In this document: piece after piece, positions 1-64,000 of the stretch
How the letters are laid out: every line of letters begins with the position of its first letter
Numbering within the stretch: the first letter of the stretch is position 1
Assembly: GCA_045656865.1 (NCBI GenBank)
Contig: JAZOSB010000053.1
Span: forward strand, 8,074 to 72,073
Direction: 5' to 3'
Length of the DNA stretch: 64,000 bases
Source: Clostridia bacterium
GTDB lineage: Bacteria > Bacillota > Clostridia > UMGS1883
Made by a program: the position numbers and the translations under genes
The notes under the pieces: generated by a model
What the model was told of the DNA's origin: nothing
The model's input: only the letters and a program-made list of their open reading frames with translations
The model's database searches: none

Positions 1-1901
<1,901 letters not shown>

Positions 1902-1912
1902 CTACCCCTCCC

Positions 1913-4900
1913 TTACTCGTTGTCCATCTGGCTTTCGATTTCCATGAGTTCTTCGTCTGTGGGTTCAATATCGAAATCCTCATCATCGAGATCTGCCATA
2001 GGCTCTTCTTCGTCTTCATCATCTTCAGAAAGTGAACCTTCTACAATACCGTATATTTCATCCTCGGGATTAACTTCGCTGTAACCGGGAGCTATTCCGT
2101 CGTTTATGGTTGTAAGAAGCTCTTCTCTGAATTCATCTATATTGGGTTCGTCGTCCTCGTCGCTCTTAAGCTCAACAACGTCGCCTGCTCCGTTAAGAAC
2201 ATTAACATCAAGTGCAAGAGACTGGAGTTCCTTAATAAGAACTTTAAAGGATTCGGGAATACCGGGTGTGGGAACATTCTCACCCTTAACGATTGATTCG
2301 TAGGTCTTTACACGGCCAACGATATCGTCAGACTTAACAGTAAGAATTTCCTGAAGAAGGTATGCCGCACCGTATGCTTCAAGTGCCCAAACTTCCATTT
2401 CACCGAATCTCTGTCCGCCGAACTGAGCTTTACCGCCAAGAGGCTGCTGAGTAACAAGTGAGTAAGGACCTGTACTTCTTGCGTGAATCTTATCATCAAC
2501 AAGGTGATGGAGCTTTAAGAAGTACATATAACCAACTGTTACAGGGTTATCAAAGGGCTGACCTGTTCTACCGTCGTAAAGAACAGTCTTACCGTCACGA
2601 CGGAGGCCTGCCTCTTCAAGAAGATTCATAATGTCTTTTTCGTTTGCACCGTCAAATACAGGTGTTGCAACCTTGAAGCCAAGGCTCTTGGCAGCCATAC
2701 CCAAGTGAACTTCAAGTACCTGACCGATGTTCATACGTGAGGGAACGCCAAGGGGGTTAAGAACGATATCAAGAGGCGTACCGTCGGGGAGGAAGGGCAT
2801 ATCTTCCGTGGGAAGAATTCTGGAAACGACACCCTTGTTACCGTGACGGCCTGCCATCTTATCGCCGACAGAAATCTTTCTCTTCTGAGCGATATAACAT
2901 CTTACAATTTCGTTTACTCCCGGAGGAAGCTCGTCATTGTTAGCTCTTGTAAACACCTTAACATCTACTATGTTACCTGCTTCACCGTGAGGAACACGGA
3001 GAGATGTATCACGAACCTCTCTTGCCTTTTCACCGAAAATAGCACGGAGAAGTCTTTCCTCGGGTGTAAGCTCTGTTTCACCCTTGGGAGTAACCTTACC
3101 AACGAGGATGTCACCGGAGCGAACCTCCGCACCTACACGGATGATACCTCTTTCGTCAAGGTTTTTTAGTGCGTCATCACCAACATTGGGGATGTCTCGT
3201 GTGATTTCTTCCGGTCCGAGCTTTGTATCACGGGACTCGGATTCGTATTCTTCAATATGAATGGAGGTATAAATATCGTCACGCACGAGCTTTTCGTTAA
3301 GAAGCACGGCATCCTCGTAGTTATAACCTTCCCATGTCATAAAGCCGATAAGCATATTTCTGCCGAGAGCAATTTCACCGTTGTCGGTAGCGGGACCGTC
3401 AGCGATGATTGTACCCTTTGTTACCTTCTCGCCCTCTTCAACGATGGGACGCTGGTTGATACAGGTACCCTGGTTGGAACGGAGGAACTTGAGAAGATGG
3501 TAGTTGTGTCTTACACCGTCATTATCCTTAATTACAATTTCGTCAGCACTTACCTTATCGATAACACCGTCTTCCTTAGCAAGAACAACAACACCGGAGT
3601 CCTTGGCAGCCTTGTACTCCATACCTGTACCGATAATAGGAGATTCGGGCTTCAGAAGCGGAACTGCCTGACGCTGCATGTTAGAACCCATAAGTGCACG
3701 GTTAGCGTCATCATTTTCAAGGAAAGGAATCATTGCAGTAGCAACGGACACAACCTGCTTGGGAGAAACGTCCATGTAGTCAATATTTTCAGCAGGAACT
3801 TCAAGGATTTCCTCTCTGTAACGGGCGGAAACCTTCTTATCAAGGAATCTGCCGTTTTCGTCGATAGGCTCGTTAGCCTGAGCAACGACATACTTATCCT
3901 CGATATCTGCTGTCATATATTCGATTTCGTTTGTTACGATACCCTCTCCCTTAATAACCTTACGGTAAGGGGCTTCAATAAAGCCGTATTCGTTAATACG
4001 TGCATAGGTGGAAAGTGAGCTGATAAGACCGATGTTGGGTCCTTCAGGAGTCTCAATGGGACACATTCTTCCGTAGTGGGTATAGTGAACGTCACGAACC
4101 TGGAAGCCTGCACGTTCTCTGGAAAGACCGCCCGGTCCAAGTGCTGAAAGTCTTCTCTTATGAGTAAGCTCTGCAAGGGGGTTGTTCTGATCCATGAACT
4201 GTGAAAGCTGAGATGAACCAAAGAATTCCTTGATTGTAGCAACAACAGGACGGATATTGATGAGTGACTGAGGAGTAACAATGTCAAGCTCCTGAATGCT
4301 CATTCTTTCACGAACACCACGCTCCATACGGGAGATACCAATACGGAACTGGTTCTGCAAAAGCTCACCAACGCTTCTTAATCTACGGTTACCGAGATGG
4401 TCGATATCATCAACCTGACCAATACCGTCACAGAGGTTGCTGCAGTAGTTAATGGAAGCAAACATATCATCAACGATAATGTGCTTGGGAACAAGCTCGT
4501 CTACTCTTTCTGCTGCAAGCTTCTTAACTTCATCAATGTCACCTGCTGCTTCTTCGAGAATTTCGTCAAGAACATTCTTTCTTACTTTCTCGTGAGTAAT
4601 GTCGTAAAGGTTGATACCTGCATACTTTTCAGGGTCAACCATATTGTTTGAGAATACAACAACCTTTCTGTCCTCAACAGCTACCAAAACACGGTTAATA
4701 CCCTTGTCCTCAATAAGCTGTGCTGCACTAAGGTCGATGCGGTTACCCTCTGCTACGATAACCTCACCTGTTTTTTCGTCAACAATATCACTTGCTGCAA
4801 TCTGTCCTTCAAGACGGGCTGCCATAGCAAGCTTCTTATTATATTTATATCTGCCTACTTTTGCAAGGTCGTATCTCTTGGCATCAAAGAAAAGTCCGTT

Positions 4901-5659
4901 GATAAGAGATGTTGCACTGTCTACCGTTGGAGGCTCGCCGGGGCGGAGCTTGCGGTAGATTTCAAAGAGTGCTTCCTCGCGGTTCTTTGTTGTATCCTTT
5001 GCAAATGTAGCGATAAGTCTTTCATCCTCACCGAAAAGGTCCAAAATAGCAGGCTCGGTTTCAAGACCCATAGCCTTGATAAGAACAGTTACGGGGAGCT
5101 TTCTTGTTCTGTCGATACGAACAGAAAAAACATCGTTGGGGTCTGTTTCATATTCAAGCCATGCACCGCGGTTAGGAATTACGGTAGAGTTAACAAGCTT
5201 CTTACCCACCTTGTCAAACTTCTGCTCGTAATAGATGCCGGGCGAACGAACAAGCTGAGTAACGATAACACGCTCTGCACCATTAATAATGAAAGTACCC
5301 TGCTCGGTCATAAGGGGGAAATCTCCCATAAAGATTTCCTGCTCCTTGATTTCGCCTGTTTCCTGATTGATAAGGCGTACCTGAACACGGAGGGGTGCAG
5401 CGTAGTTTGTATCCCTCTCCTTACATTCTTCAATTGAATACTTGGGCTGCTCGTCAATTCTGTAATCGGTAAATTCCAGAATAAGGTTTCCTGCATAGTC
5501 TGTGATAGGACTTACATCATGAAAAACCTCACGAAGACCTTCCTTAATAAACCACTCGTAAGAGCTTTTTTGCATATCAATGAGGTTTGGCATCTCCAAT
5601 ACTTCATCGATTTTTGCGAAGGTCATTCTTTCATTTTTTCCTAATTTAATAGGCTTCAC
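1913..5659 (-). CDS. rpoB: DNA-directed RNA polymerase subunit beta
   Basis: 1248-aa ORF with a GTG start after GAGGTGA. It carries conserved beta-subunit blocks ([47 protein letters not shown]) and a long acidic C-terminal tail. Confidence 0.97.
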
Positions 5660-5890
5660 AAAATCACCTCTTCAAAATTTAGTAACGAACAACACTTTCA
5701 GCATTCTATATTCCTGTGTAGAATGCACTCGGAACACACCGTGAACAAAATTTTCAATTCGTTCAACATTACAGTTGCGATTGTAGAATGCACCACAACT
5801 GCAAAACACAAAAAGTAGTTGTTAAAAGCTATATTTTTCCCATATCTGCCATTCAAAAGGTGACATGGGTGCATCTTAATGCAGTATAAC

Positions 5891-5919
5891 ATAATAACAT
5901 AGAAGTCAAGGCTTGTCAA
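5891..5919 (-). promoter_or_regulatory. Candidate SigA promoter for rpoB-rpoC
   Basis: On the minus strand: TTGACA (5914-5919), exact 17-nt spacer, TATTAT (5891-5896). It implies a leader of about 225 nt before the rpoB GTG. Confidence 0.5.
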
Positions 5920-5949
5920 GGGAAAATTGTGAAATTTTTACCATACTCA

Positions 5950-5980
5950 AAAGGCGATGTGATTTTTCACATCGCCCTTT
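5950..5980 (-). terminator. Rho-independent terminator of the PrsA-like gene
   Basis: Minus strand: GGGCGATGTGA-aaaa-TCACATCGCC followed by TTTT, directly after the stop at 5983. Confidence 0.8.
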
Positions 5981-5982
5981 CA

Positions 5983-7302
5983 TCAATTATTCCACTTGAT
6001 TTCAGTTTTCTTCGCTTCGCTTTCAATTAATGGCAATAACTTTTCCTGAACAAGATATATCCTGAATTCTTTGAACTCTTCACTTGTTTTATCAAGAGAA
6101 TACCTCTTAATTATATGATAGCCGTAATCCGACTTTACTGCCTGTGTTGTATATTTACCAACGGCAAGCTTCTTGGAAGCTTGTTCAAATTCGGGAACCA
6201 TTTCCCCATCGCCAAAAACATAGTAGTTTCCTGAAGTCATACCGGGGTCTTCGTCATATTCATCTATAAGCTTTCCGAAATCCCCTCCGTTTCTGAGTTT
6301 TTTGAGGATTTCGTTTACTATTGACTTAGCTTCCGCATCGGTTCTGGCAGGGTTTCCAGTAGAAATAAGAATATGCTGTACTTTAAGCTTATCTGCAAAT
6401 TCTTCCCTGAATGATTTTTCTGCCTCTGAATCCGAAACAGATACCACCTTGCCGTCATCTGTCGTCTTTTCCAGAAGGAGGTTATAGATTGAATACATTC
6501 CTAAATATGTTTCCAACCCCTTCTCGGTTGTATTAAGCTGAGAAAGTAAGCCCTCAAACCCTTCTTTGCCGCCTAATCTCTCTATAATTTCTGTTATTTG
6601 TAAATTCACATCATCCGTGACAGCTTCTAAAGTTATGCCGTACTGATTCTTTGAGATTATGGCTGCGGTTGCGAGTTGTTCGATTTGATTTCTTGTGTCA
6701 TCTTCTATCATCTCACCAAAGGTCATTCCGTAACCTGTATCCTCATTAAGCCAATTTTCTCCAAAGTATTGCTCGTACTGAGAATACGATGAGCAAAGCA
6801 TATTGTATACACAATTGTAATATGCCTGAGAAATTTCATAATCGCCTATTTTTGTCAAAATTTTTTTATCAGAAAAATCAGCCGTTGTAATAAGAACAGA
6901 CCTTGTATCATTGTCCCAGTCTACTTTATATCCCGATGATTCGGAAATTGCCCTTGCGGGAACCATTGTTCTTCCTTTCACGATACAGGGAGCCACATCA
7001 AGAGTTTTTGCTTCGCCGTTTACATACATAGTGTAGCTGTTTTCTGTGATGCGGATTGTCATATCCTCACGAACTGCTGTTGCCGTCCTTGTGTCTTTTT
7101 CCCAGTCAACATAATAGCCGAGAGATTCAAAAATCTTTCTCATTGGAACGAGAGTTCTGCCGTTTATTATCTGTGGTGGAACATCAAACGAAAGCTTCTC
7201 CCCCAGAAGATATACCGACACCTCTTTAGCTGCCGATACGGGTGCTATCATCATACCCATAAGGAACAAAACTGCAAGAATGAGTGAAATCAGTTTTTTC
7301 AT
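5983..7302 (-). CDS. Secreted PrsA/SurA-like parvulin peptidyl-prolyl isomerase with two N-terminal copper-amine-oxidase-N-like repeats
   Basis: Signal peptide MKKLISLILAVLFLMGMMIAPVSA. Two repeats of the type NGRTLVPMRKIFESLGYYVDWEKDTRT and KGRTMVPARAISESSGYKVDWDNDTRS. C-terminal PpiC block (KVQHILIS...GDGEMVPEFEQA...SDYGYHIIK). Confidence 0.75.
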   Translation of the reverse strand: MKKLISLILAVLFLMGMMIAPVSAAKEVSVYLLGEKLSFDVPPQIINGRTLVPMRKIFESLGYYVDWEKDTRTATAVREDMTIRITENSYTMYVNGEAKTLDVAPCIVKGRTMVPARAISESSGYKVDWDNDTRSVLITTADFSDKKILTKIGDYEISQAYYNCVYNMLCSSYSQYEQYFGENWLNEDTGYGMTFGEMIEDDTRNQIEQLATAAIISKNQYGITLEAVTDDVNLQITEIIERLGGKEGFEGLLSQLNTTEKGLETYLGMYSIYNLLLEKTTDDGKVVSVSDSEAEKSFREEFADKLKVQHILISTGNPARTDAEAKSIVNEILKKLRNGGDFGKLIDEYDEDPGMTSGNYYVFGDGEMVPEFEQASKKLAVGKYTTQAVKSDYGYHIIKRYSLDKTSEEFKEFRIYLVQEKLLPLIESEAKKTEIKWNN

Positions 7303-7434
7303 TTTTCTGTCTCCTTTATTTTTTGTATATACATTTTACTACTTATATTTATGATATGTCAAGTGTTTAGTAATCAGGATAAACTATGTATTTATTGAAC
7401 CGCCGATGATTTTTAAAACGTTTCCCCTTTTTAG

Positions 7435-7477
7435 TTGACAAAAGACATATTATTTATTAAAATATATATGTTATAAT
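7435..7477 (+). promoter_or_regulatory. Candidate SigA promoter(s) for the membrane-protein/metK transcription unit
   Basis: TTGACA (7435-7440), 17 nt, TAAAAT (7458-7463). An overlapping extended -10, TGtTATAAT, lies at 7469-7477. Confidence 0.5.
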
Positions 7478-7503
7478 AGAATAGGTATGTACAGGAGGTT
7501 TTT

Positions 7504-8046
7504 TTGTTGCATTCGTTAATAAATTCTATTGCTTCCGTTGTAAACAGCTTCGCTGTCTGGATAGTCGGTCTTTTGGGACTGGGTGCAGATGCGGCTAATT
7601 ATGTATACATTTTTATTGTTTCTATGGTGCCGATAATTGAGCTTCGCGGGGCAATTCCCCTTGCTATGGCAGTCAATATGCCGCTTATCCCCTCTTTTAT
7701 AGTTTCGATTATAGGCAATATGATTCCCGTTCCGTTCATACTTCTTTTCATAAAAGCAATGTGCCGATGGATGAAGACAAGAAAGTATCTTCAGAAAATT
7801 CCGCTGTTTCTTGAAAGAAAGGTGGAAAAAAACAAGGAAAAGGTTATAAAGTACGGCAAATGGGGACTTTACATTTTTGTTGCAATCCCACTTCCCGGCA
7901 CCGGTGCGTGGACAGGGGCGCTTATTGCAAGCTTCCTCAATTTCAAAAACAAGGAATCTTTTGTTGCAATACTGGGCGGAGTAATTACTGCCGGTATTAT
8001 AATGAGTATATTTTCATACGGTCTGTTAGACCTTATTTTCCGATAA
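7504..8046 (+). CDS. Small multidrug-export-like integral membrane protein (COG2426-type)
   Basis: 180-aa polytopic hydrophobic ORF with a TTG start 5-8 nt after GGAGG. It carries the [10 protein letters not shown] motif typical of this family. It lies 19 nt upstream of metK. Confidence 0.6.
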
Positions 8047-8065
8047 AGGACAGGAGGAGTTACAA

Positions 8066-9247
8066 ATGATTACAAACAGAAAATTTTTCACTTCAGAATC
8101 AGTTACCGAGGGACATCCCGACAAGGTGTGTGACAAGATTTCCGATGCTATTCTTGACGATATTATCGCTCACGACCCTGAGGCACGTGTTGCCTGCGAA
8201 ACCTGTGCAGCAACAGGTATGGTAATGGTTTTCGGTGAAATCACCACAACACATACCTATGATGTTCGTGCCATTGTAAAAAAGACTGTTGAGGAAATCG
8301 GCTACACCGACCCCAATATGGGATTTTCCGCTGACGGAATAGCAATTCTTTCCACACTTAACAAGCAGTCTGCCGACATTGCTATGGGCGTTGACAAGTC
8401 CAAAGAAGCAAAAGAGGGTGAAAGTGACGGACACGACATCGGAGCAGGCGACCAGGGTATGATGTTCGGTTATGCAACAAACGAAACTGACGAATATCTT
8501 CCTGCTCCCATCTACTATGCACAGAAGATGGCAAAGAAGCTTACCGAGGTAAGAAAGGCAGGTCTCTTCCCCTATCTCCGCCCCGACGGAAAAACTCAGG
8601 TAACTGTTGAATATGACGGGGACAAGGTTAAGAGAATTGACACCGTTGTTCTTTCCACGCAGCATACAGCAGAGGTAACACAGGATCAGATTAAAAAGGA
8701 TATGATTGAAAATGTCATAATTCCTACTCTTGATCCCTCTCTTATTGATGAAAATACAAAGTATCACATTAATCCCACAGGGCAGTTCATTATCGGTGGA
8801 CCTCACGGTGACAGCGGTCTTACGGGAAGAAAAATTATTGTTGATACCTACGGCGGATATGCTCCCCATGGCGGCGGTGCGTTTTCAGGTAAGGACCCGA
8901 CAAAGGTTGACAGAAGTGCCTGCTATATGGCTCGCTATATTTCCAAGAACATTGTTGCGGCAGGCCTCAGTGACAAGTGTCAGATTCAGCTTGCCTATGC
9001 CATCGGTGTCGCACGCCCCGTATCTGTTCGTATAGATACATTCGGCACAGGTAAGATAGGTGACGACAAGCTCAGCGAAATTGTAAATTCCGAGTTTGAC
9101 CTCCGTCCCTCAGCAATTATCAAGACACTTGACCTCAGAAAGCCCATCTATTCTCAGACTGCGGCATACGGTCATTTTGGAAGAAACGAGCTTGACCTCC
9201 CCTGGGAAAGACTCGACAAAGTAGAATTATTAAAGAAATATCTTTAA
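8066..9247 (+). CDS. metK: S-adenosylmethionine synthetase
   Basis: [28 protein letters not shown] and [16 protein letters not shown] motifs; 393 aa; RBS AGGAGGAG. Confidence 0.97.
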
Positions 9248-9252
9248 AAGAA

Positions 9253-9280
9253 AAGGCATTAACGAAATGTTAATGCCTTT
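9253..9280 (+). terminator. Terminator-like hairpin after metK
   Basis: AAGGCATTAAC-gaaat-GTTAATGCCTT followed by only a short T run. Confidence 0.55.
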
Positions 9281-9465
9281 CATATAATATTATTGGTGAT
9301 AGTGTATGTATGGCACGGTTTTTGCCCTTATAATTGCACTTATGATGATAGGGTTTGTAATTTACAAAGGGAGCGTGTGCGGAGGCATATGTTATGTTTG
9401 CAGGAAGTCGGAAATGGAATACCTGATGGATTCTCTTCCCGACGACTGCATTATCGAGATTTGGA

Positions 9466-11685
9466 TTGGAAGAAAAACTTATGATGAGTCCGGAAACAGA
9501 AATTATTCAAGGAGAAATTTACGAAATCATATATCAGAATGAGGATAACGGCTATACTGTATGCGAAATTGAAACCAACAAATCATTGGTGACAGCTTGC
9601 GGAATAATGCCCTTTATTGCACCTGGTGAGCAGGTGGTGCTGACGGGCAACTGGGTAAACCACCCCGATTACGGTGAACAGTTTTCCGTTATTTCGTTTG
9701 AACGAGCACTGCCCAAAAAGGTCAGTGCTGTTCTCAGTTACCTTGCCAGCGGAATCATAAGCGGGGTAAGGGAATCCACCGCCAAAAAGCTTGTGGACAG
9801 GTTTGGTGAGGAAACTCTTGAAATAATTGCTCTTCATCCCGAAAGGCTGTCTGAAATAAAAGGTATTTCTCCCAACAAAGCGAAAAAAATATCCGAATCC
9901 TTTATCATAAGGCAGGATGCGGCACAAACCGTCATATTTCTGCAGGAATACGGGGTAAGCCCTAACCTCGCCCTCCGCGTTCATAAAATTTTCGGACAGA
10001 AAGCAATTCAGCTTGTAAAAGAAAATCCCTATATCCTTTGCGAAAGTGTGGAACGAATCGGCTTCAAAACGGCTGACCGAATTGCAAGGGAAATGAATAT
10101 CCCGAAAAACCACCCCGGCAGAATTTCAGGTGGAGTAAACTATATGCTCACCTATGCTGCACTTTCGGGACATACCTGCTTAAAATACGATATGCTAGTT
10201 GAAAATACCGCATCCTTCCTCGGCTGTGAAATCAATGAAATCACAACTGTGCTTATCGAAATGAAAAATGATGCACGGCTGGTATTTGAGGATGATTTTG
10301 TTTATCTCCCCATTTATTATAATATGGAGCTTGGCAGTGCAAATAAACTCAGTGAGCTGATGGCTCTTGCACGCCCATATTCCAAAAACATTCCCGAGGA
10401 AATTTTCACATATTCCAAGCTTAACTCTATTGACTTATCGGCAATGCAGCAGGAGGCGGTAAAAAAAGCTCTTAACGGTGGTGTCCTTGTAATAACGGGC
10501 GGCCCCGGAACAGGTAAAACGACCATTATGAAAATTATAATGGACATATTTCAGAGCCACGAATACAAGATAGTCCTCTGTGCTCCCACGGGAAAGGCGG
10601 CAAAAAGGCTTTCCGAATCCTGCGGGATGGAGGCAAAGACGCTTCACCGACTCCTTGAAGTAGAAGTAAATGATGCTGAAAATCAGCGATTCGGGAAAAA
10701 TGAGTACAACCCCATTGATGCAGACGTAGTAATCGTTGACGAAATGAGTATGGTTGATATACTTCTTTTCGGCGCACTGTTAAAGGCACTCAAGAGAGGT
10801 ACCTGCCTTATTATGGCAGGCGACAGTGACCAGCTTCCGTCTGTGGGTGCAGGCAATGTTTTGGGGGATATGATAGGAAGCGGTATTATACCCACAGTAA
10901 GACTCAATGAGGTATTCCGACAGGCAGAAAAGAGCAGAATCGTTACTAATGCCCACAGGATAAATATGGGTGAAATGCCCCTTGAAAATGACAGTAATGC
11001 AGACTTTTTCTTTATGGCAAGAACGCCCGAGGGTGCAGTGGAAACCATTTGTGAGCTTTGTACGGGTAGGCTTGGGAAGGCATACGGCTTTGACAGTATC
11101 AGTGATATTCAGGTGCTTTCCCCGTCAAGAAAAGGTATTACAGGAACTATAAATCTTAACAAGGTATTACAGCAGAAGCTTAACCCTCCCTCCAAGGATA
11201 AAAAGGAAAAGAAATTCGGTGAAAGGACTTTCCGCGTAGGTGACAAGGTTATCCAGACACGAAATAACTACGATATGATATGGTCGCTTCCTGACGGACG
11301 CGGTGATGGGTTTGGTATATACAACGGTGATATAGGTACAATTCTTGACATATCCCAAAAGGAAAAGTCTATGAGAATACTTTTTGACGACAGTAAAATT
11401 GTTGAATACGACTTTTCCTCGGTCGAGGATTTGGAAATGGCGTATGCCCTTACGGTGCATAAAAGTCAGGGAAGCGAATGGAGTGCCGTTATTATACCCG
11501 TATGTTCTTTCCCACCTATGCTGATGACGAGAAATCTTCTCTACACAGCAGTTACAAGAGGCAAAAAGCTTGTAATATTAGTGGGAAGTCTTGAAAACGT
11601 CTCCCGTATGGTGCAGAACAACAAGCAAGCCATCCGTTACAGCTCCCTCAAAAAAAGGCTGGTGGAGAAAAATGAAAATAGTTGA
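9466..11685 (+). CDS. recD2: RecD2-type SF1 ATP-dependent DNA helicase
   Basis: N-terminal IQGEIYEIIYQNEDNGYTV block, Walker A GGPGTGKTT, DExx-like VVIVDEMSMVD and C-terminal VHKSQGSEW. The start could be ATG 9466 or 9481. Confidence 0.9.
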   Translation: MEEKLMMSPETEIIQGEIYEIIYQNEDNGYTVCEIETNKSLVTACGIMPFIAPGEQVVLTGNWVNHPDYGEQFSVISFERALPKKVSAVLSYLASGIISGVRESTAKKLVDRFGEETLEIIALHPERLSEIKGISPNKAKKISESFIIRQDAAQTVIFLQEYGVSPNLALRVHKIFGQKAIQLVKENPYILCESVERIGFKTADRIAREMNIPKNHPGRISGGVNYMLTYAALSGHTCLKYDMLVENTASFLGCEINEITTVLIEMKNDARLVFEDDFVYLPIYYNMELGSANKLSELMALARPYSKNIPEEIFTYSKLNSIDLSAMQQEAVKKALNGGVLVITGGPGTGKTTIMKIIMDIFQSHEYKIVLCAPTGKAAKRLSESCGMEAKTLHRLLEVEVNDAENQRFGKNEYNPIDADVVIVDEMSMVDILLFGALLKALKRGTCLIMAGDSDQLPSVGAGNVLGDMIGSGIIPTVRLNEVFRQAEKSRIVTNAHRINMGEMPLENDSNADFFFMARTPEGAVETICELCTGRLGKAYGFDSISDIQVLSPSRKGITGTINLNKVLQQKLNPPSKDKKEKKFGERTFRVGDKVIQTRNNYDMIWSLPDGRGDGFGIYNGDIGTILDISQKEKSMRILFDDSKIVEYDFSSVEDLEMAYALTVHKSQGSEWSAVIIPVCSFPPMLMTRNLLYTAVTRGKKLVILVGSLENVSRMVQNNKQAIRYSSLKKRLVEKNENS

Positions 11686-12376
11686 TAAGCTTTCAGATGC
11701 CCTTTTTCCTCCTAAATGTCCCGTTTGTCGCAAGCTTCTGGAAAGCAAAGTCCCCGTTTGTCCCGATTGTATGAAAGAACTTCCCTTTACTGCAGAGGAC
11801 GAGCAATGCAAAATCTGCGGCAGACCTATGGAGGAGTTTTCCTATCATACCTGCCCTAGTTGCCGAAGCAGGAAAATGTATTTTGAGCACTCCTTTACAC
11901 CCCTTATTTACAAAGAGACCGCAAAGGATGTTGCCATTGCTCTTAAAATCTCTAAGCCGGGGTATGCGAGAGTATTTGCATATTTTCTGGCGGATAAAAT
12001 ACTTACATCACCCTACTACACAAAATTTGATTATATTACTTTTGTTCCGCAGAATTCCCTTTCCAAAAGAAACCGCGGATATAATCAGGCACGGCTTATT
12101 GCAAAAGAGCTGTCAAAGCTGCTCAAAACACCCTGTATTCCCACCCTTAAAAGAACTAATGACGGAAAGCCGCAGCACACCCTTACCTCTGCGGAAAGAC
12201 GCGAAAATGTCAAGAAATGCTATTTTAAAACCGACCTGAAAGGAGAGGGGACAGTTCTTCTCGTCGATGATATTTATACTACGGGTGCTACGGCAAATTA
12301 CTGTTCAAGGCTTCTTAAGGAGATGGGATTTGAAAAGGTTTATCTTGCAATTACACTCATAAGAGCTTATGACTAA
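11672..12376 (+). CDS. comFC: ComF-family phosphoribosyltransferase-like protein (ComFC)
   Basis: The internal ATG at 11672 follows GGTGGAG and overlaps the recD2 end by 14 nt. N-terminal Cys4 zinc finger (CPVCRK...CPDC...CKICG...CPSC). PRTase motif VLLVDDIYTTGAT. Confidence 0.85.
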   Translation: MKIVDKLSDALFPPKCPVCRKLLESKVPVCPDCMKELPFTAEDEQCKICGRPMEEFSYHTCPSCRSRKMYFEHSFTPLIYKETAKDVAIALKISKPGYARVFAYFLADKILTSPYYTKFDYITFVPQNSLSKRNRGYNQARLIAKELSKLLKTPCIPTLKRTNDGKPQHTLTSAERRENVKKCYFKTDLKGEGTVLLVDDIYTTGATANYCSRLLKEMGFEKVYLAITLIRAYD

Positions 12377-12389
12377 GGGAGGGTTATTT

Positions 12390-13154
12390 ATGAAAAACAA
12401 AATATTTGAGTATATTCACTCTCTCGGTATTGAAAAATGCGGTGTCGCGCATTTTAACGGCAAATGTGCCATAGTCTGTCTGTTCCCGTATTTTTCAGGA
12501 TACAGAGAGGGAAATCTTTCCCTTTATGCCCGTTCCTACGATTATCACAAGGTTATAAAGAAAAAGCTCTCCCCCGTCTGCGACTTTATCAGTACACTTT
12601 CGCCCGATACAAAGTGCGAGGTTTTTGCGGACATCGGTCCTGAGATTGACAGACACCTTGCGTACAATGCAGGGCTTGGTTTCTACGGAAAAAACGGTAT
12701 GCTTATAAATGATGATTTTGGAAGCTGGTTTTTTATAGGCTATATTCTGTGTGATTTGGAAATGGAAGCGGACAAGCCCCTTGAAAAAACCTGCATTGGA
12801 TGTAACAAATGTATAGAAAACTGCCCAGGTGGTGCATTGGGAGAACAATTCTGTATTGACAGATGTGCTTCCCATATAAACCAAAAGAAAGGCAACCTCA
12901 CAGAAGATGAGATTGCCATATTAAAAAAATCCGGGCTTATATTTGGTTGTGATGCGTGTCAAAAGGTATGTCCTCATAATAACATTACCCCAAGACCAAT
13001 GAAAGAATTTACCGAGGATATTATTGATTCTCTCTCATCCTCCGATATAGAAAGCCTTTCAAACAAAGAATTTTCAGCAGAATACAAAAACCGCGCCTTT
13101 TCATGGCGCGGTAAGAATGTTCTTTTAAGAAATATCAATATCCTCGAGGGCTGA
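12390..13154 (+). CDS. queG: Epoxyqueuosine reductase (short QueG-type, two 4Fe-4S motifs)
   Basis: ATG follows AAGGGAGGG. Blocks align to QueG: YDYHKVIKKKL, AYNAGLGFYGKNGMLI, CIGCNKCIENCPGGAL, RCASHINQKKG and FGCDACQKVCPHN. It lacks the C-terminal HEAT-like extension. Confidence 0.75.
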   Translation: MKNKIFEYIHSLGIEKCGVAHFNGKCAIVCLFPYFSGYREGNLSLYARSYDYHKVIKKKLSPVCDFISTLSPDTKCEVFADIGPEIDRHLAYNAGLGFYGKNGMLINDDFGSWFFIGYILCDLEMEADKPLEKTCIGCNKCIENCPGGALGEQFCIDRCASHINQKKGNLTEDEIAILKKSGLIFGCDACQKVCPHNNITPRPMKEFTEDIIDSLSSSDIESLSNKEFSAEYKNRAFSWRGKNVLLRNINILEG

Positions 13155-14426
13155 AAGTGCCAGTGAAGATATATATTCATAACGTTCTTTTTTGTTCTTG
13201 ATTTTTACACGGTTCCATTCGATAATGCCGAAATTGGCATTCATCGGCTGGAACTTTTTGTTTTCACGGTCGGTGATATACTTTATGAGTGCCCCGCTGC
13301 AGGTTGATGCAGGGAAAACCACACTTTCCTTGCCGAGAATGTTTCTTGCGGCATTGATGCCTGCAATCATTCCCGATGAGGCTGATTCCACATACCCCTC
13401 AACACCTGTTATCTGTCCTGCAAAAAACACTTTGGGGTATTTTATAAGGCTGTAATCATTATTTAAGACCAAGGGGGAATTTATATATGTGTTTCGGTGC
13501 ATTACACCGTAGCGTACAAATTCAGCATTCTCCAGTCCGGGAATCATAGAAAAAACTCTCTTCTGTTCCCCGAATTTGAGGTTTGTCTGGAAGCCTACAA
13601 GGTTATAGAGCGTTCCCTCTGTGTTATCACGGCGAAGCTGAAGCACTGCGTAAGGCTCCTTCCCTGTTTTGGGATTGGGGAGTCCTTTGGGCTTCAAAGG
13701 GCCGAAGCAAAGGGTTTCCTTTCCTCTTGCCGCCATAATTTCAACGGGCATACACCCCTCAAAAACTTTTACATTTTCAACACCCTCGTGTAAAGGTGCA
13801 CGCTCGGCATTGATGAGAGCGTCGTAAAACGCCTCATATTCGTCCTTTTCCATAGGACAGTTTATATAATCTGCTGTACCCTTGCCGTATCTTGCCGCAA
13901 GGTAGGTTTTAGATTCGTCAATACTTTCTCTTGTGACAACGGGTGCTGCCGCATCGAAGAAAAACAGGCTTTCCTGCCCTGTAAGTCTGCCGATTGCATC
14001 TGTCAGCTTTCCGTGGGTTAAAGGTCCTGTCGCAACTATTGTAAATTCATTCGTATCAATATCCTGGGCAGCTTCATTTACAAGAGTAATATTTGGATGA
14101 TTTTTAATATTTTCTGTCACAAGGGCTGCAAACCTGTCACGGTCAACCGCCAGTGCGCCGCCTGCAGGAACCTTTGTTTCATCTGCACATTTTATGACAA
14201 GGCTTCCCATACGGCGCATCTCCTCCTTGAGAAGTCCGCAGGCGTTGTCAAGCCCGTTTCCCTTTAAGGAGTTGGAGCAGACAAGCTCGCACAGATTTTC
14301 ATTTGTATGGGCAGGGGAAAAAACGGAGGGCTTCATTTCGTAAAGCTTTACCTTTATTCCTCTTTCTGCCGCCTGCCACGCTGCCTCACAGCCTGCAAGA
14401 CCGCCACCAATTATTTTAAGTTCCAT
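13125..14426 (-). CDS. trmFO: Methylenetetrahydrofolate--tRNA-(uracil54-C5)-methyltransferase
   Basis: MELKIIGGGLAGCEAAWQ FAD-binding N-terminus and GQITGVEGYVESASSG. The ATG at 14426 lies 6 nt after AGGTG. Conserved dprA-topA-trmFO synteny. Confidence 0.92.
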   Translation of the reverse strand: MELKIIGGGLAGCEAAWQAAERGIKVKLYEMKPSVFSPAHTNENLCELVCSNSLKGNGLDNACGLLKEEMRRMGSLVIKCADETKVPAGGALAVDRDRFAALVTENIKNHPNITLVNEAAQDIDTNEFTIVATGPLTHGKLTDAIGRLTGQESLFFFDAAAPVVTRESIDESKTYLAARYGKGTADYINCPMEKDEYEAFYDALINAERAPLHEGVENVKVFEGCMPVEIMAARGKETLCFGPLKPKGLPNPKTGKEPYAVLQLRRDNTEGTLYNLVGFQTNLKFGEQKRVFSMIPGLENAEFVRYGVMHRNTYINSPLVLNNDYSLIKYPKVFFAGQITGVEGYVESASSGMIAGINAARNILGKESVVFPASTCSGALIKYITDRENKKFQPMNANFGIIEWNRVKIKNKKERYEYISSLALSALEDIDIS

Positions 14427-14446
14427 ATTTTTCACCTTGATTAAAT

Positions 14447-14473
14447 AAGGGATGTAAAATATTTACATCCCTT
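14447..14473 (-). terminator. Hairpin between topA and trmFO
   Basis: AAGGGATGTAAA-ata-TTTACATCCCTT. An AT-rich tail follows rather than a clean U-tract, so it may attenuate rather than terminate. Confidence 0.45.
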
Positions 14474-14479
14474 ACTATT

Positions 14480-16555
14480 TTATTTTTTATTTGACTCACA
14501 TTCAGGATTAGAACATACTGTGATGCTACCTTTTTTGAGGTACTTTCTACTCATCACACCGCCGCATTTGGGACAGGGTGTTGAAACAGGCTCATCCCAC
14601 AGAAGGAAATCACAGGTAGGAGTATTTTCGCAGGAGAAATATTTCTTTCCCCTCTGGCTTCTTCTTTCAACGATTCTGCCGCCGCACTTAGGACACTTAA
14701 CTCCTGTATCCTTAAGAATTGGCTTTGCATTACGGCATTCGGGAAATCCCGGGCAAGCCAAGAACTTACCGAATCTGCCAAGCTTTATAACCATATTTCT
14801 GCCGCACTTTTCACAGATTTCGTCTGAAACCTCGTCCTTGATTTCTATTTTCTCAATTTCCTTTTCAGCCTTTTCTACCTCTACTGCAAAAGGCTTGTAG
14901 AAACGGTCTATAACCTCTACCCACTTTTCGCCGCCTTCTTCAATATCGTCAAGCTGCTGCTCCATATTTGCCGTAAAGTCTATATCCACAATGTCAGAGA
15001 AGTTTTCTGCCATAATATCTGTTACGATTGTACCAAGCTCTGTTGGCTTTAACATACGCTTTTCACGGTGTACATAATCTCTGCCGAGGATTGTGGTAAT
15101 TGTGGGAGCGTAGGTACTGGGTCTGCCTATACCGTTTTCTTCCATTGTCTTGATGAGGGATGCTTCCGTATATCTTGCAGGAGGCTCTGTAAAGTGCTGT
15201 TCATCCTGAATTTCATTTGCATTAAGCTTCATTCCTTCTTCCAAAGTGGGAAGCTTCTTTGCATCCTTTTCCTCGTTCTCTTCGCTTCCGTCAACATATA
15301 CCGCACGATAGCCTGCAAACTTAAGAGTTCTTGCACTTGCACGGAAGGTTACTTCGTTTGCATCAAATTCTGCACTAAGTGTGCTGTAAACCGCATTTGT
15401 CATCTGGCTTGCGATAAATCTTTCCCAGATGAGCTTATAAATCTTGTAAAGGTCTGCACTTACCGAGCTTTTAATCATTTCAGGCTCAATTTCAGGCACG
15501 GTTGGTCTTATTGCTTCGTGAGCATCCTGTGCATTCTTTCCTGTCTTATAATTACGGGCAGCTTTAGGAAGAAATTCCTTGCCGTATTTTTCACCGATTA
15601 TACTGCGTGCCGCATCCTGAGATTCGGGATTAAGTCTTAACGAGTCGGTACGCATATATGTGATAAGACCGAGGGTTCCTTTGCCGGGAACGGAAACACC
15701 TTCATAAAGCTCCTGTGCCGCGGACATAGTTCTCCTTGAGGTAAAGCCAAGCTTTCTGCTTGCTTCCTGCTGAAGAGTACTTGTCGTAAAGGGGGGTGAT
15801 GGTTGTTGTGCCTTATCAGAGTAATTTGCACTTGTTACAACAAAATCTGCATTTTTAATCTGTGCCTTTATTTTTTCAGTTTCTGCTGAGTTTGTAAGCT
15901 CTTTCTTCTTGCCCTTTACACCATAGAAACGGGCAGGAATTGTTTTCTTATCACCCTTGCTACTAAGTTCGGCGGTGATTGTCCAGTATTCCTTGGGCTC
16001 AAATGCTTCAATTTCTCTTTCACGGTCAACAACAAGCTTTGTTGCAGCTGACTGCACACGGCCTGCACTAAGACCTTTTTTAACCTTCTTCCACAGAATG
16101 GGACTAAGCTTGTAACCAACAATTCTGTCAAGAACACGCCTTGCCTGCTGTGCATCAACAAGCTTTTCGTCAATGGGGCGTGCCTGCTTGAGCGATGCTG
16201 TAACGGCAGATTTTGTAACCTCGTTAAAGGTAATTCTGCACGCCTTCTTTGTATCAATATTCAGTATGTTTGCCAAATGCCAACTGATTGCCTCACCCTC
16301 ACGGTCAGGGTCAGTTGCAAGATATATTTTATCTGCGTTTTTTGCCGCCTTTTTAAGCTTTGCCATAAGGTCGCCTTTCCCGCGGATAGTTATATACTTT
16401 GGCTCATAATTATTATCTATATCTATACCTAACTGACTCTTGGGAAGGTCACGCATATGCCCCATAGATGCAATTACTGTATAGTTTTTTCCAAGGTACT
16501 TATTTATGGTTTTTGCCTTTGCCGGAGACTCAACTATTACAAGATAGTTTGCCAT
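14480..16555 (-). CDS. topA: DNA topoisomerase I
   Basis: TOPRIM VIVESPAKAKTI and DPDREGE; active-site LITYMRTDS; three C-terminal Cys4 zinc ribbons. ATG 16555 follows AGGAGGG with an 8-nt spacer. Confidence 0.96.
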   Translation of the reverse strand: MANYLVIVESPAKAKTINKYLGKNYTVIASMGHMRDLPKSQLGIDIDNNYEPKYITIRGKGDLMAKLKKAAKNADKIYLATDPDREGEAISWHLANILNIDTKKACRITFNEVTKSAVTASLKQARPIDEKLVDAQQARRVLDRIVGYKLSPILWKKVKKGLSAGRVQSAATKLVVDREREIEAFEPKEYWTITAELSSKGDKKTIPARFYGVKGKKKELTNSAETEKIKAQIKNADFVVTSANYSDKAQQPSPPFTTSTLQQEASRKLGFTSRRTMSAAQELYEGVSVPGKGTLGLITYMRTDSLRLNPESQDAARSIIGEKYGKEFLPKAARNYKTGKNAQDAHEAIRPTVPEIEPEMIKSSVSADLYKIYKLIWERFIASQMTNAVYSTLSAEFDANEVTFRASARTLKFAGYRAVYVDGSEENEEKDAKKLPTLEEGMKLNANEIQDEQHFTEPPARYTEASLIKTMEENGIGRPSTYAPTITTILGRDYVHREKRMLKPTELGTIVTDIMAENFSDIVDIDFTANMEQQLDDIEEGGEKWVEVIDRFYKPFAVEVEKAEKEIEKIEIKDEVSDEICEKCGRNMVIKLGRFGKFLACPGFPECRNAKPILKDTGVKCPKCGGRIVERRSQRGKKYFSCENTPTCDFLLWDEPVSTPCPKCGGVMSRKYLKKGSITVCSNPECESNKK

Positions 16556-16568
16556 TGGCATCACCCTC

Positions 16569-17663
16569 CTAAAGTATTATATATTTCTTGTCAGGACCTT
16601 TTTTAATAAGTCCCTTTATTTCCATCATTCCTAAAAGCGCCGTAAGTCTGTGCGCATCAAATGAAATATTTTCCTCAATCAAGTTTGCGGTAGCTTTACC
16701 GGAAGCTATTATGCTTACAATTTCTTTTTCATATTCAGAAAGTCCGTCAAGCTTCAATTCCTTTTCTTTTAAAGCTGATTCCTTTCTTTTTTTCTCTCCG
16801 CGTTCTTCTCTGCGGTCATTCTCCCTTACGAAAAAGTCGGGTGATTTTGCAATAAGCTCATCCACAACATCCATAGGAGAAAGCAGTGGAATTGCACCGT
16901 CACGAATAAGCTCATTTGTCCCACCGCTTAATCTGTCGTCTATATTTCCGGGAACGGAGAATACCGTGACTCCCTCGTTAAGTGCCTGACTTGCAGTTAT
17001 AAGTGAGCCGCTTCTTTTTGCGGCACGGACTACAACAAGAGCGGTGGAAAGACCCGCTATAATTCTGTTTCTTCTGGGAAAATTCCCTGCAAGCGGTTCC
17101 ATCCCGAAAGGATATTCCGATACTACGGCACCGCCGTTTTCAATTATATCCTGAAAAAGCTTTGTATTTTCCTTAGGATAAAGCTTGTCAAGACCGCTTC
17201 CTAAGACAGCAACCGTGGGAGCCTTCGCCCTGAGCGCACCTCTGTGAGATGCGGCATCTATGCCGATTGCTCCACCTGAAATTATACCTACACCTGTCTG
17301 CCCGACTTCGGCAGCGATGGTTTCCGCCATGCGGATGCCGTAGCTGTCACTCCGCCTTGCCCCAACCATACCTGTAAATATAATATCGCGTAGTATATCA
17401 GCATTTCCCAGCACATAAAGCACAGCAGGGGGCTGATATATATTTTTGAGTTTCTCGGGATAGCCTTTATCAATATAGGTTACAATCTCCGCGCCAAGCT
17501 CGCCAGCCTTTTTAAAATTACTGAGCATATCCTTATACTCAGCACTTGAAGCATCTATCAAAGAAAGGTCAAAAAGGTCATCACTTGCGGCAAGTTCAGA
17601 AAGCTTTTTGCGGGTGTTTGGAACGCCCTGCGCCCTCACCGCCCATATAAGCTGACGATTCAT
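16569..17663 (-). CDS. dprA: DNA-processing protein DprA/Smf
   Basis: GMVGARRSDSYG and IISGGAIGIDAASHRGAL Rossmann-like blocks. Located immediately upstream of topA. Confidence 0.9.
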   Translation of the reverse strand: MNRQLIWAVRAQGVPNTRKKLSELAASDDLFDLSLIDASSAEYKDMLSNFKKAGELGAEIVTYIDKGYPEKLKNIYQPPAVLYVLGNADILRDIIFTGMVGARRSDSYGIRMAETIAAEVGQTGVGIISGGAIGIDAASHRGALRAKAPTVAVLGSGLDKLYPKENTKLFQDIIENGGAVVSEYPFGMEPLAGNFPRRNRIIAGLSTALVVVRAAKRSGSLITASQALNEGVTVFSVPGNIDDRLSGGTNELIRDGAIPLLSPMDVVDELIAKSPDFFVRENDRREERGEKKRKESALKEKELKLDGLSEYEKEIVSIIASGKATANLIEENISFDAHRLTALLGMMEIKGLIKKGPDKKYIIL

Positions 17664-17741
17664 TTTTCTCCCCCTCTTTAAAAAACTACCTATATTAACT
17701 TACACTAAAACTTTCCTTTTGTAAAGAGTAAAGTTTATTTT

Positions 17742-18509
17742 TTATAAATTTTGTCTGTAATGCTCGTATACCATTACAGAACCTGCGACTGCGGCATTAA
17801 GACTTTCCGCGTCGCTCCTCATCGGGATTTTAAGCACACTGTCACAAAGGGAGAGTGTACTCTCCTCCACTCCGTTCCCCTCGTTTCCTATTATAATGAG
17901 AACCTTGCCCGAAAGGTCGGCCAAATAAAAATCAACTGCACTGTCTGTAAGTGCTCCTGCTACAATTTTATAACCGTTTGCGCTGAAATATTCAATAACC
18001 TTTTCGCTTTCTGCACCGGATACCACAGGGACAGAGAACATACCAGACATTGTTGCACGGACAATTTTGGGATTGTACAGGTCACAACACCCCTTTGTAA
18101 GGATAACACCGCCCGAGTCCGCCGCATGAGCAGTTCTTATAACCGTGCCGATGTTACCGGGGTCCTGAAGTGCTTCGCACATTACAACGCACTTTTTCCC
18201 AAGGGATAATATATCCTCAAGGCTGCACTTTTTAACAGGGCATATTGCAATAACACCCTGCGGAGAAACAGTCTCGGCAATTTCAGAAAAAAGCTTCGGT
18301 GCCAAAGCGTATATGGGGCAGTCTGCTGAAAAATCAAGAGCTGTACCGTCCTTTATTATAATACACTCTGCCTTTATACCCTTTGAAAGAGCATCCTTTA
18401 CAATACGGAAGCCCTCTATCATAAAGAGTCCCTTTTCCACTCTCCCTTTCTGGGTTTTAAGAAGCTTTGCCAGTTTAAATATTTTGTTTTCACGGCTTGT
18501 TATAATCAT
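17742..18509 (-). CDS. TrmH/SpoU-family RNA 2'-O-methyltransferase
   Basis: MIITSRENKIFKLAKLL N-terminus, GNEGNGV, and IPM...ESLNAAVAGSV knot motifs. The start is uncertain: the ORF extends to a TTG at 18581. Confidence 0.8.
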   Translation of the reverse strand: MIITSRENKIFKLAKLLKTQKGRVEKGLFMIEGFRIVKDALSKGIKAECIIIKDGTALDFSADCPIYALAPKLFSEIAETVSPQGVIAICPVKKCSLEDILSLGKKCVVMCEALQDPGNIGTVIRTAHAADSGGVILTKGCCDLYNPKIVRATMSGMFSVPVVSGAESEKVIEYFSANGYKIVAGALTDSAVDFYLADLSGKVLIIIGNEGNGVEESTLSLCDSVLKIPMRSDAESLNAAVAGSVMVYEHYRQNL

Positions 18510-18581
18510 AAAATCACAGCCTTTACTTTTCTTTGGAAAAACCGTTTCCGAAATTGTCCGGAAACGGTTTTTAAATTCCAA

Positions 18582-18938
18582 TTATTTAAGGTTTGCTTTT
18601 GCTGTTTCAACGAGCTGTGTGAAAGCTGCAGGGTCGCTGATTGCGATTTCAGAAAGCATCTTTCTGTTGATTTCGATATTAGCCTTCTTAAGACCGTTCA
18701 TGAAACGGGAATAGTTAATATCGTTCATCTTACAAGCTGCGCTGATTCTTGTAATCCAGAGAGAACGGAAATCTCTCTTCTTAAGCTTTCTGCCAACGTA
18801 AGCGTATGAAAGAGACTTCATAACCGCCTGGTTAGCTACTCTGTAAAGCTTGGATTTAGCTCCTCTGTAGCCTTTTGCAAGCTTCAAAATCTTTTTATGT
18901 CTTTTTCTGGTGCTGAGTGCACCCTTTACTCGAGCCAT
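18582..18938 (-). CDS. rplT: 50S ribosomal protein L20
   Basis: [27 protein letters not shown]...; 118 aa. Confidence 0.98.
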
Positions 18939-18958
18939 TTTATAGTCCTCCTACTTTC

Positions 18959-19156
18959 TTATTTATAAGGTATAAGCTTCTTAATAACTTTTGCGTTTGT
19001 TACGTCTGCCAGAGCGCCCTTTCTGAGTCTTCTCTTTCTCTTTGTGTCCTTCTTAGTGAGAATGTGACTCTTGAAAGCTTTTGCTCTCTTTACCTTACCT
19101 GATTTTGTAAGACTGAAGCGCTTTGCTGCGGCTCTGTGTGTCTTTATTTTAGGCAT
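18959..19156 (-). CDS. rpmI: 50S ribosomal protein L35
   Basis: [14 protein letters not shown]...; 65 aa. Confidence 0.97.
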
Positions 19157-19210
19157 AATATCTCTCCTCTCAATTGTATATATCTAAACTGCCTTTTGGT
19201 AGTTTGATAA

Positions 19211-19720
19211 TCAGTTCTTGGGCGAAATTGTAATCGCCATGTTCTTACCCTCAAGCTTTGGCTTTTTATCTACTGTGCCGAACTCCTCAGCACCCTTTAC
19301 AAAGCGGTCAAGGATTTCCTCACCGATTGAAGCGTGATGAATTTCACGACCCCTAAAACGCACTGAAACCTTTACCTTGTCGCCTGATTTTAAGAATTTG
19401 CAGGCATTTTTAAGCTTGGTTTCAAAGTCGTGATTGTCAATAGACGGAGAAAGACGCACTTCCTTAAGGTTTACAACCTTCTGATTCTTGCGATTCTCCT
19501 TTTCCTTTTTAGCAAGCTCGAAACGGTACTTACCGTAGTCCATGATTTTACATACGGGGGGATTTGCGTTGGGAGAAATCATAACCAAATCAAGATTTCT
19601 CTTGTTTGCAGCCTCCATCGCATCATTAGAAGACATAATGCCCAGCTGACTGCCGTCATTGTCTATTACGCGAACCTCTGCCGCCCTGATATCCTCGTTA
19701 ATCATCATTTCCTTGCTAAT
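19211..19720 (-). CDS. infC: Translation initiation factor IF-3 (ATT start codon)
   Basis: GGAGGTG, a 6-nt spacer, then ATT at 19718-19720, giving (I)SKEMMINEDIRAAEVRVIDNDGSQLGI..., a typical IF-3 N-terminus. The upstream part of the 195-aa track ORF has no RBS and overlaps the leader and terminator. Confidence 0.9.
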   Translation of the reverse strand: MSKEMMINEDIRAAEVRVIDNDGSQLGIMSSNDAMEAANKRNLDLVMISPNANPPVCKIMDYGKYRFELAKKEKENRKNQKVVNLKEVRLSPSIDNHDFETKLKNACKFLKSGDKVKVSVRFRGREIHHASIGEEILDRFVKGAEEFGTVDKKPKLEGKNMAITISPKN

Positions 19721-19875
19721 GGAAAACACCTCCAAAAGATTTGATTTACGCCGCAAAAAAGCGGCAGGAGAACCTACCGCCACATAATACAAGCACAAAA
19801 AATCCTTGTTTATATTAACCGTACCAGGTAATCCTGCACGGTGAGAAGCGGTAACTTCTACTTCATTGCTTGGTT
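19721..19875 (-). promoter_or_regulatory. infC-rpmI-rplT leader with an intrinsic attenuator (L20-leader type)
   Basis: About 150-nt leader between the promoter and the infC RBS. It contains GCGGTAGG-ttct-CCTGCCGC followed by TTTTTT (19755-19780, minus strand). This position matches the L20-responsive attenuator of Firmicutes. Confidence 0.6.
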
Positions 19876-19904
19876 ATTATAACAGTTATTTTGGGGTTTG
19901 TCAA
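19876..19904 (-). promoter_or_regulatory. Consensus SigA promoter of the infC operon
   Basis: Minus strand: TTGACA (19899-19904), 17 nt, TATAAT (19876-19881). Confidence 0.7.
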
Positions 19905-19973
19905 CACTTTTTTATAAAATATTTCTCTACATAAGAAACGGCACAATTCTCAATTGAATTATGCCGTTTTTAC

Positions 19974-20177
19974 TTATTTATTTTCAAGATATTCATTAAG
20001 CTTTGCCACAAGTGCATCTGCATCAGCACCGTGTACTGCACAAGCTTCAGCAATTGACTCTCCGCTTGCGGAAGGACATCCGAGACAGTGCATACCGATT
20101 TCAAGGAAGAAAGGTGCTGTACCCTTATCCATCATAAGAACATCAAGAATAATAGTGTCTTTTGTTACTTTAGCCAT
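19974..20177 (-). CDS. DUF1858-type small redox-disulfide protein (hybrid-cluster-protein-associated family)
   Basis: 67 aa starting MAKVTKDTIILDVLMMD...GMHCLGCPSASGESI. The ATG follows GGAGGTG. A hairpin lies downstream at about 19935-19970. Confidence 0.6.
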   Translation of the reverse strand: MAKVTKDTIILDVLMMDKGTAPFFLEIGMHCLGCPSASGESIAEACAVHGADADALVAKLNEYLENK

Positions 20178-20284
20178 GAAAAACACCTCCTCACGAGTTA
20201 TTATACATCATTTGAAATAATTTTACAACATATTTTTTAGTGAAATTATCTTATATCATAGAAGATAAATGCATCCTGCAGATA

Positions 20285-20320
20285 CAAAAAACACACACTC
20301 AAATGAGTGTGTGTTTTTTT
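20285..20320. terminator. Bidirectional terminator hairpin downstream of tRNA-Gly
   Basis: AAAAAA-CACACACTC-aaat-GAGTGTGTG-TTTTTTT. Confidence 0.75.
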
Positions 20321-20394
20321 GGAGCGGAAGACGAGATTCGAACTCGCGACGTTCACCTTGGCAAGGTGACGCTCTACCACTGAGCCACTCCCGC
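20320..20394 (-). tRNA. tRNA-Gly (anticodon GCC), CCA encoded
   Basis: Reverse complement is GCGGGAGTGGCTCAGTGGTAGAGCGTCACCTTGCCAAGGTGAACGTCGCGAGTTCGAATCTCGTCTTCCGCTCCA. It folds as a cloverleaf by hand, with anticodon loop TTGCCAA. Confidence 0.95.
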
Positions 20395-20414
20395 ATAACT
20401 TTTAAGCAAGTGAT

Positions 20415-20443
20415 AGTATAGCACACAAAAAGCCGTTTGTAAA
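20415..20443 (-). promoter_or_regulatory. Candidate SigA promoter for tRNA-Gly
   Basis: Minus strand: TTTACA (20438-20443), 17 nt, TATACT (20415-20420). Confidence 0.5.
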
Positions 20444-20557
20444 GACTTTTTTGAAAAAATTTTTATTGTTTTGCAATTTTTTTTGCTTATAAAAAAGGAT
20501 TTTCTCCCCCGATGTCGAAAAGTAGATATAAAGGAAAAATTTTTATGAGGTTTTAAA

Positions 20558-22300
20558 ATGGCAGCTTATTATTCCGACGAAATTGTCAGCGAGGTTTTGC
20601 AGGCAAACGACATTGTGGATATTGTTTCGGGTTATGTCAGGCTGAAAAGAACGGGAAGCTCCCTTATGGGTTGCTGTCCTTTTCACAGAGAAAAGACACC
20701 CTCTTTTCACGTAAGTGCGGACAAGCAGCTGTACCATTGCTTCGGTTGCGGCGCCGGTGGCGGAGTTATTCAGTTTATTATGAATGCTGAGGGACTTGAT
20801 TTTCCCGACGCACTTCGTTTTTTGGCAGACCGCGTGGGAATCAGACTTCCTGAAAATGACGGCAGCCGTGACGAGGAAAAATATAAACGCAAACATAAAA
20901 TGTATGAAATGAATAAGGATGCGGCACGCTATTTCAGGGAGTGTCTTTTGTCCCCCGAGGGAAAAGCTGCACAGGAGTACCTTACCAAAAGACAGCTTGA
21001 CGGAAAAACCATTGCCGCATTCGGACTTGGCTGGGCACCCGGCGGTTGGGACGGATTATTAAAGCATCTTCGCGGAAAAGGGTATGACCGTTCACTTCTG
21101 GTCGATTCAGGTCTTTGCATTATGAACGACAAAGGTCACGTCTACGACAGATTCCGTGAGAGAGTAATGTTTCCTATATTTGATGTACGTGGAAATATAA
21201 CCGGTTTTACCGGACGAATACTTTCCGGTGATGCCGCAAAATATATGAACTCCCCCGAAAGTATTATTTTCGACAAGGGAAAAAATCTTTATGGCTTAAA
21301 TCTGGCTAAAAAAAGCATACGCGGTTATTATATACTTGTCGAGGGTAATATGGATGTTATCTCTCTCCATCAGGCAGGGATAAACGCGGCTGTTGCCGCC
21401 TGCGGTACGGCATTCACCCGCGACCAGGCAAAGCTCCTATCAAAAAGTCCCGTATATTTGTGCTTTGACAGTGACGGTGCAGGTCAAAAAGCTCTTGAAA
21501 GAGCTGCAGAAATTTTCAGGGAATTTGAAACACCGCTGAAGGTTATTGAAATGCCGGATGTGAAAGACCCCGACGATTTTATCAAAAAGTATGGGGCTGA
21601 GGCTTTTGAAACCCTGATTAAAAAAGCAAAAACTCTGACGGAGCACAGAATGGATGTGCTTCTTCGGGGAGTTGACCTTAACGATACGGCACAGAAAATC
21701 GAAACGCTCGGAAAAGCATCGAAACTGTTTTCAGGCATATCAAATGCAGTTGAACGTGAAGTATATGTAACAAGGCTTTCGGCAAAGACGGGAATCAGTC
21801 CTGAATCCATAAACAGTGAAATCAGGAAAACCAATGCTAAAAATGTCCGCAAGGAGGTTTCGGCAGACCTCAGAAAGGTTGTGGGCGGAGGAACGGAAAT
21901 AAGGAAGCAAAACAAACGCCGTCAGGTTGCGGAAGCAGGATTTTTAGCAATGCTCGCCGAAAGCCCCAAGGTTTACACACAATTTGCGGACAAGTTTGGA
22001 GAGGACAGCTTTTCAGAAGAAATTCACAGACAGATTTTCAATCACATTTGTACATATTATAAGGAAGAAAAGCAGGGAACGTGTCAGGAATATCTGATGG
22101 GGGCAATGCCCGGACATGAGAGGGAAATTTCCACAGTGCTCATGAGTGTGCAGAATATATCCGATACAATCCGTGCCGCGCAGGATTTTGCGCAAGCGAT
22201 TGAAAATGAGATATTTAATGAAAAATTGCAGAAGGCTCAGAGCGAAGGTAATCTTCAGCTTATAAGTGAGCTACTGAAATCAAGAAAACAAAACGGATGA
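20558..22300 (+). CDS. dnaG: DNA primase
   Basis: Zinc-finger block [29 protein letters not shown] and [19 protein letters not shown]; 580 aa. Confidence 0.96.
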
Positions 22301-22326
22301 GAGTATTATTGAAAGGGAATGATAAT

Positions 22327-23415
22327 ATGAGCGAAACAGAAACAAAGAAAAGCATGACAACAGTAAAAGAGCTTATTGAAAGGGGTAAGCAGAAAGGTAT
22401 GCTTACCGAGCAGGAGATTGAAGATACTCTCGCCGAGCTTGAGTTAGATGCTGAAGAAATCGAAAAAATTCACGACAATATTGAAGATATCGGTATTGAA
22501 ATTGTTGGAAGTGACATTGAGCAGGAAATGAAAAAAATTGAGGTTTCCGAAGAAGACCTTGAGGACCTCTCTGTTCCCGAGGGAATCAATGTTGACGACC
22601 ACGTAAGAATGTACCTTAAGGAAATAGGTAAAGTTCCGCTTCTCTCCCCTGGTGAAGAGATTGAGTATGCAAGACTTATGAGCGAGGGTGATGAGGATGC
22701 AAAGAAAAAGCTTACTGAGGCAAATCTCCGTCTCGTTGTAAGTATTGCGAAGCGTTATGTTGGCCGCGGAATGTTGTTCCTTGACCTTATTCAGGAGGGA
22801 AACCTTGGTCTTATCAAGGCGGTTGAAAAATTTGACTATACAAAGGGCTACAAATTCAGTACCTATGCAACTTGGTGGATAAGACAGGCGATTACCCGTG
22901 CAATTGCTGACCAGGCAAGGACAATCCGTATCCCCGTTCATATGGTTGAAACCATCAACAAGCTTATCCGTGTTTCCCGTCAGCTCCTTCAGGAATTGGG
23001 CAGAGAGCCTTCCCCCGAAGAAATTGCAAAGGAAATGGGAATGAGCCTTGAAAAGGTTCGCGAAATTATGAAGATTGCTCAGGAGCCTGTTTCCCTCGAA
23101 ACACCTATCGGTGAAGAAGAGGACAGCCATCTTGGTGATTTCATACCTGATGATGATGCTCCTGCACCCAGCGAAGCGGCTTCCTTTATGCTCCTTAAGG
23201 AACAGCTTATGGATGTTCTTAACACCCTGACCCCACGCGAGGAAAAGGTACTCCGCCTCCGTTTCGGTTTGGAGGACGGCAGAGCGAGAACTCTTGAAGA
23301 GGTTGGCGGCGTGTTCGACGTAACGAGAGAGCGTATCCGTCAGATTGAGGCAAAGGCACTTCGTAAACTTAGACACCCCAGCAGAAGTAAGAAATTAAAA
23401 GACTTTTTAGAATAA
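22327..23415 (+). CDS. rpoD: RNA polymerase primary sigma factor (SigA/RpoD)
   Basis: Region 2 [54 protein letters not shown] and region 4 [27 protein letters not shown] prefer ATG 22327 (AAGGGA upstream) over ATG 22297, which overlaps the dnaG stop. Confidence 0.96.
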
Positions 23416-23416
23416 G

Positions 23417-23459
23417 AAAAATCGGTTGCTGTAAAATAAACACAGCAACCGATTTTTTT
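23417..23459 (+). terminator. Rho-independent terminator after rpoD
   Basis: ATCGGTTGCTGT-aaaataaac-ACAGCAACCGAT followed by TTTTTT. Confidence 0.85.
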
Positions 23460-23469
23460 AATAAAAGTA

Positions 23470-23498
23470 TTGATTTTTCAAATTCTTTGTAGTATAAT
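23470..23498 (+). promoter_or_regulatory. Candidate SigA promoter for tRNA-Leu
   Basis: TTGATT (23470-23475), 17 nt, TATAAT (23493-23498), 12 nt before the tRNA 5' end. Confidence 0.6.
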
Positions 23499-23510
23499 CA
23501 TATCCGTTAA

Positions 23511-23597
23511 GCCGATGTGATGGAATTGGCAGACGTAACGGACTCAAAATCCGTCGGTGGCAACACCGTGCGGGTTCGACTCCCGCCATCGGCACCA
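23511..23597 (+). tRNA. tRNA-Leu (anticodon CAA), long variable arm, CCA encoded
   Basis: GCCGATG...ACGGA-CTCAAAA-TCCGT, variable arm CGGTGGCAACACCGTG, T arm CGGGTTCGACTCCCG, acceptor CATCGGC-A-CCA. Confidence 0.93.
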
Positions 23598-23598
23598 G

Positions 23599-23630
23599 AA
23601 ATAGCACTGCAATTATGCAGTGCTATTTTT
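23599..23630. terminator. Bidirectional terminator shared by tRNA-Leu and pdp
   Basis: ATAGCACTGCA-atta-TGCAGTGCTAT flanked by an A-run and a T-run. It overlaps the pdp stop codon. Confidence 0.8.
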
Positions 23631-24924
23631 ATTTCACCATTTCATAGATTAACTTCTGTTCTATTGGTTTTTCATCGCTTATCTCCACCACTTCCAAATA
23701 ATCTCTTTCCGCAGTAAAAACTGCATCGTTTTTATTTGTATAAAGTTTTGCAATTACTTCACCTTTTTTCACTCTGTCCCCCGTTTTCTTAATCAGGATA
23801 ATTCCTGCGGTATGGTCGATTTTATCATCTTTGGTTTTTCTGCCACCACCTAAATCCACACAGATGCTTCCTATTTTTTCCGCATCCATTTTTGAGATAA
23901 AGCCGTCTTTTTCCGCTTTCACCTCATATTCAACCGCGGCTTTTTTAAATAGAGAATAATCGTCAACAATTCTTCCGTCACCGCCCTGTTCTTCTATCCA
24001 TTCTCTGAATTTTTTGAGGGCTGTGCCGTTTTCTATTGTTCCATAAGCTCCTGAAAGAGCTTTTTCCTCATCAATTCCCGTTGCCATTGATGCCATATGT
24101 GCCGCAAGGTTGCAGCAAATATCCAAAAGGTTTTTGTCACTGTTACCTTTCAGTATTTCGATAGCTTCAATAACTTCAAGAGAGTTCCCCACGGCATTAC
24201 CAAGCGGAATATCCATATTGGTAAGAATCGCCCGAACATTTCTGCCTGATGCCTTTCCAATGTCCACCATAGCATTTGCCAATGCCCGTGCTTCCTCAAT
24301 GCTTTTCATAAAAGCACCGCTTCCCACTTTGACATCAAGGACAATATTCTGCGCCCCCGAAGCAAGCTTTTTGCTCATAATACTTGACGCTATCAGGGGG
24401 ATGCTTTCAACCGTTCCCGTAACATCACGGAGAGCATAAATTTTCTTATCGGCAGGGACAAGATTTCCGCTTTGCGAAGCAAGGGCAATTCCAACTTTCT
24501 TTGTCTGTTCAATAAGTATATCGGGAGATATTGCCGTTTCATACCCTGGAATTGACTCCAGCTTATCAACCGTTCCGCCCGTATGTCCAAGTCCGTGTCC
24601 CGACATCTTGGCAACCTTACACCCCAGCACCGCGGCAATAGGCAAAACTATCAGTGAGGTTTTGTCCCCTACTCCCCCCGTGCTGTGCTTATCTGCAGAC
24701 AGTTTTCCAAGCCCCTTCAAATCCACTTGGTCACCGGACTGCGCCATGGCAATTGTCAAATCGCTCGTTTCACGCGAGGTCATACCCTTAATACATATTG
24801 CCATAAGTAGTGCTGATGCCTGATAATCGGGGGTTTTTCCCTCTGTGTATTCATTTACAAATCTTGTTATTTCTTCCTGCAACAGCTCGTGTCCGTCACG
24901 CTTTTTTCTTATGATACTATACAT
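23629..24924 (-). CDS. pdp: Pyrimidine-nucleoside (thymidine) phosphorylase
   Basis: MYSIIRKKRDGHELLQEEI N-terminus and the SADKHSTGGVGDKTSL motif. The ORF also extends to a GTG at 24933, overlapping the cdd stop. Confidence 0.93.
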   Translation of the reverse strand: MYSIIRKKRDGHELLQEEITRFVNEYTEGKTPDYQASALLMAICIKGMTSRETSDLTIAMAQSGDQVDLKGLGKLSADKHSTGGVGDKTSLIVLPIAAVLGCKVAKMSGHGLGHTGGTVDKLESIPGYETAISPDILIEQTKKVGIALASQSGNLVPADKKIYALRDVTGTVESIPLIASSIMSKKLASGAQNIVLDVKVGSGAFMKSIEEARALANAMVDIGKASGRNVRAILTNMDIPLGNAVGNSLEVIEAIEILKGNSDKNLLDICCNLAAHMASMATGIDEEKALSGAYGTIENGTALKKFREWIEEQGGDGRIVDDYSLFKKAAVEYEVKAEKDGFISKMDAEKIGSICVDLGGGRKTKDDKIDHTAGIILIKKTGDRVKKGEVIAKLYTNKNDAVFTAERDYLEVVEISDEKPIEQKLIYEMVK

Positions 24925-24929
24925 TATTT

Positions 24930-25325
24930 TCACCCCAGAGAGAAAGCATCAGGCAGAAGCTCACCCAATGTATATGTTTTAATTTCCACACCGTTGTAGA
25001 GATAAATTTTAAAATTTTTGTCGCAAAACTCACTCATCACCTGACGGCAAACTCCGCAGGGAGAACAATAATTTTCAACTCTTCCTTTTTTTCCGCCAAC
25101 AACGGCAATTGCCGAAAACTGTCTTTCCCCGTTTTTTACGGCAGAGAAAAATGCAGTTCTTTCAGCACAGTTTGTTGCTGAGTATGATGAATTTTCTATA
25201 TTACATCCCGTGTAAACTTTACCTTTTTTAGTAAGAAGTGCGGCACCTACACAAAATTCCGAATATGGTGAATATGCGTTTTTCATAGCCGCCATTGCGT
25301 TTCCGATAAGTTCTTCTTTTCGCAT
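24930..25325 (-). CDS. cdd: Cytidine deaminase
   Basis: Zinc-binding motifs CAERTAFF and PCGVCRQVM. ATG 25325 lies 6 nt after GGAGGTG. Confidence 0.93.
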   Translation of the reverse strand: MRKEELIGNAMAAMKNAYSPYSEFCVGAALLTKKGKVYTGCNIENSSYSATNCAERTAFFSAVKNGERQFSAIAVVGGKKGRVENYCSPCGVCRQVMSEFCDKNFKIYLYNGVEIKTYTLGELLPDAFSLG

Positions 25326-25471
25326 AAAGTTCACCTCCTAATCTAAGTATATAATTGACATTGCCGAAAATCAACCTTTTCGATAAATCTTCCTACTTTT
25401 TTATTGAATTTTTACCGAAATTATGGTAAACTATATAATGAATTATTATGTACTAACAGAAGGGTTTAATT

Positions 25472-26473
25472 ATGTATTACGAAGAACTTCGCAGTGCAAT
25501 TAAAGAACGGAAAATTGCCCCTCTCTACATTTTCGAGGGACCGGAGGAATACCTTATTGATTTCTGTATCGGAGAGCTTAAGAAAGCTCTTGTAGAAGAA
25601 TGGTCCGAGATGATGAATTATCAGAGCCATACGGAGCTCCCCCCAGTAAACGAGGCAGGAGATTTTATGGAAACCCTCCCGGTGATGAGTGAGCGAAAAC
25701 TGATTGTTTTCCGCAAGTGCGGTCTTTTTGAGGGGAATATTAAAAACAAGGCTGAGTGGGAAAATATCCTCTCCAATGTTGCCCCCTACAACTGTGTTGT
25801 AATATGGGAAAAGCAACCTGAAAAGGGAAAGAAACAAAATACTGTCAGGAAAGCTGCTGAAAAAGGCGGTGCGGTGGTGGTTGAATTTCCGCTTCGTACT
25901 GAGGGCGCTCTTCGCAGTTGGATTAACAAGATTGCGGCATCAAACGGAAAAACCATTGATATGAAATGTGCCTCATATCTGATAAATTCCCTTGAGAGAG
26001 ATATGCGAACCATTAAGACGGAGTTTGAGAAAATCATTGCATTTTCAAAGGAAACTCAGATTACAAAAGAGGATATTGACAAGGTTATAATAAAGCCTGC
26101 TTCCGAAAATGTATATGCACTTATTGATGCTATTTTCGACGGCAGGAGGGAGATTTGCTACAATTTACTCTACACCCTCAGGTCGCTTAAGCAGGAGCCT
26201 GTGTCAATACTGACACTTCTTTCAAATCAGCTTATCACCATATACAGGGCGAAGCTGTATCTTCTGGACGGAATGAGTCACCGTGATACGGTTTCTAAGC
26301 TTGGCGGTGGTTTCCCTGCAGAAAAGTGTACACAAAAAGCTGAAAAGCTGAAGATAGAAAATATAGAGACCCTGATTTCTCTTTGTCAGGGATGTGATAT
26401 GAAGACAAAGAACGGACTTTTAGGCGGCTGGGCGGCACTTGAAACAATAGTTGCCGAATACCGGTTTTATTAA
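25472..26473 (+). CDS. holA: DNA polymerase III delta subunit
   Basis: 333 aa. N-terminal block APLYIFEGPEEYLID and a C-terminal helical domain typical of HolA. This is a weaker, length- and pattern-based call. Confidence 0.7.
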   Translation: MYYEELRSAIKERKIAPLYIFEGPEEYLIDFCIGELKKALVEEWSEMMNYQSHTELPPVNEAGDFMETLPVMSERKLIVFRKCGLFEGNIKNKAEWENILSNVAPYNCVVIWEKQPEKGKKQNTVRKAAEKGGAVVVEFPLRTEGALRSWINKIAASNGKTIDMKCASYLINSLERDMRTIKTEFEKIIAFSKETQITKEDIDKVIIKPASENVYALIDAIFDGRREICYNLLYTLRSLKQEPVSILTLLSNQLITIYRAKLYLLDGMSHRDTVSKLGGGFPAEKCTQKAEKLKIENIETLISLCQGCDMKTKNGLLGGWAALETIVAEYRFY

Positions 26474-26490
26474 AAGAAAGGAAGATAATT

Positions 26491-27858
26491 ATGAAATACG
26501 AGCTTAAAAACGGCTGGGCAAAAGATATTGACAAGGAAATAGTTTTTAAATTTTCCGAGGGATACAAGGACTTTTTAACACAGTGTAAGACAGAAAGAGA
26601 GTCTGTCAGGGAAACTGTCCGACTTGCGGAGGAATGCGGATTTAAGCCCCTTGAATCCTTTGACACGCTCAAAGAAGGTGACAAGGTGTATGCCGTAAAC
26701 AAGCTCCGCAGTGTTATGCTTGCCGTTATAGGAAGCGAAAAGCTTACGGATGGTGTTAACATTGTGGGTGCACACATTGATGCACCCCGTCTTGACCTCA
26801 AGCCCAACCCTCTTTACGAGGACGGTGAAATGGCGTTCCTCAAGACACATTACTACGGTGGTATCAAAAAATATCAGTGGAGTGCAATTCCCCTTGCACT
26901 TCACGGTGTAGTTATTACAAAAGACGGTGAAACCGTAAACATCCGCATCGGTGATGAAAATGACGATGTGACATTCGTTATTACTGACCTGCTTCCCCAC
27001 CTTGCACAGGAGCAGATGAAAAAATCCGCTTCCGAAATTATTGAGGGCGAACAGCTTAATATCCTTATCGGGGCAATGCCATCTTCTGACGAAGAAAAGG
27101 AAGCAGTAAAGGAAAACATTCTTGCAATCCTCAATGAAAAATACGGCATCTGCGAGGAGGATTTCTTAAGTGCGGAGCTTCAGATAGTTCCTGCTGCAAA
27201 CGCAAAGGATGTAGGCTTTGACAGAAGCCTTATCGGTTCGTATGCACACGACGACAGGGTGTGTGCATACCCCTCACTTATGGCAATTTTCACTACCGAG
27301 GCTTGCGACAAGACTGCCGTTTGCATCCTCACCGACAAGGAAGAAGTCGGCAGTATGGGCAATACTGGTGCAAAGAGTGACTTTATGAAGCTTGTGCTTC
27401 TTGAAATGATGGATAAATCAGGCGAAGGTGCAACAGAGCTGAATTTACTCCGTTGTCTTGACAGAAGCTATTGTTTAAGTGCTGACGTAAATGCGGCATT
27501 CGACCCCAACTTCCCCTCCCCCTACGAAAAACGCAACTCGGGAAAGCTTAACTACGGCGTTGCCATTTCAAAATACACAGGCGCAAGAGGAAAAAGCGGT
27601 TCTTCCGATGCTTCTGCGGAGCTTATGGGAAAAATCCGTACTTTGTTTAATGACAATGGTGTTCTGTGGCACGTTTCTGAGCTTGGCAAGGTTGATGCAG
27701 GCGGCGGCGGTACAATTGCGCAGTATGTTGCAAACCTTGGCGTTGAAACCGTTGACTGCGGTGTGCCGATTTTAAGTATGCACGCACCTTTTGAGGTTGC
27801 TTCCAAGCTTGATGTATATATGGCATATAAAGCATTCCACGTATTCTTTAATAACTGA
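26491..27858 (+). CDS. M18-family aminopeptidase
   Basis: AHIDAPRLDLKPNP, GSYAHDDRVCAY, DKEEVGSMG and ILSMHAPFE metal-ligand blocks; 455 aa. Confidence 0.85.
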   Translation: MKYELKNGWAKDIDKEIVFKFSEGYKDFLTQCKTERESVRETVRLAEECGFKPLESFDTLKEGDKVYAVNKLRSVMLAVIGSEKLTDGVNIVGAHIDAPRLDLKPNPLYEDGEMAFLKTHYYGGIKKYQWSAIPLALHGVVITKDGETVNIRIGDENDDVTFVITDLLPHLAQEQMKKSASEIIEGEQLNILIGAMPSSDEEKEAVKENILAILNEKYGICEEDFLSAELQIVPAANAKDVGFDRSLIGSYAHDDRVCAYPSLMAIFTTEACDKTAVCILTDKEEVGSMGNTGAKSDFMKLVLLEMMDKSGEGATELNLLRCLDRSYCLSADVNAAFDPNFPSPYEKRNSGKLNYGVAISKYTGARGKSGSSDASAELMGKIRTLFNDNGVLWHVSELGKVDAGGGGTIAQYVANLGVETVDCGVPILSMHAPFEVASKLDVYMAYKAFHVFFNN

Positions 27859-27868
27859 GGTATTTGCT

Positions 27869-28117
27869 ATGAGAATAGATAAGTTTTTAAAGGTTTCCAG
27901 AATTATAAAACGCCGTACCGTGGCAAATGAGGCCTGTGATGCAGGCAGAGTCAGCATTAACGGTAAGGTATGCAAAGCAAGTGCTGAAATAAAATGCGGT
28001 GACATTGTGGAAATCAGATTCGGGGAAAGACTGATTAAGGTACGCATTGAGGATATTAAGGAGCATACCCTTAAAAATGATGCGGCATCCCTTTACACCG
28101 TACTTGATAACAACTAA
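27869..28117 (+). CDS. S4-domain RNA-binding protein (Hsp15/YabO-RqcP-like)
   Basis: 82 aa from an internal ATG: MRIDKFLKVSRIIKRRTVANEACDAGRVSINGKV..., a canonical S4 fold signature. Confidence 0.7.
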   Translation: MRIDKFLKVSRIIKRRTVANEACDAGRVSINGKVCKASAEIKCGDIVEIRFGERLIKVRIEDIKEHTLKNDAASLYTVLDNN

Positions 28118-28130
28118 GAGGTGACATTAC

Positions 28131-28676
28131 TTGAAAAAATTATGGGAACTTTTTTCCGCTTTCTTCAGAATAGGTGCATTCACCTTTGGCGGAGGGTATG
28201 CAATGCTCTCCCTTATTCAGAGAGAAGTGGTTGACAACAAAAAATGGGCAACTGACGAGGAAGTGCTTGACTACTACGCCGTAGCACAATGCACTCCAGG
28301 TGTTATTGCCGTAAATACGGCAACCTTTGTAGGTTATAAGCAGAAAGGTATCTTGGGAGGCATTGTGGCAACCTTTGGTGTTGTGCTTCCGTCACTTATT
28401 ATAATTACGGCAATTGCCTCTGTACTGCAAAATTTTATGGAATATGAGATTGTACAGCACATTTTCGGTGGAATCCGTGTTGCGGTTGCTGTCCTCATTG
28501 TCAATGCCGTTATAACAATGGGTAAAAAATCAGTAAAGGATGTACTCTGTGCCACTCTGGCGGTTTTATCCTTTACGGTATCAATGATATTTCCCGATTT
28601 GTCCCCTGTATTTGTGGTACTCGCTGCAGCACTTGTGGGGCTTGTTACAATGAAGAGAGGGGGAAATAAAGCATGA
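28131..28676 (+). CDS. chrA: Chromate transporter family protein (short-chain CHR, subunit 1)
   Basis: TTG start; FGGGYAML motif; polytopic membrane protein. Confidence 0.8.
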   Translation: MKKLWELFSAFFRIGAFTFGGGYAMLSLIQREVVDNKKWATDEEVLDYYAVAQCTPGVIAVNTATFVGYKQKGILGGIVATFGVVLPSLIIITAIASVLQNFMEYEIVQHIFGGIRVAVAVLIVNAVITMGKKSVKDVLCATLAVLSFTVSMIFPDLSPVFVVLAAALVGLVTMKRGGNKA

Positions 28677-29257
28677 TTTTTCTATATCTCTTCATTGAAT
28701 TTTTCAAGACAGGACTCTTCTCAATCGGCGGCGGGCTTGCAACAATCCCTTTCCTTACTGCAATGGGCGAAAAATGGGATTGGTTTACAAACGAAACTCT
28801 AGGCAATATGATTGCCGTGGGCGAATCTACCCCCGGTCCTATCGGTGTAAATATGGCAACGTATGTAGGTTACACCGTGGGTATGAAAGAGTACGGCATA
28901 TGGGGAGCATTTGCAGGTGGATTCATTGCCACCTTTGGTTTGGTCCTGCCGTCTGTTATAATTATCCTAATAGTCGCAAGAATACTCAGGGCATTCAAGG
29001 AAAACAAGCTTGTAGAAAGGTGCTTTTACTCCATCCGCCCTGCCGTAACAGGTATGATTGCAACTGCGGCGGTTATGATGATAAAAAGCGGAATTTTCAC
29101 AAGAAACGGCAATAATATACTTGAAATGATTGATATAAAGGCACTTATCCTTTTTGCAGTGCTTTTGGTATGCACCAATAAAATCAAACTGCACCCGATA
29201 TTCTATATAGTTATTGCAGGGGTTATCGGTGCAATATTTAAGATGGGAGCAATATAA
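28673..29257 (+). CDS. chrA: Chromate transporter family protein (short-chain CHR, subunit 2)
   Basis: SIGGGLATIPF motif; 4-nt overlap with the preceding paralogue. Confidence 0.8.
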   Translation: MIFLYLFIEFFKTGLFSIGGGLATIPFLTAMGEKWDWFTNETLGNMIAVGESTPGPIGVNMATYVGYTVGMKEYGIWGAFAGGFIATFGLVLPSVIIILIVARILRAFKENKLVERCFYSIRPAVTGMIATAAVMMIKSGIFTRNGNNILEMIDIKALILFAVLLVCTNKIKLHPIFYIVIAGVIGAIFKMGAI

Positions 29258-31401
29258 TGGATATTTTAAAACAGCTCTGTCTGGAATTAAAAACCGACGA
29301 AGCAAAAACACAAAACGTAATAAACCTTTTAGACGAGGGAAACACGATTCCCTTTATTGCCCGTTACCGTAAGGAGCTTACGGGCAATATGGACGACCAG
29401 CTCATAAGAAGTATTTCCGACAGGCTGGCGGCACTTCGTGCTATTGAGGAAAGAAAAGCCGAGGTTATAAGGCTGATTGACGAGCAGGGCAAACTCACTG
29501 ACGAAATTACTGCAGCCGTGGAAAATGCTAAAACTCTTACCGAGCTTGAAGACATTTACCGTCCCTACCGCCCCAAGAGAAAAACACGTGCAAGCGTTGC
29601 CCGTGAAAAGGGGCTTGAACCTCTTGCAGTTCTCATCATAGGTCAGGAATTTGCAGGAGATATTTTTGAGGAAGCGTCTAAATACATAGACGAGGAAAAA
29701 GGCGTTTCTTCCGTAGAGGATGCAATAAACGGTGCAAAGGACATCATTGCAGAGGATGTTTCCGATAATGCTGACTACAGAAAAAATATCCGCAGGCTGA
29801 CCTTCTTGAACGGTGTTATTGCGAGTAAGCAGGGCAAGGGAGAAAATAGCGTATATCAGATGTACTACGAATTTTCCGAGCCTGTAAAGGCAGTTGCCGA
29901 CCACAGAATCCTTGCAATGGACCGCGGTGAAAAGGAAGATATATTAAGCGTAAAAATAGATGTTGACAGCGAAATTATTACAAGCTACCTTTTTAAGGAG
30001 CTTATTATAAAAGACGGCACACAGCTTTCTGACCTTGTGAAAGAAGCAATTGAGGACAGCTACAAGCGTCTTATTGCACCGTCAATTGAAAATGAAATCC
30101 GTTCCGACCTTACCGAAAGGGCGCAAAACGGTGCAATCTCCCTTTTTAGTGTAAATCTCAAAAATCTTCTTATGACTCCACCTGTTAAGGGACACATTGT
30201 ACTTGGTGTTGACCCTGGTTACAGAACAGGTTGTAAGCTAGCAGTTGTAGACTCCACCGGTAAGGTTCTTGAAACAGGTGTTGGTTATTTCACCCTTGAG
30301 CATCACGACCTTGAAAAAGCAAAGAAGCAGGTCAGTGGGATGATTGAAAGGAACTCCGTTACTCTTGTTTCTATCGGTAACGGTACTGCAACGGGCGAAA
30401 GCGAAAAGTTTATTGCCTCCCTTATTGGTGAGCTTGATCGCCCCGTAAAATATATGGTAGTTTCTGAGGCAGGTGCATCTGTTTACAGTGCGAGTGAGCT
30501 TGGTGCAAAGGAATTTCCCGACTACGACGTATCTCTCCGCAGTGCGGTTTCAATTGCAAGAAGGCTTCAGGACCCCCTTGCAGAGCTTGTTAAGATTGAC
30601 CCGCGCTCAATCGGTGTCGGTCAGTATCAGCACGACTGCAATCAGAAGAAGCTGTCGGGTGCACTCGGCGGTGTTGTTGAAGACTGCGTAAATAATGTAG
30701 GCGTTGACCTTAACACGGCATCTGCATCTCTTCTCAGCTATATTTCAGGCATTTCCTCTGCCGTAGCAAAAAACATTGTTGCATACCGCGAGGAAAACGG
30801 CTCATTCACCAAAAGACGCGAGCTTTTGAAAGTAAGCAAGCTTGGTGAAAAAGCGTTTGTACAATGTGCAGGCTTTATGCGTATTCCCGACGGAAAGGAA
30901 TTTCTGGATAACACCTCCGTTCACCCCGAAAGCTATGATGCGGCAAGGGCACTTATTGAAAAGTGTGGTTACACGAACGATGAAATTAAAAAGAGTAGTT
31001 TTCCCGACATATTGACCCGTGTGACAAAGGACATTGCAGAAGCAATCTGCAAGCAGTTTGATATCGGTATGTTTACTCTCCGTGACATTTGTGACACCCT
31101 TGCAAAGCCGGGCAGAGATATGCGTGACGAACTTCCCAAGCCACTCCTCAGAAGCGGTTGTATGTCCCTTGAGGAGCTTACTACGGGAATGATTCTTGAC
31201 GGTACCGTAAGAAATGTTATTGACTTTGGTGCGTTTGTGGATATTGGTGTTCATCAGGACGGACTTGTTCACATATCACAGATTTCCGATAAATTTATAA
31301 AGCACCCCACCGATGTGCTTAGCGTAGGAGATATTGTAAAGGTAAAAATCCTTGATGTTGACAAGGAGAAAAAGAGAATTTCCCTTACAATGAAGCTTTA
31401 A
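29257..31401 (+). CDS. tex: Tex-like transcription accessory protein (YqgF + HhH + S1 domains)
   Basis: IPFIARYRKE N-terminal motif, YqgF block GVDPGYRTGCKLAVVD and C-terminal S1 GTVRNVIDFGAFVDIGVHQDGLVHISQIS. Confidence 0.93.
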   Translation: MDILKQLCLELKTDEAKTQNVINLLDEGNTIPFIARYRKELTGNMDDQLIRSISDRLAALRAIEERKAEVIRLIDEQGKLTDEITAAVENAKTLTELEDIYRPYRPKRKTRASVAREKGLEPLAVLIIGQEFAGDIFEEASKYIDEEKGVSSVEDAINGAKDIIAEDVSDNADYRKNIRRLTFLNGVIASKQGKGENSVYQMYYEFSEPVKAVADHRILAMDRGEKEDILSVKIDVDSEIITSYLFKELIIKDGTQLSDLVKEAIEDSYKRLIAPSIENEIRSDLTERAQNGAISLFSVNLKNLLMTPPVKGHIVLGVDPGYRTGCKLAVVDSTGKVLETGVGYFTLEHHDLEKAKKQVSGMIERNSVTLVSIGNGTATGESEKFIASLIGELDRPVKYMVVSEAGASVYSASELGAKEFPDYDVSLRSAVSIARRLQDPLAELVKIDPRSIGVGQYQHDCNQKKLSGALGGVVEDCVNNVGVDLNTASASLLSYISGISSAVAKNIVAYREENGSFTKRRELLKVSKLGEKAFVQCAGFMRIPDGKEFLDNTSVHPESYDAARALIEKCGYTNDEIKKSSFPDILTRVTKDIAEAICKQFDIGMFTLRDICDTLAKPGRDMRDELPKPLLRSGCMSLEELTTGMILDGTVRNVIDFGAFVDIGVHQDGLVHISQISDKFIKHPTDVLSVGDIVKVKILDVDKEKKRISLTMKL

Positions 31402-31405
31402 AGTT

Positions 31406-31441
31406 AAAAAAGTTGTGCATCTTATTGATGCACAACTTTTT
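31406..31441. terminator. Bidirectional terminator between the convergent tex and ftsZ-side operons
   Basis: AAAAA-AGTTGTGCATC-ttatt-GATGCACAACT-TTTT. Confidence 0.85.
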
Positions 31442-31449
31442 GTTTATTC

Positions 31450-31842
31450 TTAGTCGATAGGTTCTGTTTCAGATTCGTCGTACTCGCTCTGTCCGTCATA
31501 AACGTCTGCATCAAGTGCCTCGGAATCTTCCGCAGGAACATCCTCAACGCCAACCTCTTCGGTATTTTTTATATCGTCAATTTTCTTGCGGAGAACAGCA
31601 ATCTCTTCCTCGTAAGAATCGATATTTTCGAGCATTTCCTTTATTGCTTCCATAACCTGACCGTCTCTCTTGAAAGCTTTATACGCTTCAAAGCCGATTT
31701 CCTTGTAAAGGTTTTTAACCTTTTTCTGTTTATCGCTTATTTCGAGATTCAGCTTCGCAATGGAATAAAGCTTCTTGCTCTGTTTACTGGAGGTTGTAGC
31801 AACTTCTGAAGCAATTTCTTTAACTTTATCCAAAAATTCCAT
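31450..31842 (-). CDS. Hypothetical coiled-coil protein with an acidic C-terminal tail
   Basis: 130-aa ORF 19 nt downstream of ftsZ with a GGAGGA RBS. The N-terminal two-thirds has heptad-like K/E-rich sequence. The tail reads EEVGVEDVPAEDSEALDADVYDGQSEYDESETEPID. I recognise no family. Confidence 0.7.
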   Translation of the reverse strand: MEFLDKVKEIASEVATTSSKQSKKLYSIAKLNLEISDKQKKVKNLYKEIGFEAYKAFKRDGQVMEAIKEMLENIDSYEEEIAVLRKKIDDIKNTEEVGVEDVPAEDSEALDADVYDGQSEYDESETEPID

Positions 31843-31861
31843 TGAGTTTCCTCCTCATATA

Positions 31862-32905
31862 TTAGTCAAAGCTGGGCTTTGCCAAAAATCCGGGAATTTC
31901 AAGGTCGCCGTCATCTCCGATAGCACCGAAGAATCCGTTGTCCTTATCCTTTTTCTTTCCTTCAAGACCTGTTGCAATAACTGTGATGATGATGTCGTCT
32001 TCAAGGCTTTCATCAATTGCAGCACCAAAGATAACATTTGCATCCTCATCCACGCAGTCACCGATAAGATTTGCAGCTGCATTTGTTTCGTGAAGGTTAA
32101 GGTTAGCACCACCGATAACATTGATGAGCACGCCTGTTGCACCATCAATAGTTGTTTCGAGAAGAGCACTTTCAATAGCCATCTTAGCAGCCTCTTCAGC
32201 ACGGTTTTCACCGCTTGCACGACCGATACCCATATGAGCAAGGCCTGCATCCTTCATAACTGTTGTAACGTCAGCGAAGTCAACATTGATAAGACCTGCA
32301 CCTACGATAAGGTCGGAGATGCCCTGTACACCCTGACGAAGAACTTCGTCAGCATCCTTGAATGCATCAAGAAGGCTTGTCTTATTATTGCTGATATCAA
32401 GAAGTCTGTCATTGGGGATTACAACGAGTGTATCTACATTGCCGCGGAGCTGTTCAACACCCTCCTCAGCCTGAATCATACGTCTTCTACCCTCAAAACC
32501 GAAAGGCTTTGTAACGATAGCAACCGTAAGAACACCGAGTTCCTTTGCAATACCTGCAACAACTGGAGCTGCACCTGTACCTGTTCCGCCGCCCATACCT
32601 GCTGTTACAAATACCATATCTGCATCTTTAAGTACCTGTTCGATTTCTGCACGGCTTTCTTCTGCAGCTTTTCTGCCGATTTCAGCCTTACCGCCTGCAC
32701 CCTGACCTTTTGTAAGCTTATCGCCAATCTGAATCTTCTGGCTGGCATGGCTCTTGGTAAGTGCCTGCTTATCTGAATTTATAGCGATGAATTCAACACC
32801 CTTAATACCTGCTTCTACCATTCGGTTTACAGCATTATTACCGCCGCCGCCTACACCGACAACTTTAATTTTCTGAGCTGCGCCGAGCTCTTCTGCGTAT
32901 TCCAT
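31862..32905 (-). CDS. ftsZ: Cell division GTPase FtsZ
   Basis: [13 protein letters not shown] and [13 protein letters not shown] tubulin signature. ATG 32905 follows GGAGGA; the longer track ORF start has no RBS. Confidence 0.96.
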
Positions 32906-33030
32906 TCTCACCTGAAATCCTCCTCTATAAGTAATATAGCTATAATAAATACAATTATATACTATATAATACACCTAAATGTGCCCAGTTTCAAGAAAAA
33001 TTTTAAATTCTTATTAAATAATTGCGTTTT

Positions 33031-33840
33031 TTAAGGATTTGTGTCTTTATTTTCCGTAACAATCTCCTTTTCACGGTATGTTAGTCTCTCAAGATTTATA
33101 TATCCCGAGGGCATCTCTCCGGCTTTTGTCTTTTCAACGACATAATCATAAATAGGGCCGAAGCACTCCATCTTGTAATCAAGCTTACTTGTATCGCCTA
33201 CCGTGACGCAAAGCTTTTTACTGCTGTAATAGAATTTTATATCGGTTATATCGGTTACATCAATTTCAACCATCTTGTCAATATAACCCGATTTTGTAAA
33301 TTCACCCAGGCACTTTAAAAGAGCATCAAGCTGTCTTTTATCCTCGGCAGTTATGATACTGCCCTCCTTATACTTGACATTTTTAATACCCGTTATCTGC
33401 GGAAGCTCGGGAGTTGAAGAAACTGTATTATTACCGTCGGCGGATGCACCGGAAGAGCTTCTCTTCTCCACGCACCTGCCGTCGGCAGTTATGATAATAT
33501 ATCCGTTTTCTGCAGTCAGATAGGCTACACCAACCTCCTCCACCACAGTTATTATTATTCCCGAGGGGAGGTCACGTTTGATTTTTACACTTTCAACATA
33601 GCCCATTGATTTAACATTATCTCTTGCTTCGCCAAGGTTTACGCTGAAAATATTTACACCCTTGATAAGCCCGCTGGCATTTATTACATCCTGTTCCTTT
33701 AACACCATATTTCCGCGGACCTCAATTTTATCAATGTCAAAACCGGGAGTCAGGAGCATTATAGAAATAATGGAGGCTATCAAAACAACAAGCGTCAGGA
33801 GTGCCAGTTGCTTCTTCTGCCGTCTTTTCATTTTTCTCAC
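33031..33840 (-). CDS. ftsQ: Cell division protein FtsQ/DivIB (TM + POTRA)
   Basis: N-terminal basic stretch and TM segment (LALLTLVVLIASIISIML). POTRA block IDKIEVRGNMVLKEQDVINASGL...VESVKIKRDLPSGIIITVVE. Confidence 0.8.
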   Translation of the reverse strand: MRKMKRRQKKQLALLTLVVLIASIISIMLLTPGFDIDKIEVRGNMVLKEQDVINASGLIKGVNIFSVNLGEARDNVKSMGYVESVKIKRDLPSGIIITVVEEVGVAYLTAENGYIIITADGRCVEKRSSSGASADGNNTVSSTPELPQITGIKNVKYKEGSIITAEDKRQLDALLKCLGEFTKSGYIDKMVEIDVTDITDIKFYYSSKKLCVTVGDTSKLDYKMECFGPIYDYVVEKTKAGEMPSGYINLERLTYREKEIVTENKDTNP

Positions 33841-33859
33841 TGTCTCCCACCTTCTTTCA

Positions 33860-35110
33860 TCAGTTTATTTTCTTTATATCTGCACCTAACTGTGCAAGCA
33901 TTTTATCTAAATCCACATATCCACGTTCTATATAGTGGATACCGCTTAATTCACTTACCCCGTTTGCACCTAAAGCCGCTACCGCAAGTGCCGCACCGCC
34001 ACGCAAATCCATTGCCTTAAGCGGGGATGCACAAAGCTTCTGCCCCTTGATGATTGCCACTCTTCCGTCCTGAAGAATATCAGCACCCATCTTCCGAAGC
34101 TCGGGAATGATTTTATATCTGCTGTCAAAGATATTTTCCACAATCACACTTGTTCCCTCAGCAAAGCACAATGCCGCCATAACAGGAGACTGTGCATCTG
34201 TGGGAAATCCCGGGTAAACCTGCGTTTTTATCATATCCACGCTCTTTATTTTTTCAGGCGCACGAATGTACATCTTGTCGTTAAAAAATTCTATTTTTGC
34301 ACCACTGTCACGAAGAACTGATACCACGGCACCCAAGTGCGCGCTCCTTACATTAAGAAGCTCTATCTCACTTTTAGTGGTCATTGCACTGCACATAAGA
34401 GTGGCCGCAACAATTCTGTCGGGCATTACCTTATGCTCCGCACTGTGAAGATGTGCAACTCCCTTGATACGGATAAATTCCGTTCCTGCACCCTCTATAC
34501 AGGCACCCATCTTGTTGAGAAATTCGCACATATCGGTTATTTCAGGTTCCTTTGCCGCATTGGAAATCGTTGTTTCCCCGTTAAGGCAGACCGATGCTAA
34601 AATAATGTTTTCCGTCGCACCTACGCTTGGAAAACTAAGGTGTATATCCCCCGAATGCATCCTGTCTGCATTGGCTTCAATAAACCCATTTTCATCCTTT
34701 ATGGAAAGGCCCAGTTGCCGTAGTGCTTTCATATGCAGGTCTATAGGGCGGTTCCCAAGCTCACATCCGCCGGGCGAGCACATTCTTGCCCTGCCCATTT
34801 TTCCTGCAAGTGCTCCTAAAAATATAATGGAGCTTCGCATTTCCCGCATCAGCTCCTCGGGAATTTCCCATGAAGAAATATCCGAAGAGTCAATTTCCAG
34901 AATGTTTTCCGAAAAAGCCACCCTGCAGCCCAGACACTCCAAAATTTTTATTGTATGCTCCACATCACTAAGATGAGGACAGTCATAGATTCTGCATTTG
35001 TCGCCTGCCAGTATGGACGCTGCCATAATTGGCAAGACAGCATTTTTTGCTCCGTGAACACGCACTCTTCCGGAGAGTTTCCTGCCTCCGGTAATTATGT
35101 ACTTATTCAA
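33860..35110 (-). CDS. murA: UDP-N-acetylglucosamine 1-carboxyvinyltransferase
   Basis: ITGGRKLSGRVRVHGAKNAVLPIMAASILA N-terminus and active-site PGGCELGNRPIDLH; 416 aa. Confidence 0.93.
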   Translation of the reverse strand: MNKYIITGGRKLSGRVRVHGAKNAVLPIMAASILAGDKCRIYDCPHLSDVEHTIKILECLGCRVAFSENILEIDSSDISSWEIPEELMREMRSSIIFLGALAGKMGRARMCSPGGCELGNRPIDLHMKALRQLGLSIKDENGFIEANADRMHSGDIHLSFPSVGATENIILASVCLNGETTISNAAKEPEITDMCEFLNKMGACIEGAGTEFIRIKGVAHLHSAEHKVMPDRIVAATLMCSAMTTKSEIELLNVRSAHLGAVVSVLRDSGAKIEFFNDKMYIRAPEKIKSVDMIKTQVYPGFPTDAQSPVMAALCFAEGTSVIVENIFDSRYKIIPELRKMGADILQDGRVAIIKGQKLCASPLKAMDLRGGAALAVAALGANGVSELSGIHYIERGYVDLDKMLAQLGADIKKIN

Positions 35111-35163
35111 GCCGACACCCCCTACACCAACATATTATGCCGTATAGGAAATTTCGGTGATTT

Positions 35164-36261
35164 TTATATCATTTCTTTAATATAATTATATATTGTTTCG
35201 CAGGCATCTGCAATACCGATTTTTTTGGAATCGGACTGCATTTTTGCCAGAGTTTCCTTATTTTTGAGTATTGAATGGATTTCTTCCGAAATTCTTTTTC
35301 CGCTTACCTCGTTTTCAAGTACAACCCTTGCTGCACCGTTTTTCTCAAGATACCTTGCGTTGTACTCCTGGTGGTTGTGGGCAACGTAGGGGCTGGGAAT
35401 AAGCACCGCCGCTTTTCCCAATGCCGTTATTTCGCTGACGGTTATTGCACCTGCCCGTCCGACAACAACATCTGCGGCAAAGAAAATTTCTTCCATATTA
35501 TAGATATAGGGAACTACCTTGATATTTTTTACCTTTGCGAGGTCGGTAGTCTTTTTTATACTTTCACTTATGCTTTCATAGTGACGTTCGCCGGTTGATG
35601 CAATAAGGTTAAAGTCCCTGATACGGTTTTCCGCTATCATCTGTACAAGGGCTTCATTCATTTTTTCTGCACCAAGAGAGCCTCCGAACATCAGAACAAT
35701 CGGCTTTTCGTCAAAACCGTACTGTGCACGCACCAAATCTATATCATGCACCGCAAAAAGGTCAGGTCTTAACGGATTTCCCGTAAGGACCATTTTTTTT
35801 GCCTTCATCATATCACGGGTTTCCTCAAAGCTTATCGCTGTAACATCTGCTTTCCCTGCAAGCATCTTTATTGCAAGTCCGGGGAAAACATTCTGCTCGT
35901 GAATAAGCGTGGGGATTTTAAGGCTTGCCGCCGCCTTTACAACGGGAGCGCATACATATCCCCCTGTGCCGATTACCACATCAGGCTTGAAATTTTTTAC
36001 GATACGCTTTGCAACGCCCGTGCTTTTTACATAATTTATAAACACCTTGATGTTTTCAACACTCAGACTTCTTCTCAGCCCCATAACATCAATAAACTTA
36101 ATGTCGTATCCGCATTTGGGAACAAGCGTTTTTTCAAGACCGCGCTCTGTTCCTACAAAGAGAAATTCGCTCTCCGGCTCCTTTTCTTTTATATAGTTTG
36201 CAATGGCAATTGCAGGATTGATATGCCCTGCAGTACCGCCTCCGGTTAAGAGTACCCTCAT
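35164..36261 (-). CDS. murG: Undecaprenyl-PP-MurNAc-pentapeptide GlcNAc transferase
   Basis: MRVLLTGGGTAGHINPAIAIA N-terminus and C-terminal VGRAGAITVSE. Confidence 0.93.
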   Translation of the reverse strand: MRVLLTGGGTAGHINPAIAIANYIKEKEPESEFLFVGTERGLEKTLVPKCGYDIKFIDVMGLRRSLSVENIKVFINYVKSTGVAKRIVKNFKPDVVIGTGGYVCAPVVKAAASLKIPTLIHEQNVFPGLAIKMLAGKADVTAISFEETRDMMKAKKMVLTGNPLRPDLFAVHDIDLVRAQYGFDEKPIVLMFGGSLGAEKMNEALVQMIAENRIRDFNLIASTGERHYESISESIKKTTDLAKVKNIKVVPYIYNMEEIFFAADVVVGRAGAITVSEITALGKAAVLIPSPYVAHNHQEYNARYLEKNGAARVVLENEVSGKRISEEIHSILKNKETLAKMQSDSKKIGIADACETIYNYIKEMI

Positions 36262-36276
36262 ATTAAAGCACCTTCA

Positions 36277-37386
36277 CTATATTTTTTTGATTTTACTGGA
36301 TTTTGAAATATTAATCAGAATTCCTATTCCCCACATAGTGGCAAGCATTGACGAGCCGCCCGAACTGAAGAGGGGAAGCTGCATTCCCGTTGACGGAAGA
36401 ACTGACAGCACAACGCCGATATTAATAAGCATCTGAAGTCCTATAATAGCGGTTATACCAAAGGCTGTGTACATACCGAATTTGTCCCTTGCGTTGAGAG
36501 CAATACTTATACCTCTCCACACAAAAAGCACAAACAAAAGAATTACGACTGCACCGCCTATAAATCCAAGCTCTTCACAAATAACGGCATATATATAGTC
36601 ATTCTGTGCTTCGGGAAGATATTTGTACTTTTGCCTTGACTGACCGAGTCCCAAGCCGAAAAGTCCGCCGCTTCCCACTGCATAGAGGGACTGTACAATC
36701 TGCCAGCCTATTCCCTGCTTGTATTTAAAGGGATTGAAAAGCGCCAGAATACGGTTGTATCTGTATTCCTCTGTAAATATGAAAAAAGCACCTGCCACAC
36801 CAAGACCCAATCCACCGAAAATAGTCCACTTGAGAGAGAAGCCTGCAACAAGCATCATCAGTATGCTGATAAGTGCCAGCATAATTGCGGCAGACATATG
36901 ACTCTGCATAATACAGAATACACAAAAAATACCCATTACACCAAAGGATGTTAAAATATTCTTTTTATCTGTGGTAAGATTCTGTGTTTTCTTATCTGAA
37001 AATCTCGCTGAATAAAACAACACCAATACAATTTTTGCAAATTCCGAGGGCTGAAAGCTGATAAATCCCAAAGAAATCTGTCTTGTTGCACCGTGGGATG
37101 CAAAACCTACCACGGGCACTATAAACATAACAAGTGCCGTAACCCCAAGCATAAGCTTCTGCAGGCTAAGGTACATATGATAATCATTGGTTGCTGCAAA
37201 GACCATTACCGCACTGCCCATAAGAAGAATTGCACCCTGCCTTATAAGAGTACGGAAAATACCGCCCTCCGCCGCCCCCGGCGAGCTTGCTGAGAAAAGC
37301 ATAGCGAAGCCAAACAAGAGCAGGCTGAGTACTATAACGACTAATATAAAGTCCGCTTTACCGGAAGGTTCTCTTTTTCCTGTCAT
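36277..37386 (-). CDS. ftsW: SEDS-family peptidoglycan polymerase FtsW/SpoVE
   Basis: Ten-TM-like profile with FQPSEFAKI and LPEAQNDYIYAVICEELGF motifs. Confidence 0.88.
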   Translation of the reverse strand: MTGKREPSGKADFILVVIVLSLLLFGFAMLFSASSPGAAEGGIFRTLIRQGAILLMGSAVMVFAATNDYHMYLSLQKLMLGVTALVMFIVPVVGFASHGATRQISLGFISFQPSEFAKIVLVLFYSARFSDKKTQNLTTDKKNILTSFGVMGIFCVFCIMQSHMSAAIMLALISILMMLVAGFSLKWTIFGGLGLGVAGAFFIFTEEYRYNRILALFNPFKYKQGIGWQIVQSLYAVGSGGLFGLGLGQSRQKYKYLPEAQNDYIYAVICEELGFIGGAVVILLFVLFVWRGISIALNARDKFGMYTAFGITAIIGLQMLINIGVVLSVLPSTGMQLPLFSSGGSSMLATMWGIGILINISKSSKIKKI

Positions 37387-37435
37387 ATTGGCTCCTCCTT
37401 TAACTTAAGCCGAGGGGAGTCAAACCCCTTAAGCC

Positions 37436-38377
37436 TTAAATTGCTATGTAACAAACGGCACAGAGAATCAGCGTTATTATGCTGAAAAGTGCCACAACCT
37501 TTGTTTCTTTCCACCCGCATTTTTCAAAGTGGTGATGGACAGGTGCCATTTTGAAAACTCTTTTTTTCGTTTTTTTGTATACAGACACCTGAATGATAAC
37601 GCTGAGTGCTTCAAACAGAAACACAAATGCACCAATTATTATAAAAAGCTCCAGACCTGCACTAATTGCAACAGCTGCTATCGTACCGCCAATGAAAAGA
37701 CTTCCCGTATCGCCCATAAAAACCTTTGCAGGATAAGCATTATAAATAAGGAAACCTAAAAGTCCGCCTGTAAGAGCACCTGCAACAACGCTGCCGTCAG
37801 AATGCATTCCTATTACGGCACACGCAACCGCAAAGAACAGGGAAACTATACTTCCCACACTTGCGGCGAGACCATCAAGTCCGTCTGTAAGATTTGCGCT
37901 GTTTGTTGTCGCCAGAAGCACAAGCATTACAAAGGGGATGTGCAAAATGCCTAAATCAAAGGTCAAATCTGTAAAGGGGATTCTTGTTTCCGTCTGCCCA
38001 AACTGAAAATACAGAAAAACTGCATATGCAAGGCTTACAACAGTCTGTGCAAGAAATTTCTGTGAAGCGGAAAAGCCCTTGTTCTGCTTTTTAACAACCT
38101 TTATATAGTCATCAATAAAGCCTATCAGTCCAAACAGGACACCGCACAAAAGTATTGCACCGCATCTTAAATCCCTTACGAAAATCAATGTGGCAATAAC
38201 TGTTGACGCTATAAAAACAAGACCGCCCATTGTAGGTGTTCCCTGCTTTTTCTCATGCCATGAGGGGCCGTCCTCTAAAATTGTCTGTCCAAATTTCAGT
38301 TTGCGAAGAAACGGAATCAGAACCGGCTCACACAGTGCGGTTATTAGAAAGCTTATTACACATGCTTTTATCCACAT
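37436..38377 (-). CDS. mraY: Phospho-N-acetylmuramoyl-pentapeptide transferase
   Basis: GTPTMGG, NLTDGLDGLA, MGDTGSL and PVHHHFE motifs. Confidence 0.95.
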   Translation of the reverse strand: MWIKACVISFLITALCEPVLIPFLRKLKFGQTILEDGPSWHEKKQGTPTMGGLVFIASTVIATLIFVRDLRCGAILLCGVLFGLIGFIDDYIKVVKKQNKGFSASQKFLAQTVVSLAYAVFLYFQFGQTETRIPFTDLTFDLGILHIPFVMLVLLATTNSANLTDGLDGLAASVGSIVSLFFAVACAVIGMHSDGSVVAGALTGGLLGFLIYNAYPAKVFMGDTGSLFIGGTIAAVAISAGLELFIIIGAFVFLFEALSVIIQVSVYKKTKKRVFKMAPVHHHFEKCGWKETKVVALFSIITLILCAVCYIAI

Positions 38378-38383
38378 AGTTAA

Positions 38384-39820
38384 TTACCCCTTCATTGTTG
38401 AAAGTATCTCTTTTACAACAACTCTTTCGTCAAAGTCGTGTTTAATATGGTCAATTTCCTGATATGTTTCGTGTCCTTTTCCTGCAAGGATGATGATATC
38501 TCCCTCCCTGGCAATTTCCATTGCTTTACGGATGGCATCCTTTCTGTTCACCACGGTGATGTGGTTATCCTTTTCCATTCCTGCAAGAATATCCTTTATG
38601 ATTGCCTCGGGCTCTTCACAGCGGGGATTGTCACTTGTAACCACAACAAGGTCTGAAAGCTCCTCTGCAATTTTTCCCATTTTAGGACGCTTGCTTGCAT
38701 CACGGTTACCACCGCATCCAAATACGGTTATTACGCATCCTTTCGTAAAGTCACGCACTGCAGATATAATATTTTCCATACCGTCGGGAGTATGTGCGTA
38801 GTCGATAATCACGGTGTAGGGAGTGGTTGTGTGGACAACCTCAATTCTTCCTTTTATACTTTTTGCAAGGACAAGGCCATTTTCTATATCCGACATATCA
38901 ATGCCGATATTTATGCAGGCACAAATTGCCGCAAGGGCATTGTAAACTGAGAATTTTCCGGGGATTCCCAGACGCATTTCGTGAGTTTCGTTTTTATATA
39001 CAATGTCAAATATTACGCCTCTCTCACTCATTTTGATGTTATCTGCTTTTATGAGAGAGTCATTATCAATTGAATAGGTAAGAACATCTTCCCCTGCCGC
39101 AGTAAGACAGATTTGCGAATAATCTGAATCAAGATTTATTGCGGAGGTTCTGCTCATTGCAAAAAGCTTTGCCTTTGCCTTTGCATAATTTTCCATAGTT
39201 TTATGAAAATCGAGATGGTCCTGTGTAATGTTTGTCAAAACTGCCGTTTCAAAGGTTACACCGTACACTCTGTCAAGCTCGAGAGAGTGGCTTGAAACCT
39301 CCATTACAACGTATTCACCGCCGCTTTCCACCACTTTGTGAAAAATTTCAAAAAGGTCGAAGGACTCGGGGGTGGTACGGCTGCTTTCTGTGACAGAGTC
39401 ACCGATTATTATCTGATTTGTGCCGATAAGGTCACATCTTAACCCCTTGAGCATCAGGATTTGCCTGATAAGATATGTGGTAGTGGTCTTTCCGTTTGTA
39501 CCTGTAAGACCGATTATTTTAAGCTTCTTTTCAGGATGGTCAAAATACTCCGCACTGGTAAGTGCCAATGCCTTTCTTGAGTCTTTTACCTTTACATAGG
39601 TGCATCCGCAGTCAATGTTATCCTCACCTAAAACTGCAACTGCACCGTTTTTTATTGCACTGTCAATGTATTTATGTCCGTCGGTTTCAAACCCCTTTAT
39701 TGCTATAAAGAGATAGCCGTCCTGAACTTTTCTGGAGTCATATGCTATGCCCTTTATTTCAATTTCTGAGTTTCCGAAAATCTCACATTCAATATTTTTA
39801 ACGAGTTCTTTTAATGTCAT
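38384..39820 (-). CDS. murE: UDP-MurNAc-L-Ala-D-Glu:meso-diaminopimelate ligase
   Basis: GLTGTNGKTTT P-loop and the DNPR motif diagnostic of DAP-adding MurE. Confidence 0.92.
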   Translation of the reverse strand: MTLKELVKNIECEIFGNSEIEIKGIAYDSRKVQDGYLFIAIKGFETDGHKYIDSAIKNGAVAVLGEDNIDCGCTYVKVKDSRKALALTSAEYFDHPEKKLKIIGLTGTNGKTTTTYLIRQILMLKGLRCDLIGTNQIIIGDSVTESSRTTPESFDLFEIFHKVVESGGEYVVMEVSSHSLELDRVYGVTFETAVLTNITQDHLDFHKTMENYAKAKAKLFAMSRTSAINLDSDYSQICLTAAGEDVLTYSIDNDSLIKADNIKMSERGVIFDIVYKNETHEMRLGIPGKFSVYNALAAICACINIGIDMSDIENGLVLAKSIKGRIEVVHTTTPYTVIIDYAHTPDGMENIISAVRDFTKGCVITVFGCGGNRDASKRPKMGKIAEELSDLVVVTSDNPRCEEPEAIIKDILAGMEKDNHITVVNRKDAIRKAMEIAREGDIIILAGKGHETYQEIDHIKHDFDERVVVKEILSTMKG

Positions 39821-39832
39821 TATGCACCTCCG

Positions 39833-42016
39833 TCAATTCTCTTCCCTCTTAACAAACTTTACATAAATTTTTGTTCCCGCCGCAACTTCGGATTTTGCCT
39901 TGGGGCTCTGACTTACTGCTATATAATCAGCTGGAATTGTTCCGCTGTTTGCAGCATCAAGCTCCATACTGAGGCCTGCATTTTCGATAGTCGCCTTTGC
40001 GTTTTTATAGTTCATTCCTATAACCTCGGGAACAATTGCAGTCCCCTGCGCTTCTTCCTTCTGGGTGTATGCAATTACAACACCGCCTTTGTGAAGCTTT
40101 GTTCCTGCTGCAGGAATCTGATTTGTAATCTTTTCTCCGCTGCCCTTGGGATTTATTTTAAGTCCCAGATTGTCAAGCTTAATAAGGGCTTCCTGCACAG
40201 TAAGTCCGTTAATATTGGGTACTGTTACAGATATTTTATCCTTGTTTTCCTCTGTAGGCTGAGGAGCATATCCAAGGTAAGGAAGAACATCTTCAAAAAT
40301 TCTTCCTACCGCAGGTGCCGCAATTGCACCACCACCAGTTGCTCCTGCATGAGGCTCGTCAAGGAGCAGTAGACATACAAGCTGGGGGTTATCGGCAGGT
40401 GCTACACCTACAAAGGATGCGATATATTCTCCGCTTCCTCGGGGAAGCTTTTCACTTGTACCTGTTTTTCCGCCGATACGGAAGCCTGCAACATATCCGC
40501 CTTTACCTGTTCCCTCCGCTACAACACGTTCCATCATACCGCGCATCTGCACGCTGGTTTCTTCGGAAATTACACTGCGCACAAGCTCTGGGTCAAAGGT
40601 TTCAATCACATTTCCCTCTGCATCGGTATATGCTTTTATTATACGGGGCTTCATAAGGTTTCCTCCGTTTACTACGGCTGAAACGGCACTTATGAGCTGA
40701 AGAGGAGTGATTGTAAATGTCTGCCCGAAAGATGATGTTGCCAAATCTACAACACCAAGCTTTTGATGGAATGTTCCGGCAGATTCACCCGGGATTGTAA
40801 AGCCCGTCTTTTCTGTAAGTCCAAAGGCTTTATAATATTTCTGGAAAGTTGTTGCACCCATTCTTGAAGCAAGCTCCATTACAAAAGGGTTGCAGGAATT
40901 CATAAGCCCCTGTGCAAAGGTTTCTTCTCCGTGTCCTGCGTGCTGCCAGCAATGGATACTGCGGTTTGCCACCTGTCTTACACCTGAGCAGGAGAATACG
41001 TCCTGAGGGGATGCAACACCCTCTTCAAGAGCTGCCGCTGCAACTATTGTTTTAAACGTTGAGCCCGGCTCGTAGGAGTCTACAACGGCTTTGTTACGCC
41101 ACATTTTCCAGACAGCCTTGTTATATGCTTCTGTATAAGCTTCGCCCTCCAGTTCAAGAGCATCGAGCTGTTCCAAAAGAAGCTGGTCTGTTATCACACG
41201 GGGAGCATTCAGGTCGTAGGTAGGAACTACCGCCATAGCAAGAACCTCTCCTGTGTTGGGATCCATAACGATAGCGGCACCGCCATTTCCGAGAAGATTT
41301 TCCTCATATGCCTGCTGAAGATGCTTTTCCGTGTATCTTTGTATAGTTTCATCGATTGTCAGGACAACGCCCTTGCCGTCCTGAGGCTCAATGTAGTTTT
41401 CATATTTAAAGGGCATTTCGTTGTTCGCAACGTCCTTTGCCGCAACGATTCTGCCGTCAACCCCGCGAAGCTGTTCGTCAAGAACATTTTCAAGGCCCTC
41501 AAGTCCCTGATTGTCACTTCCCGTAAAGCCGATAACCTGTGCCGCAAGCGAGCCATAAGGATAGTAACGCTTGGAATCCTCTTCAAAATAGACTCCCGAA
41601 AGCTTCTCGTTTCTGATTTGGTCGGCAACACTTTTTTCTACCTGCTTTGCAACAACCACTGACTGTCTGTTTGTGCGGGAAATTTGTTTTCTTAAATTCT
41701 GCTCATCTACACCCAGAATTTTTACAAGAGTGCTTACAACCTCTTCTTCATTCTTGCTTTTTGCTATTTCCTGAGGGTTAAGAGTTACTCTTTCAGCAGA
41801 TGCACTCTGTGCGAGAATTTTTAAATTACGGTCATAAATAGAGCCGCGTTTTGCACTGATTACACTGTCGCGGGTCTGCTGTTCAGCCGCCATTCTGCTA
41901 TATTCTTCGCCGCGGACAAACTGTATCCATGCAAGCCTTACAAGAAGCACCAACACGCCCACAAGAAAAAAAAGCGTTATTAATTTCATTCGTTTTTTTA
42001 TGGCTCTTGTCGGCAT
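39833..42016 (-). CDS. Class B penicillin-binding protein (FtsI/PBP2B/SpoVD-type) with two C-terminal PASTA domains
   Basis: N-terminal TM segment; SxxK (GSTFK), SxN (NSCN) and KTG (GKTGT) motifs; two PASTA-like repeats at the C-terminus. Confidence 0.92.
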   Translation of the reverse strand: MPTRAIKKRMKLITLFFLVGVLVLLVRLAWIQFVRGEEYSRMAAEQQTRDSVISAKRGSIYDRNLKILAQSASAERVTLNPQEIAKSKNEEEVVSTLVKILGVDEQNLRKQISRTNRQSVVVAKQVEKSVADQIRNEKLSGVYFEEDSKRYYPYGSLAAQVIGFTGSDNQGLEGLENVLDEQLRGVDGRIVAAKDVANNEMPFKYENYIEPQDGKGVVLTIDETIQRYTEKHLQQAYEENLLGNGGAAIVMDPNTGEVLAMAVVPTYDLNAPRVITDQLLLEQLDALELEGEAYTEAYNKAVWKMWRNKAVVDSYEPGSTFKTIVAAAALEEGVASPQDVFSCSGVRQVANRSIHCWQHAGHGEETFAQGLMNSCNPFVMELASRMGATTFQKYYKAFGLTEKTGFTIPGESAGTFHQKLGVVDLATSSFGQTFTITPLQLISAVSAVVNGGNLMKPRIIKAYTDAEGNVIETFDPELVRSVISEETSVQMRGMMERVVAEGTGKGGYVAGFRIGGKTGTSEKLPRGSGEYIASFVGVAPADNPQLVCLLLLDEPHAGATGGGAIAAPAVGRIFEDVLPYLGYAPQPTEENKDKISVTVPNINGLTVQEALIKLDNLGLKINPKGSGEKITNQIPAAGTKLHKGGVVIAYTQKEEAQGTAIVPEVIGMNYKNAKATIENAGLSMELDAANSGTIPADYIAVSQSPKAKSEVAAGTKIYVKFVKREEN

Positions 42017-42111
42017 GGTTTCACTCCTTTTATGTTTTTACTTTTTCCTTTTTTATAAACGCAAAAAGGGATTTGGCAAAAAAAGTCCTGCTGCCACTTC
42101 CCTTTATTATA

Positions 42112-42594
42112 TTAATATAAATATTCCAGTATTCCCGATATGCGATTTATAAATGCGTTGAACGTGCTTTTTTCCTCAACCTTTAAAACTTCACCGTTGT
42201 CAGTATTTCCAAGTGCAATATACTGTATCTGACTTTTTGCAGGAGGCTTAAGTCCAAGACGCTGTGCTTCCTGTTCAATTTTTTTCGGGTCAAGATTACC
42301 CTCTGCCTTCACCTGCTGTTCAACAACCTTTGCACTTATAAGCTCAAGGTTTTCTTTAGAAGCTGAGAGCTTATTGTACTCTGCAGTAATTGTCGCATAT
42401 CTGAGAAGGACTACGAAAGACAGTGCAAACGCAACCAGAATTGCTTTTACAATGCGTTTTTTCATCCTTAACGCTTTCTTGTGCGACAGCTTAACGCTTG
42501 TCCTTCCGGTGATTTTCTTCCCTGCGGATTTCTTCTTGGGAACATCTGATGTGTAGTATTCAGTTTTTAATGCACTTGAACCGTCTGTATACAT
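42112..42594 (-). CDS. ftsL: FtsL-like cell division protein (single TM + coiled coil)
   Basis: 160 aa with a basic N-terminus, TM segment (ILVAFALSFVVLL) and coiled coil. It occupies the canonical position between rsmH and the pbp gene. Confidence 0.6.
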   Translation of the reverse strand: MYTDGSSALKTEYYTSDVPKKKSAGKKITGRTSVKLSHKKALRMKKRIVKAILVAFALSFVVLLRYATITAEYNKLSASKENLELISAKVVEQQVKAEGNLDPKKIEQEAQRLGLKPPAKSQIQYIALGNTDNGEVLKVEEKSTFNAFINRISGILEYLY

Positions 42595-42607
42595 CGGTAC
42601 GCTCCTG

Positions 42608-43531
42608 TCAGATTATTTTTTCCACAGCTCTTAATTTACTGCTTCTCGCACGGGGGTTTTCGTCAAGCTCTTTTTCAGAGGGGACTATGGGTTTTCGTGT
42701 AATACTCTTTACGGAAGGCTTGTTTCCGCAAACACATACGGGGAAATCCTTTGGGCAGGTACAGCCCTTTTCCAAAGCTGCAAAAGTTGTTTTTACGATT
42801 CTGTCTTCAAGGGAGTGGAATGTGATTATTCCCATCTTACCGCCTTTTTTAAGAAGCTCTGCCCCATCCTTTATTGCCTGCTCCAATATTTTAAGCTCTC
42901 CGTTGACCTCAATCCTTATAGCCTGAAATGTACGTTTTGCAGGATGGGGGCCATCCTTTCTTGCTGAAAGGGGGATTGCCGCTTTTATAATATCCACAAG
43001 CTCAAAGGTTGTTTCTATGGGTGCTGTTTTTCTTTTCTCAACAATGAAATCAACGATTCTGCTTGCCCATCTTTCCTCTCCGTAGGTGGAGATTATCCTA
43101 AAAAGCTCTTCTGACGAATAGGTGTTTACTATATCCTTTGCGGTAAGGCTGTCGCGACTATCCATACGCATGTCCAGTGGCGCGTCCTGCATATAGGAAA
43201 AGCCCCTCTCTGCATCGTCAAGCTGAGGCGACGATACACCTAAATCCGCTATGATTCCGTCAAATTTTTCTATTCCAAGGTTTTTTGCTATATTTTTTAT
43301 ATTGGAAAAATTATCGTGCACTGCGGTGAAATTTTTACCCTTAAAACGCTCATTTGCATTTTTTATGGCAATTTCATCACGGTCTATTCCGATAACTTGT
43401 CCGCCACGCTCCAAAATCAGAGATGTGTGTCCGCCGCCGCCCAATGTGAAATCGGCATATATTCCATCCGGTTTAACATCTATGCTGTCAACGGTTTCTT
43501 CTAAAAGCACAGTAACATGGTTAAATTCCAC
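42608..43531 (-). CDS. rsmH: 16S rRNA (cytosine1402-N4)-methyltransferase
   Basis: [17 protein letters not shown] and FHSLEDR motifs. Confidence 0.95.
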
Positions 43532-43545
43532 AATGCTTCCTCCTA

Positions 43546-43980
43546 TCAGAAGCTGATTTCTTCCAGACTCTCTGCAGCTTCCTCAACAGTCATCTCTTCT
43601 TCACTCTGAGAATACTCCATCCAACGCTGTGCATCCCAGATTTCAACACGCTTGCTGACACCGATTATGACAACCTCTTTCGTAAGAGCAGCATATTCAC
43701 GGTGAGGGGGGGTAATAAGCACCTTACCCTGCTTGTCCGGTTCGCCCTCTGCGGCACCGGAAAGGAATGTTCTCTGCAGGAAACGGGCACTCTTCTGGTT
43801 AGAGGGAAGCTTCGCAAGATTATCGGCAAGCTCTTCCCATACATCCATAGGATATACAAACAGACAGCCCTCAAAGCCCTTGGTAATCATGAAATGTTCG
43901 CCAAGCTGTTCACGAAACTTTGCAGGGATGATTACTCTTCCCTTGGCATCAATATTGTGTGAGTACTCGCCTACGAACAT
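43546..43980 (-). CDS. mraZ: Transcriptional regulator MraZ
   Basis: Two DxxxR-type SpoVT/AbrB-like repeats (DAKGRVIIP and [10 protein letters not shown]); 144 aa. Confidence 0.95.
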
Positions 43981-43993
43981 TCTACATCACCTC

Positions 43994-44029
43994 CACTTTG
44001 TTGCACTTTTGTGCACTTTCCTACACTTT
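43994..44029 (-). promoter_or_regulatory. Putative MraZ operator: four AAAGTG direct repeats at an exact 10-bp period
   Basis: Plus-strand CACTTT occurs at 43994, 44004, 44014 and 44024. These fill the 5' UTR between the predicted promoter and the mraZ RBS; the proximal repeat abuts GGAGGTG. Confidence 0.65.
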
Positions 44030-44035
44030 GAATAT

Positions 44036-44064
44036 ATTTTACTATATATCAGCCGTGATTTCAA
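44036..44064 (-). promoter_or_regulatory. Candidate SigA promoter of the dcw (mraZ) operon
   Basis: Minus strand: TTGAAA (44059-44064), 17 nt, TAAAAT (44036-44041). Confidence 0.55.
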
Positions 44065-44203
44065 TACTTTTTTAAAAATTTTTTGAGTTTTTTTAGTTTT
44101 TTACATTACTATCTAAATATGGAAAATATTAGGGTTGGAGATACAATATTTTGTGAACAAAAAAGAAATTCTTGAAATAAAAGTAATTTGTTTTAAATTT
44201 CTC

Positions 44204-44232
44204 TTGCAATTTCAATTAAATTATATTATAAT
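44204..44232 (+). promoter_or_regulatory. Candidate SigA promoter for tRNA-Pro
   Basis: TTGCAA (44204-44209), 17 nt, TATAAT (44227-44232). Confidence 0.55.
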
Positions 44233-44270
44233 TCACAATGTTGGATAAAAAATAACTTGATATTATATTA

Positions 44271-44346
44271 CGGGGTGTAGCGCAGCTGGTAGCGCGCCTG
44301 CTTTGGGAGCAGGATGCCGCAGGTTCAAGTCCTGTCACTCCGACCA
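44271..44346 (+). tRNA. tRNA-Pro (anticodon TGG), CCA encoded
   Basis: CGGGGTG-TA-GCGC-AGCTGGTA-GCGC-G-CCTGC-TTTGGGA-GCAGG-ATGCC-GCAGG-TTCAAGT-CCTGT-CACTCCG-A-CCA. The cloverleaf folds by hand. Confidence 0.94.
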
Positions 44347-44351
44347 AAAAA
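44329..44351 (+). repeat. Direct repeat copy 1 (3' end of tRNA-Pro plus A-run), att-like
   Basis: GTCCTGTCACTCCGACCAAAAAA is identical to 44532-44554. Confidence 0.95.
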
Positions 44352-44386
44352 CACAGTTGGTGCTTTTGCATCAGCTGTGTTTTTTA
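44347..44386 (+). terminator. Rho-independent terminator after tRNA-Pro
   Basis: ACACAGTTGGTGC-tttt-GCATCAGCTGTGT (13 bp including two G-U pairs) followed by TTTTTT. Confidence 0.85.
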
Positions 44387-44531
44387 TTGTTGAAAAGGAC
44401 TTGAACCTTAAGAAGGCAAACGCCGTCAAGGAAACGATTGATAATCGTTTTTAGGTGTTTGGTGCGTAGTCCGGTACCGAAATGCGTTAGCATTTGGGTG
44501 GACAAGCAGGCAAGACGCCTTAGGCGGCTGT

Positions 44532-44554
44532 GTCCTGTCACTCCGACCAAAAAA
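44532..44554 (+). repeat. Direct repeat copy 2 (orphan tRNA-Pro 3' end), att-like
   Basis: Exact 23-nt copy of 44329-44351 with no upstream tRNA body. A long imperfect hairpin follows (44555-44598, AGAAACCG...CGGTTTCT). Confidence 0.95.
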
Positions 44555-44747
44555 AGAAACCGCGTGGTTAGGGAAAACCCCTTAACCATACGGTTTCTTC
44601 GTTTATATTATTCTTTAATTATTTCTTAGGAAGAAACTCACTTTCTTCCTATCATATGATTTGACCACAGTTTATCCCACATTTGCGAACTTAGTTTTAG
44701 CTGTGGGATTCTTTTCTTTGATTACTGCATATCAAATTTTGACACCT

Positions 44748-45797
44748 TTATAGCAACAAATTATTCTTTTCAATAACATCTCCCACCGCTTTCGCTATTG
44801 AAGCAAATCCAAAATCGGTAGGATGGATTCCATCTACTGTTCCTTCATCCCCGCAAAGCTCCATCAAAGTCTCTCCACTAATAAAGTAGACATTTTCGTC
44901 ACCTGCATCAAGTGCATTTTTATATGTTGTCTCAATTATTCTTCGTCTTTCTTTTGCTTCTTCTGATAACTCAACTTTCGGACGGGGCATTATAATTATC
45001 GGAAGGCTTGGTTGTTCACTTCTTATCTCCTTAAACATTTTTTCGTGTGTATTTCTAAGATGTTCTAGCGTAGGAGCATTATAGTCATAGTCATAAACAA
45101 AAATTGACATATCTAACTTTTTTATATACTCAATCATCTCATCTTCAGCTTTTGCATTTCCTGAAAATCCTAAATTTATATAGTCGCAATTAAATCTTCT
45201 GGAAATAATACTTTGGTAGCATCTTCCCGGTCTTGAGGCACATCCGCCCTGAGTAATTGAAGAACCATAATATACAACCGGTTTACTGTTAAGATACGGA
45301 GAAGCCTCCTTCAAAACGGCATCTTTGGATACTCCGATATACATTTTGAGCACTTTGCCGTATAGTGGAAAATTAATCGTGAGATTGCGTAATTTCTTTT
45401 CTCCAAGCTCGATTACGCTTTCATACCCTTTTTCCATATTGCAAGGAGGAATAAAAGTTTTTACATAACTGTTATCACAGTACAGGTCAAAACCCGCCGA
45501 GCCTGTAAGTGCAAAGTGCGGTCTCATTCCGGCTCCATGCATTTCAACACTGATTGCAACATAGCTGCTGTCTGTAACAAATCTTACCCTGCCACCCGAA
45601 GTATCTGAATGAAGGTAAGAAACGCCCTCACTCACGCTTTGCGCTACCTTTTCAGGCATACGGCGATATTTTCCGTTTTCAAGTGTAACACCATATATGT
45701 TAAACGGTGCATCATTGATATTATAAAACTTAATATCATCCTTCTCTATATTTGTTTTAACCTCAAAATTTTTATCAATTTTAGATATGTCATTCAT
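44748..45797 (-). CDS. SGNH/GDSL-family hydrolase (putative carbohydrate acetylesterase) with an N-terminal beta-sandwich domain
   Basis: Block I VVYYGSSITQG, a GFSGNA block and block V DGIHPTDFG. No signal peptide. I prefer ATG 45797 (AGGAGG 7 nt upstream); the alternative ATG 45815 overlaps the upstream stop (ATGA). Confidence 0.75.
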   Translation of the reverse strand: MNDISKIDKNFEVKTNIEKDDIKFYNINDAPFNIYGVTLENGKYRRMPEKVAQSVSEGVSYLHSDTSGGRVRFVTDSSYVAISVEMHGAGMRPHFALTGSAGFDLYCDNSYVKTFIPPCNMEKGYESVIELGEKKLRNLTINFPLYGKVLKMYIGVSKDAVLKEASPYLNSKPVVYYGSSITQGGCASRPGRCYQSIISRRFNCDYINLGFSGNAKAEDEMIEYIKKLDMSIFVYDYDYNAPTLEHLRNTHEKMFKEIRSEQPSLPIIIMPRPKVELSEEAKERRRIIETTYKNALDAGDENVYFISGETLMELCGDEGTVDGIHPTDFGFASIAKAVGDVIEKNNLLL

Positions 45798-45811
45798 ACA
45801 TAGACCTCCTT

Positions 45812-47101
45812 TCATTCAAACTCCATAGGTTCAGGAAAACAAAAATACTTTCTTTCATCAATAAAGTACACATATGAATCAAAGGCTGCATTAAATCTCC
45901 AGTTGACACCATCTACGTTTTTATCAAGAGACCAGTCATCACCTGTAGGTCCGTGTCCGTAAAGATTCCATTGACAATCAAAGCTCATTTTCATTACTTC
46001 ATGCCCTATGCGACATGGCTGTCCGTCTATTTCCACAACTGAATTTCTTTCGTAGAGCTGTGCGTTTGGAGCAAATTCACGTATAACAGTCTCTATATCA
46101 TTATTCCCCGGAACAATTAAGTACGGAACCCCTGAATCTGATAAGATTTTCAGTATTATTTTTGCTTTTGAATAGTATTCATACTTAAGTTCGGGAATTC
46201 TGCCTACTTTAACTTCATCCACCAAATCCCCCGTGTGAAGTATCATATCAGGCTTTACTGTTTCTATCAGTTTACGATAATACGGATAATGCTTTGATAA
46301 GGTATCTCCTATATGTAATATTTTCTTGCCTTGTATTTTATCAAATTCATCAGGAATACATATTTCTTCCTTATACTCTTTCTCAAAGTATTCTTTATCC
46401 CATTCTTCCCTGCTCTTATGATTTGCACTGCACTTTTCATATGGAATATGGTCAGTGTCACAATATAATGGCACAAAATCTGAATTTTCAGTATCAATTG
46501 CTGATAAAGCGCAGTTAAACATAGCAAATTGTTTTTTTGCTACAATTCTTGATTTTGCTTTTTCTTTTATATTATACATTCTTATAAGAGCAGCAACAGA
46601 TGCAGCATGACCTACTACTAAAATTTCCTCTTCATCTTCATACTGCTTTATAACAGGTGTAAAACCCCTTTTAACTCTTTCTATCATACTCTCTTCGGTT
46701 TCCACCTGAAGAGTTCCGTCTTCTTCATACCACCATTTTTCGGGAAGAAAGGAATCGGCAAACACACGAGGAAACCTTTCTTTTATTTCCTCAATAGTAT
46801 ATCCTTGATATTCCTCTACCATTTTTTCAGTATCAAATATTTCGTGCAGAGATGCTACGGGATATATTACAGAATCTGTGATTTCCGCAATAATTGTCGC
46901 TGTTTCAAGGGTTCTGATAAGGGGGGAGCTTAGTATTTTTCCTTTAAAGCCAAGCTCCTTTAATCTTTTTCCGAGCAGTGCTGCCTGCTCCCGTCCAAGC
47001 TGTGAAAGCGGGGGTTCTCCAAAACGAATTCCTGCTTTTTCTTCCGGTGCCATAGCTTCAAGGTTTGCAACCTGACCATGTCGTGTAATATATAATTTCA
47101 T
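45812..47101 (-). CDS. Fusion protein: histidine phosphatase (PGM-like) N-domain + calcineurin-like metallophosphoesterase C-domain
   Basis: N-domain: MKLYITRHGQV (RHG) and VVGHAASV. C-domain: ILHIGDT, ILHTGDLVD, IVPGNND (GNHD/E with H replaced by N) and LYGHGP. No signal peptide. TAATG overlap with the upstream gene. Confidence 0.7.
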   Translation of the reverse strand: MKLYITRHGQVANLEAMAPEEKAGIRFGEPPLSQLGREQAALLGKRLKELGFKGKILSSPLIRTLETATIIAEITDSVIYPVASLHEIFDTEKMVEEYQGYTIEEIKERFPRVFADSFLPEKWWYEEDGTLQVETEESMIERVKRGFTPVIKQYEDEEEILVVGHAASVAALIRMYNIKEKAKSRIVAKKQFAMFNCALSAIDTENSDFVPLYCDTDHIPYEKCSANHKSREEWDKEYFEKEYKEEICIPDEFDKIQGKKILHIGDTLSKHYPYYRKLIETVKPDMILHTGDLVDEVKVGRIPELKYEYYSKAKIILKILSDSGVPYLIVPGNNDIETVIREFAPNAQLYERNSVVEIDGQPCRIGHEVMKMSFDCQWNLYGHGPTGDDWSLDKNVDGVNWRFNAAFDSYVYFIDERKYFCFPEPMEFE

Positions 47102-48732
47102 TATAATATTTCCTCTCTGTTATATATTCTTTCCTGCGGAATTTTATCCGATAATTCTGCAACCCTTGCTAAATAAATCGGGTTTGTCAGCATTATACAC
47201 CTGCCGTTTTCATTGTAAAGCTCTACTCGGGCAAAACTTACTGGTAATTTTGGCTCAATCTCAAAGTTGTGTTCTAAGCTGCCTTCCTTAAGAATTTCCT
47301 CCGCAAAAACTTCGCCGTCAACAATAACACGCATCTTCCAGTTATCTTTTACGCTTTCGGCAGTAAATTTCATTTTTCTTGCATTGAAGTCACGGTCTTT
47401 AATGGGGATTACTGCCCCCATAGGATATTCACCGCAAGTAAAATCGATATTGAAGTTCAAATATACAGGGTCCCCCGTATATACTCTGCCTGCTTTCATG
47501 GAGCCAATAAATTCTTCCTCAGGCACGGGAAAATCAAGCGAGTCATCTGCCGCTATGTATGTGGCAAAATTATTTCCCGAAAGCCATCCACGTTCACTGT
47601 TATGACTGTCGCTGTCTCCGTAGCCTGTGATGAATACCCCCGAAAGTGATAACATATCCCACAGCTTTAAATGCTCTTCAAGAGAAAAACCGCTTCTTCC
47701 CTCTGTAAACCCTATCTCGATAAGAGATGCCCCATAAACCTTTGTTGCCGACAAAGCCGCGGCCTCACGATATACAATTTTTTCCTTTTCTTTCTCCAAA
47801 AGATTCATCCTCACATATTTTTCAAAGGGATGATTGTATGAAAATATTCCACCATATTTTTTCACATGCTCTATCGCTTCATGCTGTGTAACATTGTAGC
47901 CTTTCTGCTGATAATCAATTATTGGAACTTTTGTAGAGTAGCAGTTCTTATGCTGTCCTGCATCGCTTATTTCAAACGTCACAAAAGGCTTAATTCCATA
48001 TCTTTTTCCTGTTTCTTCTGCAAGTGCACGCTGTCTGTCAAGAACGGGCTGAAAGCTATGCCTGAAATCTATTTTGAAGCAATTAAGAACACATTCTGCA
48101 CCATTTTTACAAATAACCTGAAATGTTAAAAATGCATTGTCAAGTCCTCCACGAGCATACTTTTGCGCATCTTCTGAAATATTCAGTGTATATATGCCGT
48201 TTTCGTTATCGGCAAGGGGAATTTCTCCGTTTTCTGCTTTCCCGATGGTATATACAAGGCTTGCAGGCTTATGCTCCAATGTTCCATCATTGCCAAATTC
48301 GGGGTGTTGCGACAGACATATTCTGAGTGACACTTTACCCGCTGAATTGATATGCCTTATTCCGACACGCAGTGTTACATCAGCTGCAAGGGAAACAGCA
48401 TGCCGTTTGCCTGATGAAAAGAACTCTACACCATATTCTTCGCCGATACTGCCCGTAATTTTCATTGCGTTTTCATCAAACGATATGCAAGGTGTGCCAA
48501 GCTCTTTCCAGCCACACTGTGTTTTCGGTGTATCGTTATACACCATCTCTCCTCGGGAAAAATCAAATTTATTTATGGGATATTCTCGCCTTCCCATTCT
48601 GATATCATGCCCTGTTATGCGGATATACTGCATACCTAAGGAAGCGGCATTTGCAATATGTCCCTCAAAGCTGCTGTGCGGCTCATTCCCTGCATGAAGA
48701 TGCATATGCATCGGATGATAAGTATATTTCAC
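47101..48732 (-). CDS. PHP-like (CehA/McbA-type) metal-dependent hydrolase with a ~200-aa insertion and a C-terminal beta domain
   Basis: HPMHMHLH and ITGHD near the N-terminus. After about 200 aa of beta-rich sequence come FEISD, SYNHPF and GYGDSDSH. No signal peptide. Confidence 0.55.
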   Translation of the reverse strand: MKYTYHPMHMHLHAGNEPHSSFEGHIANAASLGMQYIRITGHDIRMGRREYPINKFDFSRGEMVYNDTPKTQCGWKELGTPCISFDENAMKITGSIGEEYGVEFFSSGKRHAVSLAADVTLRVGIRHINSAGKVSLRICLSQHPEFGNDGTLEHKPASLVYTIGKAENGEIPLADNENGIYTLNISEDAQKYARGGLDNAFLTFQVICKNGAECVLNCFKIDFRHSFQPVLDRQRALAEETGKRYGIKPFVTFEISDAGQHKNCYSTKVPIIDYQQKGYNVTQHEAIEHVKKYGGIFSYNHPFEKYVRMNLLEKEKEKIVYREAAALSATKVYGASLIEIGFTEGRSGFSLEEHLKLWDMLSLSGVFITGYGDSDSHNSERGWLSGNNFATYIAADDSLDFPVPEEEFIGSMKAGRVYTGDPVYLNFNIDFTCGEYPMGAVIPIKDRDFNARKMKFTAESVKDNWKMRVIVDGEVFAEEILKEGSLEHNFEIEPKLPVSFARVELYNENGRCIMLTNPIYLARVAELSDKIPQERIYNREEIL

Positions 48733-50072
48733 TGTATTACCTCTATCCTTCCTACTTTATAAAAGCTTTCGTTTCTTTGTGCATCTGTACAAAAATATAC
48801 TACAGGTACCAATTCGTTGTATATTCCTATTTCTATGTCATATTCTCCCAGGGCAATATTTTCGGGGATATCCACTGAAAATTTTTCCACAGCTTTACCA
48901 GGGAGCCATTTTCTTATATCTGCATCTGTTTCAAACTCATACGAGTTCTCTTTTCCCAAAAGCCTTATTTTTAAAGGAATATTTTTGTATATCGGGGCAA
49001 CACCGCAGTTTTCTATTCCTAATTCAAGCTCCGCCTTATCGCCTGCGCACACTGTATCAGGACTCTTAAAATAGTCTATCATAAAATGATATCCCATTTT
49101 ACTTATCCAGTAATCTACCTTTTCTTTCCATTCGTATGGTATGGGAAGTGATTTTCCGTTAAAGGAGCTTATGTGCCATTCCAAAGTTTTCTCTATTATT
49201 TCATCTATATCCCAGCCCTGTCTTTTCCATTCGCCCAGCCACCAATATGCTTCAAAGGAAACAGGTGCTTTCTTCCAGTTGTCTGAAATTTTAGCAATAT
49301 GCGACGGATATATTTCCGTAAAAAGTCTCGGATGTCCTAATCCATCGCCTCTCCAACCTACATTTGTAACCTTATTTCCATAATTGATAAGTTCATCACG
49401 CATAACCTGTGTCATAAGCTGAGTATTTTTAAATACTTCCAGATATGTATCTACAATTTCATTTAAAGCTTCCTGACTGTACAGATGAAGATTATGCCCC
49501 TCTCCCCACGAGCCGGGAAGAGATATATCTATGGCTTCAAATACACTCTCTTTGTCAAATCTTTCTCCGAGTTTCCTTACTGCCTCGCAGAAGTATTTAA
49601 GAAACAGTGGATCTGTGGGTGAATCCTTTACTCTTTTTCCCTCCGGTCTTTTCGGGCAGGGAATAAGTTCTTTTAACCAATCGGGAACATCATCTCTCTC
49701 CCTTGTACTGTGCGCCATCAGTCTGAAAACAATGGTTTGATTATGAGCCTTTGCCTCATTTATTATATCCTCTATAAATTTATAGTTATATACTCCCCTT
49801 TCGGGTTCAAATTCCTTCCATAAAATACGGATATATGCAACCGATGAATCGGGATAAAAGCCCTGCTCTCTGCCGTTTTCCTCTACATCATCGGGTACAG
49901 GATAGCATTCAAACGGCTCTGTTTCCGTAAATTTGTTTTCAGGACGAACAATAGAATCTGAATACAGCTTTTCTCCGTTAAAATGCTGAAAGCTGGTAAA
50001 GCCTATATATGGATTTTGTCCTTCTTCCACTTTATATTTGAATGTATTTACCTTACTTGCTTTTCTTAACAT
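48729..50072 (-). CDS. DUF4874/DUF4832-like putative TIM-barrel glycoside hydrolase
   Basis: YIRILWKEFEPERGVYNYKFIEDIINEAKAHNQTIVFRL resembles the GH42/GH35-type N-terminal barrel motif. VGWRGDGLGHP resembles the DUF4832 signature. No signal peptide. Confidence 0.5.
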   Translation of the reverse strand: MLRKASKVNTFKYKVEEGQNPYIGFTSFQHFNGEKLYSDSIVRPENKFTETEPFECYPVPDDVEENGREQGFYPDSSVAYIRILWKEFEPERGVYNYKFIEDIINEAKAHNQTIVFRLMAHSTRERDDVPDWLKELIPCPKRPEGKRVKDSPTDPLFLKYFCEAVRKLGERFDKESVFEAIDISLPGSWGEGHNLHLYSQEALNEIVDTYLEVFKNTQLMTQVMRDELINYGNKVTNVGWRGDGLGHPRLFTEIYPSHIAKISDNWKKAPVSFEAYWWLGEWKRQGWDIDEIIEKTLEWHISSFNGKSLPIPYEWKEKVDYWISKMGYHFMIDYFKSPDTVCAGDKAELELGIENCGVAPIYKNIPLKIRLLGKENSYEFETDADIRKWLPGKAVEKFSVDIPENIALGEYDIEIGIYNELVPVVYFCTDAQRNESFYKVGRIEVIQ

Positions 50073-50092
50073 ATTAGCTCCTCCTGTTATTT

Positions 50093-51484
50093 TTACTTAA
50101 ATGTCACATCTTCAAAAACAAAATCCTCTCGTGCGTCCGGGCGGTAGCTTTCTACAGTCACGTTATCAAGTAATAGTCCCTCAATGTGCCTGAAATAAAT
50201 CCCCTTTGCAGGAAGTGTCCAGCCGTACACCATTATTTCAGGATACGCAGGTGCCGTGTCGGGAACATTTTTTTCATATTCCGTCACACCTCCTGCTACT
50301 TTGAAATGCACATTACGAAGTGTGATATTTTTAAGCGGTTTATCCTTTAATCCGCAAACATTGCTTGAAAGCTGCCAAGGAGTATTTCTGCCACGTTCTT
50401 TAAGGCTTTCGTCCTCATTTTTTATCGTTGAATATATCCAAGGATATTGAAGATAATCATTCGCCTTATACTCAAAATAGCTCATAGGGATTGCACGGTA
50501 CGGCTCATATGGGCCCTCTGCCGTTATGTTTTCAAGGGTGATATTTCTTATCTCGCCCACTTCTCTGCCCTCAGGGCCACGCATACGTGTTCCTAGATGG
50601 ATAAATAAAAGTCCGTTTGTGTTTTTCATACGGATGTTTTTAAGTGAAAGACCGTCTATTATCGCACCGTCAACACTTTCGATTGCAATTCCCGTAATTC
50701 GTGTATCATAAACATCGATATTATCAATTTCTATATCGTAAAATCCGCCGTTTGTTTCTGTGCCGAATTTTATTGCAGAGCAGCGGCTTTTCACCCTGCA
50801 ATCCCATACCTTGATATTTCTGCACTCATCAAGTCGGTTAAGAGTGTACGAGGATTTAAAAACAATTCCGTCATCGCCCGACTCCACATCACAGTTGTAT
50901 ATCTTTACATTTTTGCTGTTATCGGGTGATATTCCGTCAATATAAACACACATCTTTACATCGTGTATATCAACATCATTACACCCTGCAAAGTATATCG
51001 CAAGGTCAGTGACATTGTTTAAATCCACATCTGTAATGAGGACATTATTACATTCTTTAAGGGAAATACATTTAGGTCCTCTGTGGCGTATGGTTGCTCC
51101 CCTTACGCCGTCCTCGTCCCATACACTGCGCATATCTATTTTTGCCTTTCCGGTAATAGCGATATTGTCGCAGTTTTTACCCACGAACATTGCAAGGTCA
51201 AAATATGTATGGGACTGGTCCTGATATGCAGGGTAATCTATTTCTTCCTGCTGTGCATAGGAATAAAAATCAAGGCATCCTAAAACATCAGTACCGTCCT
51301 CAAAATGAATATGTACATTGCTTTTTAAAAATACTGTTGCAAGGACATAGATGCCCTTTGGGAAATATACTTTTCCTCCCCCATTTTCGCTGCACGCATC
51401 TATTGCCTTTTGCACGGCAGGACTGTCAAGCGTTACTGCGTCTGCCTTTGCTCCATACTCTAAAACATTATATATTTTCCCCAT
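50093..51484 (-). CDS. GH28-family (exo-)polygalacturonase-like right-handed beta-helix glycosidase
   Basis: YNVLEYGAKADAVTLDSPAVQKAIDACSENGGGKVYFPKGIYV N-terminus and catalytic-region GISPDNSKNVKIYNCDVESGDDGIVFKS. No signal peptide. Confidence 0.8.
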   Translation of the reverse strand: MGKIYNVLEYGAKADAVTLDSPAVQKAIDACSENGGGKVYFPKGIYVLATVFLKSNVHIHFEDGTDVLGCLDFYSYAQQEEIDYPAYQDQSHTYFDLAMFVGKNCDNIAITGKAKIDMRSVWDEDGVRGATIRHRGPKCISLKECNNVLITDVDLNNVTDLAIYFAGCNDVDIHDVKMCVYIDGISPDNSKNVKIYNCDVESGDDGIVFKSSYTLNRLDECRNIKVWDCRVKSRCSAIKFGTETNGGFYDIEIDNIDVYDTRITGIAIESVDGAIIDGLSLKNIRMKNTNGLLFIHLGTRMRGPEGREVGEIRNITLENITAEGPYEPYRAIPMSYFEYKANDYLQYPWIYSTIKNEDESLKERGRNTPWQLSSNVCGLKDKPLKNITLRNVHFKVAGGVTEYEKNVPDTAPAYPEIMVYGWTLPAKGIYFRHIEGLLLDNVTVESYRPDAREDFVFEDVTFK

Positions 51485-51514
51485 AATTCCTACACCCTTT
51501 CCTCCACTTTTTAT

Positions 51515-53410
51515 TTATCTGGCAACAAATCCTTCGGGGGCAGGCATGGCAAAATTGGGGTAGAACTGTTCCGGAATCAGTGTCTCCGTGCCACTGACAT
51601 GGTGTCCGCCGTACATAAGTCGTTCGTGTTCCAATTCTTCAATATGGTCAATTTTGCCGCCTAAATAATCAAGTATTCTTTCCTTTGCTGCCTCCATACG
51701 CAGTATAAGTCCGCCGTAGCGTGTTTCAATTCGTTCTATTCCAAAGGGCTTATTGGTAGCCATCCACGAATCTCTCATCAGCTTGTGAAGTAGTTTCATA
51801 TCTGTCTGCATCTGACCAAGCTGCTGCGCAATTATGGCAAGCTCCGCCCTGTCGCCCTCATTATATGCCTTGTACAGACGAACACCGATATGGCACTTTG
51901 TTATAAGCACCTTTAAAAGCTGCTTGTGGTAGTCGTACAGCTTTTCAAAGCCTTCGGGAACACCTGCTTCATTTAAAATGCGCAGTCTTTCAGTGTAAAC
52001 CTCGGGGAGATTATGGATTTCAACATTTTTATCGTATAAACCCAGCAGCACGTCCTGATAAAACACATTTTTGGAGGTGGTGGCACCGCCGCCCCATCTT
52101 TCCTTATTGCACCATTCTTCGGGATATACATCCAAATCAAGTGCCATGAAATCCTCTGCATTATATCCTGTGCAGAGCTTGAAAGATTCAAAAAGCTCTG
52201 CCTCGGTCACTTCCTTATGATATGTATATTCACCGTAGAGCTGCATTCCTAAAAGAGTTGTATAAACATTTACCTCGCCGCCGTCATCTACCCAAAGGGT
52301 GGCAAAGGCATTTTTTATACCCTCCTCGTGGCAAACTTTAAGTGCTGCGTGTGTGGCAATAAATGACTTTCTGTAATTTACACTAAGCCCTAACCATCTG
52401 CGAATACCGCCTGCAAAGATAATCTCTTTTTTCAGGAGCTTATGGTTACTCATCATTATCTTGTATCTTTCTTCTCCCATTGAAACATAATCCCAGTAAA
52501 CCATAGCCACGTTTTCAGGAATCATATCGGGCAGATTTTCAGGGAACTCAACTTCCAAATCATAATACACATGCTTTTTTGATGCCAGACGGAAATAAAT
52601 ATCTGACCACATCATCGGCTCGTAGCCAAACTCATCGGTTATTTCTATAACCCTTTTAAGATGCATTTCCATCAGCTCAAAACGGTCACGGTAGCCGTGT
52701 TTATCAAGATATGCACCCTTTCCTACAGACGGTGCTTCATCCATACCGATATGGATTTTATTTGTCGTAAAGCATTCACGGCACCGCTCTATCATTTTGC
52801 GGATAAGGGCATAGGTTTCCTCCTCCCCTACTAAAAGGGTGTGGAAATTCTCCCTGATGTTCTCCGCAAAGGGCCACCGAAGTGCCGCCGCAAGATGCCC
52901 GAGTGTCTGTATACACGGTACCATTTCTACGCCGAAAAGGAGTCCATAGCGGTCAATTTCGATAAGCTCCTCCTTCGTATATGCACCACGAAGATAGCCA
53001 AAATAGGGGTAGCCCTCTATTTCATAGGTGTCCTCGGTATAGAGCATCGCCATATTAAGTCCCATTGCAGAAATTCTTCTTATTATATCCTTAACCGTAT
53101 CTACTGTTAAAACAGCATTACGGGAGCAGTCAATCATAATACCGCTTGTTGTAAGCAGGCGTTCCTCTTTTATCTCAACTTCATTTTCGCCCCTTGCGAG
53201 CCTTCCGTTAAGCAGGCTCACTGCACGAAAGAAATCGGCTTTTTCCCCGTATGTAATTTCATACTCGTTCTCTTTTCCCTCAACCTTTAATCCGTTTTCA
53301 CCCTTTATTACGGTAATAGTAATTTCATCGCCCAGTGCAGAAAGTGCACCTGTCTCTTTAAGCTCTGCTATACCTTTTTCTATATCTTTAAAACTGCCGT
53401 TTAATATCAT
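51515..53410 (-). CDS. GH20-like glycoside hydrolase (beta-N-acetylhexosaminidase family)
   Basis: GIMIDCSRN...TLGHL...IHIGMDEA (D-E catalytic pair in an HxGxDE-like context). ATG 53410 lies 8 nt after GAGGAGG. No signal peptide. Confidence 0.6.
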   Translation of the reverse strand: MILNGSFKDIEKGIAELKETGALSALGDEITITVIKGENGLKVEGKENEYEITYGEKADFFRAVSLLNGRLARGENEVEIKEERLLTTSGIMIDCSRNAVLTVDTVKDIIRRISAMGLNMAMLYTEDTYEIEGYPYFGYLRGAYTKEELIEIDRYGLLFGVEMVPCIQTLGHLAAALRWPFAENIRENFHTLLVGEEETYALIRKMIERCRECFTTNKIHIGMDEAPSVGKGAYLDKHGYRDRFELMEMHLKRVIEITDEFGYEPMMWSDIYFRLASKKHVYYDLEVEFPENLPDMIPENVAMVYWDYVSMGEERYKIMMSNHKLLKKEIIFAGGIRRWLGLSVNYRKSFIATHAALKVCHEEGIKNAFATLWVDDGGEVNVYTTLLGMQLYGEYTYHKEVTEAELFESFKLCTGYNAEDFMALDLDVYPEEWCNKERWGGGATTSKNVFYQDVLLGLYDKNVEIHNLPEVYTERLRILNEAGVPEGFEKLYDYHKQLLKVLITKCHIGVRLYKAYNEGDRAELAIIAQQLGQMQTDMKLLHKLMRDSWMATNKPFGIERIETRYGGLILRMEAAKERILDYLGGKIDHIEELEHERLMYGGHHVSGTETLIPEQFYPNFAMPAPEGFVAR

Positions 53411-53479
53411 TTTAATTTCCTCCTCGTAGGGGCGACCCTGTGTGGTCGCCCGTAATGCGATGATTGACACGTTTCGTCA

Positions 53480-54565
53480 TTACATCAATTTTGCGTATTC
53501 ACTGCACATCAGTACAAATGTACCCATGCCGTGCAGGTTGTTCATCACTACAGGTCTTTTTAAGTACAAATCGTAGGTGTGTTTAACGCCTGTGCCGATA
53601 CAGATTTTATCCATCTGTATTTTTCCGTCAATAATTTCAATATCCTTTACTATACCCTCAAAGCTCTCTTGTGCAATTTTCTTATAGCTTTCGTCAAGAT
53701 AGCCTTCGTTTATACCCTTGCATATTGCGTAGGTAAGCAGGCACGAGCAGGAGGTTTCTACCCAGTTATCAGGGTCGTTTCCCCTGTTTAATACCTGAAA
53801 CCATTTTTTCGTCTTTTCGTCACGGTAGGATATTATTGCCTTTATCAGCGATACTCCGTTTTTAATAAATTCCGCTTTTTTTGCGTAGCTGTCAGGCATA
53901 TAGCTTGCAACGTCAAAAACCGTTACCACGTACCAGCCTAATGCTCTGCCCCAGAATTCTGGCGATAAACCTGTGTTCGGGTCTGCCCACAGCTGCGTTT
54001 TGGTTGAATCCCATGCGTGGTACAACAGCCCCGTTCTCTCGTCGTGCATATTGTCCCACATCAGTTTCATCTGCTTGTATGCCATGTCAAGGTATTTTTC
54101 CTCCCCGAATTTCACTCCGTAAAGGACAAGATTGGGGCACGCCATATAGAGTCCGTCGAGCCACATCTGATTGGGATACTGCTCCATATGCCAGAATCCG
54201 CCGTGCTGATTGGTTTTCCAGCTTTCGTAAAGCTTCATTGCCATATCAAGTACCTTTTTATAGCGTACATCTCCCGTCTTTTCGTAAAGGTCAAAGAGCA
54301 GCACTGCCGATTTCAAATCGTCAAGCCTGTCAAGCTGTGCGTGGTGAAGATTGCCGTTTTCGTCAATGTAGTTATCAACCCATTCTTTTATATAATTGTA
54401 ATATCTTTCATCACCTGTCAGGTTATAGAGCCTTTCCATACCGCACAGAAATACGCCCTTCTGATAGTCGAAGCCCTTTACTGTGTCAAACATCTGCTCA
54501 CGGTTTTCCTCGCCCATTTGTGTGTCGCAGGTTAATTTTGCATAATCCAAAGCACTTAGTGTCAT
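53480..54565 (-). CDS. GH105/GH88-type unsaturated (rhamno)galacturonyl/glucuronyl hydrolase
   Basis: (alpha/alpha)6-type sequence with GGFWHM..YPNQMWLDGLYMACP, like YteR/YesR. I prefer ATG 54565; the longer ORF start lies inside the upstream hairpin. Confidence 0.75.
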   Translation of the reverse strand: MTLSALDYAKLTCDTQMGEENREQMFDTVKGFDYQKGVFLCGMERLYNLTGDERYYNYIKEWVDNYIDENGNLHHAQLDRLDDLKSAVLLFDLYEKTGDVRYKKVLDMAMKLYESWKTNQHGGFWHMEQYPNQMWLDGLYMACPNLVLYGVKFGEEKYLDMAYKQMKLMWDNMHDERTGLLYHAWDSTKTQLWADPNTGLSPEFWGRALGWYVVTVFDVASYMPDSYAKKAEFIKNGVSLIKAIISYRDEKTKKWFQVLNRGNDPDNWVETSCSCLLTYAICKGINEGYLDESYKKIAQESFEGIVKDIEIIDGKIQMDKICIGTGVKHTYDLYLKRPVVMNNLHGMGTFVLMCSEYAKLM

Positions 54566-54592
54566 TGCAAATTTCCTTTCTGTATATGAGTA

Positions 54593-54620
54593 AAGGGGAG
54601 GCGGCATGCCGCCTCCCCTT
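54593..54620 (-). terminator. Perfect 28-nt GC-rich palindrome (terminator or processing hairpin)
   Basis: AAGGGGAGGCGGCATGCCGCCTCCCCTT is its own reverse complement. It lies 22 nt after the stop at 54643. The U-tract is weak. Confidence 0.5.
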
Positions 54621-54642
54621 ACTCAGGTCAAAACAATATTAA

Positions 54643-55650
54643 TTATTCAAGAGTTGCTGCAGGACCTGCAGGAACAAGTGTATTCATATCCCAGATAAAT
54701 GTCTTTATTTTGGTGAGTCTGTCTATTTGACCCGCAGATAAACCGTTACCCACTGAAAGATCGTCTGTTGTTTTAACATCCATAAGTTCATTACCGTCAT
54801 ACACTGCCATAATAATCTTCTTACCTGTATACTTCTCGGAAGAAACTTCTGTCCAAACAGAGCCGCCTATCGTTGAGTTCTTCAGATCAGTGACATCGTA
54901 AAAGTCAACCTCTGTATTTCCATTTTTATAAAAACGAACACCTGTGTTGATTCTTGATACGTCATCATAGATAATACACAAATCATCAAATCTTACACGC
55001 GAAGTCCCGGCGTGTGAAGGAACAGCGATTTGTATAGACTCAATATACTTTCCGAGAGGTGCTTTATATCCGTAAAATCTAAGTGAAGTGTTCTTTGCAT
55101 TCGCATTCTTCCACTCATTAGTCTCAGTGGTTCCACCCGAAAGGGTCACTGTCAGGTCGGCAGCAACTGCACTATCCACTTTATTTGTGTCGCTGAACAC
55201 GTAGAAGCCTATTGCAACGGGCTTTAAGGTATCATCAGTGCTGCTGATACTGAATGTTGCACTAGTCCCTCTCGTTATACCCATAGCTTGCGTACCGGAA
55301 GCAACGATTGTGTTACCACTAGAATTTTTACGGAGAGAAACACAGTTTGCTGTTGATGGGGTTATTCCTAATGTACATTTGTCATTGTCCCCGGCACCTA
55401 CTATAGCAGTATTTACTTCGGTTAAGTACGTGGCCGTCTCACTGTCAAAGTTGAACAGCGCTGCATAGTTAGCATTCGCTAAGGTTGCCTTGAAATTTTC
55501 TTCGCTGTAGCTGTAGGCTCCAGTCACATCCTCAATTGACTCATATTCACCACTACATAAAGTAACATCCGCTGCCGATGCAGCCGTTGCAAACATTGAG
55601 AATGTCAGTGTCATGGCTAATAAAATAGCCGTTGCTTTGATTTTTTTCAT
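54643..55650 (-). CDS. Secreted protein of unknown function (one copy of the uncharacterised FxGxxAP module)
   Basis: Signal peptide MKKIKATAILLAMTLTFSMFATAASA. I recognise no catalytic motif. It shares a module with the 1035-aa SLH protein (see findings). Confidence 0.75.
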   Translation of the reverse strand: MKKIKATAILLAMTLTFSMFATAASAADVTLCSGEYESIEDVTGAYSYSEENFKATLANANYAALFNFDSETATYLTEVNTAIVGAGDNDKCTLGITPSTANCVSLRKNSSGNTIVASGTQAMGITRGTSATFSISSTDDTLKPVAIGFYVFSDTNKVDSAVAADLTVTLSGGTTETNEWKNANAKNTSLRFYGYKAPLGKYIESIQIAVPSHAGTSRVRFDDLCIIYDDVSRINTGVRFYKNGNTEVDFYDVTDLKNSTIGGSVWTEVSSEKYTGKKIIMAVYDGNELMDVKTTDDLSVGNGLSAGQIDRLTKIKTFIWDMNTLVPAGPAATLE

Positions 55651-55683
55651 TTTTACCATTCCTCTCATATTTAAAAATTTAAA

Positions 55684-58446
55684 TTATTTTTCGCCTACTA
55701 TAACAATCATATTGGGGTCAAGCTCTACGTCAAGATTTATGAATATATTTGACGCACCATCGATTCCGTAAACCTCCTCACTGCGTACTGCCGCATATGT
55801 AGCATGGTACACCTCTTTTTCTCCACGGTCAAAGAAGTATATCGGGCAGCCTGTCGCATCAAAGGATTTCGTGATTTCATTGCCGAAGTTATCATAACCG
55901 AAATGAACATTGATTACGCACTTATTCGCTCTGGGATCCGTTCTTATAGTTTTTATCCTGCCGTACATATTATCGGCGGATTGATAGAAGGACAGGCTTC
56001 TGTCGCTAAGGCGTATGCGCCGTACACAGCTCCACATATCGCCGCCTATTATTTTGGCAACCTTGGGCGTGGTTGCTGTTCCGGTGCTCCCTGTAAGTGC
56101 CGCAAACACTACATCACCCGGCTTTAAATCATCAAAGCAAGCGGCGGTGGCATTTCTGTCGTCCGACATGTAGGTGTAGCTTGCGCCAATGTTCAGCGTG
56201 TCAATTTTATGAACCCATGCATCTTCACTGCTGCTGTAAACATTTGTAACCTTATTTATAATCATAGGACGTGTGTAGTCAATCATAAAGTCGGGATCGC
56301 TCTTTGTTCTGTCGTGCCATACGAACACCGTCTCGGGAAGTCCCTCTGCGTCTCTTCCCCACATCAGCGTTTCAAAGCTACCTCCGAATTTAATCTTGTT
56401 AAGCTCTGAATAGAGCCAGTCATCATCCTCCATTGACAGCGGAATATAGTTCATCTGCGTTTTATAGCTGATATCATATTCTCCGAAGGATTCATTGTAG
56501 GGGCCGTCACCCATATACGTTCTTTTCTCTCGGGGACTCGTAATGGGAACGGTTTCAATCATCTTCACCTTACCCTCGGAGTTAAATTCCACGTATTTAA
56601 GGGGGCGCAGGAATTCATAACCGCCTACTGTCTTCTTGTCTGCTTCGGACAACCTGAGTGCATCTAAAATTCCGTCGCCTGTGCGCATTGTGCCATTTAT
56701 TTTAACACGCTCCGCACAGTCAAGAATCTGAATTTTCTTTCCGTAGTTACCTGCCGCATAGCAAACCTTCAGCTGAACATATCCACCTATTGTCTTTGTT
56801 TTTCCTGCATTAATCAGAGTATATTGGAAGTTATAAAGCTCCTCCTCCTTTTCTGCATAGAAAAGCTCCTTTGCAAAGTCGAAATACAGCTTGTATTTTT
56901 TTCCTAACTGAACATCACAGAGCACAGGATCGAAATCATCTGCCACTCCATAGGTTACGCCGTCAATAACAACCTCGTCATCGCCAAGTTCCTCAATCGT
57001 TCCCACTACCATTGAGGAGAGAAGTTCTATCATATAATACGGCTTGTCGTCAACTTCACTTTCAATGATACCGATAACGTCATCCTCACGCAGCATATTA
57101 AGCGAAATATATTCGCCGTCTTTTACAATATCATACGTAACATCATTATAAATTGGATTTAAAACAAGCGGTGTTGTTGTAGGATTGTTTTTAAAGAAAA
57201 TGTGCTTGTCATAAATAGAAACAACGTCCACAATCTCTACATCGTAGCTTGTTACAAGTGCTACGTCGTAAATATTGTCGTTATCGGAATCTATCAGCAC
57301 AACTTTACCGCACGATGGGAAAAGAGCCGCATTTGTCACCCTCGGAATTGTTTCGGTATTAAATATAAGTGACAAATACTTGTCAAGTGACACCTTGTTT
57401 CGTCCGTAATCCTTACTGTTCTTATCCTCAACAAAATATTCAATGTACGGACTGCCATTATCCCCTACGTCGAAGCCGTAAACCTCTGTTATGTCGTAGC
57501 TCATCAACTCCATAACCTTAGCGTCCTTTATGTATGCGTAGACAAGCTCATATTCGTCAGACGAAAGCTCTCTGTAATAATACTCTGTATTATAGCCCGT
57601 CATCTGATGAATATGGGGGAGCTTTTCAACATTATAGTCGTAGAGGATACCCTCAATCTCAATCTCGCCCATTTTCAGGTCATCGCTCTGTCCTGCGCCG
57701 AAAAGGCGGCAAAGAGATGTTCCCGTAACCTGCCCCTTGTCAATGCGTATTTTGTGACTAAGAGAGAGCAGTGTTGCGTTGTCCTGCTTTTCCATATGAT
57801 AGCTGCCGTTGGAGCTTAACCCCTCAATGGTGAGGACATCTACCTTCATCGCCTCATACACCATTTTCACGGCATCGCCCCATGTAACATATTTATCTGT
57901 TGCAACAGCCGTTGCAATTTTAAGCTTGACTGCCATATTGGTGTACCCATCCGGCCAGCCGCCGCTGTTTTCTGCCGCCACGCCGTAGCCTGTCGCCATA
58001 ACCATTACCTTGCAGAATTCAGCATAGCTTAAGTTATCATTTGGTGCAAAGATATTTCGGCCCTTACCGCTGAATATCCCGTCAAGCGTTACTACATTTA
58101 TATATCCTACATTTTTGCTGTACACCGACACGTCGTGATAGTAGCTTACGTTTGATACAGTTTCGGCAAGGTTTTCCTTGGCAAGCATTTTGGTAACGAG
58201 GACTGCCGCTTCCTCTCTTGTTATATAGGAAGCAAAATCCACCCCCTCGGGAATCATATCCATTGCATTTAAAAGCCCTGCTTCGATATCGATTGCCTTG
58301 GGGAACTCGGTCTGTGCATATTCCTGTGCATTCTGCTTATACATCTGAACAAGCACGGAATCCTCACTCTCTGCCAGTGCATATGAAGGAAGAAGCAAAA
58401 GCATACTCATCAAAACAGCTGTCATTCTTTTCAATTTATTCTTCAT
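55684..58446 (-). CDS. Cell-surface protein with N-terminal SLH-like repeats followed by ~700 aa of unknown function
   Basis: Signal peptide MKNKLKRMTAVLMSMLLLLPSYALA. SLH-like segments (ITREEAAVLVTKML; FAPNDNLSYAEFCKVMVMATGY; VTWGDAVKMVYEAM). The start at 58446 follows GGAGGAG and overlaps the upstream gene by 11 nt. Confidence 0.75.
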   Translation of the reverse strand: MKNKLKRMTAVLMSMLLLLPSYALAESEDSVLVQMYKQNAQEYAQTEFPKAIDIEAGLLNAMDMIPEGVDFASYITREEAAVLVTKMLAKENLAETVSNVSYYHDVSVYSKNVGYINVVTLDGIFSGKGRNIFAPNDNLSYAEFCKVMVMATGYGVAAENSGGWPDGYTNMAVKLKIATAVATDKYVTWGDAVKMVYEAMKVDVLTIEGLSSNGSYHMEKQDNATLLSLSHKIRIDKGQVTGTSLCRLFGAGQSDDLKMGEIEIEGILYDYNVEKLPHIHQMTGYNTEYYYRELSSDEYELVYAYIKDAKVMELMSYDITEVYGFDVGDNGSPYIEYFVEDKNSKDYGRNKVSLDKYLSLIFNTETIPRVTNAALFPSCGKVVLIDSDNDNIYDVALVTSYDVEIVDVVSIYDKHIFFKNNPTTTPLVLNPIYNDVTYDIVKDGEYISLNMLREDDVIGIIESEVDDKPYYMIELLSSMVVGTIEELGDDEVVIDGVTYGVADDFDPVLCDVQLGKKYKLYFDFAKELFYAEKEEELYNFQYTLINAGKTKTIGGYVQLKVCYAAGNYGKKIQILDCAERVKINGTMRTGDGILDALRLSEADKKTVGGYEFLRPLKYVEFNSEGKVKMIETVPITSPREKRTYMGDGPYNESFGEYDISYKTQMNYIPLSMEDDDWLYSELNKIKFGGSFETLMWGRDAEGLPETVFVWHDRTKSDPDFMIDYTRPMIINKVTNVYSSSEDAWVHKIDTLNIGASYTYMSDDRNATAACFDDLKPGDVVFAALTGSTGTATTPKVAKIIGGDMWSCVRRIRLSDRSLSFYQSADNMYGRIKTIRTDPRANKCVINVHFGYDNFGNEITKSFDATGCPIYFFDRGEKEVYHATYAAVRSEEVYGIDGASNIFINLDVELDPNMIVIVGEK

Positions 58447-60589
58447 TTTGCTCTCCTCCAATCTCATGTTTAAATTTTGTTTTTTCATATAGTTCTTTAT
58501 TCCAGTAGTCGCCGATTTCCTTTGTCATATATCCTGCCTTTTCCCATGCCACGTTTACGGGATGAATTCCCGTGTCACGCTCAACACCGTCAAAGTATGC
58601 CTTCCATATTTCACCGACAACCTTAACACAGCCCCAGCCTGAGTCATAATACTTTTTCTGTGCATGCGTCATTGCAGGAAGCAGGCTTTCCATTTCCCAC
58701 AAATCATAGATTGCAAAATCAGCCAACTCAAGTGCACGGTCAAGATATTTCTCGTTTCCCGTACCCTCGTAAAGAATTCTTAAAAACTCCATTTCATCTG
58801 CCAGACTAAACGGCATATATTCAGACGTTGTCAGTCTGCTTTCCAGATTATCAAATCCGTATTTATCAGCCCACCATGTGAGCCATTCTGTCAGTTTATC
58901 CCTGAACTCCCCTTCAGGAAGATCCTCCCATGTGTAGATATAACCCCACGACTCGACTGGCGAAGTGAATTGTGAAGGCTGACCTGTTCTCAGATATACC
59001 TGCCTTAAAAAGCTGCTCTTTCCCTTTGAAGTGTCCGCATAGAAAAATTTTTCGTTTTTCTCGATAAATCGCTCCATTCTCTCCCTGATATTTTCAGGAA
59101 CGAGGGGCATTACCTCAATCATATGCGAGACTAAAAGCTGCTGACCAAACATCCAGGCTGATCTGGGGCGGTTACTGCCGTAGTACAGCTCCTGTGTTAT
59201 GACATCATTCTCATTCATAATACTGCCGAGCCGCTCAACCCAGTTCATAAGGGAATAAAGTGCCTCCATAAACTGTGGGTCGCCCGTATAATGATATCCC
59301 CATGCATAGGCATAGAGCATCGGGTCAAGCATCTGCAGATAGTTACCTGTAACAGTTCCTGTTGAGTCAAGATTTGTATGGCGTCCGAAGGAGAAGTCCT
59401 TATAGTTTGCAAGAGTCGTACTGTACCAGGATAAAAGATGCTGATGCGTCGCCTCGGGGTCTGTCTCAAACATTTTATGTATGAAAAACGGTATGCGCAT
59501 CAGATATCGCTGTCCGTAGTAGGCCTCATTTAAAGAGCCCTGTGCACTTACTTCTTCCTCGCTGGTTGCGTACTGATTGGGGGTATTGAAGGTTGCCGTT
59601 ATCGGGTCATATATCATATGCTTACCCCATACCAACACACCGTTGTCGGGAAGTATAAGGTGATCCAGTAAAAATGCGAAAACTCCGTCTGCAATTTCCT
59701 CATACCTTTTTTCGCCCGTCATCGCAGTAAGGTCATACATTATTTCATAAAGATATACCTCGGGTGATACTTCACAGCCGCTGTTTCTCTCGTCAGAGTT
59801 ATATGTCTCCCTCGGCCATTCGGTAACGTAATATCCAGGATATTGAAGCGTGTCACGGTCAAGCATTCCGAAAAAGAGACCGCTTTTTCTGCCGATGGTA
59901 TTTCTTCCGGTTATGCTCGTCACGATCTCAACTCTGTTGCCTATTTCGTAATAGTTAGAATACTTGTCGTCTTTAAAATTATAAAGGAAATCATTATTAA
60001 AATACTTGGTATCTCTGCCGTACTCGCACATTGTATCCACATAATCTACGATAAGGTCGTACATACTGCGGCTGTTTGCCGTTGCAGTAAATTTCTTTGT
60101 CGCCTTTGCTTTCCCCTTTGTTATCGTAGCGGTTATTGTTACATCCGTTATTTTCTTAGGGGCGGTAAACTTGCCCTTATCAGAAATTATGTGGGGGTGG
60201 CTTGATTTCCACAAGATGCGGCTGCCGTTTTTTCCCTCTGCTACAAAGTTAAGATTACGGGAAACGCATTTAAGAAAGCCTAATGAAAGTGCGTCGCTAT
60301 CTTTTTTAACTGCTTCCTCATCCGTAAGATTGAGATTTTCATCTATAATCTTATCGTCAGTATTTTCAGTATTTTCTGCATTTTCATTTTTCTCTATTTC
60401 TTCTTCATTTAAGATATCCGATGCATCCTCAATATCATAATCCTCGTTGTCGACTTCTTCTTCCGTGATTTCTTCCTCAGAAGCTATCTCTTCTCCATCT
60501 TCTGTTGCAAGGGCACTTATGCCTCCCGTAAAAAGGCACAGTACAAGGAGTAAGGAAAGAAGTTTTTTCATATATAATAATTTTTTCAT
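58436..60589 (-). CDS. Secreted protein: acidic linker + atrophied-Ig-like domain + large helix-rich domain of unknown family
   Basis: Signal peptide. The segment SRILWKSSHPHIISDKGKFTAPKKITDVTITATITKGKAKATKKFTATA resembles Ig-like modules common in secreted CAZymes. The remaining ~500 aa is rich in W/Y/F and helix-like sequence. Confidence 0.75.
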   Translation of the reverse strand: MKKLLYMKKLLSLLLVLCLFTGGISALATEDGEEIASEEEITEEEVDNEDYDIEDASDILNEEEIEKNENAENTENTDDKIIDENLNLTDEEAVKKDSDALSLGFLKCVSRNLNFVAEGKNGSRILWKSSHPHIISDKGKFTAPKKITDVTITATITKGKAKATKKFTATANSRSMYDLIVDYVDTMCEYGRDTKYFNNDFLYNFKDDKYSNYYEIGNRVEIVTSITGRNTIGRKSGLFFGMLDRDTLQYPGYYVTEWPRETYNSDERNSGCEVSPEVYLYEIMYDLTAMTGEKRYEEIADGVFAFLLDHLILPDNGVLVWGKHMIYDPITATFNTPNQYATSEEEVSAQGSLNEAYYGQRYLMRIPFFIHKMFETDPEATHQHLLSWYSTTLANYKDFSFGRHTNLDSTGTVTGNYLQMLDPMLYAYAWGYHYTGDPQFMEALYSLMNWVERLGSIMNENDVITQELYYGSNRPRSAWMFGQQLLVSHMIEVMPLVPENIRERMERFIEKNEKFFYADTSKGKSSFLRQVYLRTGQPSQFTSPVESWGYIYTWEDLPEGEFRDKLTEWLTWWADKYGFDNLESRLTTSEYMPFSLADEMEFLRILYEGTGNEKYLDRALELADFAIYDLWEMESLLPAMTHAQKKYYDSGWGCVKVVGEIWKAYFDGVERDTGIHPVNVAWEKAGYMTKEIGDYWNKELYEKTKFKHEIGGEQNEE

Positions 60590-60597
60590 ACTTCACC

Positions 60598-63500
60598 TCA
60601 CTGTACGCTGAGCAGTCTTTGTATAATAACTGCTGCCTGTGCACGTGTTGTAGTGGTCTTTGGTGAGAATTTATCCTCTGAAATTCCTTTTATAATACCT
60701 GCATTGTTAAGTGCGGCTACTGCCTCATATGCAAAGTATGAAATTTCCCCCGAATCCTTCCACGCTGTGTTTTCATCGGTTGCTTCAACACCAAGCTCTG
60801 CAAGAAGCGCACTGCGGTATGCCATAACAGCCATTTCTTCCCTTGTAATTTCCTTTCCTATACCAAAGGAGCCGTCCTCATATCCGCCGCAGATACCTAA
60901 GGACTGTGCCACAGACACTGCATCAAAATACCAGCTGCCTTTTTCTACATCAGTAAATTCTGCTGATGCCTTTTCATCTGTAAAGCCAAACGCCCTTACA
61001 AGCATACTGAGATACTGCTCACGTGTGACAGTGCCCTCGGGCTTGAAGCTGTTTTCGCCCATTCCGTTTACAATGCCCTTCTCTGTAAGCTCTGCTATGC
61101 TTTCATATGCCCAATGCTCCTCGGGAACATCAGCAAAGGTATTGTTTGTGGGGGCGCTTTCGTCTACAGGGGGCTTTACTTCAACAGGTACGGGTGGTTT
61201 TACTGTGGCTCCGCCGCCACCACCGCCACCGCCGCCTGATGCAACGATGCCTGTAGAGCTGCCCGAGCCGCTTTCTTCGGAGTTGTCACGACCTGTACCC
61301 TCTACAGTGACGCCGAATTCCTTTACAAGTGTTCCCGACGAATTTGTAAGTGTGGCCTGAAGCACGCAGTATTTGTCACGCCGTCCGTCAGGTCTTGTAA
61401 CATTTCCTTTATCATCAATCAGACTTGTGTCAAGTGATTTCCACGTAATGGTCGAGCCAAACTCACTTCCCGTCGTCGGAAGCGTTATATTTTCCTTCGT
61501 TTTTTCAGGGATGCTTATTTTCTTATAATCCCGTTCAAGCTTACTGGGCACATACAAATCAAAATTCCTTAAAAATGTAAGCACACCGTAAGTCATCTCC
61601 GCACTGAGGCGTACATTCGACTTTTCCGAAATATCGGGCACCTTTATTTTTCCTAAATTAGCACTGTCCGTTTCGTCCGTCGCTATTACATCTGATACAA
61701 CGTAATTTTCACCCTCAGGTGTTTTCGCAGTCCAATTAATAGTGCAACCGCCGTCAGTTACGGTTGGCAGCACGATATCCTCCGTTATATTTTCCATATT
61801 CTGGTCGCAAAAGCTTGAAAAGGTAAGATTTTCAAAATCAGGCTTAAGTGTCAGAACATCGGGCTTTTCAAAAATAAATCCGAAGTTGTCTGCACCATTG
61901 TACGTACGCGGCTCCACTGTAATAACAATCCTGGTTATATAATGACCTGCAGGGGCTTTAATTCCGTAGAAGGTATTTTTCTCCTTCGTGGCTACTTTAT
62001 CATTGCCCGCTTCATGATTTATTCCATAGGTTTTCTGCGTTCCGTCGGAAAATGTAGCTTGAATTCCAAAGCCATCGGATACATAGTTTTTGTAAGTTCC
62101 CTTGGAAACGTAAACAAATCCGAAGTGAGTCGCCCTGTAATCCCCCGTCTGGCTTGTATCAAATAAATAGTCGTTTTCTTGATTAACTGCCGGTGATACA
62201 ATTTTATACATTTTTCCTGATGGCACCAAGATCTTCTTTCGTTTAGAAGGCGTAGAAGCCAGATTCTTTTCTGTAGCTATTTCATTAGCTTCATTAACCC
62301 ATTCTGTCCATGGGTTTCTAGTTACAGTCGTAAAAGTAAAAATCTTTTCCCTATCCTTTGAAAGTGGCACAGTGAATAGTTTTTCCAGTTCTTCAGCTGT
62401 AGGCGCTTCAGGATTTGCGAACTCTCCGCCTTCAAAGTTTATCATTGCGACATCCTGTTTGTCGTTGTCTGCTGCTGCCGCTTTCTCCATAGCAGCTATG
62501 AATTCACCCATCGTAAGGTCGGTCTGTTCAGACAATACCTTTTCCGTTTCTTCATCATAATACTTTTCACTATTTTCAGCATATACTTCGTAAGCGTCAT
62601 AACCGATTCTTGATACGTCGTAATACGGGGAAACGCTTGTATCTACCGTGATTGTCTTTGTTTTGATTCTTTCCCCTGCCGAAGCAGTCAGCGTAATTGC
62701 ATCAGGCATAACTGCCTGCTGCTTTATTATAAGCTTTCCGTCTTTAATCTCGGCAACATCATTGTTATCGACAGTTATCTCAACCGCGCTGTCAAGCTCT
62801 CTTCCGAACTGGTCAAGCACCTTTGCCGTACAATCGTATTCAAGGATGGAACCATAGTAAGAGGTTTTTACAGTATCGGGTGCAGTTATTTCAATACGTT
62901 TCGGTCTTGCCTCTTCACTTAGAACCTCCTGCGTTATGAGAGAGAGGTCGTCAATTCCTGTAGCGTATATTACATTTTTTTCAGGATCAGGAGATATTAT
63001 AATCACAAGCTTGGTTATGAAGCAGTTCTCAGGTGCCTCAAAGCCCACAAAGTCGCTGGATCCGGCTTTGGCGTTTGAACCCTTAGTGACGGTGATAGTT
63101 TCACTCCCAGACGTTTCACCGTCAGAAATATTTGCGTAATGTGCCGTAATCTTCATATTTAGGTTTCTTCTCGTCGATATAAATCCGACAGCCTTTACAA
63201 CCTCCAGTTTGTCTTTGTTGACAGCAGGGGAAAACGTATACGTCCACTCACTGCCACCATCTAAATAGAGAATAGTAGATCCCGAAGAAGCATACCCGTG
63301 TATTAGTGATTGGCCTGCAGCGACTTTGAAGCGCATGTATGCAGAATCTACGTCATGCTTAACGGAAAGGGACTTTTCCTTTTCCCCGTTCTCGTTCTCC
63401 TTGCCGTATTGCAGATTAAGGGTGTCTATCCCCGAGCCAATATCAAGTCCCTCAAAGGTACAGATGGCCGTTCTGCCATCTTCTTCCGCAGCTTCAAGCT

Positions 63501-63705
63501 TAACCTTAAACTCGTCAAGGGTGAATGCAGAGCCTTCCGTATGACCTATGTCATCCAGTTCATACGCCCCCGAATCAGCGAGGCTTTTCGGGCAGACAAC
63601 ATCTTGAGATTGCGCCAAACCCGTTATACAAAATCCGGGCAAGCTAAGACTTGCCGCAGTAAGTAAACAAACCAATCTTTGTTTTGCTTTTTTTGTAAAA
63701 ATCAT
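60598..63705 (-). CDS. Large multidomain surface protein: 2x uncharacterised FxGxxAP module, Big_2-like domain, 2x Ig-like modules, Gly9/Pro-rich linker, 3x C-terminal SLH
   Basis: The signal peptide follows ATG 63705 (AAAGGAG upstream). C-terminal SLH repeats are FADVPEEHWAYESIAELTEKGIVNG, FTDVEKGSWYFDAVSVAQSLGI and WKDSGEISYFAYEAVAALNNAGIIKG. Confidence 0.8.
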   Translation of the reverse strand: MIFTKKAKQRLVCLLTAASLSLPGFCITGLAQSQDVVCPKSLADSGAYELDDIGHTEGSAFTLDEFKVKLEAAEEDGRTAICTFEGLDIGSGIDTLNLQYGKENENGEKEKSLSVKHDVDSAYMRFKVAAGQSLIHGYASSGSTILYLDGGSEWTYTFSPAVNKDKLEVVKAVGFISTRRNLNMKITAHYANISDGETSGSETITVTKGSNAKAGSSDFVGFEAPENCFITKLVIIISPDPEKNVIYATGIDDLSLITQEVLSEEARPKRIEITAPDTVKTSYYGSILEYDCTAKVLDQFGRELDSAVEITVDNNDVAEIKDGKLIIKQQAVMPDAITLTASAGERIKTKTITVDTSVSPYYDVSRIGYDAYEVYAENSEKYYDEETEKVLSEQTDLTMGEFIAAMEKAAAADNDKQDVAMINFEGGEFANPEAPTAEELEKLFTVPLSKDREKIFTFTTVTRNPWTEWVNEANEIATEKNLASTPSKRKKILVPSGKMYKIVSPAVNQENDYLFDTSQTGDYRATHFGFVYVSKGTYKNYVSDGFGIQATFSDGTQKTYGINHEAGNDKVATKEKNTFYGIKAPAGHYITRIVITVEPRTYNGADNFGFIFEKPDVLTLKPDFENLTFSSFCDQNMENITEDIVLPTVTDGGCTINWTAKTPEGENYVVSDVIATDETDSANLGKIKVPDISEKSNVRLSAEMTYGVLTFLRNFDLYVPSKLERDYKKISIPEKTKENITLPTTGSEFGSTITWKSLDTSLIDDKGNVTRPDGRRDKYCVLQATLTNSSGTLVKEFGVTVEGTGRDNSEESGSGSSTGIVASGGGGGGGGGATVKPPVPVEVKPPVDESAPTNNTFADVPEEHWAYESIAELTEKGIVNGMGENSFKPEGTVTREQYLSMLVRAFGFTDEKASAEFTDVEKGSWYFDAVSVAQSLGICGGYEDGSFGIGKEITREEMAVMAYRSALLAELGVEATDENTAWKDSGEISYFAYEAVAALNNAGIIKGISEDKFSPKTTTTRAQAAVIIQRLLSVQ
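61210..61236 (-). repeat. Nine consecutive Gly codons (mixed GGC/GGT/GGA) in the linker of the SLH protein
   Basis: Plus strand reads tcc gcc gcc acc acc gcc acc gcc gcc. Confidence 0.9.
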
Positions 63706-63742
63706 ATGTTTTCTCCTTTCCGTCTCCTTCGATACCAAATAA

Positions 63743-63770
63743 ATTATACCATTGTGCCTTTATAACCAAA
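63743..63770 (-). promoter_or_regulatory. Candidate extended -10 promoter for the surface-protein operon
   Basis: Minus strand: TGgTATAAT, with the TATAAT hexamer at 63743-63748. The -35 is weak (TTTGGT-like). Confidence 0.35.
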
Positions 63771-63815
63771 AGAGACAGTTTCCTTGAATTTGTGCCATTT
63801 TCCCGACAGTTTGAT

Positions 63816-64000
63816 TTACTGCTCTTTCATTTTATCAAAAGCTTTAACCCATTCCCGTGCGATAAGCATATGCCCCGGAGCTTTTGGATGCACGCCATCT
63901 CTAACCCAGTAGTCGGGGAAATCCGGATTATACACCGCATCAAATTTTTCCTGCAGACTTATAAACGGTAACGAAAATTTCTCTGCTACTCTTTTTGCCG
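63816..64000 (-). CDS. SGNH/GDSL-family hydrolase, C-terminal fragment (5' end beyond the window)
   Basis: The reverse frame is open to the window edge and ends ...WVRDGVHPKAPGHMLIAREWVKAFDKMKEQ* (block V DGVHP). The stop is at 63816-63818. Confidence 0.6.
   Translation of the reverse strand, partial: AKRVAEKFSLPFISLQEKFDAVYNPDFPDYWVRDGVHPKAPGHMLIAREWVKAFDKMKEQ

Follow-up and report, generated by a model that had tools for sequence, protein, structure and literature searches.

Among the closest described counterparts of the locus analysed here are the Gram-positive rhamnogalacturonan clusters yesOPQRSTUVWXYZ and ytcPQ-ytePQRST of Bacillus subtilis, reportedly described in 2006 and 2007. Such clusters combine an extracellular lyase and ABC import of unsaturated oligosaccharides with the cytoplasmic GH105 enzymes YteR/YesR, SGNH acetylesterases, a TIM-barrel galactosidase-like enzyme and a large AraC-type regulator (YesS, ~760 aa). 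Glycan degraders anchored by SLH domains are also known from Clostridia and Paenibacillus, such as the pectinases of Monoglobus pectinilyticus and the SLH enzymes of Caldicellulosiruptor and Thermoanaerobacterium. In the RG-I PUL BT4145-BT4183 of Bacteroides thetaiotaomicron (review PMC8002723), a surface binding protein and a surface lyase are combined with a GH105 enzyme, which removes unsaturated GalA, and with GH28 rhamnogalacturonidases, which act thereafter.

The window, a stretch of 64,000 nucleotides from an uncultured gut Clostridia bacterium, carries a minus-strand block of eleven tightly packed genes (g1-g11, 44748-63705), which is bounded by a conserved promoter region and a strong terminator and probably serves to harvest an acidic, pectin-like polysaccharide. 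The preferred reading, held with moderate confidence, is that of a Gram-positive polysaccharide utilisation locus (gpPUL) whose substrate is an acetylated glycan containing galacturonate, most probably a pectic one of RG-I/homogalacturonan type. The features are:

63816-64000, minus strand: 3'-terminal part of a small SGNH/GDSL esterase gene that continues past the window edge (tail ...DGVHPKAPGH...)
63706-63815, minus strand: putative intergenic promoter/operator region upstream of g1, conserved in the related locus L012
60598-63705, minus strand: g1, 1035 aa; signal peptide, two g4-type domains, Ig-like segment, aBig_2 domain(s), three C-terminal SLH repeats
58436-60589, minus strand: g2, 717 aa; signal peptide, Asp/Glu-rich linker, aBig_2, ~540-aa all-helical toroid domain
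55684-58446, minus strand: g3, 920 aa; signal peptide, N-terminal triple SLH, then ~700 aa of all-beta domains
54643-55650, minus strand: g4, 335 aa, secreted; one g4-type domain and a small C-terminal domain
53480-54607, minus strand: g5, cytoplasmic GH105, YteR-type unsaturated rhamnogalacturonyl/galacturonyl hydrolase (Pfam Glyco_hydro_88, 1e-97)
51515-53470, minus strand: g6, cytoplasmic GH20 exo-beta-N-acetylhexosaminidase of GcnA/GH20C type (Pfam GcnA_N, Glyco_hydro_20, Glyco_H_20C_C)
50093-51484, minus strand: g7, cytoplasmic GH28 beta-helix glycosidase (Pfam Glyco_hydro_28, 8.4e-14)
48729-50072, minus strand: g8, cytoplasmic DUF4832 protein (Pfam DUF4832, 2.7e-17; Glyco_hydro_42, 8.4e-5)
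47101-48732, minus strand: g9, cytoplasmic PHP-type CehA/McbA-family metallohydrolase with a ~190-aa inserted domain (NCBIfam NF038032)
45812-47101, minus strand: g10, cytoplasmic; histidine phosphatase (RHG motif) fused to a calcineurin-like metallophosphoesterase
44748-45815, minus strand: g11, cytoplasmic two-domain SGNH esterase (GxDLY beta-sandwich and Lipase_GDSL_3)
44548-44600, minus strand: intrinsic terminator at the end of the operon, hairpin of -30.3 kcal/mol (z -5.0) followed by UUUCUUUUUUU
44271-44554, plus strand: tRNA-Pro(TGG) at 44271-44346 and an exact 23-nt copy of the tRNA 3' end at 44532-44554 (ARAGORN, Rfam)

Compared by description, the locus follows the Gram-positive strategy of the B. 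subtilis clusters, whereas the lyases of those clusters are PL11 beta-propellers, not PL2-like, and SLH-anchored proteins, GH20 and phosphoesterases are not known from them. With the B. thetaiotaomicron PUL it has in common the succession of surface binding protein and lyase, GH105 and GH28, and g7 finds its best NCBIfam match in BT4146; that PUL differs in SusC/D import, periplasmic processing, its PL9/PL11/PL26 lyases and a GH106 rhamnosidase, and g1-g4 have no counterpart in it. As in the SLH-anchored degraders, proteins active on polysaccharides would be held by SLH domains at the wall of a fibre-degrading Gram-positive bacterium. While SLH is usually fused to the enzyme itself in those systems, here the enzyme lacks SLH and is flanked by two SLH proteins of unknown fold, with overlapping reading frames.

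With the likeliest start codons, g1 to g11 encode proteins of 1035, 717, 920, 335, 375, 631-651, 463, 447, 543, 429 and 355 aa. Their junctions, read directly from the sequence, comprise gaps of 8 nt (g1/g2), 33 nt (g3/g4), 35 nt (g4/g5), 9 or 69 nt (g5/g6, set by the choice of start), 30 nt (g6/g7) and 20 nt (g7/g8), and overlaps of 11 nt (g2/g3, with the ribosome-binding site GGAGGAG within the end of g2), 4 nt (g8/g9), 1 nt (g9/g10, TAATG) and 4 nt (g10/g11, ATGA). By inspection, g1-g4 start with signal peptides of classical type, with a K-rich n-region, a hydrophobic core and an AxA-type site; g5-g11 lack them. The initial annotation, which had described eleven minus-strand frames separated by small gaps or overlaps, four secreted proteins of 1035, 717, 920 and 335 aa and seven proteins without signal peptide, is thereby borne out. 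Coding density reaches ~99% over 19 kb on a single strand, which excludes chance as the cause; no minus-strand intergenic terminator was found by a search within the locus, and the eleven genes form one transcription-unit-like block closed by the strong terminator. Downstream, the tRNA-Pro gene and the 23-nt repeat of its 3' end, for which the number of matches expected by chance is 0, mark where the accessory locus borders on the dcw cell-division cluster.

At the other side the locus runs past the window end, and the truncated SGNH/GDSL gene, with ~88% nucleotide identity to a 216-aa Lipase_GDSL_2 gene of L012, is its first gene there. The intergenic sequence between this gene and g1 is nearly identical in the window and L012, though non-coding, and probably acts as a promoter; it contains a GGAG ribosome-binding site and, at 63751-63743, an extended -10 TGGTATAAT. 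That the initial annotation recognised no transporter or regulator in the window is an artefact of where the window ends: in the closest relatives, L012 and L010, the locus is directly preceded by a divergent ABC binding protein, two permeases and an AraC-type regulator, and every relative has a divergent SBP, two permeases and an AraC-type regulator of 743-772 aa next to the cassette. The edge of the window falls, in alignment, on the SGNH gene that in L012 sits between g1 and these divergent genes; by synteny with relatives at 58-89% protein identity, transporter and regulator (~745 aa) are judged to lie just past the window end.

The locus is rare and matches no characterised operon. A genome scan recovered one locus among 185,579 species genomes, and the conservation check in related genomes retrieved the core (SLH protein, lyase, SLH/beta-rich protein, new-domain protein and GH105) in only six distinct locus types. 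All recovered copies derive from MAGs or metagenome assemblies; where a habitat is stated, it is the ruminant gut. In the six locus types the order g1-g2-g3-(g4-type)-GH105, with the divergent sugar ABC transporter and AraC regulator, is repeated at 34-83% identity, which argues against g1-g4 being ordinary S-layer or cell-envelope structural proteins functionally unlinked to the neighbouring sugar-catabolic genes. Such a role might be suggested by the SLH domains, typical of S-layer proteins, and by the adjoining dcw cell-wall/division cluster, but the relatives' loci do not adjoin dcw genes and g2 bears an enzyme domain, which makes it highly improbable.

The initial annotation had recognised neither a lyase nor, in the four secreted proteins, any catalytic motif. 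This view has to be revised for g2, which is, judged by its sequence, an unannotated and very rare protein distantly related to family-2 pectate lyases (PL2). This family includes YePL2A and YePL2B from Yersinia enterocolitica and VvPL2 from Vibrio vulnificus (PDB 2v8i/j/k, 6ojk and 5a29). The protein passes the Pfam Pectate_lyase_2 gathering threshold (31.1 vs 26.6 bits), eight of ten members of its family match this Pfam entry (best 6.4e-11), and the g2-family profile matches the PL2 crystal structures (YePL2A 2v8i/j/k at E 2.7e-5, besides 6ojk and 5a29); by single-sequence phmmer of g2 against PDB, PL2 was not found. In the family-profile alignment, YePL2A H109, E130 and R171-H172, metal and base residues according to PMC10992409, correspond to H324 (codon 59618-59620), E355 (59525-59527) and R403-H404 (59378-59383) of the toroid domain (58439-60067), all invariant in a family that diverges to 33% identity; with ~11% invariant columns, the chance of four coincidences is ~1.5e-4. 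This alignment makes g2 a candidate metal-dependent polysaccharide lyase with putative ligands H324, E355 and H404 and putative base R403. The PL2 similarity spans ~125 of ~540 residues, about a quarter of the domain, the E355-E130 pairing falls in a gappy stretch, and the PL2 residues R272 and E515 have no alignable counterpart in g2. The likeness to PL2 comprises significant similarity across the active-site segment, the kept His/Glu/His ligands and Arg base, the all-helical toroid fold and a genomic context with uronate-processing enzymes, whereas g2 differs in that Lys132 is not conserved, in being extracellular, in a Gram-positive organism, and carrying an aBig_2 domain and an acidic linker, in its tiny family and possibly in its substrate, which may be RG-I-like instead of homogalacturonan.

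GH105 enzymes act on 4,5-unsaturated uronates only. As GH105 accompanies the g1-g2-g3 cassette in six of six locus types, a lyase is required by the context, and no alternative lyase candidate was found in any of the loci; GH28 occurs with the cassette in three locus types (the window, L010 and L009). All six keep an overlap of g2 with g3, by 8-11 nt.

The AF2 model of g2 is all-helical with ~7 helix pairs (pTM 0.69, pLDDT 66) and is weakest near the putative active-site loops. Structure comparison, which the initial annotation had suggested for the secreted proteins, was fruitful for g3, the SLH part of which (AF2 model pLDDT 78) resembles SpaA-SLH (Foldseek target TM ~0.7; profile E 9.6e-18), and yielded for g2, among the top 50 matches listed, generic (alpha/alpha)6 toroids (epimerases, GH76, GH88) at low TM scores and no PL2. 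Together with weak Pfam matches to GlcNAc 2-epimerase and GH127 in some g2-family members, these toroids might indicate that g2, with a six/seven-hairpin toroid, acts as a hydrolase, an epimerase or a binding protein, while g3 or the g4-type domain, both without assigned function, or an enzyme encoded elsewhere is the depolymerase. This is considered improbable, as the toroid matches no family but PL2 significantly by sequence, with the PL2 metal/base residues invariant, as the GH105 of every locus needs a lyase product, and as g3 and the g4-type domain show almost no invariant polar residues.

SLH repeats had been noticed in two secreted proteins, which sequence and structure identify as g1 and g3. 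In g1, Pfam detects aBig_2 (3.6e-19) and SLH (5.7e-36, three stretches; about 60601-61140), and iterative HMM searches with alignment uncover two copies of a new domain of ~200 aa (about 62644-63678 and 61753-62673), which g1 has in common with g4. This g4-type domain recurs, in one to three copies, in proteins at the equivalent position of L001, L005, L009, L010 and L012, and g1 orthologues with 34-59% identity occupy the same position in all related loci. Outside its triple SLH domain (about 57844-58311), g3 has no match in Pfam, NCBIfam or PDB, nor does g4 in these databases. Because of their architecture and the scarcity of conserved polar residues only, binding roles are proposed: g1 may be a wall-anchored glycan-binding protein, g4 a soluble or loosely attached one, and g3 the wall-anchored partner or scaffold of the lyase. 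The earlier placement of depolymerising and binding functions in the secreted proteins is thus supported.

The families assigned earlier to the seven signal-less genes, and the pectin/rhamnogalacturonan character of the cytoplasmic half, hold up in Pfam, NCBIfam and PDB searches. Over its full length, g5 matches YteR, the unsaturated rhamnogalacturonyl hydrolase of B. subtilis (PDB 1nc5, 5.3e-87), and has orthologues in five of five related locus types (59-88% identity). The likely start of g6 is the ATG at 53410 (631 aa); it matches PDB 2epk (4.8e-116) and the GH20C enzyme 5a69 (7e-115), with the catalytic pair within HIGMDEA. The acid motif SGDDG is present in g7, which matches 5olp and 3jur in PDB and NCBIfam RhamgalacuronBT4146 (3.1e-87; 293 bits, under the 500-bit equivalog cut-off) and appears closest to RG-I rhamnogalacturonidases. 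The N-terminus of g8 resembles GH42/GH35 TIM barrels, with weak GH35 matches in PDB, which suggests a probable clan GH-A glycosidase; its identity to the DUF4832 gene of L001 is 75.5%. While g9 finds no match in Pfam, it reaches 84.1 bits against NF038032 (cut-off 80), with an N-terminal HxH motif in HMHLH. Pfam further supports g10 (His_Phos_1 1.4e-24, Metallophos 1.9e-9) and g11 (GxDLY 2.7e-25, Lipase_GDSL_3 2e-39; motifs GSS and DGIHP), a probable sugar O-deacetylase.

GH20 and the phosphoesterases, rightly regarded as ill-fitting from the start, have no role in textbook pectin breakdown, and no rhamnosidase is present in the window. The same architecture and lyase mechanism might therefore serve a HexNAc/uronate, acetylated and perhaps phosphorylated glycan that is not plant pectin, such as a microbial capsule, an exopolysaccharide, a wall polymer of teichuronic type or a gut glycan of host or other dietary origin. 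The GcnA/GH20C-type hexosaminidase between GH105 and GH28, shared only with the closest relative (L010, 86% identity; conserved in L010/L011), the two phosphoesterases and second esterase added in the window, the CE4 deacetylase and GH109-like genes after GH105 in L001 and the accessory occurrence of DUF4832 genes in Gram-positive Pel (GalNAc polymer) loci (PMC7112168) would fit such a substrate. It is nevertheless rated as somewhat unlikely: g5 is far nearer to YteR than to any GH88 glycosaminoglycan enzyme, g7 is nearest to RG-I rhamnogalacturonidases, L009 encodes a PglA-like exo-polygalacturonase (1e-102), and galacturonan is the substrate of PL2, the nearest lyase family. Moreover, g9-g11, missing from all relatives and of lower G+C, may be unrelated add-ons.

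For the preferred pectic substrate, the AraC-type regulator beyond the window would switch on the operon via the conserved promoter region upstream of g1. The SLH domains of g1 and g3 would bind the secondary cell-wall polymer, their beta-rich modules, including the g4-type domain, would capture the substrate polymer, and g4 would act as a free copy of this capture module. Having no anchor itself, and with its translation coupled to that of g3, g2 is probably kept at the wall by g3 and might there cut the uronan by metal-assisted beta-elimination with R403 as proposed base and H324, E355 and H404 as proposed ligands. The adjacent ABC system would import the unsaturated oligosaccharides, from which, in the cytoplasm, GH105 may remove the unsaturated uronate, GH28 the galacturonate and the SGNH esterases the acetyl groups, while GH20, the DUF4832 TIM-barrel enzyme and the two phosphoesterases might act on further substituents.

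The eleven minus-strand open reading frames that had been claimed between 44748 and 63738 were recovered when the frames were read, and no credible open reading frame was found on the opposite strand in this interval. With the most plausible starts, the genes g1 to g11 encode proteins of 1035, 717, 920, 335, 375, 631, 463, 447, 543, 429 and 355 aa, the first four of which are secreted. The tight junctions reported in the initial annotation were likewise seen, with gaps of 8-35 nt, one of them either 9 or 69 nt according to which start of g6 is taken, an overlap of 11 nt between g2 and g3 with a GGAGGAG ribosome-binding site within g2, an overlap of 4 nt between g8 and g9, TAATG at g9/g10 and ATGA at g10/g11. 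While no intergenic minus-strand terminator was found inside the locus, a hairpin closes the block and, at the other end, the window stops within a further gene on the same strand and therefore cuts the locus:

~44548-44600, terminator hairpin with U-run closing the block (-30.3 kcal/mol, z -5)
63816-64000, minus strand, tail of a small SGNH esterase gene, within which the window ends

Located 3' of the operon are a tRNA-Pro gene and the dcw cluster (mraZ, rsmH, PBP, murE, mraY, ftsW, murG and others), and the remaining window is housekeeping, including rpoB, metK, recD2, topA, dprA, dnaG, rpoD and ftsZ. An exact 23-nt direct repeat, GTCCTGTCACTCCGACCAAAAAA, is present at 44329-44351 as the 3' end of tRNA-Pro(TGG) and, 203 nt off, at 44532-44554, where it abuts the operon terminator; this looks like an att-type scar from integration or excision at the tRNA, and a third copy was not found within the window. 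An integrated island at tRNA-Pro was rejected, as the tRNA 3' end recurs only once, at this distance of 203 nt, so that the locus is not bracketed.

The statement of the initial annotation that the locus holds no recognisable lyase does not apply to g2, in which a signal peptide and an Asp/Glu-rich linker precede an aBig_2 domain, also found in Geobacillus AbnA, and a helical domain of ~540 aa. This helical domain exceeds the gathering threshold of the Pfam family Pectate_lyase_2 (PF06917; 31.1 bits, cut-off 26.6), although the match covers only profile positions 41-148 of 491; eight of ten g2 family members match the same model, the best at 6.4e-11. A profile trimmed to the domain matches the PL2 crystal structures of YePL2A (2v8i/j/k, E 2.7e-5), 6ojk and 5a29. 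In YePL2A, His109, Glu130 and His172 are metal ligands and Arg171 is the Bronsted base (PMC10992409). Located in the profile alignment by their spacing, His109, Glu130, Arg171 and His172 align with H324, E355, R403 and H404 of g2, the pairing of Glu130 with E355, in a gappy stretch, being the least certain of the four. All four g2 residues are invariant in two alignments of the family, A1 and A3, which diverges to 33% identity; as invariant columns make up only ~11% of the family alignment, a chance match of all four is unlikely (~1.5e-4). The alignment with PL2 spans only ~125 residues, and as to the second catalytic/substrate residues of PL2, the g2 family lacks conservation at the position of Lys132, while Arg272 and Glu515 fall outside the alignable region. 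The AF2 model of g2 is all-helical with ~14 long helices in approximately seven pairs (pLDDT 66, pTM 0.69, poor at the putative active-site loops), and Foldseek with this model retrieved generic toroids only, a non-discriminating result in which PL2 was absent from the top 50. A reading of g2 as a lipoprotein (LVLC) was rejected, since the -1 residue is unfit for a lipobox. We infer that g2 is a candidate lyase acting by beta-elimination.

Besides a signal peptide and aBig_2, g1 has three C-terminal SLH repeats (three Pfam stretches, 5.7e-36). The Pfam SLH match of g3 is weak; a profile of the g3 family matches the SLH trimers of SpaA and Sap at 9.6e-18, and when the AF2 model (pLDDT 78) is superposed on SpaA-SLH the target TM is ~0.7. 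Both g1 and g3 are predicted, by their three tandem SLH repeats of the SCWP-binding trimer type, to bind a pyruvylated wall polymer. The remaining ~700, all-beta residues of g3 had no match in NCBIfam, PDB sequences or Foldseek; DDB1 beta-propeller matches of the whole g3 model in Foldseek were, the SLH domain excepted, dismissed as spurious (TM 0.07, rmsd 30). Neither was a match found for g4 in Pfam, NCBIfam or PDB, and profile searches with the g4-type domain and with the beta part of g3 gave no relatives among PDB sequences.

Iterative HMM search of the window and the related loci identified g4 as one copy of a domain of ~200 aa with the signature F..A..FE ... F.G.KAP.G.YI...I....DD, which is repeated in g1:

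54643-55650, minus strand, g4, one copy of the g4-type domain
61753-63678, minus strand, g1, two copies of the g4-type domain

Proteins in the g1 and g4 positions of related loci from metagenome assemblies and MAGs (L001, L005, L009, L010, L012) carry it two to three times, and one g4-type protein of L005 (1118 aa) is fused to a GDSL esterase. A search with the g4-type alignment profile returned as sole match the window's own protein, an uninformative result, signal-peptide words having probably crowded the candidate list. Since the invariant residues are nearly all hydrophobic or Gly/Pro, their conservation suggests a binding or structural rather than a catalytic module.

Distant homologues of g3 (20-26% identity) are encoded directly behind an SLH protein in three otherwise different glycan loci:

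L013, 6518-12610
L014, 8271-12643
L015, 4924-10660

Among the neighbours in these loci are a GH20 with a DSE-like_N/F5_F8 protein, large aBig_2 proteins, and a WbsX-like protein together with an AraC-type response regulator and ABC transporter. This arrangement of g3 homologue and SLH protein hints at a reusable surface module. A more far-reaching reading, which we consider rather unlikely, is that g1, g3 and g4 would constitute an undescribed apparatus by which Gram-positive cells capture glycans at their surface. Its free protein and its two SLH-anchored ones, built from new domains, the ~200-aa domain and the ~700-aa beta-rich module, would recruit an anchorless enzyme by co-translational assembly. 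The recruited g2 would then found a new family of PL2-like lyases, and the pair of g3-like and SLH protein, as it recurs in L013-L015, would be a general, exchangeable platform.

For g5 to g11, which by inspection all lack signal peptides, every family call of the initial annotation agreed with Pfam, NCBIfam and PDB matches. The first, g5, is a YteR-type GH105 (PF07470, 1e-97; YteR 1nc5, 5.3e-87 across residues 17-372), and g6 is a GcnA/GH20C-type beta-N-acetylhexosaminidase with GcnA_N, GH20 and GH20C_C domains (2epk, 4.8e-116) and the catalytic D-E pair in the motif HIGMDEA. The beta-helix family GH28 is represented by g7 (PF00295, 8.4e-14, cut-off 22.9; SGDDG motif); its best specific model is BT4146, an RG-I rhamnogalacturonidase (PMC8002723), at 3.1e-87 and 293 bits, below the equivalog cut-off of 500 bits, so that this specificity is tentative. 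The DUF4832 protein g8 has a GH42/GH35-like TIM barrel at its N-terminus, g9 passes the NCBIfam model of CehA/McbA PHP-type metallohydrolases (84.1 bits vs 80), g10 is a fusion of a His-phosphatase and a metallophosphoesterase, and g11 is a two-domain SGNH esterase (GxDLY and Lipase_GDSL_3). In g9 (47101-48732), the N-terminal HxH motif, HMHLH, stands ~190 residues before the CehA/McbA-matching region 253-521, and this stretch had beta-trefoil-like matches only, all non-significant (E 0.3-0.7); the metallophosphoesterase motif of g10 is GNND vs the usual GNH(D/E).

A sugar transporter and a transcriptional regulator are, as had been noted, both missing within the window, but this is very probably an effect of the window edge: both adjoin g1 in every relative, the transporter as two permeases with a divergent ABC binding protein of 522-530 aa, the regulator as an AraC-type protein of 743-772 aa. 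In L012, a GDSL esterase of 216 aa is encoded between the transporter genes and g1, and the last 262 bases of the window align with the end of this gene and the next intergenic region at ~88% identity, including the TGGTATAAT extended -10. With the window edge collinear with L012 in this way, the genes for both are very probably situated a short way past 64000. The non-coding region 63706-63815 is conserved nearly base for base in L012 (4703-4813), with a block GTCGGGAAAATGGCA.AAATTCAAGGAAACTGTCTCTTT preceding TGGTATAAT, and could be the operator of the AraC-type regulator.

The observation behind the initial annotation stands overall; its interpretation is supported in part, for the family calls, and is not supported for the lacking lyase or the missing transporter and regulator. 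We read the locus, with its observed gene organisation, domain identities, PL2-residue conservation and synteny, as a Gram-positive PUL; its substrate, the lyase activity of g2 and the roles in binding and anchoring are inferences. By this reading, an acidic polymer would be caught at the wall by g1 and g3, which are anchored through SLH domains, and by g4, which is free. There g3 probably holds g2, which is without an anchor and translationally coupled to g3. The polymer would be cut by g2 via metal-assisted beta-elimination, and unsaturated oligosaccharides would enter through the ABC system to be dismantled in the cytoplasm by GH105, GH28, esterases and accessory enzymes. The affinities of GH105 and GH28 point to RG-I or homogalacturonan as the substrate. 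On the other hand, the substrate may be a HexNAc-containing microbial or host glycan, in favour of which are the GH20 (g6) and the phosphoesterases in the operon, CE4 and GH109-like genes in L001, the linkage of DUF4832 to Pel loci (PMC7112168) and the absence of a rhamnosidase from the window.

Read as a Gram-positive PUL, the locus follows the same logic as the yes/yte RG-I clusters of B. subtilis. This logic is shared with the RG-I PUL of B. thetaiotaomicron (PMC8002723); while these two systems employ PL11/PL9/PL26 lyases, the window locus has the divergent PL2-like g2, and in place of their binding proteins SLH proteins of unknown fold. It is no new principle of glycan use; the locus, itself rare, offers one candidate for a new lyase subfamily and two for new domain families. 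If active, g2 would represent a new, deeply divergent PL2 branch or a sister family, and the metal-assisted (alpha/alpha)-barrel lyases would then include extracellular enzymes from gut Clostridia. Present CAZyme annotation likely misses such enzymes, as the match extends over no more than about a quarter of the PL2 model. Equally, g3 and the g4-type domain are candidate new carbohydrate-binding or scaffolding modules of Gram-positive fibre degraders, whose surface glycan capture is far less understood than the Sus paradigm of Bacteroidetes. The practical yield is a concrete set of proteins from gut metagenomes for expression.

In the collections searched the g2 family is very rare, with seven clusters among 5.8 billion proteins and one g2-type locus in 185,579 species genomes, and no match came from scanning JGI metagenomes for the catalytic domain of g2. 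A search of 1.84 billion proteins used the full-length g2 alignment, so that the promiscuous aBig_2 domain dominated the matches listed, among which at least 4-5 50%-identity representatives bear the toroid (P0003, P0031-P0033, P0098). The recovered contigs are metagenome assemblies and Clostridia MAGs, several from ruminant-gut samples, among them the XIEF21 metagenome set, the source of L001-L003, L006 and L007. Six locus types were distinguished, the window, L012, L010/L011, L001-L004, L005-L008 and L009, all of which have the order g1-like, g2-like, g3-like, g4-type-domain protein and GH105, the GH105 of L009 sitting apart, and all of which show a g2/g3 frame overlap of 8-11 nt.

The cassette is accompanied by GH28 genes in the window, L010 and L009 (a PglA-like enzyme, 1e-102). 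Among the relatives, g6 and g7 are common only to L010/L011 and g8 to L001, and g9-g11 are without counterpart in any related locus. These last three genes (44748-48732), where G+C drops to its lowest in the window (0.365-0.40 vs ~0.43), look like a later addition to the operon. Compared with L010, identity is 36% for g4, 59% for g1, 73% for g2 and 80% for g3, and 86-89% for GH105, GH20 and GH28; the faster divergence of the surface proteins is consistent with diversifying pressure on exposed proteins. Between g8 (48729-50072) and the DUF4832 gene of L001 (680-2050), which lies on the opposite side of the cassette relative to g8, identity is 75.5%, whereas other shared L001 genes reach only 38-65%; separate transfer or stronger constraint could account for this. 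L001-L004 and L005-L008 are two paralogous whole cassettes, each accompanied by a separate transporter and regulator, which differ in the variable fourth gene and the downstream genes, apparently reside together in one Clostridia MAG (locus tags IKB93_07965 and IKB93_05910) and co-occur in sample ERZ28653880.
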